Virus record (IMG/VR): IMGVR_UViG_3300020578_000034 | Span: 23,842-87,841 of that record | Length of the DNA stretch: 64,000 bases | Direction: 5' to 3' (one strand) | Source: a virus | Taxonomy: Duplodnaviria; Caudoviricetes | In this document: positions 1-64,000 of the stretch, piece after piece | How positions within the stretch are numbered: position 1 is the stretch's first letter | Layout: each line of letters opens with the position of its first letter | Notes under the pieces: model-generated | The model's database searches: none | What the model was told of the DNA's origin: nothing | The model's input: only the letters and a program-made list of their open reading frames with translations | Position numbers and translations under genes: made by a program

Positions 1-3000
1 GAAGGGGAGGCGGCCGGGGATACGCCAGAGGAAATTCTGGAGAGAATTCGCGACGCCCACGACGCCGCACGCGGCGACATCAGCGATATTGATGGCCCGG
101 AAGCCGGGATGAGCGACCCGGACTCGCGCCGATTCGTGGGGCGGACAGACGTCGAGTCCCGGGAACGGGAATTCTACGAATTGATGCTGGACGAACGAAG
201 GGCCGACGAAGCACTCACGACTGGCGACACGAGCGTTCTGCGTCCCCGAATACTCGACGATATTTTGGAATATCTCGGAGACGAGAACGAAGACGATCCG
301 GATTACGTCCCGTCTGCCGATGAGATCGCCTCTTTGGCGCAGGAATTGGCAGAGGAGGCAGTCGAAAAATTCATAAACGAGGATAATTACGTTGGCGGCT
401 CGTCCCGCAACCCTGTGTACAGGGGAAGGAACAACAGGGACCTGTGGCCCAGGCGCGACGAAATCTTCAGGAAATTCAGCGGAGGCGACGGGGAAGCCGG
501 AATGAGCAGAGGCGGAGGCGGCCCCGACGAATTGGCCGACAGATTCCGTAAGGCCCGAGAGGAGAGAGAGCAGCCCGGCAGCAGAGGTCTCGACGACGAT
601 ACGTCGGCAATGTTTAGACAGGCTGAGGATTCTTTGCGCGGAAGTTTCCGTCCGAAGACCAACGAAGTTGATAGGTACGAGTACAGCGACCGAGACAACA
701 TCAACGCCATGCGGTCGCAGGCCGAAATAATGAGGACGGACTACAACGACGAAGAAGCCGCCCAACTCTTTGAGCAGGCCGCGGACATCCTTGAAGATCG
801 ACTCGCGATGCCCAAGGATGACGACATCGTCGACGCAGAGATAGTAAGGACCTACGGGCAACTGGACGAACTCATTGAGAGCCCTTGGCGTCCTGCCGAA
901 AACATAACTCTCCACCTGGATCCGGTGGACGGAAGTATTCGCGAAGCCGATGCCTACGAAGCCGTGTATTTGGCCAACTCCGAAGAGGCCGAGCTGGACA
1001 TGTTCAACATCGACGACTACGACTCGGTCGGCTACGACGAAGCGGGCAATCTCGTCAGCCGGGCCCCCGACGGGGACGAAATAATCTTTACGGCGGAGCA
1101 GCTCGATTCGGCCGGTCATAGAAGGAAATACGGCAGAAGGACCTACGGGGAATTGGGAGAACTCGTGGAGAGCACCTTCCGCCCCTCGGAAAACGAACGC
1201 ATCTACCGGGATCCAACCAACGGGCGACTTTACCTGGCGGACTCTGGCGACCGGGACACCGGCGACGACGCGCCGCTCCCCGACTTCAACATCGACGACT
1301 ACGACTACGTCGGCTACGACGGAGAGGGCAACCTCGTCGTCCGCGGACCAGACGGGGACGACATAATCTTCACGGCGGAGCAACTCGGTGCCACCGGGAT
1401 GACCCGAGCGGAGATCGAGATGCTTGAGGCGGAGCGGATTGGACTTGCGAACTTGTCGGCACGACGCGAGAAGATGCGGGATGCCGGGATGTCTCCGGAT
1501 TATTCGGTCAGATCCCCGAGCTGGCGCGGTCAGGGTGAATTCTGGCTTGACACCTCGACGGGGAGAATCTTTTACAGGGACTCCACTGACTTCGAGGATG
1601 GGGACGGTTTTGACGGGGAATTCGTGGACATAGCGGGGGTGCAGTCGGAAGACGCCGATTGGATCCGCGAGAGTCTGCTCGCCAATTGGGACTCAATAGG
1701 TTTCAACACCAGGGGCGACTTCGTCTACAGGGGCGTCGACTTCGGGCAGGCGATGGACATCAACGACCCGGCACCGCCGCTTGACAATCGCGGGCAATTG
1801 ATACCGAACCAGGAAGAGGTCATATTCAGCGCGGAGCAAATCGCCTCCAGGCCCAGGATGAGGGACGACGACATCGTCGACGGGGAGATCGTCGACGACG
1901 ACGGGGAGGCCGGAATGGCCGGTCCGAACAGGAACAGACGCCGCGGGCGCGCCGTGGTAATCGATTCCGGAGAAAAGCTCGAGGAACTTTTCAGGAGAAG
2001 AAGGAGCGGGGAAGACATCTCGGACATGATGGAGGACATTGACCTGCCGAATCCGGGAGAACGTGCCATCACGGACCCACCCCCGGGTGCGGAAGCCGGA
2101 ATGGCCGGTCGCGCCAGGACCAGGGCGGAGAACGCGGACCTGGGGAGAAAGATCTGGTTGGCAAGGACCCACGACAAGCTGTCGTTGGACGAGGCCGGCC
2201 GTCGCTTCAGGACGTCCCGGCAGAGGGCCAGGCAGCTTGAGCTACTCCATCACAAGTACCTGCGCGACCTTGGTCAGCAGCACGCCAACAGGCTCGCACG
2301 GGCGATGGTCGACGACCCGATGACCGGTCTCACCGACTCCGAGGCGGATCTGCTCAGGCGACGTTTCGACGGCGAATTGCTCGAGGAGGCGGCTGAGCGA
2401 TTGAGGACCGACAGGTTCGCCATCAGGCGCATGGAGCAGCTCGCCCTCGCCAAGCTGAGGAACAGGATGATCGATGATGGTCCGTCGGGTGCGATGGCCC
2501 TCGGTCGTGGAGGCAGGGCGGTGGACGCCGCCCGCCCAAAAGCACCAGGGGCCGAAAGGCCCGGAAGCCGAAGAAGAAGAAACGCGGTTGATCCGAGTTT
2601 CATAGAGATCCTCAACTCGCTGAAGGAGTTGGGCGAGGACGGACTGAGCAACGCGCAGAGGGTGCGACTGGCGGCCCTGATGCGATTCCGTCGTGTGATC
2701 AGCAACAAGATAGACCAGTTGATGGTCGGCGGGTCGCGTCGTCGCCGCCTGTCCGCCGTCGCCCCGGAGGTTGACCAGCTCAACAAGTCCATGCGCGGCC
2801 CGTTCTCTTCGCTGGCCGAGGCCGCGAAGATAACCACGGGCAGCCCGAGGGATTTCGTCTCCTCCGCCATCAAGATCGCGAACGATGAGCAGGATCCGCT
2901 CGACATTGACGGACCGATAAACGTACAGGTCTTCGAGGCATTGCGGTCCACGAACGACGATTTCGCGGCTGTCGCCAGGACCCTCGGCATGGACGAGGAG

Positions 3001-6000
3001 ATCGTTCGCCTGCGAGCCGCGGCCCACACGTTGAGGTTGCTCGCCTCGGCGAGGCCGGCCAGGATGAAGGTTTTTAGGCGCCTGCAGAGCAGCGGTGACA
3101 CCCTGACGTCGATTGAGCGCTTCATCGTTGGGAAGTGGCTCAACGGAGCATCGGACCTTGACATTGCCGAGAGGATGGGGGACGGGTACGACGCGGCGCG
3201 CGTCGCCGCCACGAAGGTTGCGGCGCTAGCCAAGCTCCAGGTAGACGTGAACTCACCGGAGATGCGCAGCAGGGTGGTTGACGGGAGGATCTTCTACGAC
3301 GAGTTCGGTCTGTTCGTCGAGCTGACCGACGACGCCGGGGCCACCACCTACAACAGGATCGGTGACGGGCCGATGAGCATGGGGCTACCCGGCGACTTTT
3401 CGGACGCGTCCGGGGGTATGTCGCCTCCCAACCGCAGGGTCGTGTTCGCTGACTTCGGCGACGGGGGCAGGGAATACGTGGTCACTAGGACGGTCCGAAG
3501 GGACAGGGCGAACCCGAGCATGGAGTCAGTGATGATGATGCCGGTGAGGGGCGACGACCAGGCGACGGTGTCTACGCTCATCGGCAGGCAGCTGTTGGGC
3601 GACGATCGCGGGGCGAACCTCGAGTTCCCGGCGATTCTTTTGAAATCGGACGGAAGGATCACCGGCGTGGCCGACCTCTCGGGCAAAGCAGTTCGTTTCT
3701 ACGGTTCGCGCGTCATCAACGAATCCGCCCCCAGCGTCGCCGAGAGGGTCGGCGCGATAAGGGCCAACGACTCGGCGGCAAGGACGAAGATGGACCAGGA
3801 CGTCGAGGGCGCCGAGAGGAGACTGAGCGGTCTCATGAGGGCGCTGGACCACCTGATTAGCACGGGCGACTGGATCGGAGGCGACGCAAACGTGACCGGG
3901 AGGGTCCCCGAATACGCGACCATGATGAGGTACGGACTCGACTCCGACGACGACGGTACGCCGATCACTCCGCGCAACAGGACCAAGGAGCAGTTCGAGC
4001 TGGACGAGGCGGAGTTCTTCCTGTCCAGGTACCCGGACGCTCCCGCTGACATGGTGGAGCAGCACGTCCAGAAAGCCACGTCGGACCGGCTCGCCCAGGT
4101 GCGCAGGAAGGTCGATATCGCGAAGAAGGAGCTCGACAGGCTCAAACACGTCCGGGACTCCAAGGAGGTCAGGCGCTCCCAGAACGTCGTTGACCTCGAG
4201 ACGCTTGACGACGAGACGGCGAGGATGCTCGCCGACGAAACCGGATTCCTTGCGTCCATGTCCGGGCAGGATTACGACGCCGCCGGCGTGTCAAGGGGCG
4301 CTGACGGTTTCGCTTACGTTGTCCACAAGGGGCCTGACAGGCTCTCGGGTGGCGTGCTCGACCCTCGCATGTCGGCGGGCGTCGAGGGCCGCGCCGGGTC
4401 GGTGGCCGGGCAGGGCGACACGAGGGGGGCGAACAGGATCTACGTGGCGAGGTTCCTGCAGTCCGCGGAGGCGAAGTCCGACATGGTCAGGCACTCGTCC
4501 GACCTCGCCGCGAGGATCGCCCGAGGCGAGACGGTCGTCACCGCACACCCGTCGATACGTAAGGCGTTGAGGGCGCAATCCCAGCTCCTGTCGATGGCAT
4601 TCGGCGAAGGCGGATTGCTGAACATGGAGAACTTCGACGAGGCGCGCGTCGCCGCGATCGTCGCGGATGTCAACAGGTTCGTCGACGCCCAGAAACGCGA
4701 CCTCCAGCGCTACCAGAAGATAAGGGACTCGTTGACGAAGTTCGGCGGGAGGGACATGGACCAAATGCTGTCCGCCGAGTCGGACGCCACGCGCGCGGTC
4801 GGTTCCCTCGACTTCTACGGAAGGTACGCCGATTTCGACCTGCCCCGCGACGTCGTCAGCTTCTCGCCGGGGTTCACGGACGGGCTCACGAGAAGGTGGA
4901 CCCCCGTGGACGAAACGATGCTCGACCGGTGGGAGCTGACGGGCTCGCTGCGCGGCGGGGCGTTCCTGGCGGCGGGCAGGCTGGACGCGGAGATAGTCAG
5001 GGGCGGGCTGCTCGGACCGAGCGGCGAGTCGCAGATAATAGCCCCACTCAAACCCCTGATCGGAATTTCGACGCCGGTCAGGATCACGAACGACGTCGCG
5101 CCGAGCGACCCGAAGTTCCTTGTGCAGAGCCTCGGCCCGGCCCTGATGGCTAGGGCCATAAAGATGCACAAGCGCGACGGGTTCGTCGACATCGAGACCG
5201 TCCTGACGGACCCGGACTTGGCGCCGCAGGGTTACGTCGCGCGAACCGGGGACGCCGAGGCCGGTATGGCCGCGCTGGAACCGCGCAGGCCGATCCTCGA
5301 CGAGCGCGGGAGGCTCGACCCGATTTTGACGCGCGACCAAGCGTACCTGGACGACAGGGAGGAGAGGGATCTGCCAGATGGACCGATGCAGAGACTCCTC
5401 GTCCCGCAGACTCCGTCCACGTTCATCGAGGCCCCTCCTGGTGACCTCACGCCCGAGACGAGGAGGGCTCCGTGGGCGATCGGGTACACGGGTTCGGCGG
5501 CGGACATCGCCATTGGACTGGACGAGGATTACCCGGAACGACTGGTTCACGTCGTGGCACCCTCGGCGTTGCCGCCAGACAACGCAAAATTCCCCGTGAA
5601 CGAATCGGGCCCGCATCTGATGCTCGACCGGGAACCGCTGGACTTCCTGGTTCACGTGTTGAACGACATCAACCGCCTGACGGTGGAGGAGAGGGAAGCC
5701 TCGGAGAGATCGCTCTCGGACAGGGGCTACGAGGTCGAAAGATCGGAGTTCGACCCCCCGGACGATTTCACTCCGAGAGAACGTCACCCGACCTACCTTG
5801 TCGTCGACGTCAGGAACGAGCCGCAACTTCTGGGTCCCCCCGGAAGCGGGATCACGAGAATCATCAGGATCAGGGAAATCCTGAGGTTCAGACTGTCAAA
5901 CGAGGCCGACGAATCCCAGCCCGGCGGGGGACCGTTCTGGAGGCGAATCGACCCCGAGGCGGTCGCGAGAGGGGAACCTGGGAGAACCACGACCGATGGC

Positions 6001-9000
6001 CTTGGGTACATGGACTTCGTGATAGACGTCGACCCAACCTACGACGGAGACCTCATTGACGACACCAGGGAGGTGAGGATCAAGCCGGAGAGCATCGTCG
6101 GGAGAATAGTCTCCGCCGAGGAGCTGTCCGTCACCTCCCAAGTGACCAGGCAGCTCTACGAAGGGGACGGCGTTCGCCGCATGGGGTACCCGCGCCCCTA
6201 CGGTCGCTCCGGCGGCGACGCAGAGGCAGGGATGGCACTCGCTCCCCGCACGGCCGATCTGGTCGCAAGGACCGAGAAGTACTTCCCGTCGGACGACAGG
6301 AACGACTGGCTGATCCCAGAGTCCGTCATGCCGGACAGGGAGCAGGCGGAGCTCCTCGGCCTGCTCCGCGACGCGCTCGGCGGAAAGGCGATGACGCTCG
6401 GAGGAGAGCAGAGGTGGCGGATGCTCCTGCTCAAGGCTGAGTCCCTCCGTCGCCTGCGGAGCCTGAGGGGCGAGCTCCCGCACGAAAGGGACGAGATCGG
6501 CGTCTCGATGTACGACACGTTCGCGGCCGACACCGACAGGGGATACGGGCAGCTCATTCCGTTCGTGGAACCAGGGACGACGACGCACATTCGTTACGAC
6601 AGGAGCGGGAACCCGGTCGAGTACGTCCCGGTCAGGATCGGCAGGAGCATCGCCGACGCCTCAACGTTCGAGTACCACCCCGCGTCGCAGGTCAAGTACG
6701 CGCTCATTCTCTCCGGCAGGCAGCTTAGGACCTGGAACCACCCCGAGGGAACCGCTCCGGGGGTTTCGCAGCGAGTAGCGAGCTGGGAGGACGAGGGAGT
6801 CGAGCTTGACGTCCTAAGCGAGGAGATCCGCTTCCAGGCCTCGCGCACGAGGCAGATGGACGAACTTCTCGGCTTCACCGGCGACTCTCCGCAGAAAATA
6901 ATCCTCGCTCTCCGCCGAGCGGCCAGCGACAAGTCACCCAGACTCAGGGACAGGTTCGTGTACGACCCATACGGATACGTCGTTCTGTCCGACGCGCCGC
7001 GGAGGCAGGAGGACAGCGTCGTCGCCCTGCGCAGGTCCGAGAACTTTGCCGACCTGCAGAGACTGATCGCCGGCATAAAGAAGGACGAAAAGTCGGTGAA
7101 GGTTACGCAGGTCGTCGGCTACAAGCCAGGCTCCAAGACGAGACCGTCGCTGGTCGACCGGGTCATCCGCTCGCCCAGGGTGGTCAGCGGCGTGATGGAC
7201 GAGATCACGGGGGAGTTCGTGCTCGACGGTAACGGAACCCCGCACATCGTCGGGTACCTGCCCGACGGATCGCCGATAGCCGTCGAGATCTCCGACTTGG
7301 TATACGACCGCGTCTCGCCGAGGCGAGCCGACGACGAATTCTCGCCGTCGAGGAACCGCGCTCCAGGCGGGGATGCGGAAGCGGGGATGTCCTCCCCAAC
7401 GAGGTCCAACCTCTACAACTACATAAAAATGCGGCTGAGGGGCGAAGGCGGCGACCGGGACAGTGATTACATCGAGATATCCAAACTGCCCGGCACCGCG
7501 AGGGCGAGGGACGGCGGTGCGTTCGACACGAGCCCGGCGGGAATAATAAGGAGGATCGTCGCCGCGGTTCGCAAGAGGGACAGGGACGCCGGAGGAAAGG
7601 TGGGTCTCGTCTTCTCCTACCCGAGCTCGGTCAAGGACAAGCCGGGCGTGAAGGAGGACAGGAACAGGACCATCTTCAACCCACTCGTCGTGTACGGCGA
7701 GTACGACAAAACCATCGGCGAGACCCGGATCCTCGTGACGGACGACCGAGGCATAACGAGGCTCGTCCCGATGTCGCAGGTTGACCTGTCCAAGCTCGCA
7801 ACCGACGAGGAGAGACTCGGGGACCACTCCAGCAACAACGACGTGCAGGTCGGGGACCTCAACGCATACGTGGTCGGCGACGAATACGTGGACGGGAAGA
7901 AGCAGAGGAGAGTGTTCAGCACCGACAGGATGAGGCCGGTGATACGCGACGACGACGAGAGCACGAAACCGAGGCCGGCGACCAGTCGACCCACCGCTGA
8001 CACGACAAGCGAGGCGACGGACAGCCCGGACACGCGCGAGATCCCAATCGTTGCCAGCGACTCCGACGACCAAAATCTTGTGGGCCAGATCGAAACCAGA
8101 CCCGGCGAGTTCGACGCAGTGACGCTCGATCCCCGGCCCGAGTACGTCGCACCCGGTGCGGGGATCGACGGGGCGAAACCCACGGCGAGGGAGGTCGCGC
8201 GGGGCTTGGCGCGCAACGACCCCAAGGCCATAGAAGCGGGTCGGGCGGACGAAAAAAGGCTGTGGGAGCGAATAAGGCTGGGCACCGAAAAGTGGATCGA
8301 AACCTGGAAAAAGAGGGCGGTTATAGACGAAGAGACCGGCGAGGAGGTGATAGATCCGAAAACTGGCAAGACCGCCCTCAGAACGCCTTTCAGGAAGGCG
8401 TGGCGACCCTGGGGAAATCCGATCGGCCCCGACGGCAGGGAGCTTCCGACAGGCATCAAGGCCGAGATGGACAGAATCAGGAGCTGGCCTGAGTTCATGA
8501 ACTTCATAAGGCGCAAGAAGCTCGTCTTCGTCGACTGGGAGACGACCGGCATTCCGATAGGCGAGATTGACACGGGTAGGCCACTGCAAGTGGGCATCAT
8601 CGTCGTCGAAAACGGGGATTTCGCAAACCCCAAACGACTCGAGGTGTGGATAGATCCCGCCGGCACGCCGCTGTCGGATTGGACGAAGAAGAACGTGAAG
8701 AAGAACGGCATCCCCGTCGGTCAAGCGCTAGCGACCTCACCGGGCGAATTCGTGCCCGTCGACGAGGCGCGGCGCCTAATAGCGGAGGTCGTGGGGGCCG
8801 ACGGAATAATCATCTCCCACAACATGAGGAATTTCGACATGTCGCTGTGGAAGGAGGTGATGGGCGAATACCCCACCGCCGGCTGGATGGACACGCTCGC
8901 CATCGCCAACTGGGTGTTCCACATCGACTCCTACAGGTTCAAGCAGATCCAAGCACACCTGAATGGTTCTCCGTCGGCGAAGTCCGGTAAGAAAAACTAC

Positions 9001-12000
9001 GACAGGGACATGAACCCGTTCGTCAACTGGATCTCAAAGGTCATCACGATCCGCGGGAAACATCCCGAATACCCGCATGCCAGGTCGTGGGGGGGAAGAG
9101 GTGGCAAACCAGACGCCCTCGACAGGATAGGACGCAGGGCCACCGGTCCGCTGAAGTACATACCGATGTTGAAAAAGGAGGGTCTCGGACAGTGGTACCC
9201 GAAGTTCGTGTCGTCCAACGCGCTCGAGGCGCTCGCCCGGTACTTCGACGTGCCCGTATTGGCGGCGCACGACGCAGTGGCGGACATAAACGTTACCGCC
9301 AAGGTCTTCCTGGAAATGGTGGCGCTCGCTGAGCGGTGGGGAAGGGCCGATCAGATGTTTGACCCAAATTTAGTGCAATGGGCGCAGGACCAGGTCGACA
9401 ACCAGTACACGGCCGACCTCGGCGCTTGGAGAAACCAGAGCGGCATCACGGAGCGACCGCGCGAGAGATTGTTCGACCCGGAGACGCCGACGCAGCCCAG
9501 CGGCGGAGACGCGCCAAGGGAACCGCGACCAGGGGGCGGTGGTGGTGGGGCGTCCACGCCCCCAGGCGGGGGAGACACCCGACCACCGGGAGGCGGAGGG
9601 ACGCCACCCAGGGACGACGGAGACCCGAACAGGAGGCTTTTGTACCAGACGGTCTCGGGGGTCCGCGTATACGAGACGCCCACGGGCATCCACTACGAGT
9701 TCAAGTCGGTCTCACCCAAGGACGGGCCGGGCCCCGCAACCGCCGCTTTGGCCACGTTCAACGAGGCGCGGGATGCAGGATTCGCGATCGAGTTCAACTA
9801 CGGCAGGAATCCGGACGGGTCGACGGCTGCGTACAGAATCATCTCAATCGAGCTGACGACCAAGTCGGGAGTCAGGCAGTCGGAGGCACTCGGGCCAAAC
9901 GACTTGGTGGTCCACGGAATTGACCTAGCGGACGGGAAACTCAAGAAGTTTGATTTCGCCCAGATAAACGCAGGCGGCAACACCCCCCCGAGACCCAGCG
10001 AGCTGACGGAGCTTCCCGCGAACATATACGGCGTACGCACGTCGGCCGGCCCCGGGGGCAAACCTACGACGCCCGCCCAGTACGCCGACCACATGAGGAG
10101 GAGGAACTTCGGGAGAAGGAGGTCGCCGGACGGACCGTTCGCCGGCATGGCGGGCCTGACCAACAGGGACGGAGCGACGGACTCATCCTCCTACTGGGTC
10201 GCAACCAGCGACGACGTGGCCATGGCGGACATGTCCGATGTCGAGCTATCCGAGCAACTCGCTGCGCACAGGCTCAGGTTCGAGAACGCTTTCCACTCGG
10301 GGCCGTCCTCGAACGCCGCCATGTCGAGGGCGCTCGATTCGGTCGCCGCCGCCAACAGGGTGATGAGAATCAGGTCAAACGACAGCACGGACCAAAACGG
10401 ATTCTCCGTGTCGATGGGCAGGATGGGGTACAAGCTGACCGGCGAATTCAGGGCCCCACCGGGGATAATGGACGGAAGCTACGAGCTCCCCGGTGAGTTC
10501 GTCGCCGACAGGGCCGAGCTGGCAAGGAACGCCAACCTGTCGCTGATGCTCGACTACTCGGTCGCCAACGGAGAGATTGCGGAGGCCCTGGAGAGGGTCT
10601 CAAGGTTGTCGCGAGTCCCCAGGTCCGAGCTCCTCGGCAGGCTTTCGACGCACGACTACTCGACGTACTCGGACGCAATCACGTCAAGGGCGTTCAGGAA
10701 CACGTCCGAGATGGTGTCCGATGGCGTCGCCACCCCCTCCTCGCTTGGAATGATAATTGACCCCGCCTCGGATCCGGCTAGCGCTGCGCGCGCCGTGGAA
10801 TCGGCGCTGCGCAGGCTGGGGATCAACACGCTGGACATTGGCAACGGGTTGAGGAGGGGAGGGAGGAACTACGCGCAAAGCGAGGCGGACGACCTCATCA
10901 ACCAGTTCAACGAGTCGGTTTCGGACCTGTTCTCCTTCGACCATGACGGTAGGCGTTCCGATCCGGAGTTCAGGGTCAAGTCCGACGCGATCAAGGACAA
11001 GATAAGGGACTTGAGCGACGAGATCAGGAGGAGACACCTGTCTTCGCCGCAAGCGGACGCGGAGGCCGGCATGGGCACCCCGGACCCCGACCTCCGCCGC
11101 GTGATGAGCGATTTCGTGCGAATCGCCCCATCCATGGATTTCGAGGTCGCCAGGGACGCAGGGTTTGACGAGGATTGGAAGCGCCTCTCCGACCAGATAA
11201 TCGACGACTTCGCCCGGCGACCGGACGTACAGACGGAGGCGATCAAGTTCGCAGCGTTCGGCGACGCGCTGAAAGGCAGGGCGAGCGTCGTCGGTCTGGC
11301 GATTGACCGAGTATTCGACCCGAGCAAAGCCCGCGTCTCCGCGAATTCCCCATTGGGGCGCGATTTGATCAAGTCCGCCGCGAAGATCCTCGCGCTCATC
11401 TACGACGTGAAGTTGGGGTCGACGGACATGCTCGGACTTCTGGGTTCCGCACCGGGGGCTGGCCCCGGCTCCGGAGTCAGCGGGCTGGACGTCACCTACA
11501 AGATGATCGATTCCGGCGCCGCCGCACTGTTCGCCAGGGGCGGCCGAAGGGCGCTGGTCGCGTACCTGGCGGAGGCCGTGAGCCTTGGTCTGGTGCCTGC
11601 CTACAGGGCCATGGGGATTCTCGACAGGCTGTCCCCATCCCCCAGGACCGCGGCGACATCCTCGGATGCCGAGGCGGCCATGGGCCGGTCTGTCGGTTCG
11701 TCGCCGTTCGGCGACGCCGACGGGATACCGATTCTGAGCGGATCAAAGTGGTTTGACGCGCGGCTCCACGCCATGTTCGGCACAAATTACGAAAAGATAG
11801 CGACTGGGTTCGGGAACCGTTTCAGGACGCTGCCCGACAGGATCTGGAACTCGCCGACCGACGACGACCTCGTCGACATCTACCACTACGCCACGATGCT
11901 CAACCACGACTCGATGATCGAGGACCTCGTCATAAGGGGCGACAGGGTGGACGCCGTCGACTTCTCCCAGTTCGACGTGGCGGACGCGGGACAGGCCCCC

Positions 12001-13839
12001 GTCGGGGTCACCGGGGTGATCGAGAGAGTCGCATCGTTCACGGGTCTGCCCGCAGCGCAGGTCCTCGGCTTCGTCGAGAGAGGGCGCGACGTCGCGCTCG
12101 TGCGCCGACTCGCCGCCATGGACCCGGAGTCGAGGATAGAGCATGCGAATGCGATGCGTCGCAGACGCGCTTTCATGAGGTTGACCGAGCAGAAGAGGGG
12201 CGAGCTGGGCGACGACTTCCCGCTCTGGATGGCGGAGGCGTCGATCATGCGAGACAGGGAGGAGAGTCGGTCCGGGGTCTTCGGCAACGATTTCGCCGAG
12301 CTCATGGACGACGAGACGAATAGGTTCTACGGCGAGACGCCAGCCTCGGCGCTCAAGAACATCTCCCGCTTCCTCGGGATGGACAAACCCCCCACGAAGA
12401 TGACGCAGAGCGAACCGCGTCGCGACGGGGAGGCCGGCATGGCTGGCAAGAAACCCTTCATCAGGCAACGCTACGACTTCAAGCCGGTCGACGGCGGCTT
12501 CGTGATCATAGACACCGACAACAGGAACGCTATTTCAAGCAGGGTTTTCAAGGACAGGAGGGAGGCCCTGCGAGGGGCCGAACGCATGGACAGGGGAGAC
12601 AAGACGTTCGACCCGTTCGCCCCCCCGCCGTCGGAGCCCAAGACCGCGGCGGAGGTCGTGGCGGAGGACCCGAGCATGCAGGAGATGTCCGATCCCGGCA
12701 GGCAACCGACGCTGTTCAACGACGACGGCGACGCTAACGCGGGCATGTCGAGCACCGGGTTGCCCAGCACGCTGAGGTTCGTCGCGAGGAACAGCGGGAA
12801 GCAACAGGTCAGCACGGACAACGTCCGCTCGGCCATGTCGGATTACGAATCCGGTCGGGCGTCAATCCCCTTCCCGTCACCCGACGACGCGCCGGTCTCG
12901 AGACTGATCGGCGGGTACGCATCCAGCGACTCCGCCCTGCACACCGTCCTCGGAAGGATAGAACAACTGGCGCCCACCGACGACTCCGCCGCCAAGCAGG
13001 AGGAGATGAGGGGTCTCGTACAGAATCTCTCGAAACTCCAGCGGAGGAGGAACTACTTCTACAACCAGCTGATGGAGAGACTCGACCCGGGTGACCCGGA
13101 TTTCGAGACGCTTGAGTCTTGGCACTCCCAGAGGGCCGGCATCGCCAGGGAGTCCTCGAGCCGGTTCGGCGTCGGGAGCCTGCCCGTCTACATACTCCCG
13201 AGGGGTGCGGAAACGGACGACGCGCAGGCCGGCGCCAACTCGCCGAGCTACATGCGCCCCTCCGGCGACGTCTCCTCGCTGGAGGTCGTCAGCAACGACG
13301 CGGCGGACAGGATCGGATCGTTGATCGGCTCGTCCGACTACTCGGTACGGGAAAGGTACGACGAAGCGATCAGGTCGGTGCAGCGCGACGTCGCGCGAAT
13401 TTCCCGCATGACCGGGCAATCAATGGTCAAGTTCGGACAGAACTCGGTCAGGATAGGGGCGCAACTGCTGGCCATGGCCGACAGGACGGACGGGAGCGAC
13501 CGAGAACTGCTCAGGAGGGAGCTGATATCCGCGGGTCTGTCGCGGATGCTCTCCGAAGGCGGCGCGAGACTCGGACTGGCCTACCTCGTCAACGCCGTGG
13601 ACGTGGGCCTGCTGACGCACTCGCAGGCGAAGGAGATGCTGAGGAGGGAGAGGCGGAAGGCGAACAAGCCGAGGATGGAAATGACCAAACCCGATGGGCT
13701 GATGGCGCGCGGCCAGATGTCTCGCCTCGTCTCCGAGCTGATGGGAGACGGCCTGTCGTCGAAGTCGGCCGAGACCGCGACGAGGGGCAAGCGCCTGTCA
13801 ATGATTACGGAAACGGTGGGGTCGGTCCTTGCCGAATAG
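1..13839 (+). CDS. Giant polyvalent protein / putative polyprotein 1 (5'-truncated, >4612 aa)
   Basis: Frame 1 is open from base 1 (EGEAAGDTPEEILERIRDAHDAARGDISDIDGPEAGM), so the ATG at 109 is an internal EAGM Met rather than the start. It contains 10 strict EA[GA]M motifs, sigma-70 r4-like HTHs, a DEDDh exonuclease and possible WYL-like and ART-like modules. Confidence 0.9.
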   Translation, partial: EGEAAGDTPEEILERIRDAHDAARGDISDIDGPEAGMSDPDSRRFVGRTDVESREREFYELMLDERRADEALTTGDTSVLRPRILDDILEYLGDENEDDPDYVPSADEIASLAQELAEEAVEKFINEDNYVGGSSRNPVYRGRNNRDLWPRRDEIFRKFSGGDGEAGMSRGGGGPDELADRFRKAREEREQPGSRGLDDDTSAMFRQAEDSLRGSFRPKTNEVDRYEYSDRDNINAMRSQAEIMRTDYNDEEAAQLFEQAADILEDRLAMPKDDDIVDAEIVRTYGQLDELIESPWRPAENITLHLDPVDGSIREADAYEAVYLANSEEAELDMFNIDDYDSVGYDEAGNLVSRAPDGDEIIFTAEQLDSAGHRRKYGRRTYGELGELVESTFRPSENERIYRDPTNGRLYLADSGDRDTGDDAPLPDFNIDDYDYVGYDGEGNLVVRGPDGDDIIFTAEQLGATGMTRAEIEMLEAERIGLANLSARREKMRDAGMSPDYSVRSPSWRGQGEFWLDTSTGRIFYRDSTDFEDGDGFDGEFVDIAGVQSEDADWIRESLLANWDSIGFNTRGDFVYRGVDFGQAMDINDPAPPLDNRGQLIPNQEEVIFSAEQIASRPRMRDDDIVDGEIVDDDGEAGMAGPNRNRRRGRAVVIDSGEKLEELFRRRRSGEDISDMMEDIDLPNPGERAITDPPPGAEAGMAGRARTRAENADLGRKIWLARTHDKLSLDEAGRRFRTSRQRARQLELLHHKYLRDLGQQHANRLARAMVDDPMTGLTDSEADLLRRRFDGELLEEAAERLRTDRFAIRRMEQLALAKLRNRMIDDGPSGAMALGRGGRAVDAARPKAPGAERPGSRRRRNAVDPSFIEILNSLKELGEDGLSNAQRVRLAALMRFRRVISNKIDQLMVGGSRRRRLSAVAPEVDQLNKSMRGPFSSLAEAAKITTGSPRDFVSSAIKIANDEQDPLDIDGPINVQVFEALRSTNDDFAAVARTLGMDEEIVRLRAAAHTLRLLASARPARMKVFRRLQSSGDTLTSIERFIVGKWLNGASDLDIAERMGDGYDAARVAATKVAALAKLQVDVNSPEMRSRVVDGRIFYDEFGLFVELTDDAGATTYNRIGDGPMSMGLPGDFSDASGGMSPPNRRVVFADFGDGGREYVVTRTVRRDRANPSMESVMMMPVRGDDQATVSTLIGRQLLGDDRGANLEFPAILLKSDGRITGVADLSGKAVRFYGSRVINESAPSVAERVGAIRANDSAARTKMDQDVEGAERRLSGLMRALDHLISTGDWIGGDANVTGRVPEYATMMRYGLDSDDDGTPITPRNRTKEQFELDEAEFFLSRYPDAPADMVEQHVQKATSDRLAQVRRKVDIAKKELDRLKHVRDSKEVRRSQNVVDLETLDDETARMLADETGFLASMSGQDYDAAGVSRGADGFAYVVHKGPDRLSGGVLDPRMSAGVEGRAGSVAGQGDTRGANRIYVARFLQSAEAKSDMVRHSSDLAARIARGETVVTAHPSIRKALRAQSQLLSMAFGEGGLLNMENFDEARVAAIVADVNRFVDAQKRDLQRYQKIRDSLTKFGGRDMDQMLSAESDATRAVGSLDFYGRYADFDLPRDVVSFSPGFTDGLTRRWTPVDETMLDRWELTGSLRGGAFLAAGRLDAEIVRGGLLGPSGESQIIAPLKPLIGISTPVRITNDVAPSDPKFLVQSLGPALMARAIKMHKRDGFVDIETVLTDPDLAPQGYVARTGDAEAGMAALEPRRPILDERGRLDPILTRDQAYLDDREERDLPDGPMQRLLVPQTPSTFIEAPPGDLTPETRRAPWAIGYTGSAADIAIGLDEDYPERLVHVVAPSALPPDNAKFPVNESGPHLMLDREPLDFLVHVLNDINRLTVEEREASERSLSDRGYEVERSEFDPPDDFTPRERHPTYLVVDVRNEPQLLGPPGSGITRIIRIREILRFRLSNEADESQPGGGPFWRRIDPEAVARGEPGRTTTDGLGYMDFVIDVDPTYDGDLIDDTREVRIKPESIVGRIVSAEELSVTSQVTRQLYEGDGVRRMGYPRPYGRSGGDAEAGMALAPRTADLVARTEKYFPSDDRNDWLIPESVMPDREQAELLGLLRDALGGKAMTLGGEQRWRMLLLKAESLRRLRSLRGELPHERDEIGVSMYDTFAADTDRGYGQLIPFVEPGTTTHIRYDRSGNPVEYVPVRIGRSIADASTFEYHPASQVKYALILSGRQLRTWNHPEGTAPGVSQRVASWEDEGVELDVLSEEIRFQASRTRQMDELLGFTGDSPQKIILALRRAASDKSPRLRDRFVYDPYGYVVLSDAPRRQEDSVVALRRSENFADLQRLIAGIKKDEKSVKVTQVVGYKPGSKTRPSLVDRVIRSPRVVSGVMDEITGEFVLDGNGTPHIVGYLPDGSPIAVEISDLVYDRVSPRRADDEFSPSRNRAPGGDAEAGMSSPTRSNLYNYIKMRLRGEGGDRDSDYIEISKLPGTARARDGGAFDTSPAGIIRRIVAAVRKRDRDAGGKVGLVFSYPSSVKDKPGVKEDRNRTIFNPLVVYGEYDKTIGETRILVTDDRGITRLVPMSQVDLSKLATDEERLGDHSSNNDVQVGDLNAYVVGDEYVDGKKQRRVFSTDRMRPVIRDDDESTKPRPATSRPTADTTSEATDSPDTREIPIVASDSDDQNLVGQIETRPGEFDAVTLDPRPEYVAPGAGIDGAKPTAREVARGLARNDPKAIEAGRADEKRLWERIRLGTEKWIETWKKRAVIDEETGEEVIDPKTGKTALRTPFRKAWRPWGNPIGPDGRELPTGIKAEMDRIRSWPEFMNFIRRKKLVFVDWETTGIPIGEIDTGRPLQVGIIVVENGDFANPKRLEVWIDPAGTPLSDWTKKNVKKNGIPVGQALATSPGEFVPVDEARRLIAEVVGADGIIISHNMRNFDMSLWKEVMGEYPTAGWMDTLAIANWVFHIDSYRFKQIQAHLNGSPSAKSGKKNYDRDMNPFVNWISKVITIRGKHPEYPHARSWGGRGGKPDALDRIGRRATGPLKYIPMLKKEGLGQWYPKFVSSNALEALARYFDVPVLAAHDAVADINVTAKVFLEMVALAERWGRADQMFDPNLVQWAQDQVDNQYTADLGAWRNQSGITERPRERLFDPETPTQPSGGDAPREPRPGGGGGGASTPPGGGDTRPPGGGGTPPRDDGDPNRRLLYQTVSGVRVYETPTGIHYEFKSVSPKDGPGPATAALATFNEARDAGFAIEFNYGRNPDGSTAAYRIISIELTTKSGVRQSEALGPNDLVVHGIDLADGKLKKFDFAQINAGGNTPPRPSELTELPANIYGVRTSAGPGGKPTTPAQYADHMRRRNFGRRRSPDGPFAGMAGLTNRDGATDSSSYWVATSDDVAMADMSDVELSEQLAAHRLRFENAFHSGPSSNAAMSRALDSVAAANRVMRIRSNDSTDQNGFSVSMGRMGYKLTGEFRAPPGIMDGSYELPGEFVADRAELARNANLSLMLDYSVANGEIAEALERVSRLSRVPRSELLGRLSTHDYSTYSDAITSRAFRNTSEMVSDGVATPSSLGMIIDPASDPASAARAVESALRRLGINTLDIGNGLRRGGRNYAQSEADDLINQFNESVSDLFSFDHDGRRSDPEFRVKSDAIKDKIRDLSDEIRRRHLSSPQADAEAGMGTPDPDLRRVMSDFVRIAPSMDFEVARDAGFDEDWKRLSDQIIDDFARRPDVQTEAIKFAAFGDALKGRASVVGLAIDRVFDPSKARVSANSPLGRDLIKSAAKILALIYDVKLGSTDMLGLLGSAPGAGPGSGVSGLDVTYKMIDSGAAALFARGGRRALVAYLAEAVSLGLVPAYRAMGILDRLSPSPRTAATSSDAEAAMGRSVGSSPFGDADGIPILSGSKWFDARLHAMFGTNYEKIATGFGNRFRTLPDRIWNSPTDDDLVDIYHYATMLNHDSMIEDLVIRGDRVDAVDFSQFDVADAGQAPVGVTGVIERVASFTGLPAAQVLGFVERGRDVALVRRLAAMDPESRIEHANAMRRRRAFMRLTEQKRGELGDDFPLWMAEASIMRDREESRSGVFGNDFAELMDDETNRFYGETPASALKNISRFLGMDKPPTKMTQSEPRRDGEAGMAGKKPFIRQRYDFKPVDGGFVIIDTDNRNAISSRVFKDRREALRGAERMDRGDKTFDPFAPPPSEPKTAAEVVAEDPSMQEMSDPGRQPTLFNDDGDANAGMSSTGLPSTLRFVARNSGKQQVSTDNVRSAMSDYESGRASIPFPSPDDAPVSRLIGGYASSDSALHTVLGRIEQLAPTDDSAAKQEEMRGLVQNLSKLQRRRNYFYNQLMERLDPGDPDFETLESWHSQRAGIARESSSRFGVGSLPVYILPRGAETDDAQAGANSPSYMRPSGDVSSLEVVSNDAADRIGSLIGSSDYSVRERYDEAIRSVQRDVARISRMTGQSMVKFGQNSVRIGAQLLAMADRTDGSDRELLRRELISAGLSRMLSEGGARLGLAYLVNAVDVGLLTHSQAKEMLRRERRKANKPRMEMTKPDGLMARGQMSRLVSELMGDGLSSKSAETATRGKRLSMITETVGSVLAE
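847..1845 (+). repeat. Internal protein-level repeat, 2 clear copies plus 1 degenerate copy
   Basis: RTYG.L.EL.ES..RP.EN...FNIDDYD.VGYD..GNLV.R.PDGD.IIFTAEQL occurs at ~847-1107 and ~1138-1386. A weaker WDSIGFN..GDFVYRG...VIFSAEQI copy ends near 1845. Confidence 0.8.
2101..3240 (+). other. Sigma-70 region-4-like HTH modules within polyprotein 1
   Basis: LSLDEAGRRFRTSRQRARQLE, LTDSEADLLRRRFDGELLEEAAERLRTDRFAIRRMEQLALAKLR and LTSIERFIVGKWLNGASDLDIAERMG...ALAKL match the r4 pattern. Confidence 0.65.
8515..9330 (+). other. DEDDh (DnaQ-like) 3'-5' exonuclease domain within polyprotein 1
   Basis: ExoI LVFVDWETTG (D at 8533), ExoII SHNMRNFD (~8815-8838), WMDTL, and ExoIII AHDAVAD (H at 9268). There is a ~100-aa insertion before ExoIII. 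Confidence 0.85.
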
Positions 13840-13887
13840 CTACTCATGCAGTCATCAAACAAACAGTCTTCTACAATTGGAGGGATC

Positions 13888-15624
13888 ATGAAATACGCCG
13901 GAACATACAACATAAAGTCGATGACGTCCGCCTACCACCACGCCCTTGGCGAACTGGCGATGATGGAGGAGGACGAGCCCGAGGACGAGGTGCTTCTGCC
14001 GATACCGCAATCGGAACTGTTCTACGCAAAATCGGCCATAGACGCGGTCCTCTCCGACTACGACATGATGTCAAGCGCGGTGCCCGACGGGATCATCCTT
14101 CACGACGCGAAGAGTATCGGTCCGAGTCTCGTCAATGAGCTGAAGGACGCACTGAACGAAATCCAGATCAAGGCCCTCGGGGCGACGATCGGCGGAGCCA
14201 GGCCGGCGGCCGGTGGCGGCGCCGCCGGGGACATGATCGACAGGGACGGAGATGGATACATCTACGACGGAACTCCGCAGGAGCAGAGGGTTCCGTACAA
14301 GCGCCGCGACGGCAAGCCGGTCGGCGGTGGCGCGCCCGAGGGAATGGAGGCGCGACGCAGGCAGTTCGTGCGTTCTGAAGCCGCCAGGCAGGGCGTGCAA
14401 CTCAACCGTGGCCCGAAACGATCGGAGCAGGAGAGAAGGTTCAGGACCGAGGCGAGAGCGCGATTCGACAGGATAGCGCTCGAGGGTGAGGGATTCATTC
14501 CCGCCGACAGAATAGAGGCTTCAGATAAGCGCAATTTCGAGAACCGCATGGGTGACGTCAACGCGGGAAGAGTTGACGATCAGGGCAGGAGCGGTTTCGG
14601 TTACGGTGGAGAGCCACCTCAGCTCAATCCGGGACAGCGAGGCAAAAGACCCGACACCTCCTTCGAGGACGCCGAGTATCGCAGACAGCAGGGAATGCGC
14701 CCCGCAGGAAGGCCCGTGGACAGGTTGCCAGGGGCTGGCGGACCAAGCGGGAGTCTCAACCCAGGACAACGAGGGGCCAGACCCGACACGTCAAATCAAC
14801 GCGCCGAGGACGCCCGCAATCAAGGCAAGCGCCCAGCAGGTAGACCCGTGGACAGGTTGCCAGGAGCAGGCGGACCAAGCGGGAGTCTCAACCCCGGACA
14901 ACGAGGGGCCAGACCCGACACGTCAAATCAACGCGCCGAGGACGCTCGCAATCAAGGCAAGCGCCCCGCAGGAAGGCCCGTGGACAGGTTGCCGGGAGCA
15001 GGCGGTCCCGGCTACGACGACTCGTTCAGGGACAACGAAAACCGCCGTCTGGAAGGCAAGCGCCCACCCGACACGTCCAACCAGCGAGCCGAAGACGCGC
15101 GCAATCAGGGCAAGCGGCCCGCCGGGAGACCAGTTGACAGGTTGCCAGGAGCAGGCGGACCAAGCGGGAGTCTCAACCCCGGACAACGAGGGGCCAGACC
15201 CGACACGTCGAACCAGCGAGCGGAGGACGCCCGCAACCAAGGCAGGCGCCCAGCCGGTAGGCCCGTGGACAGGTTGCCCGGGGCTGGCGGACCTGGTTAC
15301 GACGACTCGTTCAGGGACAACGAAAACCGCCGCCTGCAAGGCAAGCGCCCCGCCGACACTTCAAACCAGAGGGCCGAGAGCGCGCGTCAAGCCGGCGCTC
15401 GTCCACAAAGACCAGTGGACAGACTGCAAGAACCGGGTGGACCAAGCAGAAATCTCAACCCAGGACGACGAGGAGCCAGACCCGACACGTCGAACCAGAG
15501 GGCCGAGAGCGCGCGTCAGAATCGCGCGCGCCCGAATCGCCCGGCTGACAGATTGTCGGGGGCCAACAGAGCGCGCAGGTTCCCGAGGGGGCGAAGCGAC
15601 TACTACTACGGTGGCGAAGCGTAA
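13888..15624 (+). CDS. Leader-bearing protein with long Arg/Gly/Pro-rich tandem repeats (~578 aa)
   Basis: GGAGGG at 13879-13884 precedes the ATG at 13888 (the track start at 13846 is in frame). It carries IK-ALGATIGG and DRDGDGYIYDGTP leader motifs. The C-terminal half is repetitive. Confidence 0.8.
   Translation: MKYAGTYNIKSMTSAYHHALGELAMMEEDEPEDEVLLPIPQSELFYAKSAIDAVLSDYDMMSSAVPDGIILHDAKSIGPSLVNELKDALNEIQIKALGATIGGARPAAGGGAAGDMIDRDGDGYIYDGTPQEQRVPYKRRDGKPVGGGAPEGMEARRRQFVRSEAARQGVQLNRGPKRSEQERRFRTEARARFDRIALEGEGFIPADRIEASDKRNFENRMGDVNAGRVDDQGRSGFGYGGEPPQLNPGQRGKRPDTSFEDAEYRRQQGMRPAGRPVDRLPGAGGPSGSLNPGQRGARPDTSNQRAEDARNQGKRPAGRPVDRLPGAGGPSGSLNPGQRGARPDTSNQRAEDARNQGKRPAGRPVDRLPGAGGPGYDDSFRDNENRRLEGKRPPDTSNQRAEDARNQGKRPAGRPVDRLPGAGGPSGSLNPGQRGARPDTSNQRAEDARNQGRRPAGRPVDRLPGAGGPGYDDSFRDNENRRLQGKRPADTSNQRAESARQAGARPQRPVDRLQEPGGPSRNLNPGRRGARPDTSNQRAESARQNRARPNRPADRLSGANRARRFPRGRSDYYYGGEA
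14620..15560 (+). repeat. Coding tandem repeat, ~7 units of a 132-nt core interspersed with a longer variant unit
   Basis: The unit LNPGQRGARPDTSNQRAEDARNQGKRPAGRPVDRLPGAGGPSGS (44 aa; gagtctcaac at 14751 and 14883) is interspersed with a GPGYDDSFRDNENRRL variant at ~15004 and ~15289. Confidence 0.95.
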
Positions 15625-15636
15625 ACGAGCGAGTCA

Positions 15637-15840
15637 ATGAACGGCAGACCAAGCGGCGGGTACACCCGCGGGAACCGTGTTATGGGTTATGATAAACCTA
15701 CACAAAATAACGCAGTCAAATTGAAATATCACTGCATTGCGACGGGCGAGAAACGCCAGTTTCCATGCGGCAGTTGCGTCAACCACAAGGGTTGCCTAGC
15801 GACGACGATGCAATACAAGGAGCGAAAACATGGAACCTGA
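15637..15840 (+). CDS. Small Cys4 (putative Zn-binding) protein; may start at ATG 15682
   Basis: HCIATGEKRQFPCGSCVNHKGC resembles the C-x2-[TS]G-x6-C-x2-C-x3-C repeats of the next gene, and the ORF overlaps that gene's start. Confidence 0.5.
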   Translation: MNGRPSGGYTRGNRVMGYDKPTQNNAVKLKYHCIATGEKRQFPCGSCVNHKGCLATTMQYKERKHGT

Positions 15841-17806
15841 GACCGGAGCACCAACCGTAAAGATCGGCGACGACGGTCAGGTTCTGCAGTGTGCCAAGGG
15901 TGCCGAGACGGCTGCCTGCGGCTACAAGGCCGGGGACTCCGTTTGCGCGGCATGCGGTGCCACGGCGATCGAGGTCAAGATGTACGGTGACGACGGGGCC
16001 GACGGAATGATGTGCAAGGCGACCGGCGAGACGGTGATGGAGCCCTGCGCCGAGTGCAAGGGCGACTGCTCCATGATGGCCTTCAAGGGCGAAATGCCGG
16101 CAGAGCTGCTTGCGAGTTTCAAGAAGAAGAAAAAGAAGAAGAAGGGTGGCAAGAACCCGTTCGCCGAGGCAGACGAGGCAGACGAGGCAGACGAGGAAGA
16201 CGAGGAGATGTCGGAGAAGGCGGCTAAGTACGCCAACCCACCGGCGAGGGCCTACGGCGACTTCGTGGACGACGAGGAGCTCGGCATCATGCAAGAGGAC
16301 GACATGGAGGACGGCGAGGAGCTCGACATCGAGGAGCCGGAAATGGATGACCCGGACGAGGAAATTTCGGAGTCCATCGCCATGGGCATGCCCCCGCGAA
16401 GGAAGAGGAAGAGTGCCTACGTGGACGAACCTCTCCGCAGAAGCGAGTACGAAGAAGAGGACGAGCTCGAGGAAATGATGGACGATCCGAACGAGGAGGA
16501 GATGGAGGAGGACGCCGAGACAATGGGCTACGGCATGTACAGGAAGTCCGACTACGCGGACGCCCGGCTCGCATCCATGGGTTTCAAGCAGGGAGAGATG
16601 GGCGAGAGCCCGTTCATTTGCGCGATAGAGAGGAAGCTGTACCCAGCGAACTCCCCGGTTTGCGAGAACTGCCCGGGTGGTTGCGTGAAGGAGGGCGACA
16701 TGCCCGCGCTCCTGGAGATGGAGGGCGTCGCCGAGGACATGTTCAGGGGCAAGGTCCTTGACTCCGGCTACTCCGACAAGGCCGACATCTTCGTGATCGA
16801 CGTGGAGCGCAAGGACGGAAAGCCGGTCGAGGCGTTCTTCGACGGAACGACGGGAGAGTGCATGGGTTGGCACCTGCTGAACGACGAGGTGCTCAACGTG
16901 AAGTCGGGATTCCAGCCGACGCAAATGATCGGATTCTCGGAGGCGGCGCAGATCGCGACGAAGAGCATCAACGGCGACGTGGTGTCCGTCGAGGCAGACG
17001 TGTTCGAGGGGTTCGACAGTTACGCGGTGGAGGTGGAGGGAGTGGACGGCAAGTCCTACGACGTGTTCGTGTCGCTTGACGGCGAGGTGCTCGGCTACGA
17101 CACCTACACGCAACAGGAGGCCTTCGCCATCGAGTCCGAGGCGGCGGAAATAGCACTCAAGCGCGCCTACGGCGACGACGTCAGGAAGCAGATGGCCGAG
17201 CGCGGCGACGCCATGGAGGACGGGGAGATGCCCATCGCAAACGACTCGGACCTGAGGAACGCCGTGATGTCGTGGCCCAGATCCAAGAAGCGCACCGAGG
17301 CGAAGGAGCACATCATGGCGAGGGCCAGGGTCCTCGGTCTCGAGAAGTCGCTCCCCGACGAGTGGTTGCAGGAGAAGAAGCAGAACGAGGAGGCGAAGGG
17401 GGACGCCAACTTCCTCTCGAGTCTCGCCGAGTTTGAGCTCATCTCAGAGGAGATCAAGTCGTCGAACACCGACGAAAAAGGCGCTGGTTTCATGTGCAAG
17501 GCGAGCGGCCAGATGGTCGCCGAAGCGTGCCCGGAGTGCAAGTCGAATTGCAGCATGATGCACAAGCAGGAGGAGGAGGCCGAGCTCTACTTCAAGCGGA
17601 TGTTCAGCGACGAACAGAGGCAGGAGCAGGCGAAGAAGGGCAACGCCCTGCCAGACGGCTCGTACCCGATAGTCAACGAAACAGACCTCAAGAACGCGAT
17701 CCAGGCGTACGGCAGGGCCAAGGACAAGGACAAGGCCAAGGCCCACATCGTCAAGCGCGCCAAGTCCCTCGGCAAAGAGGATTTGATTCCGGAAAACTGG
17801 AACTAA
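15830..17806 (+). CDS. Head-associated multi-module protein (Cys4 repeats, acidic tract, PepSY-like repeats, two DG[SE].PI modules), 658 aa
   Basis: AAGGAG RBS at 15817. Cys motifs MCKATGETVMEPCAECKGDC and MCKASGQMVAEACPECKSNC. PepSY-like SEAAQIATKSINGDVVSVE...YAVEVEGVDGKSYDVFVSLDGEVL. Duplicated A[ML].DG..PI.N..DL.NA......K...AK.HI..RA..LG.E...P..W module. Confidence 0.8.
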   Translation: MEPETGAPTVKIGDDGQVLQCAKGAETAACGYKAGDSVCAACGATAIEVKMYGDDGADGMMCKATGETVMEPCAECKGDCSMMAFKGEMPAELLASFKKKKKKKKGGKNPFAEADEADEADEEDEEMSEKAAKYANPPARAYGDFVDDEELGIMQEDDMEDGEELDIEEPEMDDPDEEISESIAMGMPPRRKRKSAYVDEPLRRSEYEEEDELEEMMDDPNEEEMEEDAETMGYGMYRKSDYADARLASMGFKQGEMGESPFICAIERKLYPANSPVCENCPGGCVKEGDMPALLEMEGVAEDMFRGKVLDSGYSDKADIFVIDVERKDGKPVEAFFDGTTGECMGWHLLNDEVLNVKSGFQPTQMIGFSEAAQIATKSINGDVVSVEADVFEGFDSYAVEVEGVDGKSYDVFVSLDGEVLGYDTYTQQEAFAIESEAAEIALKRAYGDDVRKQMAERGDAMEDGEMPIANDSDLRNAVMSWPRSKKRTEAKEHIMARARVLGLEKSLPDEWLQEKKQNEEAKGDANFLSSLAEFELISEEIKSSNTDEKGAGFMCKASGQMVAEACPECKSNCSMMHKQEEEAELYFKRMFSDEQRQEQAKKGNALPDGSYPIVNETDLKNAIQAYGRAKDKDKAKAHIVKRAKSLGKEDLIPENWN

Positions 17807-17816
17807 GGGGGTCGAG

Positions 17817-20800
17817 GTGACTCGCCTCGAACGACACCTGAGAAAAAGCCCGGGTGAGAAGTCACTGGGACCGACCATCGGCGGTGCGCCGAGGAACATG
17901 AACCCGTTCACCGCGAGGGACGCCGACATGGACATGTTGGTCCTGGAGGACATCGAGGCGGTCAACTTCGGTCGAGGAGTCCCGGACCCCACACCTGGCG
18001 GAGCCGCGGAGACGCCGTCGGCGCCAAGATTGAGATCGCCTTTCTACGCGACCAACGAGGATTTCGCCGTCGCGGCGATGTCGGGTCCGAATCGTCGTCC
18101 GAGCGCCAGCGAGGCAAAAGACCCAGGTGACATGAGGAATCCGGACGGCCATTTTCCGCGGGAATCCGGACCGATGTGGAGGCAGACGAGTTTCACGGCC
18201 CTGAACCTCGCGCCGAGGGAGCGGAGGAACACGAGCCCGGCTTCGGTCAACACGTATCTCCACGCCGAATGGACCGAGCCGTACTGGGACGCCGTCAGGG
18301 ACGACACGGGGATATGGAACTCCCCGCCACCGCCGGAGATGGAGGTCGAGCGCGCCATCTACGACGCAATGAAGAGAGAGACGATAGAGGTCGGCGGGTA
18401 CAACGTTCCGTTCCCCCAGCACCCGAAGGAGTCCGACTACGACCAGTACACGGATTCAACGGGCGCCACCGTCAGGCACCTCAATGCCACCCGAAGTTTC
18501 CCCTTCCGCGACAGGGAGAACTCGAGGTGGACGGACGGACACCCGCTGTACCACGCGACCCCGACCGGCTCGTTGCCGAAGATACTCGCGGAGGGGCTGG
18601 TCGCAAACGCCGAGCGTCAGCTGTGGTTCGGGGCGTCACCGACGGTGTGGAACGAGCAGTTCCCGCACAACGCCCCCCTTCGGCTGAAGTCACCGATCAA
18701 GGGAATGTCGTTCCTGCGGATCAGCCCGACCCAAACGATGAACGAGAGGCTCTCCCGCCTCGCGAAGGTCAGCGATGTCGATCGGGCAACGGTTCCCGGG
18801 TCCCTAGCGATAGATTCGGATGGGAATCTGATCGGGCCGAGGGACTCCCGGGCGCAAGTTGCGGTTGGTCTCCTGAGCGACGCCCTGTGGTTCAACGACA
18901 TCGAGATACCGACGGAAAACATCGAGGTTCTGAGTCAGACCGGAGAATGGATCCCGTTGTACAGGACGGACCTCTCGGACGTGGTTGCTGATCCCACGAG
19001 CGGGCCCGAGGCCGGGATGACGAACGAAAAGAATCGCGGCATCAGAAAAATCCTCTCGTCAATAACGAACGGCAAACACGGCGACGACGAGGGGGCGGAC
19101 GAACAAAAACCCGCCTCCAAGCCCCCCGCCGAGGTCCCGGTGGTGGCGCAAATACCCAACCCGGAACCGAGGATCAAATACTCAGACTCCTACGGCGGCG
19201 ACGACCTCATCAAGAACGAGCAGAGAATCGTGCGCATAGACCACGAGGGATTGGTGGCTGCGGGCCGCTGGGAAGACATCCACGGTGACCATTACGACTG
19301 GTGGGCGTACCCCATAGACAGGGGGAGCGGGCAGTACGGCGAGGCGTTCAACGTGGCCGGCGAGCCACTCCGGAGGTTGAGGGAAGACCCGGAATTCCTG
19401 GCCAGCCTCGCGCGGGAAATAGAGATACAGGCCCTCGCCCTTGGTTGGTCTTTGTACGACAAGGACTGGGTGGAAAAGCTCGACTGGGAGAACGGCCAGG
19501 ACTGGAGACGGGCCTACCCGACGAGGCTGTGGAAGGCAACCAGATCGGCGCAGATATTCGGGCTCCAGAGGGAGTTCGAGTCGATGCTCGCGTTGCACGA
19601 CTCGCTCGCAGCCGGGGGGGTGCGATTCAACCACGAGGACTACTGGGAATCACCCGGGACGGTCGACGACGTCCCGTCGCTGGGAAAATCGTGGAAGGAG
19701 AGGCAAGAGGAGTGGAGACAGCGGTATCCCGCGAGCGACGCCACCAGCTGGACGAGCCCGCACCGCCCGATGCCACAGGGTCCCAAGCGGGGTTCCGACG
19801 ATTCGCAAATGACGCTCCTGGAGGAGGATCGGGCGTGGGACGCCTACGACAGCTTCACAACCCCCATCTTCCCGGTCGTGTCCGACGCCGAGGAGCTAGC
19901 CGACATTCTGTCGGAACCCGACGAGATGATCGAGTTCGGTTACCCGTACGAGCGAATCGACAAAGAAACGAGGCAGCTGATCGCCGACGACATCTTCTTC
20001 GCCGTCTCCCTGTTGATGGACGGAGAGTTCCCCGACGAGGAGTTCACGGACAGGTTGGAGTCCGCAGAACAAATGAGGCGATACGCAAACGAGCAGGAGG
20101 GCCTGTACCCGGACGACGGGGACATCCTGTACGCCCTGGCCGACGCGCTGGAGAACCCCGTCTCGTTGTACGAGGACGCCGTCTACGAATCAACCGACTC
20201 GCCCGACGGCGAGGCGGGGATGGCGCGCAAACTGCGCACTACGGCAGAAATGGATGAGTTGATGAACGAGGCTGCGAGGTTGTACAACGAGGGGAAACCC
20301 CGGATGGACATAGCAAGGGAAATGAATCTTCCCCGGGACACGATCAGCAACCTTCTGCAACGAGCAAACGCGCGCAAGCTACTTCGCAACTACAACCCTC
20401 GAGGGTCCGGAAAATTCGGGAACACCGTAACAACCCCCGAAAACATCGCCGCCGCCGCCGACAAGTACAGGGAGGGAAAGACGTTCGCCCAGATCGCCGA
20501 AGAACTCGCGGTCCCGGGAAGCTCCGTCATAAGACTCGTTGCGGAGGCGAGACGCCTGGGACTGGACACGGGCCCCCGTCGCAATCGAACTTCGTCCGAG
20601 GTTGAGGAACTGATGCTGGAGGTGGCGATCAAGTACGAAGAAGGAAAGTCATTCCGCGAAATCGCGCAGGAAATGGGCGTCAATATAAATACTGTGCAAA
20701 ATATGGCAAACAGGGCCGTGAAGCTCGGTTTGATTCGGAGGGACAGAATAGAGAGAGCGAGCGACGCCGCCGATGAGTTGACGAAAGAAATAATGACCAA

Positions 20801-23800
20801 ACTCGGGCAAGGCAAGAGCCAGCGACAAATCGCGCGGGAACTGAACGTTCCATACCTTCGGGTCACGAACTTGATCAAGAGGGCCAGACGAATTCTTGCT
20901 CCAGACCGAAGAAAAGCCAGGTTGATGAACTCATCCGAGTCCCCCGGGGACTCGGGAGCCCCCGACGGCGAGGCGGGGATGGGAAGACGCTTCCGGGGCA
21001 TGGACGAAGAACCCGATTATTCGGATATGAGTTTGAGCGACACGGAGATACAGAACTTCATAGAGTCCGAAGCCGACAAGGTCACCGACGACCTGATCTT
21101 CGGCAGGGAGGTGTCAAGGGCGTTCACCCAGGGAGAAGACGAACCCGTCCCGCCATCTGTCATGCCAGTGAGACAAATATCAATCCCAACGCTGGAGGAA
21201 ATTCCGGAGGACCTAAAACAGTCGTACATCAAGTTGTGGGCCGGAGGCGGGAGCTTCGTCGCCATAAATCGGCAGCTCGGAATATCCAACCTTGACGGCG
21301 CCGCCATACAGACGGCGCTCCTCAGAAGCGGGGAAATCCTCCCGAGGACCAAGCGCACCTCGGGGGACTCACTGCGTCTCACCCCCGAAGACGAAAGGGT
21401 CTTCGTCGAGTGGTCCAACGAAGGGGCCGATATGGGCTTGCTGGCATCGGTGTTCGGACTCACCGCCGGGCAGACCGCCGAGATCGCCAAAGACCTGAGA
21501 AGCCGGGGATTGATCCGCCGACGATTTCAAAAAAACTTTTTCACCGACAGTGAGCGAGACGCATTCGCGACCATCGTGAAGGAGGAACGAGCGAAAGGAA
21601 GAGGCGTCTGGCCGCGTTCCGTGCTCAGGGCCCAGCGGGAGCTCGGATGGTCCAAGCAAAGAGCCCAGGCAATGCTCTTGTGGTACAGAATGCAAGTTAA
21701 GTTCGGTCATATGCCCGGCATCAAGACCCAACTGTCCGATTCCGACATGATGAGGTTTGCCGCGCGATGGAACGACGGAGTGCCCGAGGAGCAGATCGCG
21801 CGGGAGTTCAACGTCGCAGAGGGTTCCGTCAAATGGTTGGCTAGCAAGGTGAGAAAGCGGGGAATACGCCTCAAGCGTCGCAACAGCACGGACTTGTCCG
21901 CCACGGACGGGTTGCGACGGAGTCCCAGACTTTCTCGGGAGTGGCTCGAGGGAGTAGAAAACGGCACGACATCGGGCGGGTACCAGGAGTTCATGGAGGG
22001 GATGCAAAAACGAGCGGTGGCACTATACCGAGACGGGAGGACGTACGACCAGATCGCCAAGGAACTCGGAATCACCGGTGCTGACGCCAAGTACCTGGTG
22101 GACAGGGCCGTGACATCCGGTGAGAAGTCCCCACGCCGTAGGGGACCAAGATCAAAGGTCGCCGCCGCGCTCGGCATCACCGTGGACGAGCTGGTTGAAC
22201 GGATGGCGGCAAGATACAACGAGGGCAAGACAGGCGCCGAGATGGCCACGGAATTCGGCACCACAATCGGCAACCTTAATTATTTCCTGAGGGTGGCGGG
22301 CAAAAGGGGTTTGTTGAAATTGAGGACGAAGCGAAAGAAGCACCCAGTCAAACGCAACGTCACGGGAGCTTCCTCCCGAAAAACGAGACCGACCGACGGA
22401 TCCGACGGCGAGGCCGGGATGTCGGGCCCGGATTCTGCAGATCTGCCGGACGGAATAGACGGGGAACTAGAGGATTACGTCTACGAGGATCCGGTGTTCG
22501 GTTTGTCCATACAGCATCCTCTCTTCCTCTGGTTCGCCCGGATCACCCCGGAGGTTGTCGACTTGATAAACGCGTCCTTCGCGAAAAAACGGGCGTCGGC
22601 GGACGAAGCCCTGAGACAAAAGAATTGGGGAAGGTACATATACCTACACGAACGCCCCTACCGCATCGACGCCTTCGAGGACATCATGGACGAGCTGACG
22701 GACCAGGAGTACTGGAGCCGACTCTCGGACATATGGGTGGACAGCGAGAACATCGGGCAGCAACCCGATCGTTGGAGGAACCTGCTACTGAGCGAACGCG
22801 GCTCGCGCGAGTCCTTCATGACGGAGGACGAGCGAGCGGAATTCGCGGCGTTGCAGCCACAGTTCACCGTGTACCGCGGTTATTCGGAGAACGACCAGGA
22901 GGAGTTCGGAATGTCGTGGAGCACCGACGCGGGAGTGGCCGAGTGGTTCGCCAGGAGATTCGCAAGGGAAGACGACAAGATCTTCATGGAGGAAATGGAG
23001 GTCTCCAAGGACGACGTCTTCGCGTACCTCACGCGGCGTGGCGAGGAGGAGATAATCCTCGACATGCGCACCGCGACCGGTGGGACGGCGATCAGGCGGC
23101 AGTTGAAGAAGTACCCCAACACGACGAGCGGCCCGTACGCGGCAAAACTCAGGAAACTCGGCGTAAGGGCGGACGGCGAGGCGGGGATGTCCTCCCGAAA
23201 AATCCCCAAATTCAACGGCGGCCACAGCAGCAAGGGGAGGGGGACTCCGTCGGGTGACGGCAAGGACTTGGCGATGAGGGACGTGGCGGACAGCGCCATA
23301 GTCGAGCTGGCGAACGACGAGAGGAGCAGTTCGCGGACGACGCTCGAGACGCTCGGGTCGTACCGGGCCGGGAGCATGGTCGTGATGCTGGCGAGAAACG
23401 GTGAGCTCCGGGGCATCCCGCTGAGGGACGAAACCATCCAGGCAATAACGAAAGCCCACGACGACGGTGCGACGTTCGTCGTCGGGGACATGCCGGGCGT
23501 GGATTCGCAGTTCGTGGAATTTTTGGACAAAATCGGGGCCGACTACACGATCTACCATGCGGGGAGTTCGCCGAGGTTCCGTCCGCAACCGCCCGACGCG
23601 CGCGGGGACGCGCCGTCCGAACTCCTCGCGCGCGTGACCGACGAGGACGCGCAGCTCAGTCTCCTGTACTCGGTGCCCGGGGTCGCCGCCAGCGTCAGGA
23701 TGAGGAGCACCGACGGTGCGCCCGTCGCCCCGGGCAAGAACGCAATCATGAAGCCGTACCTCCTGGCTCCGCACATAGACGTGAACGGTTTGGACGCGTC

Positions 23801-25190
23801 GGACCCGGCAATCCAGTCCCTTTCACCGGCACTGAAGGCCGCCGGGTTGGGAACCTACAAAGTCACCGGGCACTCGACCCCCAAGGTCCAGGGACCGGTG
23901 GTGAAGGAGTTCGCGGACAGGCTGATAGGTCCCAGTGCCGTCGCCGACGCCGTGCTCGGAACGTTCCCGACCGCGGACGAGTTGCTGACGATATACGCAG
24001 TAAACGCACTCATCAGGGCGAGGGCGGAGTACCTTTCCGACTCCGTCCTCAACGCGGACCAAGTAAACGAGGCGATCCTGTTCGGAAATGTCATGCTCGT
24101 GGGCCCGAAATTGCCCCAGGACCTGTGGGACATCCCGCAGGTCGGCACCTCCTTGTACCTCGACCCGTTCAGCTACTTCGGGAACGATTCCAACTTCCTC
24201 AAGGCCGTGATCGACGCGTTGCCGGAACGGGTCAGATCCGGGCTGGCCTTCTCCCCCGCCGCGGAGAGGACACCTGGCGTCACCTATCAGGACCGGTCCT
24301 GGGGGGACACCTCGCTCTTCGAGGGCATCATAATCAGGGAAGACGACGACATCTCCAGAAGGTTCGCCCCCATGATCAGGAAGCAGGCGGGAATAGTGCT
24401 GGACCACGCCAGGCGACACGGCGAGCTGGCGAGGAAGTGGGCGCAAACCGCCTACGACCTCATGAGGGAGGCTGGCCTGACGGACGCAGAAGTGGCTTTC
24501 GTTGTCAACGAACACTGGAGAAAAGCATCAGCGTTCAAACTCGCCACGGTGCAACCGGGGAACGTGCTGGGTCACGCGGCGAGGCTGGGCGTCAAGGCGT
24601 TCTCCTCGAGGTACTCGCCGATAAGCCAGGCCATCACCGGCGAGGGCCCCCGCGAGGAGGAGGATTTCGGCCTGCACGAGTTCTTCCACCACTTCCTGGG
24701 CCAGGGTTTCACCAGGCACGGGGAGTACGTGGCGTTCAGGGGTCCGGTCGATCTGATCGATTCCTACCACGGGCACATGCAGTGGGCCTGGAACGACACC
24801 CGTCAGCTTGGGATGTTCGTCTCCAGGATCATGACGCAGGAGTTTGGCCGCGGCAAGACCGACCAGCTGGATCTCGGGTATTCGCGCACATTCCATGACA
24901 CCATCGGCAGGGCCATCTACGACAGGCTGAAGGAGATGCTCTCCTCGGCCGAGGACAGGCGAGAAATAATGGACCAGGTGTTCCCGGAATTCCACGGGTC
25001 GCCCAGCGAGGACGAGGCGAAGATCAAGGCGCTGATCCGAAGGCAGTTCGCGGGGCGAGACCTTGAAAGGGTCCGCCAATTTGCGGATTTGATGCCCGTC
25101 CTCAGACTGCTCACGGTGCAGGACCTGCTGGTGCCGAAGATGTACTACCCCTACGGGGGAACGAGTAAAATAATCGGGGGAAGCAACTGA
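17817..25190 (+). CDS. Polyvalent protein / putative polyprotein 2 (2457 aa, GTG start)
   Basis: A shared leader is followed by modules separated by AAM/EAGM Mets at 18078, 19017, 20220, 20979, 22419 and 23187. The modules are Tpt1/ART-like, HYDWWAYP (OGFr/DUF1810-like), two HTH arrays, an R-S-E ART, and SLOG-like plus HExxH. Confidence 0.9.
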   Translation: MTRLERHLRKSPGEKSLGPTIGGAPRNMNPFTARDADMDMLVLEDIEAVNFGRGVPDPTPGGAAETPSAPRLRSPFYATNEDFAVAAMSGPNRRPSASEAKDPGDMRNPDGHFPRESGPMWRQTSFTALNLAPRERRNTSPASVNTYLHAEWTEPYWDAVRDDTGIWNSPPPPEMEVERAIYDAMKRETIEVGGYNVPFPQHPKESDYDQYTDSTGATVRHLNATRSFPFRDRENSRWTDGHPLYHATPTGSLPKILAEGLVANAERQLWFGASPTVWNEQFPHNAPLRLKSPIKGMSFLRISPTQTMNERLSRLAKVSDVDRATVPGSLAIDSDGNLIGPRDSRAQVAVGLLSDALWFNDIEIPTENIEVLSQTGEWIPLYRTDLSDVVADPTSGPEAGMTNEKNRGIRKILSSITNGKHGDDEGADEQKPASKPPAEVPVVAQIPNPEPRIKYSDSYGGDDLIKNEQRIVRIDHEGLVAAGRWEDIHGDHYDWWAYPIDRGSGQYGEAFNVAGEPLRRLREDPEFLASLAREIEIQALALGWSLYDKDWVEKLDWENGQDWRRAYPTRLWKATRSAQIFGLQREFESMLALHDSLAAGGVRFNHEDYWESPGTVDDVPSLGKSWKERQEEWRQRYPASDATSWTSPHRPMPQGPKRGSDDSQMTLLEEDRAWDAYDSFTTPIFPVVSDAEELADILSEPDEMIEFGYPYERIDKETRQLIADDIFFAVSLLMDGEFPDEEFTDRLESAEQMRRYANEQEGLYPDDGDILYALADALENPVSLYEDAVYESTDSPDGEAGMARKLRTTAEMDELMNEAARLYNEGKPRMDIAREMNLPRDTISNLLQRANARKLLRNYNPRGSGKFGNTVTTPENIAAAADKYREGKTFAQIAEELAVPGSSVIRLVAEARRLGLDTGPRRNRTSSEVEELMLEVAIKYEEGKSFREIAQEMGVNINTVQNMANRAVKLGLIRRDRIERASDAADELTKEIMTKLGQGKSQRQIARELNVPYLRVTNLIKRARRILAPDRRKARLMNSSESPGDSGAPDGEAGMGRRFRGMDEEPDYSDMSLSDTEIQNFIESEADKVTDDLIFGREVSRAFTQGEDEPVPPSVMPVRQISIPTLEEIPEDLKQSYIKLWAGGGSFVAINRQLGISNLDGAAIQTALLRSGEILPRTKRTSGDSLRLTPEDERVFVEWSNEGADMGLLASVFGLTAGQTAEIAKDLRSRGLIRRRFQKNFFTDSERDAFATIVKEERAKGRGVWPRSVLRAQRELGWSKQRAQAMLLWYRMQVKFGHMPGIKTQLSDSDMMRFAARWNDGVPEEQIAREFNVAEGSVKWLASKVRKRGIRLKRRNSTDLSATDGLRRSPRLSREWLEGVENGTTSGGYQEFMEGMQKRAVALYRDGRTYDQIAKELGITGADAKYLVDRAVTSGEKSPRRRGPRSKVAAALGITVDELVERMAARYNEGKTGAEMATEFGTTIGNLNYFLRVAGKRGLLKLRTKRKKHPVKRNVTGASSRKTRPTDGSDGEAGMSGPDSADLPDGIDGELEDYVYEDPVFGLSIQHPLFLWFARITPEVVDLINASFAKKRASADEALRQKNWGRYIYLHERPYRIDAFEDIMDELTDQEYWSRLSDIWVDSENIGQQPDRWRNLLLSERGSRESFMTEDERAEFAALQPQFTVYRGYSENDQEEFGMSWSTDAGVAEWFARRFAREDDKIFMEEMEVSKDDVFAYLTRRGEEEIILDMRTATGGTAIRRQLKKYPNTTSGPYAAKLRKLGVRADGEAGMSSRKIPKFNGGHSSKGRGTPSGDGKDLAMRDVADSAIVELANDERSSSRTTLETLGSYRAGSMVVMLARNGELRGIPLRDETIQAITKAHDDGATFVVGDMPGVDSQFVEFLDKIGADYTIYHAGSSPRFRPQPPDARGDAPSELLARVTDEDAQLSLLYSVPGVAASVRMRSTDGAPVAPGKNAIMKPYLLAPHIDVNGLDASDPAIQSLSPALKAAGLGTYKVTGHSTPKVQGPVVKEFADRLIGPSAVADAVLGTFPTADELLTIYAVNALIRARAEYLSDSVLNADQVNEAILFGNVMLVGPKLPQDLWDIPQVGTSLYLDPFSYFGNDSNFLKAVIDALPERVRSGLAFSPAAERTPGVTYQDRSWGDTSLFEGIIIREDDDISRRFAPMIRKQAGIVLDHARRHGELARKWAQTAYDLMREAGLTDAEVAFVVNEHWRKASAFKLATVQPGNVLGHAARLGVKAFSSRYSPISQAITGEGPREEEDFGLHEFFHHFLGQGFTRHGEYVAFRGPVDLIDSYHGHMQWAWNDTRQLGMFVSRIMTQEFGRGKTDQLDLGYSRTFHDTIGRAIYDRLKEMLSSAEDRREIMDQVFPEFHGSPSEDEAKIKALIRRQFAGRDLERVRQFADLMPVLRLLTVQDLLVPKMYYPYGGTSKIIGGSN
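18540..18960 (+). other. ART-fold (Tpt1/KptA-like) domain
   Basis: PLYHATPTGSLPKILAEGL...LWFG...FLRI...IPTENIEVL resembles the LYHGT...IL..GL...IP...I pattern. Confidence 0.5.
20220..22418 (+). other. Tandem HTH array (~9-10 units over two EAGM-delimited modules)
   Basis: Repeated [YW]xEGK[ST]xxxIAxE[ML]x[VIL] units, e.g. LYNEGKPRMDIAREMNL, KYREGKTFAQIAEELAV, KYEEGKSFREIAQEMGV, LGQGKSQRQIARELNV, RWNDGVPEEQIAREFNV, LYRDGRTYDQIAKELGI and RYNEGKTGAEMATEFGT. Confidence 0.85.
22860..23065 (+). other. R-S-E type ADP-ribosyltransferase-like domain
   Basis: FTVYRG (R at 22875), GMSWSTDAGVAEWFA and GEEEII appear in the canonical order. Confidence 0.65.
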
Positions 25191-25393
25191 TGGAACCGAA
25201 CAAACCGACCGACGCGACGCCGATCCTGAGGGTCGAGATTCCCGCCGCCAAACTCGACGCCATCGGCAGGGCGCTGGCCGGTCCTGATCCGCAGGACGAC
25301 GACGGGTCGCACGCCGAGGCTCAGGCGGATTGGGACCTGATAGTCCGCGAGAGGGGCCCGAGGACGACAAGCTACGGAGATGCCGATAGCTAA
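25190..25393 (+). CDS. Small acidic protein, candidate immunity/partner of polyprotein 2 (67 aa)
   Basis: TGATG overlap with the upstream stop at 25188-25192. Confidence 0.6.
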   Translation: MEPNKPTDATPILRVEIPAAKLDAIGRALAGPDPQDDDGSHAEAQADWDLIVRERGPRTTSYGDADS

Positions 25394-25461
25394 CAACTAT
25401 ACGTCTATAATTGTTGAGTAATTGTCAAATCCCGTCGCCGGGAATAGAGGATAAAGGGCAG
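25394..25461 (+). promoter_or_regulatory. AT-rich intergenic segment with a TATAAT -10-like hexamer
   Basis: TATAAT at 25406-25411 in a rare AT-rich gap. No clear -35 element was seen. Confidence 0.4.
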
Positions 25462-28400
25462 ATGTCGCCAACCCCGTTCAGAATTCCGTTCAACGCGAAA
25501 ATCGTCGCCAGGCACGGAACGACGTCCGTGTACGCGCTCAGGGACGGGCGCCTCGCGTTCGTCGACCACACCAAGAACCGCACCTTCCTCGACGGGAGCA
25601 GGGACGTCGGGACGGGGACCTACGGGTCGGGTCACAACTCGGCGTGGGCCGACTCGCGCATCGTCGCCGTCGCGTCCAAGGGCGGCTCCGCCTCGTTCGC
25701 GCAGACCAAGGCACTCAGACCGAAACAATCCAGGATGCCGCAGGAGGCGCCGGACCAGCCCGGGGAGGAGATTCCCGACGAGGCTTTCTCGCGACTGATG
25801 CCGATGATCCCGAAGGAGTTCCTTGATTGGGCGGCGTCGTACGAGATCGGCGACCCGCTGCCCCCGATGATGCCGGGTTACGGCGGGAAAACGCTGTGCA
25901 ATAAATCCATAAACGACACCTCCTACTCGCAGGACGACTTCGGGGTGGACCAGGTCGTCGAGCGCGTCCTCGCGGACATGGGTTTGCCAGACATAAACCC
26001 CGCCCTCGCCTTCGCCCCCGAGATGGAGACCAAGGGCCTCCCGCGGATGGAGCAGAAGGGCATCCTGGGCAGGGAGATCAGGGACCTGGCGCGCAACATC
26101 GCCGACTCGATCCTCACGGCGAGGGGCCTGTGGAAGGACGAGCTGAACAAGATTCGCTGCGGGTCGGGACCGAACGCCAACAGGTTCACCGACATCTTCG
26201 GGACCGGTTGCGACGTGCCGGGCGCCGACACGGCCGGCAACATCGTCGGCGCGATAAGGGCCGGGGTGGACGTTCCCGGTCCGGTGGACGAGGTGGCGGG
26301 GAGGATCGAGGGGGCGAGGGAGAGCGTCGCCGACGCGGCCGACGGAATGGACTTCCCGGGCGGAAAACCTTCCCTCGGCGAAAGGCTCAGGACGGCGCTG
26401 ACGAGGGTCCGGGGCGGGCACACGCCGCACTACGTGGCCGACATGCCGAGCGACATTGACCCGGCGGCAGGCATGTCAGACGTGTTGAGCAGGAGATCCG
26501 ACAAGAGGGGAGCGTTCCAGTTCGTCCGATCTCTAGTCAACCGCAATAAACGGCGCGAGCGCGGCAAGAAGGGGGAGAAAACCCACAGATCCGCGGAAGA
26601 GATGGCCAGGGAGGCCTTCGCCACGCGCGAGTACCGCGACTGGGAGCAGGACTTCACGCTTAGAAAAGGCAGGCTGCCGAACAGGGGCGAGAAACTCAAC
26701 TGGTTGGCCGAGCACGTCGGATGGAAAGGACAGATCAGGGACGCGGCCGGCAACCCCGTGACGGACGAGTTTGGCAACCCGGTGGGAAGCTTCGGCGGGT
26801 TGGCCGACACCGCGGTCGTGGACGGGGAAGTGACCGACATGACCCATTTCGAAGCGATGGTCGAGCAGGTAGTGCGCAACCCGAACTTGGTGGAGGGCGG
26901 TAATTTCGACATGCTGAGCGAGGCCAAGAAGAGGAAGATCAGGGAGGAGGTCGAGAGGAACATATACGACTACGGGCTCCAGACCCTGTTCGCCATGAAG
27001 AACGCCGGCGGGCCGGAAAAGATAGAGCAGATCCAACCCGACGGGAGCAGGATCCTGGTGGACAACCCGGAGCACAAGAAACGCTTCGCCGAGGTAATAC
27101 CGACCCATTTCCGCATAATTCACGAGACAGACCCCAGCAACCGGAACCCTTCACTCAGGGATGCGGCGGTGGTCACCGCGGTCAACGGTTTTGAACCGGG
27201 CATCGATGACGTGATCGACTTTGTCCCGGAGATGGGTACAGATCGGCGGATGACTGCGGCACGACCGCTCACGGCGGGCAGGCAGCGCTATGGAAGCGTC
27301 GCCGGTTCTATGCCGTTGTATGTGCATGAGAACCAGACCAGTGGAGGCGAAATTCCGTTCGTGGCCTCCATAAGCCTTAATCCGCTGTGGTTCATAAACC
27401 AGCAAACACAGAAGGACAAGCTCGCGGGCTTCGGCGATCAACACCTGGGGATGGACATGAGCAGGGAGGCGTTCTGGGCGCACACCGCCGACCACGAGCT
27501 GAACCACATAGACGACTTCGCGCAGAGGCTCGGGAACAAGCTCGGATACTGGGGGGAACTCGGCGGCGGCCGGGAGGAGTGGATGCAGAGGCTGTCGCAG
27601 CAAACGTACACGCGCACGCCCACGGGTGGTCGTTGGTCGAACGTGATAGACCTCCGCAAGGACGCGGCCAACTACACCTTCCTCGGGCAGCAGATCGCGG
27701 AACTCGACGCAAAACTGGCCACAGCCACGACGCCCTACGAGAGACAGAAGGCGATTTGGTTCTTCTACATGCAGAACATGAGGTTCGACGAGCAGACGAT
27801 GTCCGACTTCGCGAGGTGGATGAACAGATCGGGCGCGGGTTTCACGCCTGGTAAGCGCCTTTCTAAGGACGAGCAGGCCGCGATGCTCAACGAGATCTAC
27901 GAAAACCTGCGGGCGCGCGGCTACGCCGAGGAGACCGGGGTGCCGTCCTTCAGTTTCTGGCAAGACATGATCGACACGCCTCTGGGTTACTGGAACCCAG
28001 CGACGGGCACGTTCGAGTTCCCTCTCGACCCGCGCACCGGGCTCCTGAACCCGTACCCGCTGAACGTGATGAACATGCAACCGAGATGGACGGGAAGAAG
28101 AGACGCGATGAATCGTCCCTTCTCGGACAACGTCGCCACATTTCCCGATAACCTTGATCCGTCACGCTTCGGGCCTGGACAGCCCCCGTTCGGGCAGGCG
28201 AGGCTCGACAACTCCGTCTCCAACCTCCTGCACGGATTCATAGGGGGGACCTACGCCGGCGAGAACGACTATGAATTCGCGGCGGAGCTGAGGACGCATC
28301 TGAACAAACAGGGCGCGCTCGCCGACATCAGGGAGTTCCTCGCCGACCCCGCCCGCAACATACACCAGCTCACCGAAGCCGACTTCATGACGCTCGTGGC

Positions 28401-31400
28401 CAGATACGTGGGGAAGGACGAGGTCTACAGACTTTACGGGGAACCAATGCCTGGACCACGAGCACTGCCCCCTGGCTTTGTCGGCCCGGGAGGCGGGGCA
28501 CCCCCGCCACCTGGCGCTGGCGGGCCACCTGGCGCTGGCGGGCCACCGGGCGGAGCACCAGGAATACCGACGATCCCCCTCGGGCCAGCCTCGCCACCGA
28601 GGACGCCAACGGGTGGGGGAGGCGGCGCCGCCCCGACCCCATCCTCCCCAAGATTGCGCGGAACCGCCACCAGGCCGACGATTCCGATGGTGCCACGAGC
28701 CGACGACCCAGACATTCCCACTCCCGACGATACGACTCCGCCCCCAGCCTCCCCGCGGTTGCGCGGAACCGCCACCAGGCCGACGATTCCGATGGTGCCA
28801 CGAGCCGACGACCCAGACATTCCCACTCCCGACGATACGACTCCGCCCCCAGCCTCCCCGCGGTTGCGCGGAACCGCCACCAGGCCGACGATTCCGACGC
28901 GTCCGTCGGACGAAGGTCCAGAAGCTCCCGGCGACGCCCCGGAGCCCGGGGCTCCATCGAGGGTCCGTGGCACGGGAGTCAGGAGACCGACCAGGCCGAC
29001 GACCGACGACGATCTCACGGAGACGACCGACGACGATCTCGTAGAACCGACGGTCAGACCTGAAACCGATGCGGATCGCGTTTCGCCGGAAAGACGCAGA
29101 GCCGACGCGGACAGGGAAAGAAGGTTGCGCGAGCTGTTCGACGATGTAGAAGAGACTCCGGCGGAGCGGGAGGAATTTGAAAAAAGGGTAGAAGAATCCC
29201 GCAGGAGGGCGGAAGCCGTGTATTACTCGGGCCACTACGGGGACGTCGAGCAAGCAGTGGAAGATGCAAAACGCAACATCTCGTCCGATGATCGAATCAA
29301 CCCTAGAGATCGCGAAAGGCGCGTTCGCACAATGGACGAACAAGTTGCGGCGAGGCGCAGAGCGATTGATCGAATTCCGGTCGCAACCGATCCAAAAGAA
29401 CGTAGAGGGCAACAAATAGTCGCCGCCGCGCTAGAAGCGGAATTGATGTATAAAGCTGGGCAAATAGATTACAGAACCAACGAGCGCCGACAAGCGGACT
29501 TGTCGGTCCTGGCCGACCTAAACGGAACGCCACTCTACCGGGACGACCAAGGCATGTTCAAATTGGAAAGCAGCGTTCCGGAATGGCAGAGGACCGAGGG
29601 ACCCGACTCGATCGACGATTCGGCCGAATCCGTCGCTTCTAGAACGGCCTTGGCCGAAACAATGTTCGGAAAGAGCGAAGCCTCGGAACTCTTGGGCACT
29701 CGTTCTTCCGAGACCGACGGACCCACCGCCGATTCGCAAGCGGACAGGTTGAGGCTGAACCAAATTCGCGAGGAACGAGTCAACGCCACGGCGCGCGTAG
29801 CGGACGCGGAAACTCGCCACGACGAAGCCCTCAGGAGGGCGAGGCGCACGGGATCCGATCCCGACAGGGGAGGGGACGGCGACCCGGCGGCGTGGGCGGA
29901 TTACAGGGCTGCCTACGAAGAATTGAACGACGCGGACGCCGAGAACGCCAGGCTGCTGCGCGAGTCGAGGGAGCTTGAGGATCGGATACCGAAGAGCGAT
30001 ACACCGACGCCCGCCACGACCAGGGATCCCTCGAGGAGATCTTACGAACGACCGGAAACTCCCGAAGGCATCATCGTGGAGGGCGAAACCCCGCAACGGC
30101 AGATACGAATGACCAACCAGACCACGGGGGAAATAATTTACGTGGATCCGAGCAACGCTCGCATCATGGATGAAGTCAGGGCGGAGGGCTTCGCCCCGGA
30201 CGTGAGGCAACCCACCGCTCCCGCAAGGAGACAGGCCAGTGGGCGAGAAAAACCGCGAACGAAACCCGTACGCACAGTTCGCAATCAAAAACCAGATGAG
30301 CCCGATTGGGTGAGACGCGAGCGGGCCCGACGTGCTCGGGCGGGATTGGCCGACGATATTCCCGGATACGACGACGAGCCGGATGTGGGAATGGCGCCGC
30401 CGACCAGGAAGAGGTCGGATTCCGACGGGGTGAGGGAGTTCCTGGAGGAGGGCGACGGGGCCTTCATGACGCCCGAGCAGGCCCGCCTGCAAAGGGACGG
30501 AGCCGTCGAGCGCCGGGAGTCGGCCATCTCGCAGCGCGAGAGGTTGATAAACGAGAGGGACGGGGTTGAGAACGGCGTCGTCGGACGCAACCTGACGGAC
30601 GATCAGGCGCAGAGACGGGTTGAGGAGCTGAACCGCCAGATAGCCGAATTGGAGAGAAGGATAGACGACCTCGAGAGGACAGCGGAGTTGTTCTCGGAGC
30701 ACGCACGAAAACTCGAGGAGGGAATCCCCATCAGGGGGAGACGAGGTGGCGACGCTGAAGCAGGTATGGGCCGAACGTACGAAACCTTGGTCGGCACGCA
30801 CGCAAACGTCGTCTCCAGAAAACGAGACGAGATAGCGAGGGCGCGACAAACGCTCGACGGGATAGGCACCCGCAGGAACGGGGGTCTGGTGACCAGGGAG
30901 GAGGCCAAGGCGGTCGCCGCCGCGTTCGAGGACCTGTTCTCCGGGGACATGAGGGTGCAGAGCAATTTTGAGGGGAGGCTGAGAACGGAGTTGCTCAGCA
31001 ACGGTCGCACCATGGTCAGGTTGGATGCGCAAGTGAACTGGGACGAGATGGTCCAGGTCCAGGACCTGACGAGCATCCCCATAACCATGCAAATAAAGTC
31101 CGCCGACGGCAAAACGATTTACGGGTACGCCACGAGGAGGCTGGAGATAGGCGACGACGGAGTCACCGTCCATCACGGTTCCCTCACCATCTCGCCGGAG
31201 TTCCGCGGCATGGGGATAGCCAGCGAGTTTAACGCAAGGAACGAGAACCTATACAAAGCCCTCGGGGTCAGGAGCATAACGACCAGCGGATCCTCCTCCT
31301 CGATGACGAGCACAAACAACCCGTTCGAGGACCAGGTGATCGGAACCGGCGCAACCCACTGGGCCCGCAACGGGTTCACCTGGAGGGACGATGACGCAAA

Positions 31401-34317
31401 ACAAAAATTCATCGGAATCATAGACTCGGCATTGTCGAATAAGCCGGGAATCTTCTCGGACGAGGAGAGGCGGAGGATATCCTCCCTGTACAAGAGAGGC
31501 CGATCCGGGGACTTTGAGACTTCGGCGACCGCGGAAGAGCTGGTTGATTTCGAGGGCGCCGACAGATTGTTCGCCGAGGAAGGCGCGATCATCGGGTACA
31601 GGAGGGACCTGGCGCCCGCCGAGATTGCTGCTCCGAAATCGTCGAGATTCACCAGGATCGCCGACAGGCTCGGCCGGCGCTCCCGAAACCGGCGCGACGA
31701 AACGGACGGTTCGTCGTTCGGGCCGGCTCCCTGGGATCCGGATGCCGAGCTGGAGGAGGCGCTGGATGACAGGCGGGCCCGCCAAATCGCGGAGTCGCTG
31801 GCGGCGCTCGAGCCCCCGGATTGGATCAGGGATTGGGACCCGGAAGCCGAAGCGGCGGAGACGAGGAGGGCTAGGTCGGCGGCGGAGGGACCGAACGCCG
31901 CCATGAGGGGGGGGCGAGGTGACGACGAACAAAGACGCCTGAGACGCGAACTTGAGCAAGCTCTAGGACGCGTTGGCCCACTTCCGGAAGCACCAAGCAA
32001 AAGATATACGGAACCAATTACCGATGGGCCAGAAATAATAAGGGCAACACCGAGAGGCGGCGACGCGGAAGCCGGGATGGCGAGCGGCAACAGATCCAGC
32101 TCCCTCGGGAGGATCGCGAGGGGGAGCATGAGGGACCGGGCAATTGCCAAGCTGCTCGACAAGGTCCTCGACAGGACCGGTGCGGACGAGGAAACCAGGG
32201 AGAAGGTGAAGATCGGCCTCGGACTGGCGACGGCGTTCAGCGCGGGGGGGCCGGCCGGCGCGGCCACGTACGTGGCGGTCGAGGCCGCGAGGAGAGGCGG
32301 CAGGGATCTCGCCGAGTTCACCATAGGCGAGTTGCTGAGACGCGGCAAGATCGACGACGAGCAGGCCCGCAAGGCCATGGCCGCCGTGGACCGGATAGCC
32401 CCCGACGGTCTGCCGGACGACGCGAAGAGGCGGCTCGGCAGGGCCTTCTCGGAGGCGGCCGACCTCTTCAACGAGAGGATCAACACCCCCGAAAACAGGA
32501 GAAGGCTCGCCGAGATGGGCGAGGACGTCGTCGACTCGGCGAGGCAGAGAGCCCAGGACCTTGGTCGGAGAGTCAGGAGACGGCGCGGTGCCGACTCGAG
32601 GGGCGGCGACGCTGAAGCAGGGATGAGTCGCGGGGGCACCGACAAACCGGTGGTCCGCACCGACGGGGAGGGAAGACCGCTGACCAGCGCTGCTTCCCCG
32701 CAACGGAGCGGAACGGCGACGGAAAACTACGAGGCGAACGTTCGGGGGATAGAGGACGACTCCAGATTGGTCCAATCGGAAATTGACGCCTTGGAGGCTG
32801 CGATAGCCCAGGCCGAGGCCACGGGGGAATGGAGGGGAGCCGACTTCGGCGTCAGTTTCGAGGACGTGGAACCGGAAGCGATGCCCACCCAGGCATACCT
32901 GACCAGGACTGCGGGCGGAACGAAGAATCCAAGAAACCTGAGTGCCGAAGAAACGAAACAAAACGACGCAATATCCAGGGCAAAAACGCGACTGGCGACG
33001 GCCAAAAAAGAGCAAGTGAGACTCGCCCGCGTGGCGACGGACAAACGAACGCGCAGGGAACAAAACGTTCTCGACCTAGAGGACATCCCGGCGGAAGAGC
33101 TGGAACAACTCGTGGCCGAGGCGGAGGACATCAAGCGATTGGTCGCCCAAAGGGACGAAGCCAAGAAAAAACTGAGAAGAGACCCGAGATTCGCCGATTT
33201 GGACCTGGACCAACAACCCATCGCCATAGACGCCGAACTGGACCGAATGGGAATGCCCGACCCGCTATCCCCGGGGGCAGGAGAACGAGCGGCCATTCAC
33301 GTGGGCAGCGACACGCTCGACAACGGCGTCTTGGACCCGGGTTTTACGTCCGGCGACGAAACGATGGCCATCGGGGGCGGCAACACCGGTGCGATGAATC
33401 AAAACCAGATTCGCAACGTCCGGCGACAAAGAGAAGAAACGGCGGGAAAACTCAAAGCGGCGGAACGCCTCGTTCAGGAACTCGAATCTGGCACCACGAC
33501 GATAACCCCACGAGACAAGACCGAAGCCGATTTGCTCAACGGAAAGACCAATTCATCTAGATTTTCCGCCGGTCAATCGGTGGATCTCGACAAGGTCAGG
33601 CCAGGCGTCGACGGTGCGACACTGTCGCGCGGGATCGCCGAGAAGATGCGGATCCAAATCAAACAAGATCGCGCGTCGTTGACGAGGCAGGATGCGATTC
33701 TGAAAAGGATCAGCGAAAGCCCCAAGTTCGGATACGTCAGCGCCTATCCGCTAAGACCGGAAGGAACGACGATTGAAGGATACTTCGGCAGAAACTCGGG
33801 TAAGAAAGTTCCGGCGAACATCGGAACCTTCCTCACGGAAGCCGAGCAAAACGATCGCGGGCAGAGGACGCCCGACGGTTTCGTGAACGTGAAGGATAGG
33901 GGGATGCTGGATCGCTGGAAGAACACGATAAGGGGAACCCAGTGGCTGGTAATCGGAGGCGACGACACCATCACGAGCCATTTCGGCAATAGCCCGAATA
34001 ACGAGGCTCAGATCCTCGGAATCAACAAACCCGTTTTCGGTTTCTCCTTCGGTGCGGCGTCAGCCGCCAACTACAGAACCAATCTCAGCGACATAGGCAT
34101 GGCCCTAGCCGCAAGAGCGGTATCGCTAAGGAGAAGCGGCGAAGAGGTCACCCCGGAATCCGTGATGCAGGCGCGCAGGAAAGTGGAGTCGTCGAGGATA
34201 ATCATGCTGGCGAGAGGCGGAGCGACGATCGATGAGATAGCCCAAAAAACCGGACGAAGCTATCAATTCGTGAGCGAGTTGCTCAGGCTCGCCGGAGTCG
34301 AGGGCGGGCCCGCATGA
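25462..34317 (+). CDS. Polyvalent protein / putative polyprotein 3 (~2951 aa)
   Basis: ATG at 25462 follows GAGG/AAGGG (the track start at TTG 25411 is in frame). It contains an RC.G....FTD....C motif, a HELNH zincin with YAGENDYEFAAE, a Pro-rich linker, a GNAT, an ART-like paralogous module and a C-terminal HTH. EAGM Mets are at 30766, 32077 and 32623. Confidence 0.9.
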   Translation: MSPTPFRIPFNAKIVARHGTTSVYALRDGRLAFVDHTKNRTFLDGSRDVGTGTYGSGHNSAWADSRIVAVASKGGSASFAQTKALRPKQSRMPQEAPDQPGEEIPDEAFSRLMPMIPKEFLDWAASYEIGDPLPPMMPGYGGKTLCNKSINDTSYSQDDFGVDQVVERVLADMGLPDINPALAFAPEMETKGLPRMEQKGILGREIRDLARNIADSILTARGLWKDELNKIRCGSGPNANRFTDIFGTGCDVPGADTAGNIVGAIRAGVDVPGPVDEVAGRIEGARESVADAADGMDFPGGKPSLGERLRTALTRVRGGHTPHYVADMPSDIDPAAGMSDVLSRRSDKRGAFQFVRSLVNRNKRRERGKKGEKTHRSAEEMAREAFATREYRDWEQDFTLRKGRLPNRGEKLNWLAEHVGWKGQIRDAAGNPVTDEFGNPVGSFGGLADTAVVDGEVTDMTHFEAMVEQVVRNPNLVEGGNFDMLSEAKKRKIREEVERNIYDYGLQTLFAMKNAGGPEKIEQIQPDGSRILVDNPEHKKRFAEVIPTHFRIIHETDPSNRNPSLRDAAVVTAVNGFEPGIDDVIDFVPEMGTDRRMTAARPLTAGRQRYGSVAGSMPLYVHENQTSGGEIPFVASISLNPLWFINQQTQKDKLAGFGDQHLGMDMSREAFWAHTADHELNHIDDFAQRLGNKLGYWGELGGGREEWMQRLSQQTYTRTPTGGRWSNVIDLRKDAANYTFLGQQIAELDAKLATATTPYERQKAIWFFYMQNMRFDEQTMSDFARWMNRSGAGFTPGKRLSKDEQAAMLNEIYENLRARGYAEETGVPSFSFWQDMIDTPLGYWNPATGTFEFPLDPRTGLLNPYPLNVMNMQPRWTGRRDAMNRPFSDNVATFPDNLDPSRFGPGQPPFGQARLDNSVSNLLHGFIGGTYAGENDYEFAAELRTHLNKQGALADIREFLADPARNIHQLTEADFMTLVARYVGKDEVYRLYGEPMPGPRALPPGFVGPGGGAPPPPGAGGPPGAGGPPGGAPGIPTIPLGPASPPRTPTGGGGGAAPTPSSPRLRGTATRPTIPMVPRADDPDIPTPDDTTPPPASPRLRGTATRPTIPMVPRADDPDIPTPDDTTPPPASPRLRGTATRPTIPTRPSDEGPEAPGDAPEPGAPSRVRGTGVRRPTRPTTDDDLTETTDDDLVEPTVRPETDADRVSPERRRADADRERRLRELFDDVEETPAEREEFEKRVEESRRRAEAVYYSGHYGDVEQAVEDAKRNISSDDRINPRDRERRVRTMDEQVAARRRAIDRIPVATDPKERRGQQIVAAALEAELMYKAGQIDYRTNERRQADLSVLADLNGTPLYRDDQGMFKLESSVPEWQRTEGPDSIDDSAESVASRTALAETMFGKSEASELLGTRSSETDGPTADSQADRLRLNQIREERVNATARVADAETRHDEALRRARRTGSDPDRGGDGDPAAWADYRAAYEELNDADAENARLLRESRELEDRIPKSDTPTPATTRDPSRRSYERPETPEGIIVEGETPQRQIRMTNQTTGEIIYVDPSNARIMDEVRAEGFAPDVRQPTAPARRQASGREKPRTKPVRTVRNQKPDEPDWVRRERARRARAGLADDIPGYDDEPDVGMAPPTRKRSDSDGVREFLEEGDGAFMTPEQARLQRDGAVERRESAISQRERLINERDGVENGVVGRNLTDDQAQRRVEELNRQIAELERRIDDLERTAELFSEHARKLEEGIPIRGRRGGDAEAGMGRTYETLVGTHANVVSRKRDEIARARQTLDGIGTRRNGGLVTREEAKAVAAAFEDLFSGDMRVQSNFEGRLRTELLSNGRTMVRLDAQVNWDEMVQVQDLTSIPITMQIKSADGKTIYGYATRRLEIGDDGVTVHHGSLTISPEFRGMGIASEFNARNENLYKALGVRSITTSGSSSSMTSTNNPFEDQVIGTGATHWARNGFTWRDDDAKQKFIGIIDSALSNKPGIFSDEERRRISSLYKRGRSGDFETSATAEELVDFEGADRLFAEEGAIIGYRRDLAPAEIAAPKSSRFTRIADRLGRRSRNRRDETDGSSFGPAPWDPDAELEEALDDRRARQIAESLAALEPPDWIRDWDPEAEAAETRRARSAAEGPNAAMRGGRGDDEQRRLRRELEQALGRVGPLPEAPSKRYTEPITDGPEIIRATPRGGDAEAGMASGNRSSSLGRIARGSMRDRAIAKLLDKVLDRTGADEETREKVKIGLGLATAFSAGGPAGAATYVAVEAARRGGRDLAEFTIGELLRRGKIDDEQARKAMAAVDRIAPDGLPDDAKRRLGRAFSEAADLFNERINTPENRRRLAEMGEDVVDSARQRAQDLGRRVRRRRGADSRGGDAEAGMSRGGTDKPVVRTDGEGRPLTSAASPQRSGTATENYEANVRGIEDDSRLVQSEIDALEAAIAQAEATGEWRGADFGVSFEDVEPEAMPTQAYLTRTAGGTKNPRNLSAEETKQNDAISRAKTRLATAKKEQVRLARVATDKRTRREQNVLDLEDIPAEELEQLVAEAEDIKRLVAQRDEAKKKLRRDPRFADLDLDQQPIAIDAELDRMGMPDPLSPGAGERAAIHVGSDTLDNGVLDPGFTSGDETMAIGGGNTGAMNQNQIRNVRRQREETAGKLKAAERLVQELESGTTTITPRDKTEADLLNGKTNSSRFSAGQSVDLDKVRPGVDGATLSRGIAEKMRIQIKQDRASLTRQDAILKRISESPKFGYVSAYPLRPEGTTIEGYFGRNSGKKVPANIGTFLTEAEQNDRGQRTPDGFVNVKDRGMLDRWKNTIRGTQWLVIGGDDTITSHFGNSPNNEAQILGINKPVFGFSFGAASAANYRTNLSDIGMALAARAVSLRRSGEEVTPESVMQARRKVESSRIIMLARGGATIDEIAQKTGRSYQFVSELLRLAGVEGGPA
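28654..28897 (+). repeat. Near-perfect 105-nt tandem repeat (~2.3 copies) in a Pro-rich linker
   Basis: gaaccgccaccaggccgacg recurs at 28661, 28766 and 28871 (SPRLRGTATRPTIPMVPRADDPDIPTPDDTTPPPA). Confidence 0.95.
31100..31400 (+). other. GNAT acetyltransferase-like domain
   Basis: Motif A-like LTISPEFRGMGIASEF, followed by LYKALGVRSI and GATHWARNGF. Confidence 0.7.
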
Positions 34318-37055
34318 CTCGCAGAAGGATAGGTTCCAAGCGCACGAGTCGAGACTCGTTCGTCGACGACAAGACCGACGCCGCCCTGTCGTCCGTGACG
34401 CAGCTGGCGGATACCGTGAGGACGAAGGTCATGCGACCCATCGGCGCCAAGCCACTACCCCCGCCCCACCTGGTGAGGAACGCCGACATGGACCTCTACA
34501 TCTACGAGGGGATCCCGTGGATCAACAGGGGCCGCGGGATCATCGACCCGACGCCAGGATACGCGCAACCACTCAACAGAAGGCTGAGGAGGGAGGCGCA
34601 GGCGAACCTGGGAACCCCGGCGCGGATCGTCGCGATGCGACCAAGTCCCATGGTCACCATGAGCCACGCGGACGGGCCAATGGCGGCCATGACGGATCCG
34701 AGAATTCTGCGTCGCCCAGAGAACATCTACCCGATCGACGAATTATCGGGGCCGATGCAGGAGATTGAAACCCGCGTCGACGCGATTCTCGGGCCCAAAC
34801 CGGCGACGCTCAAGGAGGCGACGGACAACCTCAAGAAATTGGAGAACATCGTGAATTCGGGGGTCGCCAACGGCAACAACTTCCTGCTTGACCCTGCATA
34901 TTTTCTGGCGCAAATGCAACCAGGGTTGGCTCAGGTCAGCCCAAGGTTTGCCGGGCCGGCCACGCCGATGTCCAGTTACGACGACGGGTTGTACTACGCG
35001 ATTGCGGTCAACCTGATCGATTATCCCGAGGCCTTCAGGGATGTTCATTTGACGATCGCGACGATCAACAATCCCGACGAGGTAAGCGCATCAACAATGG
35101 GGGGGAGCGCGGCGAACCCGCCGTCCTACTTAGAGATTTCCCCGAAATCCGAGTCCGCGAGGAAGGTTCCGCGGGGGGTGCTTGTCTTGTCCCCAGATCA
35201 GGTCAGGGCGGACACCGGTGTCAAAGACATGTCGCATTCCACCGCTAGCACCAAAGGAGGGGTCGCCACCGGCGCGCGCCTGCCGCTAATCGTCAACTTT
35301 CCCACATACAAGAGCAACGGCCAGAAGACAACCAAATTGATGTACGGCGGACAAGAGATCGGCGAACTCGCGATCCCGGAAGATTACATGGAGCGAATGG
35401 AGGAAAATCTGGCTCTTTGGGAAAAGGTCCTCGCGGCGACGGGGGTGGCGCGACAAGCGCTCATCGACTCCACGGTCTCGTCCGTGGCGCTGGGTTATTT
35501 GCAGGAAATCCAAAACCTGCAAGGGAAAATATCGCAACTCAAAGACATGACGTCCCAAACGCCCCATCCGAACGCCCTGCAGTCGGTCCGGGCGCTGGAA
35601 CAGAGAATGTCGGAACTCTACTCCGAGTCCCAAAAAGCGATTGCGATGGTGACGGCGATGCACGAAATAGGCCACGTTCTCGACCACCTGGGCAATTACA
35701 AAAGCTCCCCCGACTATTTGAACGCTATCGCCAAGACGTCCGGTGGCCTGAACAGCAAGTACGAGATGCAACGCGACTTGGGCGTCGCCCAAGCACTTGC
35801 ACAAGGTCTCGACCACCCCATAAAGGCGGACCTAGCGGAAAATGTGGCAAGGAAATTCGTCAAGGAAAAACTCCTGAAAATGATTGGGATCATATCCAGG
35901 AGGAAATCATTGCCGGGGGTGCGGGCGATGGCGCAGGAAGTCGGAGACGGGCTCATGGCGATGGATGCCTCCCTGAAGCGCATGCTCCGCAAGCGGGCTT
36001 CCCCGGCCGAGACCGCGACCGCCGTCGGATCTATCACCCGCATTTGGGAGCGCATGCTCAGCCACGAAGTGGGCGCCATCAACAGGACAATCATGCCGGG
36101 ATCGATGATCGCGGGGGCTCCCGACCATTTTGAGCCTACGTTGAAGTCCGATCCAGCGAAATTGACGAAGATGGCCGAACAGGCCATAAGCCAGATCAGG
36201 AAAATAGGGGAGGACAGCATCAAGGCGTTGGCCGACCCCGGGGCCAGAGAGCAGTACGACTTCTACGTTCAAGAAATAGATGGTCTCATCAAGGCGGCGG
36301 AGGAAAGAATCAGTCTCTTCAAAAAACCCGAACAACGCGCGATCGCACTGGCGATCACGGCGATAGCGGCCCACAACAACTACCTCAAAGGGTTCAACGC
36401 CTTCATGCGCAACACGAGCAGGGAGATGAGTGAACTACAGCAGGCAGAACAAGCTCTCGCGTATCTAGCCCCCTGGTTCGGGAACAACGTCACCCAGCAG
36501 GACATGGACCAGGCCGTCCTCGACTCCGGCAGGAAGATCATGACCGATTTGTTGACCATCAACCCTGCGATGGTCCGGGAGTTCATGGAGATCTACGGAC
36601 GCAACGAAGGCAAACCGTGGTTTGACGGCGCCGGAGCGTTCGATGCGACCGAGTACCTGAAGGACATCCTGGGGGGCGGGCCCTTCAACCTGAAGGGCAT
36701 GGACCTTATCGAGCTTTTGCAGGTGATAAACCATTGGCACGCATTACAAGGGACCAACGGTTGGAAGAATCTCACCGACAAGGAGATAGGGCTCGTTCAG
36801 TCCGCCGCTGACAAACTCACCGACTACGGCGGTCCGGCGGATTACGATTTCTCGATTCCTTTGCCAAAGTCCCAAATGTCAACCAACAAGGAAACCTACG
36901 CCGAGCTGCATCCGATGATCCTGATGAGAATGGAGCGGATGTTGCAAAAGCTGACCGCCGAGGAGAGGCGAGCGGTGGAGCGCCTGCACGAAGAGATGAT
37001 CGCGATGGCCAGGGCCGTCATAAACAGCACCAACCAGGGAGGCACAACGCCATGA
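34314..37055 (+). CDS. Leader-bearing zincin-like metallopeptidase protein (913 aa)
   Basis: ATGA overlap with the upstream stop. Leader LPPPHLVRNADMDLYIYEGIPWINRGRGIIDPTPG, GPMAAM at 34689, HEIGH at 35661 and distal NKETYAE (~36885). Confidence 0.8.
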   Translation: MTRRRIGSKRTSRDSFVDDKTDAALSSVTQLADTVRTKVMRPIGAKPLPPPHLVRNADMDLYIYEGIPWINRGRGIIDPTPGYAQPLNRRLRREAQANLGTPARIVAMRPSPMVTMSHADGPMAAMTDPRILRRPENIYPIDELSGPMQEIETRVDAILGPKPATLKEATDNLKKLENIVNSGVANGNNFLLDPAYFLAQMQPGLAQVSPRFAGPATPMSSYDDGLYYAIAVNLIDYPEAFRDVHLTIATINNPDEVSASTMGGSAANPPSYLEISPKSESARKVPRGVLVLSPDQVRADTGVKDMSHSTASTKGGVATGARLPLIVNFPTYKSNGQKTTKLMYGGQEIGELAIPEDYMERMEENLALWEKVLAATGVARQALIDSTVSSVALGYLQEIQNLQGKISQLKDMTSQTPHPNALQSVRALEQRMSELYSESQKAIAMVTAMHEIGHVLDHLGNYKSSPDYLNAIAKTSGGLNSKYEMQRDLGVAQALAQGLDHPIKADLAENVARKFVKEKLLKMIGIISRRKSLPGVRAMAQEVGDGLMAMDASLKRMLRKRASPAETATAVGSITRIWERMLSHEVGAINRTIMPGSMIAGAPDHFEPTLKSDPAKLTKMAEQAISQIRKIGEDSIKALADPGAREQYDFYVQEIDGLIKAAEERISLFKKPEQRAIALAITAIAAHNNYLKGFNAFMRNTSREMSELQQAEQALAYLAPWFGNNVTQQDMDQAVLDSGRKIMTDLLTINPAMVREFMEIYGRNEGKPWFDGAGAFDATEYLKDILGGGPFNLKGMDLIELLQVINHWHALQGTNGWKNLTDKEIGLVQSAADKLTDYGGPADYDFSIPLPKSQMSTNKETYAELHPMILMRMERMLQKLTAEERRAVERLHEEMIAMARAVINSTNQGGTTP

Positions 37056-37420
37056 ACGACGAGGAATTTATCAAAATAAGACGGGAAATAGAGGCGATGT
37101 CCGACGACGAGCTAGTTGCCAAATTCAATTTGGGAGAGCTGGACGAGAGCCAGGTCAATCGGATGCTTTTCAAGACCGCGGACTATTTCTTCCCGCCACG
37201 CGTCAATCCGTTGGCGAAAGAGATGGTTGCACGCCTGCTGGACCATTCGATTCAAAATGGAGACAGTCCGTTGGAAACGAGGATTGCTATGTCAATTGCT
37301 GTACCGATTATCGCAAAAACGTTCGCGGGCGGAAAAGAGGCGACCTCGGTCGACCTCGAGATTGACGAGCTTGAGCGAATCGGCGACAAAATACGGAGGT
37401 TGATCGACGATGAAAACTGA
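37052..37420 (+). CDS. Small acidic helical protein, candidate immunity/inhibitor (122 aa)
   Basis: ATGA overlap and GGGAGG RBS at ~37037. Confidence 0.7.
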   Translation: MNDEEFIKIRREIEAMSDDELVAKFNLGELDESQVNRMLFKTADYFFPPRVNPLAKEMVARLLDHSIQNGDSPLETRIAMSIAVPIIAKTFAGGKEATSVDLEIDELERIGDKIRRLIDDEN

Positions 37421-37985
37421 TGACACGGGAGTGAAGGCGGATCCGCTTGGCGGCCTGCTGCCGCAGGAGGTCGTCACCGGCGACATAATGCGCGGCTACG
37501 GCCCGCGGCGCGGGAACCTCGAGCGGTTGCTGCGCTACTGGAGACCGATAATGAAAAAGCCCGGCGGCTTCCGGAGATGCAGGGTGATCCTGGCGGACCA
37601 CCCCGAGCTGTACCCGCTGAACAACATCTGCGCCTGGTTGCACCACGAGACGACGGGCCTCTGGCCCAACGAGGGCTGCCACCACCCGGGGATGAAGAAC
37701 TGCAGGAGAAAGTTGCGCGGAGTGGTGAACGGGTCGCTGTGGAGCGACTCGGATTTTGACGACCGCATGAGGAAGCTGACGAGGAGGGCGACCAAGAAGA
37801 AGGACCTCCGGTCCAGCGGTGGAATCGACGCGGCGCCACCGTACGAGCCGTTCGTCCCAGTCATCACCGACGACGACTGGGACCACGCCTGGAAGGTCAT
37901 GGACGACTTCGTGAAGATGGAGACGAAATTCGTCGCATTCGTGTGCGACGACAACAACTGGGAGATGTTCGACTCGGATGTATGA
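37410..37985 (+). CDS. Phage protein with L..YW...PGGF.RC...C..LH..TG.WP motif (191 aa)
   Basis: The Cys/His/Trp motif resembles small domains I recall from actinobacteriophage head-region proteins. The ORF overlaps both neighbours. Confidence 0.65.
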   Translation: MKTDDTGVKADPLGGLLPQEVVTGDIMRGYGPRRGNLERLLRYWRPIMKKPGGFRRCRVILADHPELYPLNNICAWLHHETTGLWPNEGCHHPGMKNCRRKLRGVVNGSLWSDSDFDDRMRKLTRRATKKKDLRSSGGIDAAPPYEPFVPVITDDDWDHAWKVMDDFVKMETKFVAFVCDDNNWEMFDSDV

Positions 37986-40071
37986 CCTAACGAAGGCGAC
38001 CGAGTGCTGTCCCGGCAAGGAGACGGTGACCAGGACGATCCTGCCGTCCATCGCCGTGTCGAGGGACAGCGTCTACACCCTCCCGTTGTCCGTGGCGATG
38101 AGCAAGCAACATGCGGTCGACTTCAAGTGCTACCAGCTGGTCAAGGTCGGGCCCCACGCGGAGGTGTACGACCACAGAATCAAGTTCAAGGCCGGTCTCG
38201 TCAGGTCGGACAATCCCGTCGTGCGCGCGGCGCAGGCCGTCGCCGGAGCGGCCATCCCGGGCAACATCTCCAGCCTCAGGAGCCCCGGGCGCTCGGCGAT
38301 GTGGTCGGCGCTCACGCCCGGGGGGAGTTCGCCGATCCAGAGGGTTGGCTCCAACCCGCTCGCCAGGGCCGCCGCCGCGGCGTTCCCGAAGCCCGACAGG
38401 GGGTTCCGTTGCCCGGAGGGATTCCAGTTCGGTGGGCAGTTCACCGACAAGTATTTCTCGACGTGCGGCAAGAAGCTTTTCGTCCTCGCCGTGTCCATGC
38501 TGACGGGTGGCCCGCAGCAAATTCCTCTGAGGTCGCCGCGTCTCACGAGGGAGCTGAACATATCCGGTATCCCGCTCGTCCCGATAGGCAACGCGGGTCA
38601 GGTGTCGTTCACGAGGAGCCCCGACATAGAGATACCAAAGGTCGGCTCGACCAACTTTGGCTCGTACAAGCAGGCGATCAAAAACGTCGCCTCCGAGATG
38701 ACCGAGAGCACGAAGCCCGTCGCCAGGCTGGTGAGGAGGGACGGAGTCGTGCTTACCCCGCTGGTCTCCCCATCCGTCCTGAGGACCGTACCCGACAACA
38801 GGAACATGGAGGGTGCGTCTTACATCTCCTACGTCATGAAGCCGACGCAGATCGGTGGCCAGGAGCTGGGGATGTTCTCTAACAGCGGAATCAACTCGCT
38901 GGTGTATGTGCTCCCCAACGGTGGGACGCTCACCCTGAGGAAGACGCGCAACCTGAGCAATGGTGAGAGACGCAAGCTCGGCAAGCTCGTGGCCGAGGCG
39001 GAGAGGATGCAGAATGGCTCAGACGCCGCCGCCAGGATTGAGCACATCGTTGCGGAGATGGACGGTCCGATCTCGTACGAGCAATCCTTCGGCGACCTGC
39101 GCGGGCCGAACGACATGATCACGATAATCGATCCGAAGACGAAAAGGCAGCGACAGATACGGCGCTGGTACAGGGACGCATTCATGCTCGACAAGGCCCC
39201 CAGCCAGACCTCCTCCCGTACAACGCAGATAGAGGACGAGGCCGGGATGGTCGAAGACCTCAGCTCCGCCATAGGCATGCTGAACCAGGGCGGCCAGATC
39301 GGCAACATATCCCCAGAGTTGCGAATCCCCGCGATGGACATGAGCAGGGTCGCCGAGAGCAGGCGCCTGAACAACCGCACGACCAACTACAGGATCGGGG
39401 ACGAGACATTCACCGCCGTCACCCCCACCGTCGCCAACGAGCACATCGGGGTGATGGTCGCCGCCGAGGTCCAGTCGCAGCTCGGGGCCCTGTCGCCGGA
39501 GGTGTGGTTCGCGGGGTCGGGATCGCGCAGGCCGTACATCATCTCCTACCCGGACGACTCCGAGTCGCTGGGACGGTTCGCCAGGAGCACCGGCATGGAC
39601 CTTGCCGACCCCGAGGACATGGTGAGGTTGATGATCGCCGACGTGCTCACGGACGTTCGCGATCGCAACCCGTCGAACCTCTTCACGGTCGGCGACACCT
39701 CGCGGAAGAGGACCTTCGGCGGACCTGTCGCATCCTCCGGCGGGGCCGGCCTGACGCGCGACGAGCTCGCCAAGAGGGTAGACGCCCCGAAGCTGGTGGT
39801 GCTGAACGAGATCGAGAACTCCATGTACCGGGATTTCTTCATGCGGTTGCGAAAGGAGCAGAGGAGGCGCGCGGAAGCGCTGCTCGAGGAGATGCTTGAG
39901 CGGGCGAGGAGATTCGATATGGGAGAATTCTTCAGGCGCATGGCGATAGACGGAAAGCTCTCGGAGGCCGAGCGCAGGCACATGGACATAGTCAAGGCAA
40001 TATACGAGAACAGGGTGAGGACCCTCTCCGGCTCCCTCAAGTTCGTTAGGAACGTAATAAATGGAATCTGA
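37978..40071 (+). CDS. Protein with RCP.G...GGQFTD motif and C-terminal HipA/PI3-4K-like kinase fold (697 aa)
   Basis: FRCPEGFQFGGQFTDKYFSTC (38407-38466), EDEAGM at 39247, then EHIGVMVAAEVQSQLGALSPEV and MIADVLTDVRDRNPSNL (D at 39661). The second Mg-binding D-x-G motif is not evident. Confidence 0.7.
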   Translation: MYDLTKATECCPGKETVTRTILPSIAVSRDSVYTLPLSVAMSKQHAVDFKCYQLVKVGPHAEVYDHRIKFKAGLVRSDNPVVRAAQAVAGAAIPGNISSLRSPGRSAMWSALTPGGSSPIQRVGSNPLARAAAAAFPKPDRGFRCPEGFQFGGQFTDKYFSTCGKKLFVLAVSMLTGGPQQIPLRSPRLTRELNISGIPLVPIGNAGQVSFTRSPDIEIPKVGSTNFGSYKQAIKNVASEMTESTKPVARLVRRDGVVLTPLVSPSVLRTVPDNRNMEGASYISYVMKPTQIGGQELGMFSNSGINSLVYVLPNGGTLTLRKTRNLSNGERRKLGKLVAEAERMQNGSDAAARIEHIVAEMDGPISYEQSFGDLRGPNDMITIIDPKTKRQRQIRRWYRDAFMLDKAPSQTSSRTTQIEDEAGMVEDLSSAIGMLNQGGQIGNISPELRIPAMDMSRVAESRRLNNRTTNYRIGDETFTAVTPTVANEHIGVMVAAEVQSQLGALSPEVWFAGSGSRRPYIISYPDDSESLGRFARSTGMDLADPEDMVRLMIADVLTDVRDRNPSNLFTVGDTSRKRTFGGPVASSGGAGLTRDELAKRVDAPKLVVLNEIENSMYRDFFMRLRKEQRRRAEALLEEMLERARRFDMGEFFRRMAIDGKLSEAERRHMDIVKAIYENRVRTLSGSLKFVRNVINGI

Positions 40072-43000
40072 GACCTTCTTCTCCACGATCACCGACTCGG
40101 CGACCAACACGACGTTCGCCGTCGTCGTCGTCGACGGGGGGAGGGTCACCGCGCACGGGTCCATGAAGCAGGGCAAGGACTGGGCGGACTGGGTGAACCG
40201 GGGCAAGAAGTCGGTGGACCAGGTCTCGTTGTCCCTCGATCCCTCGTTGCGCATGTCGAAGTTCGTCCCGTTGACGAGGGACAACCTGATGTCGAGGTAC
40301 TCATCCTTCGGCCCGACCACCGTCAAGGGACTGGCCAGCATCATAGAGAACAAGTCCGTCCCCGAGCCCCTCGCGGCGAAGTCCGAAAAGCAGGACGCCA
40401 AGGCGGCGGATGTAAACGAGGATAAGGCTCCGTCGACGGAGCCGGAAAACGAGCCGGAATCCGAGCCGATAGCGACGTGGCTGCTCGCCGACGTCGGGAT
40501 AAGCATGTTCGACGTCCAGATCAAGGCGGAGGCAATCAACTTCAAGGCGAGGCAATTCGCGAGGAACATGGACTTCGCCTCTTTCGTGACCTGCGTCAAG
40601 GGGTCGAGGGCGACCGTCTCCGAAGGTCGTTGGAGGACCATGCCCGTGGTCGGCCGGCAGGTGTCGGACGTTCTCGACAAGTTCGACAGGAAGATCAAGA
40701 CGGGCGCTTTCGCGCATCTCGACAAGCAGGGGTACTTCGAGAAGTTGCTACCGATAGGTATGGCAAACCTGCCCCCGCCGCACCTCGTGCGGAACGCTGA
40801 CTCCGACCCGTTCATATACGAGGGAATTCCGTACATAAACGGCGGGAGGGGGATACTTGACCCCACTCCGCCGGGGACCAATCAGGTCGTTCGCGGCATC
40901 AGGTCCGTCGGCGGGGTTCTCGCAGAGATAGTGGACAAGCCGTCGAGGGTCAGAAGAATGACGAGGCGCGAAGACGAGGCGGACCGCCTGAGGTCCATCA
41001 CCGCGACGACGAACGACCTCAACCGGATAATCCCCGACGCGCGGAGCGGGGCGACCGGGCAGAGCAGGCTCAGGAGGAGGTTGTCGGCGCTCACGGACGC
41101 GATAGAGCCGGCGAACGTCTCGCCGTTGCGGCTTGATCGCCCGGCGACGAGCAGGGAGAGAAGGAGGGTGCTCGAAGGTCAGGCCCGCATCGCCACGCAG
41201 GAAAACCGAACCAGGCGCAATTTCACGGCAGACGCAGAGGCCGCGATGAGGAATGAGAGGGGTGACTCCCCGGAGACGCCCTCGGTGGTCAGGGCTGCTG
41301 AGCAGAGGACGCCGGGCGAGGTTGTGCCCAGCTCGGGTGACCCGACGCGCGGCGAGAGGGGGAGCGACCCGGGCGGGAGCGGGGGCGGCCTTCTCAACAG
41401 ACTCTCCAGGCGATTCTCCAGAATCTCCAATCGGATCGCCACCGGCGAAGACAAGACGCCAGAGCCAGACTTCGACGACAGGACCGAGATACCGTCCGCG
41501 CCAGTCGAGACGCCGCGCGTGGTGTCGGAGGACCCGTGGGTCATGGACAGGGACACGAGGGAACGCTTGCTCGCGGCGTTGGTCAAGGCCGTTCAGCCGG
41601 GCACGTACGCGACGTTCAGCTCCAGATTCGGGGAGGACGAGGTGGACTGGCCGGATTTCACGCCGTCCGAGCAGTCGGCGCTGATGCGCGAGCTTGGGTA
41701 TCGTCGCGACGAATTGCTCAACATCGTGACGGAACTGATGACTCCCGAGTTTTCGGCGGACAAGGACTACAGAAGCGACGGGGTTGTCACCCCGGAATCG
41801 GTGATGGAAGCCATCGCAAACGATTTCGTGTCGTTGAGGCCGGGTGGTGTGAACCTGTACGCCGACGTGATGTCTCTCGTGGCGATCAACGACATGCTCT
41901 CCTCGAAGGACTTCGAAACAGAAGCAAGGGCGTCCGCGTGGAGGATGATCGACAACAGGAACAGGAGCGTCGTGTCCAAGAGGGCGGACATTCAGCGCAG
42001 GGACGTCAGGGATGCGGGCTCGACGAGAATTCAGGGATCAATCGGGGAGAGGACCGTCATAGCGGGGGAATCGCCGAAGCAACAGTCTCCAATCGGGCCG
42101 ATGCTCTCCCTCAGCAAACTCCAGCCGATGAGGCTCAGGTACCAGCCGGAGAAGCCGGTCGGGATGAAAGAACTTTCCGAGTACTCCGATGTGGAGCGAG
42201 AGGCGGTACTGAGAAGCGCCATAGAGATGAGGGGCAACATCGTTGACTTCCTGCGCCAGAACTTGGGCATCCCGGCTGACACGGAGTTGACCGAGGACAT
42301 GCTGGCGGATTGGATGTCAAGGCTGGACGAGCAGGCCGCGAAGCGGGTCGGCATGTACGCACACAACCTGATCGTCCTTGACGGCATGATTCCATCGCTC
42401 ATCGGCTCCGACAAAAACGAAGCAGATGTTCAGTGGTCAAGTCTCACCGAACCGGCGAGGAACAGGATCCTCTCGAATGCGAGCGTGGGGCTGGTGCCGC
42501 AGGTTCCCAAGACGAACGTCCGCAAGACCAGGACGCGGCCGCCGAAGCCGCCATCCACACCGCAGACCGGTCCGACGGCGCCACCGAATGCTCCGACAAA
42601 AGTTCCCGGCGTGCCCGTGCCGATCGGCATGTCGACCGCACCAGGGAAGATTGACGCCTACAAGGGCGGCGTCGTCGAAGACTCACTCGACGTTCTGGAT
42701 GTCACGGACCAGGTCGTTACATGGACCCTCGAGGACGGAACGCAGCAGACCAAACCGATCAAGTCCCTGGGCGCAAACAATCAGTACGACCTAACCAACG
42801 CGGTCATTCAGGACGGCATCACCTACGTGATGGAAAGAAACCTCGGCATCTACAGGGACCCGGCGTCCGGGCTGTACCTGACCGACTACTCGAGGGTTCC
42901 GATATCGGTGGACACGACGATAACGCCCGCGTCGAGGCTGCTACCGGTGCAGAAATCAAGGAGCATGCCGGTGCGAAGCTATCCGCAGATCACCCTGAGG

Positions 43001-45628
43001 GAGGCGGACGCCAACAAACCCTACGGCCTCAACACAAACATGAAAAAGACGCAGATTGAGATGTTGACCGAGGTGCTCGGCATAGACGCCCAGCAGGCGC
43101 AGGAGCTGGTCGGCAAGGTCATCTACTTCGCCCCCAACGTCGCCCCGGGTAGGTCAATGGACAACTTCCGGCAGGCGGCGATGCTGCTGCTGAACGTGTC
43201 GTCAATCGGCACGGGGATACCCGATAGCGAAAAACTGAACTTGCAGTTGCTGGACGTCGTGGACATCCCAGAGAGCTCGGATCCGATCGAGACCTACCTG
43301 AATCACATCGGGAGGCCCGACATCGCCATCGCCTACGTCGCAGCCGGGAGACCGGTGGATTTCCTCTCGTTCAAACCGGACGGCAACAAAACCAGGGCCG
43401 CGGCCAACATACCCGACTCGAAGATACTCCCGGAGCACCTACAGGGGGCCACCAGAAATTCGTACTCCCGACGTCGTATGGCCTCTATATTCGACGAGGA
43501 CGCCGGCAACCTGGGAGAAAACGCCACCGTCCTCGTCCCGGGAATGCTGGCCACCGCAAAGCCGAGAGTTCGCAAGATGATCGTCCTATGGAGGCACCCA
43601 GACAACTACGACGTCGACGCGCGTCGTCACTGGAACAGTCCAGTGGTGACGCAAACCATCCAGGTGGCGGCGGCCGTCAACAAGGCGCTGGCGAGCGACG
43701 ATTCCAGGGACTGGTACGACGCATTCGAGAAGGTTCGCAGCACCTACGAGACGGCCAAGCAATCCCGCGACGCCTCCCTGAGATCGTGGGAGAGCGCCCA
43801 AGGGAATACGAGCAGGACGCCGAGACCGCGCCGGGAATTCGTCTTGGCCGGCGACCTCGTCGAGCAACTCGAGACAATCATCACCGACATCTTCGGGCCG
43901 AACATGCACAAGGTCGCAGACTCGGTCAGGCAAGAGAAGAGCCTGCGGGCGAAGATCGCGAACGACATGGGGCGCATGCGCAAGCGGGCGCAGGCTCTCG
44001 GTGTCCGGAACGTCGTCGGCCTCGAGGATGGGGCCCTCGTCCCGCCGGTCGACGCCACCGGCAGCCCGCTCCCGCCTCGCTCGCCGCAGGAAATCCTCGC
44101 AATGCTGGAAAAGCACCAGTCGCTCGGTTTCCTGCCGCACATTCCAAGGGACCTGGGGCCCAACGATGCGCCGGAGATATCCGAAATTTCCGATGAGGCG
44201 ATAAAGACGCTCGCGGCGATCGCCTTCTCCGTCGAAATGAAGCTGGACCCGGAGACGGGCAGACCGCTGCAGGAAGTGACGACAGAAGCAGTCGACAACA
44301 AGTACCTGTTGCACAACGCCCTCCAGTTTTTGACGGGGAACAAGGGGCGCCCGATCACGGTGACAGCGGAGGAATTCGGGCTCCTCGGAACCTCTTTCCT
44401 AACAGACCAAACCGAGAGCGTCGCGCCGGCCAATTTCCCGTACAACTTCTACATAGTGCGCAGGGGAATCGCACGCTCAAAACGCGGCAAGACCGCCAAT
44501 GCCATGGCGGAGGAACTCATCAATGGGCCGCTTTACACCAAGATAGACAGCGCCACCGCCGGCGGCTACGGCCTCAACTTCGCAAGGCCCAACGCTGGAA
44601 TGGTCGACGGTTACGGGGGCTCCGACCCGCTGGGGGACTTGATCCTGGCCGCCGTGCCCAAGACGGCGCGCGTCGACAACAGATCCAGGATGAACGGGCT
44701 GTACGCGGAATTGCTGGAGATGTTCGGAGCCTTCTTCACCGGCATCACGCACTTCAACGGAACCGAAAAAACGCTGGCGATCGACCTTGACGCCACCGAC
44801 GACCCGGACTGGAGGCCGGACAACCGGGCCAATCCGTTCTACAGGGCCAGAAGACCGAACACGGCGCACGGCTACTACGTGCCGCACGGTAGCGTATCTA
44901 TTTCGGCCCACAGGGGCTCAAGCTTCTTGGGCGAGGAACTGGCCCAACTTGCGAGAGAAATGGGCGTCACCATCCCGAAAATAGACACCGCCGATCCCGA
45001 GGCGATTAGGGGGCTCGGTAATGTGATAATGCTCCTTGCCTCCGAGAAATCACGGAGGGAAGTCGCAAGAGGGGGTGGCCCGTTCGCAGAAGACGACACA
45101 CAGGCCAATGACCCCGACCGGGCAATGGACAGCCTTGCCGGGCCGCAATGGTGGAACGCCACGAGGGCGCAGGTCTTCGGATGGATGATCCAAATGGAAA
45201 TTCTCAAGTCGATGGAGATAGCGAGGATGAAGGCCCTCGGCAAGGTTCCGTGGAACGACAGAATAGCCGAACTCGTCGCCGCCCAGGAAATCATGACTTG
45301 GTGGAATGACGAACTCGTCCAGGCGATGCTGTTCGGAGTGGACGTCGGCTCCGCCGACGACGGTTTGCCCCTCACCACGAACCCGTCGAGAATCTTCAAG
45401 GGTTACAAAATCGGCACCCACGTCATGGTCTACAACCGGTCGGCATTGGTTTTCGTCTCCCGGCCACTCACGCGAGCCGGCGAGCTGGCTATCGTGGAGT
45501 CGGTGAGGGACCCGAAGATAAGGAAGCCCGGAGAGCCGAGCATGGTCTGGAACTCCTTCCACGGAAAATGGATAAACGACCCGGACTACAAATCGGGCGC
45601 ACCCGCAGACGACAAGGACGGAACATGA
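40061..45628 (+). CDS. Polyvalent protein 4 with leader and putative C-terminal ART-like toxin (1855 aa)
   Basis: Leader LPPPHLVRNADSDPFIYEGIPYINGGRGILDPTPPG (40769-40876) and DAEAAM at 41246. The C-terminal region reads YIVRRGI...GGYGLNFA...LILAAVPKTARV...VMVYNRSALVF. Confidence 0.85.
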   Translation: MESETFFSTITDSATNTTFAVVVVDGGRVTAHGSMKQGKDWADWVNRGKKSVDQVSLSLDPSLRMSKFVPLTRDNLMSRYSSFGPTTVKGLASIIENKSVPEPLAAKSEKQDAKAADVNEDKAPSTEPENEPESEPIATWLLADVGISMFDVQIKAEAINFKARQFARNMDFASFVTCVKGSRATVSEGRWRTMPVVGRQVSDVLDKFDRKIKTGAFAHLDKQGYFEKLLPIGMANLPPPHLVRNADSDPFIYEGIPYINGGRGILDPTPPGTNQVVRGIRSVGGVLAEIVDKPSRVRRMTRREDEADRLRSITATTNDLNRIIPDARSGATGQSRLRRRLSALTDAIEPANVSPLRLDRPATSRERRRVLEGQARIATQENRTRRNFTADAEAAMRNERGDSPETPSVVRAAEQRTPGEVVPSSGDPTRGERGSDPGGSGGGLLNRLSRRFSRISNRIATGEDKTPEPDFDDRTEIPSAPVETPRVVSEDPWVMDRDTRERLLAALVKAVQPGTYATFSSRFGEDEVDWPDFTPSEQSALMRELGYRRDELLNIVTELMTPEFSADKDYRSDGVVTPESVMEAIANDFVSLRPGGVNLYADVMSLVAINDMLSSKDFETEARASAWRMIDNRNRSVVSKRADIQRRDVRDAGSTRIQGSIGERTVIAGESPKQQSPIGPMLSLSKLQPMRLRYQPEKPVGMKELSEYSDVEREAVLRSAIEMRGNIVDFLRQNLGIPADTELTEDMLADWMSRLDEQAAKRVGMYAHNLIVLDGMIPSLIGSDKNEADVQWSSLTEPARNRILSNASVGLVPQVPKTNVRKTRTRPPKPPSTPQTGPTAPPNAPTKVPGVPVPIGMSTAPGKIDAYKGGVVEDSLDVLDVTDQVVTWTLEDGTQQTKPIKSLGANNQYDLTNAVIQDGITYVMERNLGIYRDPASGLYLTDYSRVPISVDTTITPASRLLPVQKSRSMPVRSYPQITLREADANKPYGLNTNMKKTQIEMLTEVLGIDAQQAQELVGKVIYFAPNVAPGRSMDNFRQAAMLLLNVSSIGTGIPDSEKLNLQLLDVVDIPESSDPIETYLNHIGRPDIAIAYVAAGRPVDFLSFKPDGNKTRAAANIPDSKILPEHLQGATRNSYSRRRMASIFDEDAGNLGENATVLVPGMLATAKPRVRKMIVLWRHPDNYDVDARRHWNSPVVTQTIQVAAAVNKALASDDSRDWYDAFEKVRSTYETAKQSRDASLRSWESAQGNTSRTPRPRREFVLAGDLVEQLETIITDIFGPNMHKVADSVRQEKSLRAKIANDMGRMRKRAQALGVRNVVGLEDGALVPPVDATGSPLPPRSPQEILAMLEKHQSLGFLPHIPRDLGPNDAPEISEISDEAIKTLAAIAFSVEMKLDPETGRPLQEVTTEAVDNKYLLHNALQFLTGNKGRPITVTAEEFGLLGTSFLTDQTESVAPANFPYNFYIVRRGIARSKRGKTANAMAEELINGPLYTKIDSATAGGYGLNFARPNAGMVDGYGGSDPLGDLILAAVPKTARVDNRSRMNGLYAELLEMFGAFFTGITHFNGTEKTLAIDLDATDDPDWRPDNRANPFYRARRPNTAHGYYVPHGSVSISAHRGSSFLGEELAQLAREMGVTIPKIDTADPEAIRGLGNVIMLLASEKSRREVARGGGPFAEDDTQANDPDRAMDSLAGPQWWNATRAQVFGWMIQMEILKSMEIARMKALGKVPWNDRIAELVAAQEIMTWWNDELVQAMLFGVDVGSADDGLPLTTNPSRIFKGYKIGTHVMVYNRSALVFVSRPLTRAGELAIVESVRDPKIRKPGEPSMVWNSFHGKWINDPDYKSGAPADDKDGT

Positions 45629-46044
45629 GAGACCCCAGCGCAATACGCATGACGGAGCCCGAGCAGTTGGAGATGATGTCCGACTACGCGTCGGTGGCCG
45701 AGGACGCGAAGTATCCACCGTTCACGGTGCCGGGCAACCAGAAGGACGAAGATTTCCTTTTGATCCTCTCCAAGGAGTACGACCATTTCCTTTACGGCGA
45801 AAAGCCCTACGACTCATTTCGGGCCGTGCAGGAGGCATACTCGGATGAGCTGGTCGAATCACGCGCGTGGAGGTCGCTTGCGTACTCCCCGCAGGAAGCG
45901 GCCATGGAGGTCCTCACGCGATCCCTGAGGGACGCCAGCGTCCCCGCCGAAGAAATCGAGTACAGTGCCGAGAGGCTGTACATCTTGCAGGCCAAGACGC
46001 AGTACATGGGTGATCTTGAATTTCTGCCGTGGGAACCGCTGTGA
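45625..46044 (+). CDS. Small acidic protein, candidate immunity (139 aa)
   Basis: ATGA overlap at 45625-45628, in frame with the track ORF at 45568. Confidence 0.7.
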   Translation: MRDPSAIRMTEPEQLEMMSDYASVAEDAKYPPFTVPGNQKDEDFLLILSKEYDHFLYGEKPYDSFRAVQEAYSDELVESRAWRSLAYSPQEAAMEVLTRSLRDASVPAEEIEYSAERLYILQAKTQYMGDLEFLPWEPL

Positions 46045-46976
46045 GAGAGAAGGCCACCAGGGAGGACGCCCTCAAGATCGCCCGCTACATGGGTTGCCGG
46101 GGGGTCCATCAGGGCGAAAACGGGGATTGGTTGCCGTGCGCCGACGCCGAGACGCTCAGTCGTCTGTCCTCGGCGGCGGAGGACGACGCGTGGTTGCTGC
46201 GCTTTCAAAAGGACGTGCATTCGGGGAACGGACCCGTCGGGGGCGTGGCGGCGAACGTGGACATGAACGGCAGGAGGAAGAGGGGAGTGAGACCGTTCGA
46301 CGTGCCACCCCAGGAGTTCGGGGAGAGAAAGTCGGCCAACAACTACACGAAGCCGAAACTGAGGGAGAGCATCAAGAATCGCATCATGGCGGGCTCGCAG
46401 GGGGGCAAGCCAGGGCAGTGGTCGGCGCGCAAGGCGCAGCTCGTCGCGCAGGAGTACAAGAAGCGCGGCGGAGGGTACAGGGGAAAGAAAACCAAGAAGC
46501 AACGCTCACTCTCCAAGTGGACCAAGGAGAAGTGGACGACATCGGACGGCAAGCCCGCGATACGCCAGGGCGGGACGAGGCGCTACCTGCCAGCCAAGGC
46601 CTGGTCAAAGCTGAGCCCGTCCCAGAGGGCCGCCACCAACAAGAAGAAGCGCGAGGGCAGCAAGAGGGGACGACAGTTCGTTGCCAACACGCAAGCCGCG
46701 GCGAGGGCGAGGAAGACCTCTACCAAGTCCGGTTACCCAATCATCGTGAAAAAGACGCTCGTGATGGAGAGATTCACGGAGACGGAAGGCCGCGGACCCG
46801 GGCCGCGTCGCAAGAAGAGGGGCAAGAGATGGGAGAAGCTCACCGAGAGGGGTCCCTCCCAGATCGTTTCGACGCCGAACCTCGGCCTGACATCCAAGTC
46901 GCAGTCCGTTGATCTGCAAAAGATCGGCACGGAAGTCAGACAAGTGTTGACGACCTCAAGATTTTTGGCGGACTAA
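46041..46976 (+). CDS. Basic phage protein: GC.G.H...W.PC (DUF3721-like) motif plus SARKAQL/KWT.EKW (DUF5872-like) domain (~311 aa)
   Basis: GTGA overlap at 46041. Motifs ARYMGCRGVHQGENGDWLPC and NYTKPKLRESIK...GQWSARKAQLVAQEYKKRGGGY...LSKWTKEKW...RYLP. Family names are from memory. Confidence 0.7.
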   Translation: MREKATREDALKIARYMGCRGVHQGENGDWLPCADAETLSRLSSAAEDDAWLLRFQKDVHSGNGPVGGVAANVDMNGRRKRGVRPFDVPPQEFGERKSANNYTKPKLRESIKNRIMAGSQGGKPGQWSARKAQLVAQEYKKRGGGYRGKKTKKQRSLSKWTKEKWTTSDGKPAIRQGGTRRYLPAKAWSKLSPSQRAATNKKKREGSKRGRQFVANTQAAARARKTSTKSGYPIIVKKTLVMERFTETEGRGPGPRRKKRGKRWEKLTERGPSQIVSTPNLGLTSKSQSVDLQKIGTEVRQVLTTSRFLAD

Positions 46977-47050
46977 CGTCCCCGACGCTTACCTTGAAGT
47001 ATCCTTATCGGTACTAAAAGCGCGCCCAACACGCGAGCGGACGGGAAAAG

Positions 47051-50000
47051 ATGGACGACTCAACAGAACAGGGCGATTGTTGTCCTATCTCGGGGGCGGA
47101 AATCGAGCAGAAGGGCATCGCCTTCGGTCCCAGACAGGTCCGTCCGGATAGTTTTGACGCATACGTTGACAAGGAATCGGCCCGCGCAAGGGCGCGGATG
47201 CTTGGGTGCATCGGAATACGACAATACAGCTCGACGGCGGGTGGCACCGTCTGGATGCCGTGCAGCAACGAGTCCGATTACAGGAAGGTGACCGGCCAGG
47301 ACAATTTGTCGCGGAGACAGCGCAGGAGGATGCTAAAAACCTTCTTCACCGACGGCCTGGAGACCAAGGCCCTCGGCTCAACCATCGGGGCAGTCAGCGG
47401 TCAGGTGAACACGAACCCGTTCACCGCCATAGACGCAGACCTGGACGGTCTCGTACTGGAGGGCCTGGCGCATATCAACATGGGCCGCGGGGTGCCCGAC
47501 CCTACGCCAGGAGGGGCGCAAATTCCATCGGCGCCGACGTCACCCCTTAGGCGGATGGACAGGTCTCCGTTCCAGGTCACCAACGATGATTTCGCCATTG
47601 CCGCAATGTCAAATAGGACGCGGCCGACGCAGGAAGTTCCAACGCCGCCCGTTCGCAAGCGCGATCGGAGAATGAATCGTCCGAGTGCGAAGCTGCGAAT
47701 GGAGCAGTACAGGGACAACGTGGAGGCGGCGCTGAAGGACGACCTGTTCGCCAATTCCTGGCAGAAGGCCGTCGCGGATTTTATCGACGCGGACGCATTG
47801 GGGGACGACGACTCCGACCAATACCTCAAACAAAACCTGTACTCCATCGTTGAGGACGTCGCCTCGAGGGTTGAGTCGGCGGTCGACGAGCAACCAGAGT
47901 TTTCCGTGCCGAGGGGTCGCACCCGAAGGGACGCCGCGGACGCAACTTCGGCGCGCCTGACGGCAAAGGTTCTCGGAACGGTGTCCGAATTGATGAACAA
48001 TCCGCCGGACGCCATGACCGGGAGGGACGACGTTGTCAGAAGACTTACGTCGTCGTTGTTGGAATCCGGAGCGAGGAGGGTTGCGGACACGGGCGGGAAG
48101 CCAGGCGTGTGGGCCTTCCTGATACAGGCGATACTCGGGGGCGCGATCGGAGTCCAGGGAGGCTGGGAGTTGCTGGCGAGGATATTCGGAATAGAGAATT
48201 CAACTGGCTGGATCCCCCACCCAACCGGCCGCAGCCTCGAAATCCTGTCACCCAGCCTTGCCAGACAAAGGTCCAACGAGGCAAGGTCGAGGGCCCTCGA
48301 GAGAGTCACGAGGACCATGGACGCCCTGCGCGACGCCGGTTTCGCGATAGCCGACGCCGGGGACATCCCGTCCGTCGCCGACGACATCGCAGAGGTATTG
48401 GACGGAGACAGGTCAACCGACCTCCCGGGTGACCTGTTGCCCAAGGACACCGCCAAGTCCAGCTCGCTCGACGAAGTGATCAGGAAAATGAGGGAAGCCA
48501 CTGGCATCAGGGACAGCGTGGCGACCAGGAGGCGCCGAGATCCGCGGACATACGTGGAGGAGGATTTGATCACCAGGAATCGCATGGATCTCGTCGGCAT
48601 TCCCACCGGGATCCTCGACGTCTTTGATTCCTCGTCGGTCCCCGCACCTACGCCGTCCGACGGTTCGGCTGCGAGATTGATCGCATCCGGTGGGGTCGAC
48701 GGCCTGAATCCGATGAACGCCAAACTGCTGTACGACGCCATGAGCGACCAAAACTTCCTGCGAACCTTCGTCGCCCCGACCGACTCTCCGTACGCCGCGC
48801 AACTGGCGACCCTTGTCGAGCAGGGGAGGCTGCCGAAGGTGGCGGCGGCGATACTCGAGATGTCGCCGGAGTCAGTGGAGGATTTCCTTGCGGTCAACCC
48901 GAGACCACTGATCCTGTCGGCAAGATCGGCCAGGAAGAAGTTGAGACCCGCCGGCTCGTGGGTGACCCGCATAGACCACGATCCGTTTGAGGTCGCGGCC
49001 CACCTCATGCGGGCGAAGGACTACCACATTTCGGCGATAGCCAACGGCTCGGACTCGCCCGTCCTCCTCGACGCCGTGGACGAGCTGGTCGGCAACAACG
49101 CCTCCGAGACCTCCGCCATCTTCTCGGCGATGGTGGCCAACAACAAGCAGAGATTGGCGGACGCATACGACGGGTCGTTGCAACTGGCGCGGTCGGGGAA
49201 CGGGCTCCTGATGGCGGCGAGAAACCTGATATCAAACGCGACAGAGAACGATTCAACATGGAGCGCCTCACGCAACGCAATCACCCAGGCGTCCAGGGCG
49301 ATGGTCTCCGCAGGAGACGTCTCTGCGGGAATGACGAACACCGCGTCAAGGTACGGAAGGAACTACCCGAGGCACAGACGCAAGAGCGGCGACTGGTCGC
49401 CAATAGCCAACAAGATACGAGACTCGATCAAGCGCTACAAGTCCCGGTATGGCGCCCCAGCGGCGAACTCGGCGGACTTGGCGAGGTTCGTGGACTTCTC
49501 CTACCCCGAACTCCTCGACGAGGCGGCCGAGCTGATCGACCTGATGAAGCAAAAAATAGAATTCGGATCCCTCGCCATGGCCGATTACGCAAGCGACGGG
49601 TGGAGGAACAGGGACGTCGCCGAGCTGGCCCTTGACGAGTTTGACCCGACGAACCTTGAGTCCATATTTGACCCGGGTAGCAGGATGGGCCTGCTGAAGG
49701 CGATCGGCGTCAACCTGGCGGCGGCGGCCAAGATGGCGCCGTCGCGATCCGAGCGAGACGGGGTGATGGACATCCTCGACGAGGTGAACTCCTGGAGCTT
49801 CACCGTCCTCCCGCTGTACACGGAGCCGAGGTCCGTCACATCGCGTCGCAGAGGAATTTTCCCGAGCGTCTCCGCCGACGCCGAGGCTGGCATGACGGTC
49901 AACAGGGGGGTCCCGGAGGACATCAGGCAAACGCTCATGTCAAGATCCGCACCGCTCGGATCCGGAACTGAGGGAACGCCGAAGATCCGCATGAGAAGAA

Positions 50001-53000
50001 AGTTGATAGAGAGGGCCAACGAGTTGCTCGCGGCAAAGCAGTCAGACGACCTCGTGGACAGGATCGGCATGGACCCGAAGGGGCCAGTGATTGACATAGC
50101 AGAGACGTTCCTCGTGACTGCGGAGCAATTCCGGTGGGACCAGCAGACCACCGCCTCCTTCTACGAGGACGTTGCGGAGATGATGAACGAGATGGTCCAG
50201 GAAGTTCCGAATCCCAAAAAGCGCCAGCTCCTGGCCGACATGTTCACCGACGCCCTTGAGGACATCGCAGAGAACATGGATGACGGCAACACGGAATTTT
50301 TCGCGAGTACGGGGGACATCCCGTCGAGGACGGTGGGCAGACTGGCGCGCAGGCTAGGACGGACCGATCAGCCACGCGCGCGATCCGACTCCGAGGCCGG
50401 CATGGTCGGCCCGGACGACGAGCCGCGCGCCATCGTCGAGCCGATGCCGGAATTCCCGGACGACGAACCGCGCGCCATCGTCGAGCCGATGCCGGAATTA
50501 CCGCCTACGCCGCCGAGGAGGAGGATGACGGACGGGGAAATGGTCACCATCTACGGCGAGGTACAGCGCATCTTCCGCTCGCTCGACAACCCGAACATTT
50601 CCAAGAACCCAAACGACGCGGCTTCGTGGAGAGAAAAGATGAGGGCGGCCGGAATCAACATTCCGTTCTCCTCCGATGAGGGCCTGGACGAGGTCGCCGA
50701 CCAGACGCTCCCCGATGCGCCCGACGACCCGCGAGCAGTGTTCTCGGATCCCTTCGCAGGCGTGTCCCAAGACGCGGTCCGGTACCTCGACGACCTGATG
50801 TCCATAGTCCTAGAGGAAATAGGGGCGAGCGTCAGCAGCACGACAGAGGATTTTGTAAGGGACCTCAGGAGGAGGACTGGTGTGAGGAACTCCTCGGAGT
50901 TCCACGACTTGGTCCGCGCGCTGAGCACCAGCGACGGCAGGGCCACCCTCGCGGATTTCTCCGAGCAGGTGATGGAGAACAACTACTTGACCACCTCGGC
51001 CATCAAAAAGAGGATGACCGACAGGTTCCCGGATTTCTACGACGTCATGGACTACTCGGGCTCTGGCGGCGGCGACGCGGAGGCGGGCATGTCGGGCCCG
51101 ATCGTCGACAGGATAAGGGAGAGGTACGTCGCCCAGAGGAAGATAAGGGAGCTCGGGGGTGTCGCCAAGATGAATGACGAGAAGGACTACAAGATGCGGC
51201 AGACGGAGGCGAGGCGACGCAGGCTCCTGTCGATGACGGAACCCGACGGCTTTTTCGACTTCGTGACGAGGGGCGTCACGGACCAGAGGTCCCCCCTCTA
51301 CCTGAGACCCATAGCGGAACGCATGGGTGGCCTGTACAAGTACATCAAGGAAATGTCGGATGCGCAGGTTGACGCAACCTGGCAGGCCCTGGAGAATTTC
51401 GTCAATCAAGCGAGGCGCGACATGTTCACCGGCGGCTTGTCGTCCCCGTACATGACGCTCTACAACGCGGCGAAAGCCAAGACAACGATGGACGACCCGG
51501 ATTTCAGGCCCGATGGGGGGAGATTCAGCGACGACGAGTTGCTGTCGAAGATGGAGATGAATTCTTGGGATGAGATTCTGCCGCCCCCGCTGGACATGAC
51601 GATATCCGAGTCCGATATTGATGCGGTGCCGTCATTCAAAGCGAAGGCGCAGGCAGCCCTGGAGGTGCTAGCCATCGACAGGGCGCAGCTGATGGAGCTT
51701 CTCACTGGTGCGGAGACCTCGGAGGAAGCAAGAGGAAAACTTTCGGAGGAGGTGGAGACCCAGGAAAGAAACGTAAGACAGACGATCGCAAAAAGGGCGG
51801 GGAAGGTCGAGTACGTCCCGACCCAGCTCCACATGGAGCAGATAGCGGCAGCAGACGCAATAACTCCGCTCGACTCGGAGTCCCTCGTTGCGTTCGTGTC
51901 AACTCTCGACGGCGCACAGCTCTCGTACGTGTCGTCGGCATCAATCTCCACGGAACAGGCGAAGGAACTCGTCAAGGCGGAATCACGGGCGATATCGTTC
52001 GCCAGCGCCTCAAGGAAGTTGTTCGCCATCAGGAGCCTCGCCGACCTGGAGCCAGAAGAGGCGACCTTTTTCAGGAGCAAGGCGTCGCAGCTGATCGGGG
52101 ACGCGACCATCAGCGAGCCGGTCAAGAAACTGATAACCGCGGTCGTCGGCGACGATGACGTAGCCGCATCGCAAGCCCTCTCGGAGATTGAGCCGACGGA
52201 CGACAACGAAAACAGCCTCGTGAAGGTCATGTGGGAGATGGGTCGCAATTCCAAGGGCACGTTCGTGACCGCACTGCTGCCACCGAGCATCGACGAAGCC
52301 GAGAGGGATGCCACGCTCAGGGCGAAGGCGCTCGGCGTTCTCAAGTCGCAACCAGACGGCGGGAGGGCAATGGCCCGCAGAACGATTGACCACCTCCCGA
52401 AGGACGGCAGGGGGTACGAGCCGGTGCGCGTCGTGCCCGAACCGGGCGAGGGAGAGGCGAAGATCATCAGCTTGGCGGAGGCGATCCGGGCCTACGACGG
52501 AACCCCCGAATCGGCAGCGAAGATAGTCGAAGCGATGACCGACTCGCAGATCGAGAGACTGAGGAACAACTACATAATCCCGTCGATCATCCAGCGGATG
52601 GACAGGAAGGCCTACGAGGCGAGGCTGGAGCAGAGCTCCATAGCGCAGACCAGGGCGAGAATAGACAACCTCGGCAGACGCCTGGAGTTGCTCACCTTCG
52701 GAACGGTGGATTCGGGGAACACGGTTGAGGAAATCATCTCAAGGACGGACGAGGCACTGTCAAAGGCGTTCGGCGACAAGGTCTCAGACTTGTCCATGTT
52801 GACCCGCGAGGAGCGCAGTTATTACGGCGACATAATCGATTACTTCATCTCCGGTGGCACTGAAATCTTCGATGACCCGTCGCAGTACGGGATGGCGTCG
52901 CGGGCCATGAAGGAAGCGACTGCGGAAGTCCCAGAAAATCCGACACTCCCGCCGCTCGACCCGAACCCCGACGCGCCCCCACCGCCAGACGACGGGAGCG

Positions 53001-56000
53001 TAACCAACGTCGCACCGGACGCGCCCAAGTCGGATGACGACGGATTCTGGGACTCCATGGGCATCGAGGCGGGCATGGCGCCACCCACCCCGGGGCCTCC
53101 GGTGCCACCGGATGAGCCGTCGAAACGCAGGCTTGAAGCCATGCCCGAGGAGACGGCGCGCAAGTTGTTCGGCGACGACATAGCCGGTTTCGTGCGGGAG
53201 GGAACGTGGACCTTCGGGGACCCGACCTTCCCGCGGACCGCGATCCCCGAAGAGGCCACGTTGGCCCGGAAGGTTATTTCAGCCCTGTTCGCCGTCCAGC
53301 AGGGGGAGATGCCGGACGACGTCGCCGAGCGCATGAGGTCGGAGGGAATTTACTCGGCGGCCCAGCTGATCTTCAGGGCCCTGTCGGCGCGGACGCTCGA
53401 GAAAATCAGGAACATGCCGGACCCACCCTACGACTTCCCGGCTGGCCCATACGACCCGAGGAGCGACAAGGACAAGGACAGGCAGTCCTTCTTCCTCGCG
53501 GCGATGCAGGAATACGTGTCACTGCACCTCGCCCTCGGCGGCGGTGCGTTGCCCATTTACGACGACGCACCGGGCAGGGAGCCGTCTCGCTACTCATTCG
53601 AGCTCACCAGGGAAGACTTCCAGATGGTCATACAGGATGACGATCTGATGAACTACAGGCTGATCTACAACCCGGGTCAGCCCAACGAGGCTGTCCGCGC
53701 GGACGAGGCGGTCGTAGCTAGGGAAGAATTCGTCGGCGACCCGTCGGAGCACCCCCTCATCCAGTCGATCGACCGTACACTGAGCCACCTCAGACGGCAG
53801 TTCCCCGCCTTCAGTGACTGGTTGGATCAGGACAACAGGTATTCGAGAATCCTCGGGGGAATGCACTACGAGAAGCTGGATGACAGCGGGCAGCCCCGCT
53901 TCGGTACGGGAATAATCGATTTGGTCAGGGCCGACCCTTCCTCAATGGATTTGGAAAAGGTCATCCGCGAGGTCGTCGATCAGTTTGTCGATCAACACAG
54001 TTTGCTCGGGGTGGACGGCTCCAGGTTGGTCGCCGACGCGCGCAGCCTCGGCCCGGACCCCGACGACGCCAGTCCTTTCCCGAGCATGACCTCTTACCCA
54101 AGCCCGGACTACGTGGAAACCTTCTCCAAACCGGCCGCGGACATTGCGAGGCACAAGAAGATAGCCACGTCGACGGCGAAGGCGAGCGCCGCTGCTAGGC
54201 AATCCTGGTGGACCATGTTCACCACCGGAACGTTGATGGACCAGTTCGAGATAGCAGCCGTCGCCGTGACGGACAAGGGCGACAACTTCCACCCCGATGC
54301 GATACTTGCCGGCCTGAGGAAATACGCCAGGGACAATAACCTCGCTGGCCAGTTTGACGCGTACCTCGGCGCGGCGCAGGCCGCCGCCTCTGCGAGATTC
54401 AACTCGGTCGCCCTGCAAACGATACAGAACACCCTCAACGAAATGGCCAGGAATAGAGGAGGAATAAAGGGTGAGCTGTTGAGACTGGCCAAGCTCCAGA
54501 AGACGCTCGAGAAGCATTACAAGGAGCTCAGTCGCCACTATCAGGACAGGATCAGGGCGAAGATACAGAGCATCTACTCCGCCTGGGCGTTGTTGTATGG
54601 CTCGTGGGTCGACGAGAGGAAGCTCGTCGACGGAAAAGTTGCCAAGGGACAGATGACCTCGCAACAAGCCGTCGATCATCTGCAAAAACTGTATTTCGAT
54701 ATGCAACCGACGATGTACGCTGCCGTCAACATGATCGCGGACCTGAGCAGGAAGGCCGCCGCCTCAGACCGCGCGCGCACGGCCGTCGAGAGGCAACAGG
54801 AGGAGATACGCGAGAGAATCGAGGAGATCAGGGAGGCGGCGCGCCTGACGGGCAGGGACGCCGAGGCCGGCATGGCCCTGATGAGGGGCATCAACAACGC
54901 CTTCGACAACCTCGCCGAGGACCCTTCCGGTCTGTCGGACGACTACAAAGCCGGCTCATCAATCGGGCGCTCCACGTTCGGCGTGGTCGGCGGCGACAGG
55001 GTCGGGGCACCGCGGGCGAGACGGCTGCTCACGACGAACGAGAAGAAGCTCGCGTCCGCGATCTCGAGGATGAACGACATGTTCTCGCAGAACAACGTTG
55101 ACGAGATCGGGCAGGTGCCGAGCATCCGGGCCGCCATGGAGACTTTGAGAGGGGGACGCCCCGACAGGGTCGTGCCGCAGATTCGCACGGGGGATCCGGG
55201 CGAGATCGAGCAGGCGAAGGTCACCGCCGCGATGATGATGAGGGCCGACGCGGAGGCGGAGGCGACGACCCGGAGGATATTGGGCGCGCGCTTCAAGCGG
55301 TTCTCCGATCTCGCCATGAACACGCTGCCGGGCCTCACGAGGAGGGTGGTCGAGGACATAGTGGTCGACGGCGTCGCCGAGGCCATGCGGGCGAACGCCG
55401 TCAGGGAGGCAGACCTGGACGCGGCGCTGACGATGTACTCGGAGGCGATCCGCAACGTGAAGTACATGTCTGTGTTCAACCCAGTCCAGAGAACGGCCGA
55501 CATCCTCAACCTGGAACCCGACGACGTGTCCGACGCAATAGCCACGGAGAGCATGATCCTGAAGACGAGCAATCTGCTCAGGATGGCCCAGTCGTATGCG
55601 TCAAGCCTCTCCGGTGCCTACGGCAGGAACTCCGTGCTCCGGATGACCAACAACAGGTTCCCGGAGCTGAGAAACTTCGGCTCGCTCTTCCTTGAATCAA
55701 TTTTTGCCTCGCCGTCGGATGCGTCGTCGCGCAAGCTGAATTCGGCGATCTCGTTGAACAAACTCATGAGGTTCAACTCCCGCGCTGCGGCGGCGGCTTT
55801 CGGCGTCTCCGACGACGTCGCCCAGGTCATTTCGGCATCGGCGGCGCCACGGACGCGACCCACCGAGCTGAGCAACCCGCTGCCGCACGACTGGAACTTC
55901 ATGACGTTCCGTGACAGGCAGTCTTGGCTCGGTTCCGAGGAGGCCTTCAACTCGCTCGGGAGGGCGGGGGTAAACGACGAACTTAGCAAGCTGCAGTCGC

Positions 56001-59000
56001 AAATCGAGGATTTCGGGTCAATGGACGGCCCGTACCCTGCGCTAGCCCGCATCATCACGGGCAACGCCACGGGCACCGGGGCGTTCGGCAGGCAGCTGAT
56101 CACGGCCGACGGAAGAAGCCCGATCTTCTCATCAGTCGGTTTCGGCCGGGGCGACATGGTGCGAAACGGCAGGAACCAGATCTCGGCCCTCATGGGTGCG
56201 GTGCCCGGGATATCCCAGATGTCGGACAGGGCTCTCAGTCGGTTCCTCGGCGCGCCGTACGACGTCGTCGCCGAGTTCAGGAGGGATGGAGCCGCCGCAT
56301 CGCCGGAAGCCGCGGAGCGCCTGGCGCTCGCCTTCGGAAAGATCTCGTCCGAGGTGTGGCCGCCAGACGCGCCGCAATCGGATGCCGACCCAGGAAACTT
56401 CTACTGGCTCGGGTCGACCTGGGACAGGTCGGGCGAGATAATTGCGGCGATAGGCGAGGGGGCGGACCAGTACGCGGTCGCCGCCGACATGCCGAACGGG
56501 CAGTTCGTCGCAGAGAGGGTGACGCAACTGGTCGAAGACGGAACGGTGGGACGGTTCTACGACCAGGTCGGGCTGGAGGAGATAACGACCGAGGATGCTC
56601 AGTCATTCGTCGCTTCAATCGCACCGAGGAGCAGGAAGGGAGTCGTGGAGATACTGGCGTCCTCCGGATACAGGGAGCAGGACATAATCGACGCGACTGG
56701 ATTCAACCCCAACACGGTCAGGAACTCGTTGCACGAGCTGAGGAAACAGGGCCTGCTGCCCGAGGTGGTCGGCTCACCGAGGTGGATAGCGCGCAACGGC
56801 GACGCGGTTGTCGCCGACTTCTCGTCGGGTCTGTCAAAGCGCGCCCTCATGAAGAAGTACGGAATAGGCGCGAAGACCCTGGACTCGATAATCGGGTCGT
56901 CGCGCGACGGATCAAGGATGGACGACGCCTACGGCGACGCCGAGGCGGGGATGTCAAACCGCAGGTTGCCCGACAATACCCCGATGTCGGACGGACCGCA
57001 GCCCGACTGGAGGGACGAGAGGCAGACGAGGGCCGACGGAACGCTGGTGGACCGCGAGACGCAGAGCCCGCCCGCGAACGTCGCCAACCCCTTCGTCACG
57101 CCAGGTTCCCCCGCCTCGCTCGGTCTCAACGGCGAGATCAAGGACCCAGAGAGGATGCAGAACTGGGCGAGGGCGTTGTCAGCCTGGATCTCGTTCGCGC
57201 TCGAGGGGGGCTACTTCAAGAACCGCACGGAGGAAATGTCCCAGAGCGAGCTGATTATGGCCGGAATTTTCGGCGACAGCGGGAGCCCGGGCTTCGAGGA
57301 GGCCGAGTTCGAGATCGGCATGACCGACCCCGTTCGGGGCAAGAGGTTCAAGGCCTTTGAGATCGCAACTCGGCAGGACAACCCCGCCAACGAGCTGTTG
57401 TCCGTCAACGCAGTGCCCTCGATCATCCGCCCCCAGTTCGACGCGACCGGGGTTTACACGGGAATACTGCCGATGCTGAGGGGGATGATCCTCGCCACCT
57501 ACGACAAGTACTTCAAAAAGTTGTCCGACCGGGAAATGGGATCGTGGGAGGGGGTCAGCACCCAGGACCTCGTGGATGCCGGTCTGCTTGACGAGCCGGA
57601 AATGCCGAGGGACGCGAGCGACGAGCTCCGCCTCAAGTTGTGGCAGCTCAGGCAGATGATGCGAAACCCGAACATGGTCGACGCACCCCCGCTATTCGAG
57701 CCGGGCGACGAGGTGGTCATGCGCACGATCATCCCGTTGATGGCCAACGCCGACGAGATGAACACGATGCGCGCCCAGCACGGCGCGTCCCCCGAAGGAA
57801 TCCTCGGAGACCCAGCGGACAGGATTCAGTCGTCCACCATCAGCGGCGTGGAACTCTGGCGTGGGACCAGGGACGCAGAATTCGAGGAGATGGCCCTCAC
57901 GGGCGTCCCAATGTTCTCGAACCTGCTGCTCGGCTCCGTCGTGACGGGCGATCTCGGGGCGAGGAAGATCGTGGACAACCTCACGCCGCGGCAGATCATG
58001 CTCTCCAACTGGGTGTACGGGATGTACACGGCCCTGGAGCCACTGGTGAACGCGTTCGCCGAAATGATGCCGATGAAACGGTTCCGCTCCGCCTCCCCCA
58101 ACCTCCCGGACGAGCCCGGCGCAAGCATCATGCTCGGCGACCCGTTGTACCTCCCGACCAGGGAGGTCGACGACCAGGTGTTCGCCTTCGCGTTCGACTC
58201 GTTGTTCAAGGCTTTGCAGGGAGTCTCGGAGTCACCCGAAATGACGATCCTCGAGTCTCTCCCGAGCGGGGAGTTCGAGCAGCTCTACGGTGGCGACCCC
58301 GGCACAAACCCGTCCAAGGCGGAGGCGCTCAGGATGTCCACGAAGGTTCTGGCCCGCATCTTGGCCGACGTCCTCGCGACGGGCATATACAGGAAGGCCG
58401 TTCAATCGATTGCGAAGGACGACGACGGAAGGACGTCGCCCTTCTACAAGGAAGAGATGCAAACCGACTGGTTCAGGTTGGCGAGACCGAGGGTCGACTC
58501 GTTCGGCTACTGGTCGATGTACGGGCCGAACATCGTCTACGCCGGCACGGGTGGAGACATATACGAGCCGGGGTGGAACGACCAAACCAACCCGATTTCG
58601 GAACTTGGAAGGAACGGAGCGCAGCTGGCCGCCGACGCCGTCAAGGCGGACAAGGAGGCAATGCTCCAGCTCCAGAGGGTGATCGACGAGACCCCGGGCA
58701 AATACTGGTGGGAAACCGAGGCCGCGTACGGGGAACTCACCGACGACCAGATACTGAACATGCACCCGGAGGAGTTTGCCGATTACGTCGCATCCCTGTC
58801 GATGTACGGCGAGGGCGAGCTGGATGACGAGAAGGCGAGCCAGATGCTCACGAGACTCGTCGGACGACTCTCCGCAATGGGTTACCCGAAGGCCGAGCTC
58901 GACCGATTCGACGAGTGGATCGGGCCGATCATCTCTGGGATGCCGGAGGGGACGGTGACCAAGGAGTCCGTTCTCCGCCAACTGAAGAACATTTTCCCGT

Positions 59001-62000
59001 GGCTCGACATCGACAGGATGGACGACATCTACCCAGTGGTTGGCACGAGCTTCAACGAGGCCGTCAACGAGATGCGCAGGACGCTGGGAGGCTTGGGCCC
59101 CGAGACTTTGTCGGCCGTTTACCGCGGCAGGGGCCAGCTCCGTCTCGCCGCGGAATCGGCCAACCGCGCGCTGACGCCCGACGCCGACAGAGAGAAGGCA
59201 TTGCAGCAGATGAACCTGTACGTCATCCCGGTGATAAAGGGCTTGATGGCACTGCACAGGACAAACATCGAGATCGGGTTCCGGCAGGTCGCATCGTTTG
59301 CCGAGGGTCTGAAGCGTCTGACCGAGGCGACGCCCATGAGCGGGATACAACGGGAGCTCATGACCATCGCATCACTGCTTGACGATTTGCGCGAAAAGGG
59401 ATCGATAAACGACGTCACTCACTCCAAGCTGATGATGGAGATCGCCCGCGCCGGAGCCACGACCATGTTCGGAGACCTGGAGTTCGGAAACACCGTGATG
59501 GATGCCATCGCAAACGGGAGCGCCGATGACGTGATGACGTTCATGATGCTGATAGACGACGCCGTCTCGGACAGCGTGGAGGAGGACAAGCGACGCGAGT
59601 TCATCGACAAGTACAAGGGGTACATGACCGCCGCACAAAACACCTTCGGCGACGCATTCGGGCAGTACGTCAGGAGCGGTTTCTACGGAAGCGTGAAGAC
59701 AATCGGCGAGGCGGTGAGGGAGATGGAGCCATTCATCCTCGCCACCGAGCGCGCGCGCAAGAGGAGGACCCTGCTCCAGAGGTACAAGCGAGAGGTGATT
59801 GACCCCGTAAAGGACTCCCTGCTCACCGACGAGGAGAAGTTCAAGAACCTGAGGACCTTCAACGAGTGGCTCGACGCCAGCGGGTTCCCGGACCTCACGT
59901 ACGACAAGGGTGGCTCGGGTGGCGACGGAGAGGCGGCGATGTCGGCCCTCACGAGGACCGTGATGGCAAGATTCACCGATGACGCCGCGTCCGCGGTTAT
60001 CGAGGGCTACGAGGATTCGGCCAAGTCGGGTTCGTCAAGACTCAACCTCGGGCACATGCTGTCAGGGGCCTGGAGGGCGCTGATGACCGACACGAGGCCC
60101 GGCTCGTACGCGTCAAAACTAAGGAGGCTCAACATAAGACCGGACAGGATGGCCGCGGCGCTCGCGAGCATCACCACCCCGAAGGACGGCCCGTCGCCGA
60201 AACCCACGGATTATTCCACGGCTGCCAAGAACGCCATGATCGGGGCCATACGGGCCGCCACCAGGAGGGGCGACGAGTTCATCGATCTCGGCGACCTGCT
60301 GCAGGCGATACTCGACCCGTCACTCAGGGGACGTGAAGACGACGGCGTCGATGAAGCCCTGAAGGTCGCCGACATTTCTCCGAACGTGATAAGGATGGCC
60401 CTAGCGCAGTCAAGAATCTCTGGCGGCAGGGAGCCGCTCCCGGACGCCGAGGCCGGCATGTCCGCCAGTCGCATGGCTTTGAACTCCGCCGACCGACGCG
60501 ACGACCTGAAGAGGAACAAGATGCTCGCCAACGGCATGTGGTTCAACTCCGACCGACAGATCCCTGTCGCCACGGGGACCGCGACCGACGGGCAGCTCGT
60601 CGACGAGGTGGAAAGACTCATGAACATCTACGCCATCGGCGCCGCGAGGTCCGAACTGGAGCCCGTGGACTTCCGCGGCGGGGAATCACCCTTCTCCAAC
60701 GCGGCGATCAGGCAGACCAACTCGCGCCTCATCCACGGCGACAACGGCCAGGAGCCGACCGACCTCGTCGGGGCAATCAGGCACGCCATGGACAGGGCCG
60801 ACGCCCTGTTGACGGACGGAATGGAGCAACGCAGGTTCCACGAACTCAAGTCAAAGATGCGCCTCTACTTCGACAACGACGAGCACATGCCAGACGAATC
60901 GGGGGACGCCGAGGCCGGCATGACGAGAAATTTCAACGAGATGATCGAGCCGATAAATGACAACTTCGGGCGCTCGGAGAAGATGGGGCAGAAGCAGTAT
61001 TACGAGGGCATCTACGGCGACGCGGACCTGAGCGAGGCGGAGTTGCGAAAGGCGGCCGACGTCGCGTCGCTCGGGTCGCCCTTCGACATTTCGCGCAACC
61101 TCGACGGCAACGAGGACGACGTCAACTGGAGCACGAGCCAATGGTCGTTCAACAAGGATCAGACCTACGTCGAGGCGGCGGACTCCGTGATGATAAGGAT
61201 GCGAGACGGCGACTTGGCCACGGCAGAGATTGCGATGATCTCGCGCAAGAGCGGCCCTTTCAGGGACGCCATGGCCCTCGTAGGCGGACTGAGGGACGAG
61301 GGCGAGGATTTCATGACCACGGCGGCGAGGGAGACGGCGGAGGAGGTCGGAGTCTCCCTGGAGAGGGCGCTACAGGCGCAGTACATAGGAACGATAGAGT
61401 CGCCCGACTGGGATCCCCGGTTCGTCAACGGAGCGAAAGTCGGCGCCGGGATGTTCGTCCTGCCTTGGGACACGTCCCTCGTGGCCGCGTCCGACGCCGC
61501 TGGTGCGCGCTGGGTTCCCCTGTCGGAGATAGCAGCGGGCCAGCACAGGCTCGCCTTCGGGCACGCCGAATGGATACGAAGGGCCGTGGCCGCCATGCAG
61601 ATAGACCCGTCGTCGGACCCCTACGGGGACATTCGTCTCTCGATAGCAAAAAGGCTCGGGTTGCTCTCCAAGGCCGCGAGGGTGAGGAACCAGAAGATGA
61701 TCGCCATGGTCAACCTCGTCCGCAGGGCGACGGGCAAGAAGTTGTTCCCCGAGCAGGGCGACATGCCGCACCCGATGATGCCGTGGGGCAACAAGGTTGC
61801 GAGCTCCTCGTGGAGATTCGGGCCCGATGCCGAGGCGGGAATGTCCGCCTCACCCATCGACGACTCGCTGCCAAGGGAGCTCGGCCTTCTGTCCGTCCAG
61901 AGCACGATGCCCGCCAGTCTCCTCGAGAAAGGAGCGGACACCGCGGGCTTCTACAAGGTCGGGCACTCCAGGGGCGGCGGCGTCGACCCCGTCTCAGCCG

Positions 62001-62806
62001 ACGACTTGTTCGCGGCGTGGGGGGACAAGACGAGGGTGGAGAGTCTCTGGAGGCCGTACGTCGAACTCAGCCTCGAGCGGGCGAGGAAGGGCGACGTACC
62101 GAACGACCAGCAGAGACCGACGGTTTACATCCTCGGAGGCGCGTCAGGCGTGGGCAAGTCACTCGCCCGGAAGACAGGACTGTCGGGGATACCCAACTAC
62201 GACAGCGCCGTCGTTGCCGACCCCGACGACGCAAAGGCCATGATGCCGGAGGCGAGGCTGTGGTACGCGAGAAGGATGCCCAACGCGGCCCCCCTTGTTC
62301 ACCCAGAGTCGCGCCAGGTGGCGGCCGTGATGGCGAGAGCCGCGACCAAGGAGGGGCTGGACCTCGTGTACGACACCAGCGGGCAATTCAACGACGGTTT
62401 CAGGGACATCACGGACTGGAGGAAGATGGGGTACGACTTGGTCGCGCACTATTTCTTCGCCCCAGAGAGCACCCTGCAGCGGAGGGTCATTGAACGACAG
62501 GAACAGTTCGGGCGCGGCGTCCCACAGCACATCGTTTCCACGATCCAGTGGAACCTCAAGCAAATGATCCCGGACTTCATAGGACGACAGTTGTTCGACG
62601 AGCTGTACATATGGGACACGGAGAAGGACCCGGAAAGACCGCAACTGGTCGGCCAGGTGCTGCTCGGGCAGCAGGGCCAGCCCTCGACGTTGGAGGTGAA
62701 GCACCCGTATCTATTCAGGTATCTGTTCGAGGACAGGACCGCACCGGACGGGGGCAAGATCGAACCTCGCAAAACGAAGGTCATAACCATCCCGTTCGGC
62801 AAATGA
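47051..62806 (+). CDS. Giant polyvalent protein / putative polyprotein 5 (5251 aa) ending in Clp-N, Nudix and zeta-toxin-like kinase modules
   Basis: GC.G...WMPC motif, shared leader, and 10 strict EA[GA]M Mets (49892, 50402, 51089, 53075, 54872, 56951, 59939, 60458, 60920, 61841) plus IAAM 47606 and SAGM 49331. Confidence 0.92.
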   Translation: MDDSTEQGDCCPISGAEIEQKGIAFGPRQVRPDSFDAYVDKESARARARMLGCIGIRQYSSTAGGTVWMPCSNESDYRKVTGQDNLSRRQRRRMLKTFFTDGLETKALGSTIGAVSGQVNTNPFTAIDADLDGLVLEGLAHINMGRGVPDPTPGGAQIPSAPTSPLRRMDRSPFQVTNDDFAIAAMSNRTRPTQEVPTPPVRKRDRRMNRPSAKLRMEQYRDNVEAALKDDLFANSWQKAVADFIDADALGDDDSDQYLKQNLYSIVEDVASRVESAVDEQPEFSVPRGRTRRDAADATSARLTAKVLGTVSELMNNPPDAMTGRDDVVRRLTSSLLESGARRVADTGGKPGVWAFLIQAILGGAIGVQGGWELLARIFGIENSTGWIPHPTGRSLEILSPSLARQRSNEARSRALERVTRTMDALRDAGFAIADAGDIPSVADDIAEVLDGDRSTDLPGDLLPKDTAKSSSLDEVIRKMREATGIRDSVATRRRRDPRTYVEEDLITRNRMDLVGIPTGILDVFDSSSVPAPTPSDGSAARLIASGGVDGLNPMNAKLLYDAMSDQNFLRTFVAPTDSPYAAQLATLVEQGRLPKVAAAILEMSPESVEDFLAVNPRPLILSARSARKKLRPAGSWVTRIDHDPFEVAAHLMRAKDYHISAIANGSDSPVLLDAVDELVGNNASETSAIFSAMVANNKQRLADAYDGSLQLARSGNGLLMAARNLISNATENDSTWSASRNAITQASRAMVSAGDVSAGMTNTASRYGRNYPRHRRKSGDWSPIANKIRDSIKRYKSRYGAPAANSADLARFVDFSYPELLDEAAELIDLMKQKIEFGSLAMADYASDGWRNRDVAELALDEFDPTNLESIFDPGSRMGLLKAIGVNLAAAAKMAPSRSERDGVMDILDEVNSWSFTVLPLYTEPRSVTSRRRGIFPSVSADAEAGMTVNRGVPEDIRQTLMSRSAPLGSGTEGTPKIRMRRKLIERANELLAAKQSDDLVDRIGMDPKGPVIDIAETFLVTAEQFRWDQQTTASFYEDVAEMMNEMVQEVPNPKKRQLLADMFTDALEDIAENMDDGNTEFFASTGDIPSRTVGRLARRLGRTDQPRARSDSEAGMVGPDDEPRAIVEPMPEFPDDEPRAIVEPMPELPPTPPRRRMTDGEMVTIYGEVQRIFRSLDNPNISKNPNDAASWREKMRAAGINIPFSSDEGLDEVADQTLPDAPDDPRAVFSDPFAGVSQDAVRYLDDLMSIVLEEIGASVSSTTEDFVRDLRRRTGVRNSSEFHDLVRALSTSDGRATLADFSEQVMENNYLTTSAIKKRMTDRFPDFYDVMDYSGSGGGDAEAGMSGPIVDRIRERYVAQRKIRELGGVAKMNDEKDYKMRQTEARRRRLLSMTEPDGFFDFVTRGVTDQRSPLYLRPIAERMGGLYKYIKEMSDAQVDATWQALENFVNQARRDMFTGGLSSPYMTLYNAAKAKTTMDDPDFRPDGGRFSDDELLSKMEMNSWDEILPPPLDMTISESDIDAVPSFKAKAQAALEVLAIDRAQLMELLTGAETSEEARGKLSEEVETQERNVRQTIAKRAGKVEYVPTQLHMEQIAAADAITPLDSESLVAFVSTLDGAQLSYVSSASISTEQAKELVKAESRAISFASASRKLFAIRSLADLEPEEATFFRSKASQLIGDATISEPVKKLITAVVGDDDVAASQALSEIEPTDDNENSLVKVMWEMGRNSKGTFVTALLPPSIDEAERDATLRAKALGVLKSQPDGGRAMARRTIDHLPKDGRGYEPVRVVPEPGEGEAKIISLAEAIRAYDGTPESAAKIVEAMTDSQIERLRNNYIIPSIIQRMDRKAYEARLEQSSIAQTRARIDNLGRRLELLTFGTVDSGNTVEEIISRTDEALSKAFGDKVSDLSMLTREERSYYGDIIDYFISGGTEIFDDPSQYGMASRAMKEATAEVPENPTLPPLDPNPDAPPPPDDGSVTNVAPDAPKSDDDGFWDSMGIEAGMAPPTPGPPVPPDEPSKRRLEAMPEETARKLFGDDIAGFVREGTWTFGDPTFPRTAIPEEATLARKVISALFAVQQGEMPDDVAERMRSEGIYSAAQLIFRALSARTLEKIRNMPDPPYDFPAGPYDPRSDKDKDRQSFFLAAMQEYVSLHLALGGGALPIYDDAPGREPSRYSFELTREDFQMVIQDDDLMNYRLIYNPGQPNEAVRADEAVVAREEFVGDPSEHPLIQSIDRTLSHLRRQFPAFSDWLDQDNRYSRILGGMHYEKLDDSGQPRFGTGIIDLVRADPSSMDLEKVIREVVDQFVDQHSLLGVDGSRLVADARSLGPDPDDASPFPSMTSYPSPDYVETFSKPAADIARHKKIATSTAKASAAARQSWWTMFTTGTLMDQFEIAAVAVTDKGDNFHPDAILAGLRKYARDNNLAGQFDAYLGAAQAAASARFNSVALQTIQNTLNEMARNRGGIKGELLRLAKLQKTLEKHYKELSRHYQDRIRAKIQSIYSAWALLYGSWVDERKLVDGKVAKGQMTSQQAVDHLQKLYFDMQPTMYAAVNMIADLSRKAAASDRARTAVERQQEEIRERIEEIREAARLTGRDAEAGMALMRGINNAFDNLAEDPSGLSDDYKAGSSIGRSTFGVVGGDRVGAPRARRLLTTNEKKLASAISRMNDMFSQNNVDEIGQVPSIRAAMETLRGGRPDRVVPQIRTGDPGEIEQAKVTAAMMMRADAEAEATTRRILGARFKRFSDLAMNTLPGLTRRVVEDIVVDGVAEAMRANAVREADLDAALTMYSEAIRNVKYMSVFNPVQRTADILNLEPDDVSDAIATESMILKTSNLLRMAQSYASSLSGAYGRNSVLRMTNNRFPELRNFGSLFLESIFASPSDASSRKLNSAISLNKLMRFNSRAAAAAFGVSDDVAQVISASAAPRTRPTELSNPLPHDWNFMTFRDRQSWLGSEEAFNSLGRAGVNDELSKLQSQIEDFGSMDGPYPALARIITGNATGTGAFGRQLITADGRSPIFSSVGFGRGDMVRNGRNQISALMGAVPGISQMSDRALSRFLGAPYDVVAEFRRDGAAASPEAAERLALAFGKISSEVWPPDAPQSDADPGNFYWLGSTWDRSGEIIAAIGEGADQYAVAADMPNGQFVAERVTQLVEDGTVGRFYDQVGLEEITTEDAQSFVASIAPRSRKGVVEILASSGYREQDIIDATGFNPNTVRNSLHELRKQGLLPEVVGSPRWIARNGDAVVADFSSGLSKRALMKKYGIGAKTLDSIIGSSRDGSRMDDAYGDAEAGMSNRRLPDNTPMSDGPQPDWRDERQTRADGTLVDRETQSPPANVANPFVTPGSPASLGLNGEIKDPERMQNWARALSAWISFALEGGYFKNRTEEMSQSELIMAGIFGDSGSPGFEEAEFEIGMTDPVRGKRFKAFEIATRQDNPANELLSVNAVPSIIRPQFDATGVYTGILPMLRGMILATYDKYFKKLSDREMGSWEGVSTQDLVDAGLLDEPEMPRDASDELRLKLWQLRQMMRNPNMVDAPPLFEPGDEVVMRTIIPLMANADEMNTMRAQHGASPEGILGDPADRIQSSTISGVELWRGTRDAEFEEMALTGVPMFSNLLLGSVVTGDLGARKIVDNLTPRQIMLSNWVYGMYTALEPLVNAFAEMMPMKRFRSASPNLPDEPGASIMLGDPLYLPTREVDDQVFAFAFDSLFKALQGVSESPEMTILESLPSGEFEQLYGGDPGTNPSKAEALRMSTKVLARILADVLATGIYRKAVQSIAKDDDGRTSPFYKEEMQTDWFRLARPRVDSFGYWSMYGPNIVYAGTGGDIYEPGWNDQTNPISELGRNGAQLAADAVKADKEAMLQLQRVIDETPGKYWWETEAAYGELTDDQILNMHPEEFADYVASLSMYGEGELDDEKASQMLTRLVGRLSAMGYPKAELDRFDEWIGPIISGMPEGTVTKESVLRQLKNIFPWLDIDRMDDIYPVVGTSFNEAVNEMRRTLGGLGPETLSAVYRGRGQLRLAAESANRALTPDADREKALQQMNLYVIPVIKGLMALHRTNIEIGFRQVASFAEGLKRLTEATPMSGIQRELMTIASLLDDLREKGSINDVTHSKLMMEIARAGATTMFGDLEFGNTVMDAIANGSADDVMTFMMLIDDAVSDSVEEDKRREFIDKYKGYMTAAQNTFGDAFGQYVRSGFYGSVKTIGEAVREMEPFILATERARKRRTLLQRYKREVIDPVKDSLLTDEEKFKNLRTFNEWLDASGFPDLTYDKGGSGGDGEAAMSALTRTVMARFTDDAASAVIEGYEDSAKSGSSRLNLGHMLSGAWRALMTDTRPGSYASKLRRLNIRPDRMAAALASITTPKDGPSPKPTDYSTAAKNAMIGAIRAATRRGDEFIDLGDLLQAILDPSLRGREDDGVDEALKVADISPNVIRMALAQSRISGGREPLPDAEAGMSASRMALNSADRRDDLKRNKMLANGMWFNSDRQIPVATGTATDGQLVDEVERLMNIYAIGAARSELEPVDFRGGESPFSNAAIRQTNSRLIHGDNGQEPTDLVGAIRHAMDRADALLTDGMEQRRFHELKSKMRLYFDNDEHMPDESGDAEAGMTRNFNEMIEPINDNFGRSEKMGQKQYYEGIYGDADLSEAELRKAADVASLGSPFDISRNLDGNEDDVNWSTSQWSFNKDQTYVEAADSVMIRMRDGDLATAEIAMISRKSGPFRDAMALVGGLRDEGEDFMTTAARETAEEVGVSLERALQAQYIGTIESPDWDPRFVNGAKVGAGMFVLPWDTSLVAASDAAGARWVPLSEIAAGQHRLAFGHAEWIRRAVAAMQIDPSSDPYGDIRLSIAKRLGLLSKAARVRNQKMIAMVNLVRRATGKKLFPEQGDMPHPMMPWGNKVASSSWRFGPDAEAGMSASPIDDSLPRELGLLSVQSTMPASLLEKGADTAGFYKVGHSRGGGVDPVSADDLFAAWGDKTRVESLWRPYVELSLERARKGDVPNDQQRPTVYILGGASGVGKSLARKTGLSGIPNYDSAVVADPDDAKAMMPEARLWYARRMPNAAPLVHPESRQVAAVMARAATKEGLDLVYDTSGQFNDGFRDITDWRKMGYDLVAHYFFAPESTLQRRVIERQEQFGRGVPQHIVSTIQWNLKQMIPDFIGRQLFDELYIWDTEKDPERPQLVGQVLLGQQGQPSTLEVKHPYLFRYLFEDRTAPDGGKIEPRKTKVITIPFGK
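50411..50497 (+). repeat. 45-nt tandem duplication (PDDEPRAIVEPMPE x2)
   Basis: ccggacgacga.ccgcgcgccatcgtcgagccgatgccggaatt starts at 50411 and 50456, just after an EAGM motif. Confidence 0.9.
59939..60457 (+). other. Clp N-terminal (double Clp-N repeat) module
   Basis: RFTDDAASAVIEGYEDSAKSGSSRLNLGHMLSG and YSTAAKNAMIGAIRAATRRGDEFIDLGDLLQAIL. The module is bounded by EAAM and EAGM. Confidence 0.75.
60920..61840 (+). other. Nudix hydrolase module (ADP-ribose pyrophosphatase/NrtR-like)
   Basis: RKSGPFRDAMALVGGLRDEGEDFMTTAARETAEEVG (Nudix box from 61283), DPR, AASDAAGARW and LAFGH. Confidence 0.85.
61841..62806 (+). other. Zeta-toxin-like P-loop kinase module
   Basis: VYILGGASGVGKS (62135-62161), DPDDAK, VHPES, LVYDTS and R...GRGVP. 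Confidence 0.8.
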
Positions 62807-62851
62807 CCTTGCCACCGAAGCCGGACCCGAAAGATACACTGGAGGACCGAG

Positions 62852-63055
62852 ATGAGCGACAAGATTGCGGACAGGCCTAAGGCCGGGGCTGGTCTGTCGG
62901 CCTGGGAGGCAATGCAGTTGTGCGCCGTCAACCAACTGCCGCTGTCGCACTACGGGCTGTCCGACACGCCAGAAAATCGGAGAACGGTTGACAAACTGCG
63001 CGACGAGTACGACGAAATGGAACGGCGCGGGCTGATAATTGAAATAGCTCAGTAA
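62852..63055 (+). CDS. Small protein downstream of the zeta-like module, candidate antitoxin (67 aa)
   Basis: GGAGG at 62841-62845 precedes the ATG at 62852. Confidence 0.65.
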   Translation: MSDKIADRPKAGAGLSAWEAMQLCAVNQLPLSHYGLSDTPENRRTVDKLRDEYDEMERRGLIIEIAQ

Positions 63056-63182
63056 AAAAACGCTACTTACACTACGAACTCAAGTATTCTGCTAACTTTG
63101 AATGCAAGACGCAAGCAGCGGGTGCTTACCTGGCGCTGTCTGGAAACAACAGCAAACAAAACAACGCCCAGGAGGCAAGAAC
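63056..63182 (+). promoter_or_regulatory. Capsid-gene leader: AT-rich segment, possible hairpin, A/C-rich tract and strong RBS
   Basis: Possible stem cagcg(63116)...cgctg(63138), aaacaacagcaaacaaaacaac at ~63144-63165, and AGGAGG at 63170-63175, 7 nt before the ATG. Confidence 0.55.
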
Positions 63183-64000
63183 ATGTCGCAAGACACGAGC
63201 AGACTCCGCGAGTTGCAGTCAGCACTCCGCGAGAAGATGCAGCAAAACAAGGAAATTGCGGACTCGTTCCGCGTGGACAACGGAACGGTCGTCGTGACCA
63301 CCGAGCAGAAGTCGGCGTTCGACAAGAACATGTCCGACATCCGCGAGATCAAGGGACTCATCGAGGGTCTCGAATCACTCGGCAAGGTGCAGGACTGGGG
63401 TTCAACCTCGGCAGACGCATCGGTCGCCGCCCAGGCAGCAGCCGTCACGCCAGTGGCGCAGGCGCCTAGGACGATCGGCCAGCAGTTCGTCGACTCGCCG
63501 GAGTTCAAGTCGCTCCAGGGCGGTCGCAACGGCGCCAACATGGCAGCTCCGTGGCAGTTCAGCGGCTCGCTGACCCAGTACGGCGTGAAGGACGTCTACA
63601 CCTCGATGGCGACGGGCAACCTCGCCAACGGTGCTGATCCGAACTTCGGAACGGTCCAGCGCGACCCGATGGTCACCCAGCCGACGAGGACGAAGCGAGT
63701 CAGGGACCTGTTCCCGTCGCGCTCGACCACGGCCTCGACGATCGAGTACTTCCGTCACTTCGGGTACACGACGCCAGGCACGGATGCCGTCAACAATGCG
63801 GCACCGGTCGCCCAGCGCGATGGTTCCGCATTCGCTGCGAAGCCACAGTCGAGCCTCCAGTTCGTCGCAGAGTCCGCTTCGGTGCGGACGCTTGCCCACT
63901 ACGAGGCAGCGCACCGCAACGTGCTCGCAGACGAGCCGCAGCTCCGAAGCATCATCGACAACGAGCTCATGTACGGCCTGCGTCTCCTCGAGGACACGCA
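63183..64000 (+). CDS. Major capsid protein, HK97 fold (3'-truncated)
   Basis: Manual translation gives MSQDTSRLRELQSALREKMQQNKEIADSF...TIGQQFVDSPEFKSL...YGVKDVY...RVRDLFPSRSTTASTIEYFR...AAPVAQ...AKPQSSLQF....SVRTLAHYEAAHRNVLADEPQLRSIIDNELMYGLRLLED. This is a coiled-coil delta domain followed by typical HK97-family motifs. Confidence 0.92.
   Translation, partial: MSQDTSRLRELQSALREKMQQNKEIADSFRVDNGTVVVTTEQKSAFDKNMSDIREIKGLIEGLESLGKVQDWGSTSADASVAAQAAAVTPVAQAPRTIGQQFVDSPEFKSLQGGRNGANMAAPWQFSGSLTQYGVKDVYTSMATGNLANGADPNFGTVQRDPMVTQPTRTKRVRDLFPSRSTTASTIEYFRHFGYTTPGTDAVNNAAPVAQRDGSAFAAKPQSSLQFVAESASVRTLAHYEAAHRNVLADEPQLRSIIDNELMYGLRLLEDT

Follow-up and report, generated by a model that had tools for sequence, protein, structure and literature searches.

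What role does a short peptide play when it recurs along the giant proteins of a phage genome? The peptide in question, Asp-Ala-Glu-Ala-Gly-Met followed by a small residue, occurs in an uncultured phage (Caudoviricetes), in a block of about 65 kb that is flanked by the portal-MuF and HK97-type capsid genes and mostly encodes giant, module-built proteins. We analyzed a window of 64,000 nt of this genome, the whole stretch from position 23,842 to position 87,841 of record IMGVR_UViG_3300020578_000034. An earlier note on this DNA had proposed that these are head-loaded polyproteins, cut at the peptide into single-domain effectors; whatever can be tested on sequence came out in favor of polyproteins, but the strict motif is not general and many of the units are probably multidomain. 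The peptide is most likely a cutting site of a phage protease, and we give slightly better than even credence to the fuller reading, in which the motif would mark the junctions of head-cargo polyproteins, cutting after Met by the S78 protease would be the likeliest route, and the products would be packaged and injected. Peptide-level selection, location in linkers, insertions and deletions ending at the motif, and stand-alone homologs argue for polyproteins, as do the genomic position, flanked by portal and capsid genes and following an S78 protease, the succession of leader and site, and the absence of cysteine from the cargo.

The gene block and its common leader

The genes on the contig are ordered portal-MuF, S78 protease fused to ORF1, cargo ORFs, and capsid gene; all features located here lie on the + strand. 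ORF1 has 5466 aa and starts 2564 nt upstream of the window, which holds its C-terminal 4612 aa (1..13839); a Peptidase_S78 prohead protease domain (aa 25 to 179) and DUF6321 (aa 235 to 306) form its N terminus, and 10 of its 11 strict junctions lie inside the window. Cargo polyproteins are encoded by ORF 17817..25190 (2457 aa, with HTH arrays, an ART-like module, and HEFFH), by ORF 25411..34317 (2968 aa, start codon uncertain, with HELNH), and by ORF 47051..62806 (5251 aa), the C-terminal modules of which are ClpC-N-like, one of no known type, Nudix, and Zeta. ORF 34314..37055 (913 aa) contains HEIGH at aa 450, ORF 37978..40071 (697 aa) has a single strict motif, IEDEAGMV, and ORF 40061..45628 encodes 1855 aa. 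The 592-aa product of ORF 13846..15624 has internal tandem repeats and contains neither the junction motif nor any Cys. The acidic 658-aa product of ORF 15830..17806 is Cys-rich (17 Cys, with CxxC pairs) and lacks both motif and leader; though inside the block, it is unlikely to be cargo of this type. The HK97-type major capsid protein follows at 63102..63998, where the contig end truncates it to its N-terminal 299 aa. The contig also encodes a Rad52-family annealing protein and a PD-(D/E)XK nuclease.

Six window proteins, including that of ORF1, share a leader of the form NPFTA-x-DADxDxLVLEG...GRGVPDPTP. It spans aa 35 to 72 in ORF 17817 (NPFTARDADMDMLVLED..GRGVPDPTP; 17919..18032), aa 128 to 165 in ORF 47051 (47432..47545), aa 56 to 93 in ORF 34314 (34479..34592), and aa 245 to 282 in ORF 40061 (40793..40906), and ORF 13846 carries a leader-like version (DRDGDGYIYDGTP; 14239..14310). 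A junction of the lineage's own type follows within about 20 to 60 aa in three of the six leader-bearing ORFs, the first sites being FAVAAM-S at aa 88 of ORF 17817 (18063..18083, Met at 18078), DGPMAAM-T at aa 126 of ORF 34314 (GPMAAM-T, 34674..34694, Met at 34689), and FAIAAM-S at aa 186 of ORF 47051 (47591..47611, Met at 47606). The next site is about 110 to 150 aa past the leader in ORF1 and ORF 40061, and ORF 13846 has none. The same succession of leader and junction occurs in the relatives G001 (three ORFs), G004 (three ORFs), and G005 (two ORFs). Downstream of the leaders or first sites, Cys is absent from about 18,500 aa, compared with 0.59% Cys in non-cargo proteins; all Cys residues of the cargo proteins are confined to N-terminal parts, as in ORF 25411, where all four fall within the first 267 aa.

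The recurrent junction peptide

Thirty strict E-A-[GA]-M sites in six ORFs had been reported in the earlier note, and every one was found where the note placed it; each is given here with its span and then the position of its Met. ORF1 holds 10 in the window: DGPEAGM-S (94..114; 109), GDGEAGM-S (487..507; 502), DDGEAGM-A (1900..1920; 1915), GAEAGM-A (2086..2106; 2101), DAEAGM-A (5251..5271; 5266, and 6217..6237; 6232), DAEAGM-S (7372..7392; 7387), DAEAGM-G (11056..11076; 11071), DAEAAM-G (11665..11685; 11680), and DGEAGM-A (12424..12444; 12439). Five lie in ORF 17817: GPEAGM-T (19002..19022; 19017), DGEAGM-A (20205..20225; 20220), DGEAGM-G (20964..20984; 20979), and DGEAGM-S (22404..22424; 22419, and 23172..23192; 23187). 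ORF 25411 has three, DAEAGM-G (30751..30771; 30766), DAEAGM-A (32062..32082; 32077), and DAEAGM-S (32608..32628; 32623), and the strict motifs EDEAGM-V (39232..39252; 39247) and DAEAAM-R (41231..41251; 41246) stand alone in ORF 37978 and ORF 40061, respectively. The 10 sites of ORF 47051 are DAEAGM-T (49877..49897; 49892), DSEAGM-V (50387..50407; 50402), DAEAGM-S (51074..51094; 51089), GIEAGM-A (53060..53080; 53075), DAEAGM-A (54857..54877; 54872), DAEAGM-S (56936..56956; 56951), DGEAAM-S (59924..59944; 59939), DAEAGM-S (60443..60463; 60458), DAEAGM-T (60905..60925; 60920), and DAEAGM-S (61826..61846; 61841). The strict motif at 39247 may not be in a linker, since its flanks are well conserved in G001, and the status of the one at 54872 as a junction is doubtful because G001 keeps the Met and loses the AG; both may lie inside folded regions.

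The 12 variants noted earlier are likewise genuine Met positions in related contexts. Besides the three first sites past leaders given above, they are RDAGM-S (1474..1494; 1489), PSGAM-A (2479..2499; 2494), SGGM-S (3403..3423; 3418), GPFAGM-A (10132..10152; 10147), and DANAGM-S (12730..12750; 12745) in ORF1, DPAAGM-S (26458..26478; 26473), PDVGM-A (30376..30396; 30391), and GPNAAM-R (31888..31908; 31903) in ORF 25411, and DVSAGM-T (49316..49336; 49331) in ORF 47051. Two core matches are additional to that set, SNAAM-S (10306..10326; 10321) and PNAGM-V (44585..44605; 44600), the latter in ORF 40061.

The motif is far more frequent than chance. Across 20,940 aa in nine large + strand ORFs, including the part of ORF1 upstream of the window, EA[GA]M occurs 31 times against 0.84 expected from composition, and in 2000 shuffles the count averaged 0.86 and reached at most 5; for the wider core A[GA]M[SAGTV], 41 occurrences compare with 4.2 expected, and 500 shuffles yielded no more than 12. 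Within 6,896 aa of non-cargo proteins there is no AGM or [ED]A[GA]M, and A[GA]M plus a small residue is found three times against 1.6 expected. The DNA pattern GARGCNGSNATG has 32 matches on the + strand of the whole contig and a single one on the − strand. One more nucleotide match, at 45904, falls in a short frame rather than in a large ORF.

Other properties ascribed to the motif also held up. The residue after Met is nearly always small (S 11, A 9, T 4, G 4, V 2, and R 1 among 31 sites), and the flanks, described as a G/S/P/D-rich linker, are above average in G/S/P and R and more hydrophilic as well, with none of 5000 random sets equally extreme. Boundaries were checked in an AlphaFold2 model of 1200 aa, in which all four junctions examined, all from ORF 47051 (Met at 59939, 60458, 60920, and 61841), sit in low-confidence linkers with pLDDT <50, a level seen in 185 of the 1200 residues. 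Codons vary synonymously, as claimed: GAA is used at 8 of 31 sites, compared with a bulk frequency of 29%, Ala and Gly codons likewise stay near bulk usage, and the conserved nucleotides are first and second codon positions only. Because motif codons track bulk usage, and because codons also vary in G004 (see below), selection on the motif is, judged by codon choice, at the peptide level. In our literature search we found no published description of the junction motif.

Relatives use related peptides at the same places. In the syntenic relative G001, conservation is limited to the core A-[GA]-M-small, the −3 position being E, D, S, N, or Q, and at orthologous junctions of other relatives ASM, PSGSM, PVGKM, ISGxM, GMRS, and [GT]LRS recur instead. 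Each genome has one recurrent peptide, which differs from lineage to lineage, and at orthologous junctions the Met is aligned among EA[GA]M, xA[GA]M, [DE]AGM, ASM, PVGKM, PSGSM, and the ISGKM of L105, in which ISGKM-S aligns with the junction at 61841. The enrichment extends to G004, with 14 [GT]LRS against 0.67 expected, and to G005, with 15 matches to G[ML]RS or GMR against 2.85 expected (13 of them G[ML]RS); in both, matches fall in several ORFs of the same block. In G004, Leu is encoded by CTT (6), CTG (3), TTG (3), CTA (1), and TTA (1), and Ser by both codon families; five Leu codons and both TCN and AGY Ser codons imply that it is not identical DNA that is being conserved. A strongly recurrent xG(x)M context was seen in 11 of 40 giant proteins, and across lineages the residue before the invariant Met or Leu varies (K, N, R, Q, F, S, or G). 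As far as these genomes indicate, strict D-[AG]-E-A-G-M is confined to this genome and its nearest relatives, and what holds across lineages is just a Gly or small residue with Met (or Leu) after it.

Modules between junctions

The earlier note had placed recognizable domains between consecutive motifs. This stands for the HTH arrays, for the Nudix and Zeta modules, which are supported by Pfam and by Foldseek, and for a ClpC N-domain-like fold (Foldseek TMt about 0.8); the GNAT module is unconfirmed, with no Pfam match at E ≤ 0.1 and no PDB sequence match under E 0.9. The module beginning at 22419 is weakly supported as ART-like: a YRG..SWT..ExE pattern is conserved in 66 aligned sequences, Foldseek gave E values of at least 0.07, and VIA comparison gave Z 5.3 and rmsd 4.7 over 113 aligned residues with Tpt1 and Z 4.4 and rmsd 3.9 over 112 with Vis ART. 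The phrog_4776 profile (237 positions) fits one module, the ART-like one. This module has 129 stand-alone homologs of 194 to 371 aa, and in 55 of the 65 that were aligned the first residue falls at the motif Met, an agreement that end anchoring in the alignment may explain in part.

The term "single-domain units" was an overstatement. Junction-bounded segments (n = 53) are between 58 and 1305 aa long (median, 308 aa), and 13 of them, of 500 to 1305 aa, carry no junction within; many units are protein-sized and probably hold several domains. Among the matches listed, most Nudix-type and zeta-type homology stretches begin and finish within such segments; the full-length orthologs P0003 to P0008 cover several segments, and the P0016 match (query 814 to 1165) crosses the junction at query position 880.

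Differences in module presence between the window and G001 stop exactly at junctions. A stretch of about 730 aa missing from G001 has its downstream end at the junction at 1915, and for two modules missing from G001, the upstream end is at 20979 and the downstream end at 23187. Identical 22-nt stretches lie on both sides of the HTH module, at the junction at 20220 and at 20961 to 20982, and junction DNA forms repeat families.

Proposed processing of the junctions and alternatives

We infer cutting at the junctions, loading into the head, and injection into the host, as follows. The common leader, at or near the front of the chains, would draw them into the assembling prohead, and a phage-encoded protease would cut every exposed junction; the S78 prohead protease itself is the likeliest enzyme and would act after Met by the rule [A/G]-x-M followed by a small residue. 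Cutting would strip parts of the leader and free some 50 separate cysteine-free proteins, among them Nudix, zeta-type kinase, ClpC-N-like, HTH-array, and ART-like proteins and many of no known type, which would remain in the head and enter the host along with the DNA. Modules would be gained and lost in frame at junctions. Under this proposal each junction must fit one enzyme, so the peptide would be uniform within a genome and drift between lineages; the uniformity may come partly from DNA-level homogenization. The bond cut may be either that before or that after Met, and the enzyme either the S78 protease or an HExxH domain.

Two features point to the S78 enzyme, one in relatives and one in the capsid protein. 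Relatives with a short protease ORF (about 530 to 1,100 aa) and no giant protease-led polyprotein have an A-M-[S/G]-type peptide immediately before the post-protease domain, and a Met lies at most 12 residues upstream of this conserved domain in 19 of 23 anchored sequences (48 examined); the A-M-S peptide is absent from this phage's own protease-to-scaffold junction. This genome and G001 have S78 domains with 99% identity, compared with 44 to 87% for aligned cargo. S78 domains 73 to 81% identical go with rather different junction peptides, which a tightly co-evolving specificity would not predict. In the capsid protein, GRNGANM or GQNGANM at the end of the delta-like region is invariant in five proteins from four motif lineages and is a candidate maturation site; its GANM is not a close match to the cargo motif, and the next residue in G001 is His, not a small one.

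It is possible, though we think it unlikely, that a zincin-like (HExxH) metallopeptidase encoded in the cargo, or another non-S78 enzyme, cuts the junctions with Met or Leu as P1', so that modules begin with Met. G001 conserves the HExxH motifs at 24675, 27493, and 35661, HE[IVM]GH-type motifs occur in cargo ORFs of G004 and G005, and the HExxH of ORF 34314 is conserved in G001, G004, and G005; a second candidate enzyme thus exists in all four lineages examined. Many zincins favor hydrophobic P1' residues, and the invariance of Met/Leu after a variable residue fits a P1'-driven enzyme, as do starts of stand-alone homologs at the motif Met, subject to the end anchoring mentioned above. Autoprocessing of polyvalent proteins by metallopeptidases was indeed proposed by Iyer et al. 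2017 (PMC5512222). On the other side, the three HExxH regions match no Pfam family at E ≤ 0.01, a protein atlas search returned nothing informative (best score, 0.78), and the short-protease relatives keep their A-M-[S/G] peptide after the S78 domain.

We assign a similarly low probability to junctions that stay uncut, as flexible joints in full-length polyvalent proteins whose coding DNA provides short homology for in-frame exchange of modules. Module differences that end exactly at junctions, the 22-nt identities and repeat families, and the annealing protein and nuclease on the contig would all suit such exchange, and according to Iyer 2017 (PMC5512222) some polyvalent proteins are delivered unprocessed. 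However, synonymous positions at the junctions vary as freely as those of bulk coding sequence, and recombination homology leaves the leader-then-junction order, the Met/Leu invariance, and the absence of Cys unexplained. Exchange at junctions can also be a by-product of cut sites, so the two readings are compatible.

It seems quite improbable that the motif is an uncleaved linear docking peptide for the capsid interior, portal, or a chaperone, repeated for multivalent attachment: it is short, exposed, and repeated in disordered linkers, and lineage specific like many co-evolving binding motifs, but the separate common leader already resembles a targeting element, strict placement at module boundaries and indel ends is needless for docking, and a partner protein is not evident. 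Least probable by far is internal initiation of translation at the motif Met codons (GAGG plus ATG), with nested products like those of lambda C/Nu3. It is suggested by somewhat stronger anti-Shine-Dalgarno pairing of motif ATGs in the window (mean, −5.05 versus −3.26 kcal/mol for other internal ATGs, with a generic sequence) and by a residue after Met that permits Met removal; we rejected it because the orthologous ATGs of G001 pair no better than others (−2.96 versus −3.47) and the G004 equivalent is Leu, encoded by CTT, CTA, or TTA at 8 of 14 sites, GAA moreover being at bulk rate with conservation in codon positions 1 and 2 only and the motif being absent at 10 likely gene starts inspected.

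Cleavage of junctions by a prohead protease, the reading we prefer, has partial parallels. The prohead cleavage rule of T4 and phiKZ uses P3 and P1, with Glu at P1 and a small P1' preferred. Their prohead-protease cargo, T4 IPI-III and Alt (gp21) and phiKZ inner-body proteins (gp175), like that of SPN3US (gp245), is trimmed of N-terminal propeptides at short motifs, stays in the head, and enters the host, as outlined in PMC10052503. Each of those cargo proteins has its own gene, with one or few sites near the N terminus, and the protease is of the S77 type (PMC10052503). Here, in contrast, the protease is of the S78 (HK97) type, the sites contain Met/Leu and form the module junctions all along chains as long as 5,466 aa, one of which has the protease as its own first module. 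In RNA virus and retrovirus polyproteins (picornavirus 3C, Gag-Pol), many mature proteins per frame are released by an embedded protease at a short junction consensus, and sites co-evolve with the enzyme. This is a working likeness with no homology: the present phage is a dsDNA tailed phage, its products would be accessory cargo rather than replication or capsid core, and processing would presumably occur inside the prohead.

Polyvalent proteins of phages and conjugative elements combine 2 to 15 domains per polypeptide; capsid packaging and, possibly, processing through a peptidase domain have been proposed for them (Iyer, Burroughs, Anand, de Souza, Aravind 2017, PMC5512222). As presented there, they resemble the proteins described here in their giant size, in combining unrelated conflict-type domains, and in occurring in phages with portal-terminase packaging; they differ from the roughly 50 junction-bounded units in seven proteins, with a uniform junction peptide, S78 prohead protease fusion, common leader, and Cys-free cargo. 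The main text of PMC5512222 does not contain the word "linker," and we noticed no recurring junction peptide there. HK97-like phages also have protease-scaffold and protease-extension fusions. For example, a cultured, capsid-level relative, Gordonia phage DalanDe (Bendigovirus), has an S78-type domain in a long polypeptide beside the capsid gene, annotated as a 1,633-aa "capsid maturation protease," but unlike in the window phage, the protease domain is C-terminal, the length is 1.6 kaa, and no junction peptide was conspicuous for recurring. The DalanDe capsid protein, which is 45.7% identical to that of G001, has GRATM at the position of GRNGANM.

A junction peptide and its lineage-specific forms

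The earlier note had proposed that a recurrent peptide divides the giant proteins of this phage, and the peptide was found far in excess of chance: E-A-[GA]-M occurs 31 times in 20,940 aa (including the part of ORF1 upstream of the window), against 0.84 occurrences expected and a maximum of 5 in 2000 shuffles. All 30 strict sites reported within the window are present in six ORFs, and 12 variants, in which Met stands in a looser related context, proved real. Counting from the Met, position -5 is D in 25 of 31 cases, -4 is A or G, -3 is E, -2 is A, and -1 is G (28) or A (3); the following residue is S, A, T, G, or V in 30 of 31. At the nucleotide level, the coding strand has 32 matches to the pattern and the opposite strand has 1, and codons vary synonymously as the note had claimed, in line with bulk usage (GAA in 8 of 31 versus 29% in bulk). 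The remaining proteins of the contig (6,896 aa) contain neither AGM nor [ED]A[GA]M. The flanks have above-average hydrophilicity and are rich in Gly/Ser/Pro and Arg, with none of 5000 random sets equally extreme; other Met residues have no such flanks.

These ORFs lie in a structural-gene setting. The window covers bases 23842 to 87841 of a single virus contig of 87,841 bp (GC content, ~0.62). Upstream of it, the contig carries early-type genes on the minus strand (a PAPS-reductase-like protein, a PD-(D/E)XK nuclease, a Rad52-family protein, and the large terminase). The plus strand then encodes a portal protein of 739 aa (genome positions 18971 to 21190; 971 to 3190 of locus L002) whose C terminus carries a Mu F-like (SPP1 gp7-type) domain, followed by ORF1 (5,466 aa), further ORFs of 592, 658, 2,457, 2,968, 913, 697, 1,855, and 5,251 aa, and an HK97-type major capsid gene interrupted by the contig end. 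Profile search identified the first 180 residues of ORF1 as a Peptidase_S78 prohead protease (PF04586 at aa 25 to 179; E value, 3.9e-11; 43.8 bits versus a curated cutoff of 21), followed by DUF6321, for which no papers were found. In a plain HK97-like phage, the interval between portal and capsid genes is occupied by a protease and a scaffold alone; here, giant-protein ORFs fill it with ~65 kb, or ~74% of the 87.8-kb contig. With the terminase, portal-MuF fusion, S78 protease, and capsid gene at its borders, the block belongs to a portal-terminase phage.

More than 500 relatives of the S78 domain were found in IMG/VR. The syntenic contig G001 (84.5 kb; 57% complete according to CheckV) keeps A-[GA]-M-small at orthologous junctions, with E, D, S, N, or Q at position -3, and has 35 copies of A[GA]M[SAGTV] versus 3.8 expected (41 versus 4.2 in the window's own genome). 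Distant orthologs of the 5,251-aa protein, recovered from a search of 1.84 billion representatives, align junction by junction, Met against Met, and each has its own peptide: EA[GA]M in the window and xA[GA]M in G001 are matched by [DE]AGM, xASM, PVGKM, and PSGSM in the protein matches P0003, P0004, P0005, and P0006, respectively. Further giant proteins use ISGxM, VSGxM, ITGxM, SGRM, GMRS, GLRS, or GLAS. When contexts were counted without bias, xG(x)M recurred strongly in 11 of 40 giant proteins, a tally that misses GMRS, GLRS, and GLAS, which extend past the Met/Leu. Two further contigs, G004 and G005, have the same portal-protease-cargo-capsid block with peptides recurring over several ORFs ([GT]LRS, 14 versus 0.67 expected in G004; G[ML]RS or GMR, 15 versus 2.85 expected in G005, 13 of them G[ML]RS). 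Since the peptides differ among relatives, the strict D-A-E-A-G-M form is a local dialect of a wider rule which, as read from these sequences, begins with Gly or a small residue, allows one optional residue, and continues with Met (sometimes Leu) followed by a small residue or Arg-Ser. One peptide per genome, differing between genomes, is as expected from a single trans-acting recognition factor. A pattern search for GGDAEAGM over viral contigs returned 10 loci; two (L087 and L091) are relatives, and four represent one unrelated 325-aa ORF. Loci L083 and L084 match only at the nucleotide level, with no in-frame GGDAEAGM, and the matches at L089 and L090 may be due to chance.

Modules between the junctions

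The note had described the stretches between motifs as single-domain units. Domains do lie between motifs, but a rule of one domain per unit did not hold: the 53 segments range from 58 to 1,305 aa (median, 308), and 13 have at least 500 aa. An AlphaFold2 model of the last 1,200 aa of ORF 47051, the 5,251-aa protein (66-row alignment; mean pLDDT, 77.4), showed four confident bodies, and all four junction Mets tested in this one protein (residues 246, 419, 573, and 880) fall in segments with pLDDT of <50, which make up 185 of the 1,200 residues. Foldseek matched the bodies to the ClpC1 N-domain (TMt, ~0.8), NrtR-type Nudix proteins (0.77), and zeta/AvrRxo1-type kinases (~0.57), in agreement with the Clp-N, Nudix, and zeta domains that the note had named; Nudix and Zeta were also found by sequence. 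Among the best 150 sequence matches, Nudix-type and zeta-type stretches lie mostly within residues 573 to 880 and 880 to 1200. Full-length orthologs (P0003 to P0008) span several segments, and one further match (P0016, residues 814 to 1165) crosses the junction at 880. The predicted HTH arrays were likewise found, so that effector-type domains (Nudix, Zeta, HTH arrays, a ClpC-N-like fold, and an ART-like module) are spread over the 2,457- and 5,251-aa chains.

The ART-like module (22419 to 23186) corresponds almost end to end to phrog_4776. It has at least 129 stand-alone homologs of 194 to 371 aa (129 of 777 candidates at an E value of ≤1e-5), among them a hypothetical protein of Mycobacterium phage Aegeus. 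Of 65 that were aligned (median, 240 aa), 55 begin at the motif Met, and the median end is residue 247 of 256. The family keeps YRG..SWT..ExE and has a confident fold (pLDDT, 90.5). Its assignment in the note as an ADP-ribosyltransferase is weakly favored by structural matches, themselves weak and nearly all of the ART fold, but not by Pfam or by a PDB sequence search, in which nothing was significant; sub-threshold sequence matches included BLF1. Pfam searches with ten single modules (E value, ≤0.1) gave sub-threshold rows only, leaving Clp-N, ART, and GNAT unconfirmed by that route, and the GNAT assignment, for which the PDB sequence search also had no significant match, was not upheld. PHROGs had no match for four of five giant proteins, and tblastn with the last 1,951 aa of ORF 47051 found none among cultured phage records.

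Modularity is also seen between genomes. Whole stretches are present in either the window or G001 and absent from the other, and both of their ends coincide exactly with junctions, as for 20979 to 23186 in ORF 17817 and for a stretch of ~730 aa in ORF1 whose end is at 1915. Protein P0039 had appeared to be a stand-alone protein beginning at a junction Met. At the 94%-identical locus L105, the frame runs on upstream through ISGKM, and the P0039 start is therefore a truncated gene call.

A common leader, cysteine-free putative cargo, and the capsid protein

Six of the block's proteins share a leader, NPFTA-x-DADxDxLVLEG...GRGVPDPTP or the shorter DxDGDG-[IV]-x-DGTP. It is encoded at 14239 to 14310, 17919 to 18032, 34479 to 34592, 40793 to 40906, and 47432 to 47545, in five ORFs that have it at their front or close to it; the sixth copy lies in ORF1 upstream of the window, behind the protease/scaffold-like part. 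The leader, which contains a DxDxDG-like loop and GRGVPDPTP and reads FDPNAxDGDxDGxVQEGTPFERP in relatives, may be a capsid-targeting or Ca-binding element. In three of the six leader-bearing ORFs, a junction of the local dialect follows within ~20 to 60 aa of the leader (FAVAAM|S, FAIAAM|S, and PMAAM|T); the next site lies ~110 to 150 aa on in ORF1 and ORF 40061, and none follows in ORF 13846. The same order occurs in three ORFs of G001, and the leaders are followed by RRGLRS, RRGLRS, and TSLRS in G004 and by TGMRS and RSMRS in G005. In T4 internal proteins, a cut site comes after a targeting propeptide. Head proteins of SPN3US have this arrangement (PMC10052503).

Downstream of the leaders or first junctions, the cargo ORFs in 1 to 62806 contain no Cys in ~18,500 aa, versus 0.59% Cys in noncargo proteins. 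Cys is confined to N-terminal parts: all 10 residues of ORF1 fall in aa 1 to 481, all 4 of ORF 47051 in aa 1 to 71, all 4 of ORF 25411 in aa 1 to 267, and the only one of ORF 40061 at aa 178. The two parts of the chain therefore seem to differ in fate, and the lack of Cys in the cargo hints that having to pass through the tail imposes a constraint.

The capsid protein (63102 to 63998) has GRNGANM at residues ~140 to 147, at the end of a coiled-coil delta-like region. This peptide is invariant in the window, G001, G004, and G005 and reads GQNGANM in L105; a second conserved small-small-[ML]-[AP] site (YTSM|ATG) lies 25 aa farther on. Both are candidate maturation sites, GANM being related to the cargo motif but not identical with it. 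Bendigovirus-like phages of Gordonia or Brevibacterium are cultured relatives with a capsid protein 45% identical; one of them, Gordonia phage DalanDe, has GRATM where the others have GRNGANM. Its 1,633-aa "capsid maturation protease" (14943 to 19844 of L104) carries the S78 domain near the C-terminal third, after a long N-terminal extension, and contains no recurrent junction. The clade perhaps consists of uncultured phages that are capsid-level kin of actinobacterial phages, with a genome estimated at ~150 kb, some 40% of which would be taken up by the block.

Candidate proteases and the head-cargo reading

That the junctions are cut at all, by whichever of two candidate enzymes, is in our judgment probable. 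The full statement, to which the balance tilts slightly, is that the motif marks the junctions of head-cargo polyproteins and that the S78 prohead protease most likely cuts them, with Met at P1. S78 is the sole profile-recognized protease and is universal in the group (it is also present in G004, G005, and G006), and its domain is 99% identical between the two genomes with a common AGM core, that of the window and G001. RVVWGH[DN]WN and EQEWSIGY, which we take to hold the S78 catalytic His and Ser, are invariant in 12 aligned protease domains; a phmmer search of PDB sequences with the domain gave nothing below an E value of 0.4. Where relatives have a short protease ORF, A-M-[S/G] (ADAMSS or NxAMGR) directly precedes the conserved post-protease domain, and the capsid proteins of five genomes, representing four junction dialects, keep GRNGANM/GQNGANM. 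If Met is taken as P1, [A/G]-x-M|small accommodates most dialects and has the form of the P3-x-P1 cleavage rules of T4 gp21, phiKZ gp175, and herpesvirus assemblin. To our knowledge, S78 (HK97-type) proteases have a poorly defined substrate specificity.

A zincin encoded in the cargo itself might instead cut the junctions, with Met/Leu as P1'. An invariant Met/Leu preceded by a variable residue is a P1'-type pattern that suits many metallopeptidases, and a cut before the Met would free modules that start like their stand-alone homologs. The three HExxH motifs of the window are conserved in G001, with similar motifs in G004 and G005. Against this, the HExxH regions had no Pfam match at an E value of ≤0.01, leaving the zincin fold without profile support; protein atlas scores for the HEIGH protein, ORF 34314, were ≤0.78 and uninformative.

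A translational signal fares less well. Because GAG-GCN-GGN-ATG resembles a ribosome-binding site with a start codon, internal initiation was examined. Generic anti-Shine-Dalgarno pairing is indeed stronger at motif ATGs of the window than at other internal ATGs (-5.05 versus -3.26 kcal/mol); the orthologous motif ATGs of G001 have no such excess (-2.96 versus -3.47 kcal/mol). The residue equivalent to Met in G004 is Leu, encoded by CTT, CTA, or TTA at 8 of 14 sites, and the Ser after it uses both TCN and AGY codons. Nested internal starts of the lambda C/Nu3 type were rejected on these energies, codon usage, and the nonstart Leu codons, and the conserved object, as the codons indicate, is the peptide. 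Nor is the motif an upstream context of genuine gene starts, being absent at ten likely starts inspected on the contig. The one additional nucleotide match beyond the large ORFs (45904) reads QEAAM within a short frame and was treated as chance.

Prohead proteases that cut cargo at short motifs are experimentally established in T4-like and phiKZ-like phages (PMC10052503). At the sequence level, the likeness to the head cargo of T4 (IP/Alt), phiKZ, and SPN3US consists of a prohead maturation protease together with a leader and then a junction. Polyvalent proteins, packaged in capsids and possibly autoprocessed, are likewise an established concept, in which a zincin-like metallopeptidase (MPTase) domain is frequent and not obligatory (PMC5512222); the likeness here lies in several unrelated effector-type domains per chain within a portal-terminase phage structural block. 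In the literature, supplements being outside this scope (the domain architectures of PMC5512222 could matter there), we found no recurrent Met-containing junctions in phage giant proteins, no uniform junction peptide splitting ~20,000 aa into ~50 units, no lineage-specific junction versions at orthologous positions, no chain that begins with an S78 protease, and no Cys-free cargo.

The junction peptide, linkers, modularity, leader, genomic position, and Cys-free cargo are all consistent with the interpretation in the earlier note of head-loaded effector polyproteins, from which we infer cutting, packaging, and injection. A broader proposal, tentative and in our estimate somewhat short of even, is a programmable cargo system of ~65 kb. 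Whole genes would be captured in frame into Cys-free polyproteins, and the common leader would bring the chains into the prohead. There the HK97-type protease, itself the first bead of one chain, would cut ~50 junctions, and the recognition peptide would drift between lineages (AGM, ASM, SGSM, VGKM, ISGxM, GMRS, and LRS), with all junctions of one genome following. If the junctions are cut, one phage would deliver some fifty separate proteins from seven genes, including a zeta-type kinase, a Nudix hydrolase, an ART-like enzyme, a ClpC-N-like decoy, and arrays of DNA-binding domains, a head cargo far above that known for T4 or phiKZ-type phages. If S78 is the enzyme, the junctions would provide the first readable S78 specificity code and a double-stranded DNA phage counterpart of RNA-virus polyproteins. 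The junctions could define S78 substrate specificity and might serve for loading foreign proteins into capsids; their lineage-specific forms at orthologous positions are a natural experiment on the coevolution of a capsid protease with dozens of sites. For metagenomic annotation, the peptides offer a simple rule that divides unannotated giant phage ORFs into functional units.

Also within the cargo block is a very acidic 658-aa protein (15830 to 17806), which contains a poly-Lys run and whose 17 Cys form CxxC pairs. The protein lacks both leader and junction and, at 87% identity in G001, is the best-conserved ORF of the block. Tandem repeats lie within coding sequence in ORF 13846 (285/132-nucleotide units at 14649 to 15533) and in ORF 25411 (three 105-nucleotide units at 28633 to 28947). 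Between the 1,855- and 5,251-aa proteins is a very basic, K/R-rich ORF of 315 aa (46029 to 46976), accompanied by a short ORF at 45626 to 46045.

Follow-up and report, generated by a model that had tools for sequence, protein, structure and literature searches.

The locus

The DNA analysed here, called the window (64,000 nucleotides of IMG/VR record IMGVR_UViG_3300020578_000034), comes from an uncultured, actinophage-like phage of a clade related to actinobacterial myoviruses and represents its head module. The genes are ordered as follows: TerL; a portal and MuF fusion; gA, to which an S78 protease and DUF6321 are fused; the giant genes; and an HK97-type capsid gene. Features discussed below are:

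1..13839, plus strand: gA, the C-terminal 4,612 residues of a 5,469-residue ORF whose N-terminus lies upstream of the window
13846..15624, plus strand: gB, 592 residues, carrying a divergent variant of the tag
17817..25190, plus strand: gD, 2,457 residues, a putative cargo polyprotein
25462..34317, plus strand: gE, about 2,950 residues, with three strict junctions and no tag
34314..37055, plus strand: gF, 913 residues
40061..45628, plus strand: gJ, 1,855 residues
47051..62806, plus strand: gM, 5,251 residues, a putative cargo polyprotein with nine strict junctions
63183..63998, plus strand: major capsid protein of the HK97 type, truncated where the contig ends

The part of gA upstream of the window encodes a Peptidase_S78 prohead protease (residues 25-179; Peptidase_S78 E 4e-11, phrog_80 E 2e-26), DUF6321, and one of the strong tag copies (residues 556-615), followed by the first conserved junction, an AAM at 765-767. 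Searches of Pfam and the PDB recognised only three kinds of cargo domain: helix-turn-helix or σ70 region 4 repeats (gD residues 815-1030), NUDIX (gM 4714-4844), and DUF3721 (gM 40-74). Phage_Mu_F is present on the portal protein only; a domain search found none in the cargo proteins. gE, which has an ATG and a ribosome-binding site of its own, is an independent gene.

Nothing in the module was recognised as a separate scaffold gene. The capsid protein has a delta-like, long, coiled-coil-like N-terminal extension that could itself serve as scaffold. The sequence GRNGANM (residues 114-120; GANM at 63531-63542) sits where this extension should end, and is a candidate maturation site; among 45 sequences, N119 and M120 are invariant, and G and A are each kept in at least 90%.

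The tag

The original prediction drew attention to five peptides shared by different proteins, and the translations agree with the letters quoted for them. A sixth copy was found in gA:

14167..14277, plus strand: variant IKALGATIGG...DMIDRDGDGYIYDGTP in gB, conserved in gB orthologues
17853..18002, plus strand: copy in gD, residues 13-62 (profile E 5e-28)
34452..34559, plus strand: copy in gF, residues 47-82, sub-type PPPHLVRNAD (profile E 1e-20)
40766..40876, plus strand: copy in gJ, residues 236-272 (profile E 4e-18)
47360..47515, plus strand: copy in gM, residues 104-155 (profile E 4e-24)
G000:C1:22936-23115, about 0.7-0.9 kb upstream of the window: sixth copy, gA residues 556-615 (E 4e-22)

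Five of these copies (gA, gD, gF, gJ, and gM) are strong, with E values of 1e-17 to 1e-28 by pairwise BLAST and by profile. The claim of a common repeat held for gD, gF, gJ, and gM, which match one profile built from 37 database relatives; with this profile the divergent gB copy scored below significance (3.1 bits, E 2.6). A variant of the gB type, KALGATIGG...DMIDRDGDGxIxDGTP, is present also in the first gene after the capsid gene in three of five related records (E 1e-4 to 5e-3). Because it is conserved in gB orthologues and recurs in this post-capsid gene, the gB copy is regarded as a real, divergent sub-type. As judged from sequence, the repeat is genuine.

The tag spans about 35-50 residues and comprises three boxes: K[AS]LG.TIGG; NP.TA.[DN]AD.D..[VI][LY]EG; and N.GRG[VI].DPTP.G. 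Ten residues are invariant in 45 aligned copies (D30, D32, E37, G45, R46, G47, D50, P51, T52, and P53) and the flanks of these copies are unalignable; the tag is kept while the attached cargo diverges. The homology between gD and gM had been described as ending at the first AAM; indeed, identity is 60% over gD residues 15-93, ending five residues past the AAM at 86-88.

The tag was originally described as an N-terminal leader, a term that applies only loosely. With the ORF starts chosen in this analysis, it begins at residue 13 in gD, 47 in gF, 104 in gM, 108 in gB, 236 in gJ, and 556 in gA, and in two proteins it comes after recognised domains: DUF3721 in gM, and the protease and DUF6321 in gA. 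A true N-terminal leader is thus rejected for four of the six copies by their internal position. Structure prediction for the tag alone gave an unstructured chain (pLDDT 53, zero secondary structure), and the tag is best modelled as a conserved linear motif of about 45-50 residues that lacks a fold of its own. Peptides that fold upon binding a partner typically show such a predicted lack of structure.

The proposed resemblance to a DxDxDG calcium-binding loop is exact in gB (DRDGDG) and gM (DADLDG), but the glycine is absent from the other four of six copies. More general is the acidic 1-3-5 spacing, [DN]-A-D-x-D plus a glutamate, which is invariant or nearly so in the aligned copies. When Pfam was run on the five tag segments, the only match to touch a copy was a sub-threshold EF-hand_6 on the gB variant (E 0.19; it scored 12 bits, where the cut-off is 25). 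The main motif matched nothing in Pfam, PHROGs, or PDB sequences.

Distribution of the tag

The distribution and genomic context of the motif can be observed directly. A search of 1.84 billion representative proteins with the tag profile yielded 39 matches, 37 of them true and two spurious, and each true match contains the tag once. The core begins at or before residue 60 in 18 of the 37, at 61-150 in nine, at 151-330 in seven, and beyond 330 in three. A check proposed with the original prediction was whether matches are confined to the N-termini of genes in head clusters. In 35 of the 37 the core falls within the initial 15% of the protein length. Five related phage records contain 21 strong copies, every one of them located between the portal and capsid genes, as judged where a record carries both.

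The tag is limited to one gene module on a single strand, and 46 IMG/VR loci share synteny. One complete related genome is 174 kb, and the complete relative G004 has only three copies. Among 185,579 species genomes there was a single match, in an Actinomycetota metagenome-assembled genome (a 13-kb contig with a 3,443-residue ORF).

Non-orthologous copies are more similar within genomes (69.4%; n=43 pairs) than between genomes (64.8%; n=312), an excess with a permutation p=0.0025, computed over related genomes that are not independent. Greater likeness within a genome is counted here as support for a common partner, although gene conversion could be an alternative source.

The junction peptide

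The giant ORFs also contain a second short sequence, the junction peptide D-[AG]-E-A-G-M. Strict E[AG]GM occurs 27 times in the window (0.59 expected), including nine instances in the window part of gA, three in gE, and nine in gM. A position-specific matrix found 32 matches; each is in frame with the coding sequence of gA, gD, gE, gM, or gI, and the three minus-strand frames have none. Within the same module, gB, gC, gI, and gL lack strict junctions (gI has one weak match). Codons at the junctions (GAG 20, GAA 8) follow background usage (71% and 29%); because synonymous codons match the background, the constraint acts on the peptide.

Related lineages have their own versions: SDTGxM, SDSGAM, PSGSM, GPVGxM, DTGRM, GISGxM, PTASM, and GI[AS]G[RK]M. 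All share the pattern of a small residue, any residue, methionine, and a small residue; the core common across lineages is [GA]-x-M. In gD orthologues, insertions and deletions of whole modules fall exactly at junctions. Enrichment, conservation at the peptide level, and coincidence with module boundaries make the junctions look like protease sites.

The junction motif and the modularity of the ORFs are observed features, as is their placement relative to the tag. The first junction after each of the five strong copies is of the A-A-M type and lies 24-153 residues downstream; this order is kept across five non-orthologous genes. In the window these junctions are:

18072..18080, plus strand: FAVAAM|S after the gD tag (AAM at residues 86-88)
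34683..34691, plus strand: DGPMAAM|T after the gF tag (residues 124-126)
41240..41248, plus strand: ADAEAAM|R after the gJ tag (residues 394-396)
47600..47608, plus strand: FAIAAM|S after the gM tag (residues 184-186)

The tag is not needed for carrying junctions, since gE has three strict ones and no tag; another loading route must therefore exist.

A model for docking and processing

Docking, its partner, the cutting, and what becomes of the tag are inferred in the following model. Five giant proteins each have a single tag, located in what would be their first processing fragment. Within the procapsid, as it assembles, this tag would tether both the protease-bearing gA and the cargo proteins gD, gF, gJ, and gM to one partner. 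Either the portal-MuF protein or the delta region of the capsid protein could be this common partner. Subsequent cutting by the prohead protease at the [GA]-x-Met junctions (here D-[AG]-E-A-G-M, with A-A-M the first after the tag) would release some 35-40 cargo modules from the tag.

The original prediction of a prohead address tag agrees with the context, including a location between portal-MuF and capsid genes, a fused protease, an AAM after the tag, junctions that look like protease sites, and a tag that occurs once per protein, mostly near its start, and is kept while the cargo diverges. Its idea of a leader is not supported in four of the six copies, and the untagged gE also bears junctions. 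Of the readings considered, the most likely is that the tag serves as a docking signal for prohead incorporation, carried by cargo polyproteins that the prohead then cuts up; we put the chances of this at about even. More tentative, and somewhat less probable, is the full scheme: that 45-65 kb of the head module encodes cargo polyproteins; that the tag loads the protease and each polyprotein; that the S78 enzyme cuts lineage-specific Met junctions; and that about 35-40 independent, freely shuffled effector cassettes are injected with the DNA.

Four other explanations were weighed. The acidic spacing plus a glutamate (invariant or nearly so), the exact DxDxDG in gM and in the gB variant, the homogenisation of copies within genomes, and the failure to recognise a separate scaffold gene would all fit a self-association or metal-bridged element, in which the acidic [DN]AD.D...E binds Ca2+ or Mg2+ and the five N-terminal fragments co-assemble into an internal core or a body resembling a scaffold. 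This is unlikely, however, given a tag that is predicted to be unstructured, a DxDxDG glycine missing from four of six copies, and an EF-hand signal that is sub-threshold and confined to gB; moreover, the capsid extension could provide the scaffold. Alternatively, the tag may be an exosite, a substrate-recognition element whose role is to recruit the S78 protease to every polyprotein, and not to carry polyproteins into the prohead. Its constant position just upstream of the first junction, and its location in cis behind the gA protease domain, are consistent with such recruitment. Yet gE has strict junctions and no tag, the candidate site in the capsid protein has no tag nearby, and a single tag would have to serve up to 13 junctions over 5,000 residues, so that this role appears rather improbable.

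Two further readings question either the cutting or the packaging. Junctions might be in-frame internal translation starts: the methionine is invariant and precedes a small residue, which is the rule for methionine removal, and GAG GCN GGN ATG includes a GAGG about 5 nt before the ATG. Products would then be nested and the tag never removed. The GAA/GAG ratio nevertheless equals background, hence there is no selection for GAGG; PSGSM, PTASM, GPVGxM, and DTGRM in other lineages have no Shine-Dalgarno-like sequence; the capsid protein keeps x-A-N-M at the expected maturation point; and the first polyprotein carries the prohead protease as a fusion. Internal initiation is, on this evidence, quite improbable. 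Finally, the tag could have no virion role and might instead be a tract produced by recombination or gene conversion, or else a signal that acts after injection, such as one for host localisation. Gene conversion would produce the homogenisation within genomes, and no partner has been identified. We consider this very improbable for a tag with ten invariant residues in 45 copies whose flanks are unalignable, confined to one module and one strand, occurring once per protein, and kept before the first junction in five non-orthologous genes.

Significance

T4 and a few other systems are known to use capsid-targeting peptides. In the literature searched, neither a tag of this kind nor Met-junction polyproteins were described for phages; no shared tag is known for HK97/S78-type phages of Actinobacteria, or for proteins this large. 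The polyprotein strategy, if correct, would likewise be undescribed for tailed phages. Tag and junctions working as proposed would explain the carriage of about 16,000 cargo residues per set, the large size of the ORFs, and the swapping-in of new modules at junctions. In metagenomic phages, the motif also provides an easily searched marker of packaged proteins, and, if docking is real, the tag could become a ready-made handle with which foreign proteins are packaged into HK97-type capsids.

Comparison with known systems

The T4 capsid-targeting sequence is about ten residues long, located at the extreme N-terminus, and associated with a gp21-type protease and a separate scaffolding core. The present arrangement is similar in outline: a short peptide common to unrelated proteins, proposed to be head-internal, followed by a candidate prohead-protease site and putatively removed after loading. 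It differs in length (35-50 residues), in starting anywhere from residue 13 to 556, in its protease (Peptidase_S78), in candidate sites that end in Met rather than Glu, and in cargo consisting of polyproteins of 900-5,500 residues. In length, N-terminal position, and protease type, then, the tag is not a T4-type targeting sequence.

Among HK97-fold shells, the HK97 protease targeting region, the C-terminal tail of herpesvirus UL26, and the cargo-loading peptides of encapsulins are each attached to a protease or cargo and bind the inside of the shell; in herpesviruses, the maturation cut frees the capsid-binding peptide. gA resembles HK97 gp4 and UL26 in having a putative targeting element C-terminal to an HK97-family prohead protease, its parts running protease, linker, tag, junction. 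Here, unlike in these systems, the same tag is found on five different giant proteins.

The proposed processing at a short consensus by the prohead protease recalls that of head proteins in phiKZ and SPN3US. In SPN3US, according to the processing results in PMC10052503, many head and ejection proteins are cut at A-X-E, all cuts found yield N-terminal propeptides, and one propeptide can hold several copies of the motif. Here, the sites are D-[AG]-E-A-G-M or A-A-M, not A-X-E, and about 30 such Met-ending junctions are spread along the full length of giant ORFs. A common docking motif, putative here, is not among the SPN3US features in those sections of PMC10052503.

Similar in cargo are the polyvalent proteins, described in Iyer et al. 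2017 (PMC5512222) as very large, mosaic, multi-module proteins encoded beside head genes and predicted to be packaged and injected. Their packaging is there tied to MuF or portal fusions, and their processing to embedded peptidase domains. The virion-gene context and the very large size are common to both sets; here the modules are bounded by junctions, and the domains recognised are limited to helix-turn-helix or σ70 region 4, NUDIX, and DUF3721. In the present phages, MuF is fused to the portal and not to the cargo, so no effector bears a MuF or portal domain as packaging handle; the cargo instead has a new, common short motif and a repeated junction peptide between modules.

The head module

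The virus contig is 87,841 bp long, and the window is its final 64 kb. Upstream of the window, the minus strand encodes the large terminase subunit along with genes for Rad52, ParB, and PAPS-reductase domains, and the plus strand encodes a 739-residue portal protein with a carboxyl-terminal Phage_Mu_F domain. The following genes lie downstream of the portal gene:

gA, plus strand, next ORF after portal (amino terminus upstream of the window): 5,469 aa; Peptidase_S78 prohead protease at residues 25-179 (E = 4e-11; phrog_80, E = 2e-26), then DUF6321
gB, plus strand: 592 aa
gC, plus strand: 658 aa
gD, plus strand: 2,457 aa
gE, plus strand: about 2,950 aa
gF, plus strand: 913 aa; two small genes separate it from gI
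gI, plus strand: 697 aa
gJ, plus strand: 1,855 aa
gL, plus strand: 315 aa
gM, plus strand: 5,251 aa
HK97-type capsid gene, plus strand: last in the window, interrupted by the contig end

The closest cultured phages are actinobacterial myoviruses: Gordonia Chidieberevirus, Gordonia GMA6, Brevibacterium Cantare, and Streptomyces Gilgamesh (34-44% portal identity). A related IMG/VR record of 173,962 bp, with direct terminal repeats, is rated complete.

The gap between gD and gE (window 25190-25465) contains a 66-residue ORF, a TATAAT-like box, and a ribosome-binding site with an ATG. These elements rule out gD-gE fusion by read-through or frameshift. The gap may represent an internal promoter within the giant-gene block.

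A tag shared by unrelated proteins

Five proteins share a tag of roughly 45-50 residues: gA, gD, gF, gJ, and gM. The original prediction quoted five peptides, from gB, gD, gF, gJ, and gM, and their translations agree. All-against-all protein BLAST recovers the gD, gF, gJ, and gM copies, and adds a sixth, in gA (residues 556-615), immediately upstream of the window. Against a profile built from database relatives, the five strong copies score E = 5e-28 to 4e-18, but the gB copy reaches only 3.1 bits. Nevertheless, the gB peptide is kept in gB orthologues, and its type (KALGATIGG...DMIDRDGDGxIxDGTP) recurs in a post-capsid gene in three of five related records; it is therefore a divergent sub-type rather than a chance resemblance. 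Remaining BLAST similarities among the giant proteins (gE with the portal; gB with gE; gA with gE, gJ, and gM) reflect low-complexity stretches rich in proline, glycine, and charged residues.

The peptides had been described as amino-terminal leaders, a description that suits gD and gF alone. Other sequence comes before the motif in the remaining strong copies: a DUF3721 domain in gM, a conserved stretch of 235 residues in gJ, and, in gA, the protease and DUF6321 plus two more conserved regions. (DUF3721 occurs both in gL, window 46029-46976, and at the gM amino terminus, residues 40-74, window 47168-47272. In some relatives (L021, L027), a gL-like region is fused ahead of the tag in a gM-type protein.)

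Across 45 aligned copies the invariant residues are D30, D32, E37, G45, R46, G47, D50, P51, T52, and P53, and the sequence flanking the tag is unalignable. The proposed resemblance to a DxDxDG calcium-binding loop is exact in gM and gB, and the tag has a [DN]-A-D-x-D...E cluster. These two features make calcium binding by the tag a possibility, no more. The sole Pfam match touching any copy is a sub-threshold EF-hand_6 on the gB variant. Structure prediction for the tag alone (45-row alignment) gave a mean pLDDT of 53 and no secondary structure; that for the gA amino terminus (residues 1-621, 14-row alignment) gave a mean pLDDT of 36 and was unusable.

At the contig start, residues 172-183 of a plus-strand ORF (1-906; match at G000:C1:514-549) partially match the GRGVPDPTPFG box (13 bits, E = 0.003). 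A 1,722-residue minus-strand ORF lies opposite. The match may be due to chance or may belong to a further carrier.

Distribution

A profile built from the five strong copies was searched against 1.84 billion representative proteins (cut-off E <= 1e-3). This identified 39 proteins, 37 of them true matches; P0042 and P0044, a repeat protein and a low-complexity sequence, are spurious. Each true match has one motif, in carriers of 220 to 6,391 residues. The core starts by residue 60 in 18, at 61-150 in nine, at 151-330 in seven, and beyond 330 in three. In 35/37, the motif falls in the first 15% of the protein's length. Five related records carry 21 strong copies, and all of these are located between the portal gene and the capsid gene wherever the record has both. 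A pattern scan of IMG/VR yielded 46 loci with conserved surrounding gene order, and all 68 ORF matches of at least 40 bits in these loci are on the head-module strand.

The main motif has no counterpart in Pfam, PHROGs, PDB sequences, or the cultured-phage collection. The gD leader and gB variant had no tblastn match in 50,697 phage records, and an ESM Atlas search with gD residues 1-128 returned no usable match. It is very probable that the tag is a real and specific head-module signal.

Among 185,579 species genomes there was a single match, a 13-kb Actinomycetota MAG contig (L058, 49% GC) occupied almost entirely by one 3,443-residue ORF. The tag is near the amino terminus of this ORF, which also contains nine junctions of the GI[AS]G[RKN]M type described below. 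The contig hints at an actinobacterial host.

Junctions and modules

The giant proteins are enriched 6.5-fold in the tripeptide A-G-M, which in context forms part of an eight-residue junction, [GSP]-D-[AG]-E-A-G-M-[SATG]. The strict form E[AG]GM occurs 27 times in the window (100-61843), versus 0.59 expected from composition. A PSSM finds 32 sites (gA, 13; gD, 5; gE, 3; gM, 10; gI, 1, weak) and none in the three minus-strand frames. Synonymous codons at the junctions follow genome usage, so the peptide, not the DNA, is conserved. Relatives have hyper-enriched versions of their own: SDTGxM, SDSGAM, PSGSM, GPVGxM, DTGRM, GISGxM, PTASM, and GI[AS]G[RK]M. Common to all is a small residue, any residue, Met, and a small residue.

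In gD orthologues, presence or absence of whole modules falls exactly between junctions: for example, module 803-1055 is missing from P0007, and modules 1056-1791 from L003. The capsid protein contains a conserved GRNGANM (GANM at window 63531-63542), positioned where its long amino-terminal extension should come off. Among 45 sequences N and M are invariant, and G and A are present in at least 90%; the Met is found in two cultured relatives too. The peptide is a candidate Met-containing maturation site.

Given these features and the prohead protease fused to gA, the giant ORFs are most simply read as polyproteins that undergo cutting in the prohead. That the junctions are protease sites is, on balance, likely.

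Some of the intervening modules are recognizable. Residues 815-1030 of gD (window 20260-20910) form repeated helix-turn-helix units resembling σ70 region 4 (Sigma70_r4_2, E = 2.5e-23). Residues 4714-4844 of gM (window 61190-61582) form a NUDIX hydrolase module flanked by two junctions (Pfam E = 1.7e-9). The only PDB match for gM is a NUDIX protein (2fml, E = 1.3e-5), and a PDB sequence search of gA (window part), gD, and gE found nothing. Elsewhere, gB residues 280-400 (window 14680-15050) contain a unit of about 44 residues (RPAGRPVDRLPGAGGPSGSLNPGQRGARPDTSNQRAEDARNQGK), present in about three tandem copies. Some gA orthologues have a Cys-rich insertion, CWPGYKQVG.KKGK.G.MVPNCVP...CCP (L002 3850-3990; gA residues 190-235), and others are without it.

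A proposed docking model

Each strong tag lies within the first fragment of its protein, and the first junction after it is as follows.

First junction following the tag (residues)
gA: PEAGM, 765-767
gD: A-A-M type, 86-88
gF: A-A-M type, 124-126
gJ: A-A-M type, 394-396
gM: A-A-M type, 184-186

The homology between gD and gM had been said to end at the first AAM; it amounts to 60% identity over gD residues 15-93, stopping five residues past A-A-M. Among the strong copies no conserved junction lies ahead of a tag. (An A-G-M at gA residue 552, just ahead of the tag, is not conserved in orthologues.) Since no conserved junction precedes it, the tag would stay with the protease fragment of gA, and all downstream cargo modules would be released from it.

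The favoured reading is that the tag serves as a docking signal for one partner inside the procapsid, common to the carriers. Arguing for docking, the tag is conserved against divergent cargo, the protease-bearing protein carries it as well as the cargo, and non-orthologous copies in one genome tend to resemble each other more than those in different genomes. The last effect is modest but significant, and comes from related genomes that are not independent (69.4% within one genome versus 64.8% otherwise; permutation p = 0.0025); gene conversion could also produce it. Docking peptides usually have no structure of their own, as is predicted for the tag. Against a simple docking picture, gE has junctions yet no tag, the tag is present just three times in the complete relative, and no partner emerged. 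Complex prediction of the tag with a full-length capsid protein from a related record (G001) scored 0.00 in two runs without controls, which is uninformative either way.

The original observation is partly confirmed. The original prediction, an address tag that brings unrelated cargo into the prohead and is then removed, is partly supported: the genomic context and the junctions fit it, whereas the untagged gE and the position of the tag, not amino-terminal in four of six copies, do not. The full model, docking then dicing, stands about evenly between right and wrong.

Comparison with known systems

In the literature covered, which largely excluded subscription journals, no published description was found of the motif or of phage Met-junction polyproteins. 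Cultured relatives contain a short shared peptide of their own, [IV]R..R[TD]..G...YG.PIG..IT or VRD.E.WG.PYGTPITPG. In Gordonia phage ChisanaKitsune, gp22 and gp23 share an amino-terminal peptide of 25-30 residues. In L049 (NC_071006.1) it is at gp22 residues 12-40 and gp23 residues 9-37 and 474-500; in L050 (NC_071014.1), at gp11 residues 18-44 and gp12 residues 181-207. Its carriers are unrelated head-module proteins (an ADP-ribosyltransferase, an 'HNH' protein, and hypotheticals), and weak matches occur in mycobacteriophage protease-MuF fusions. The L049 and L050 peptides offer an analogous case within experimental reach.

The logic of the tag system matches that of the T4 capsid targeting sequence and the phiKZ/SPN3US propeptides (PMC10052503). 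The giant proteins match, as a gene class, the polyvalent proteins described by Iyer et al. (PMC5512222). The protease family is different; the site chemistry is Met rather than Glu; the tag differs in length and position; and junctions occur all along proteins that reach about 5,500 residues.
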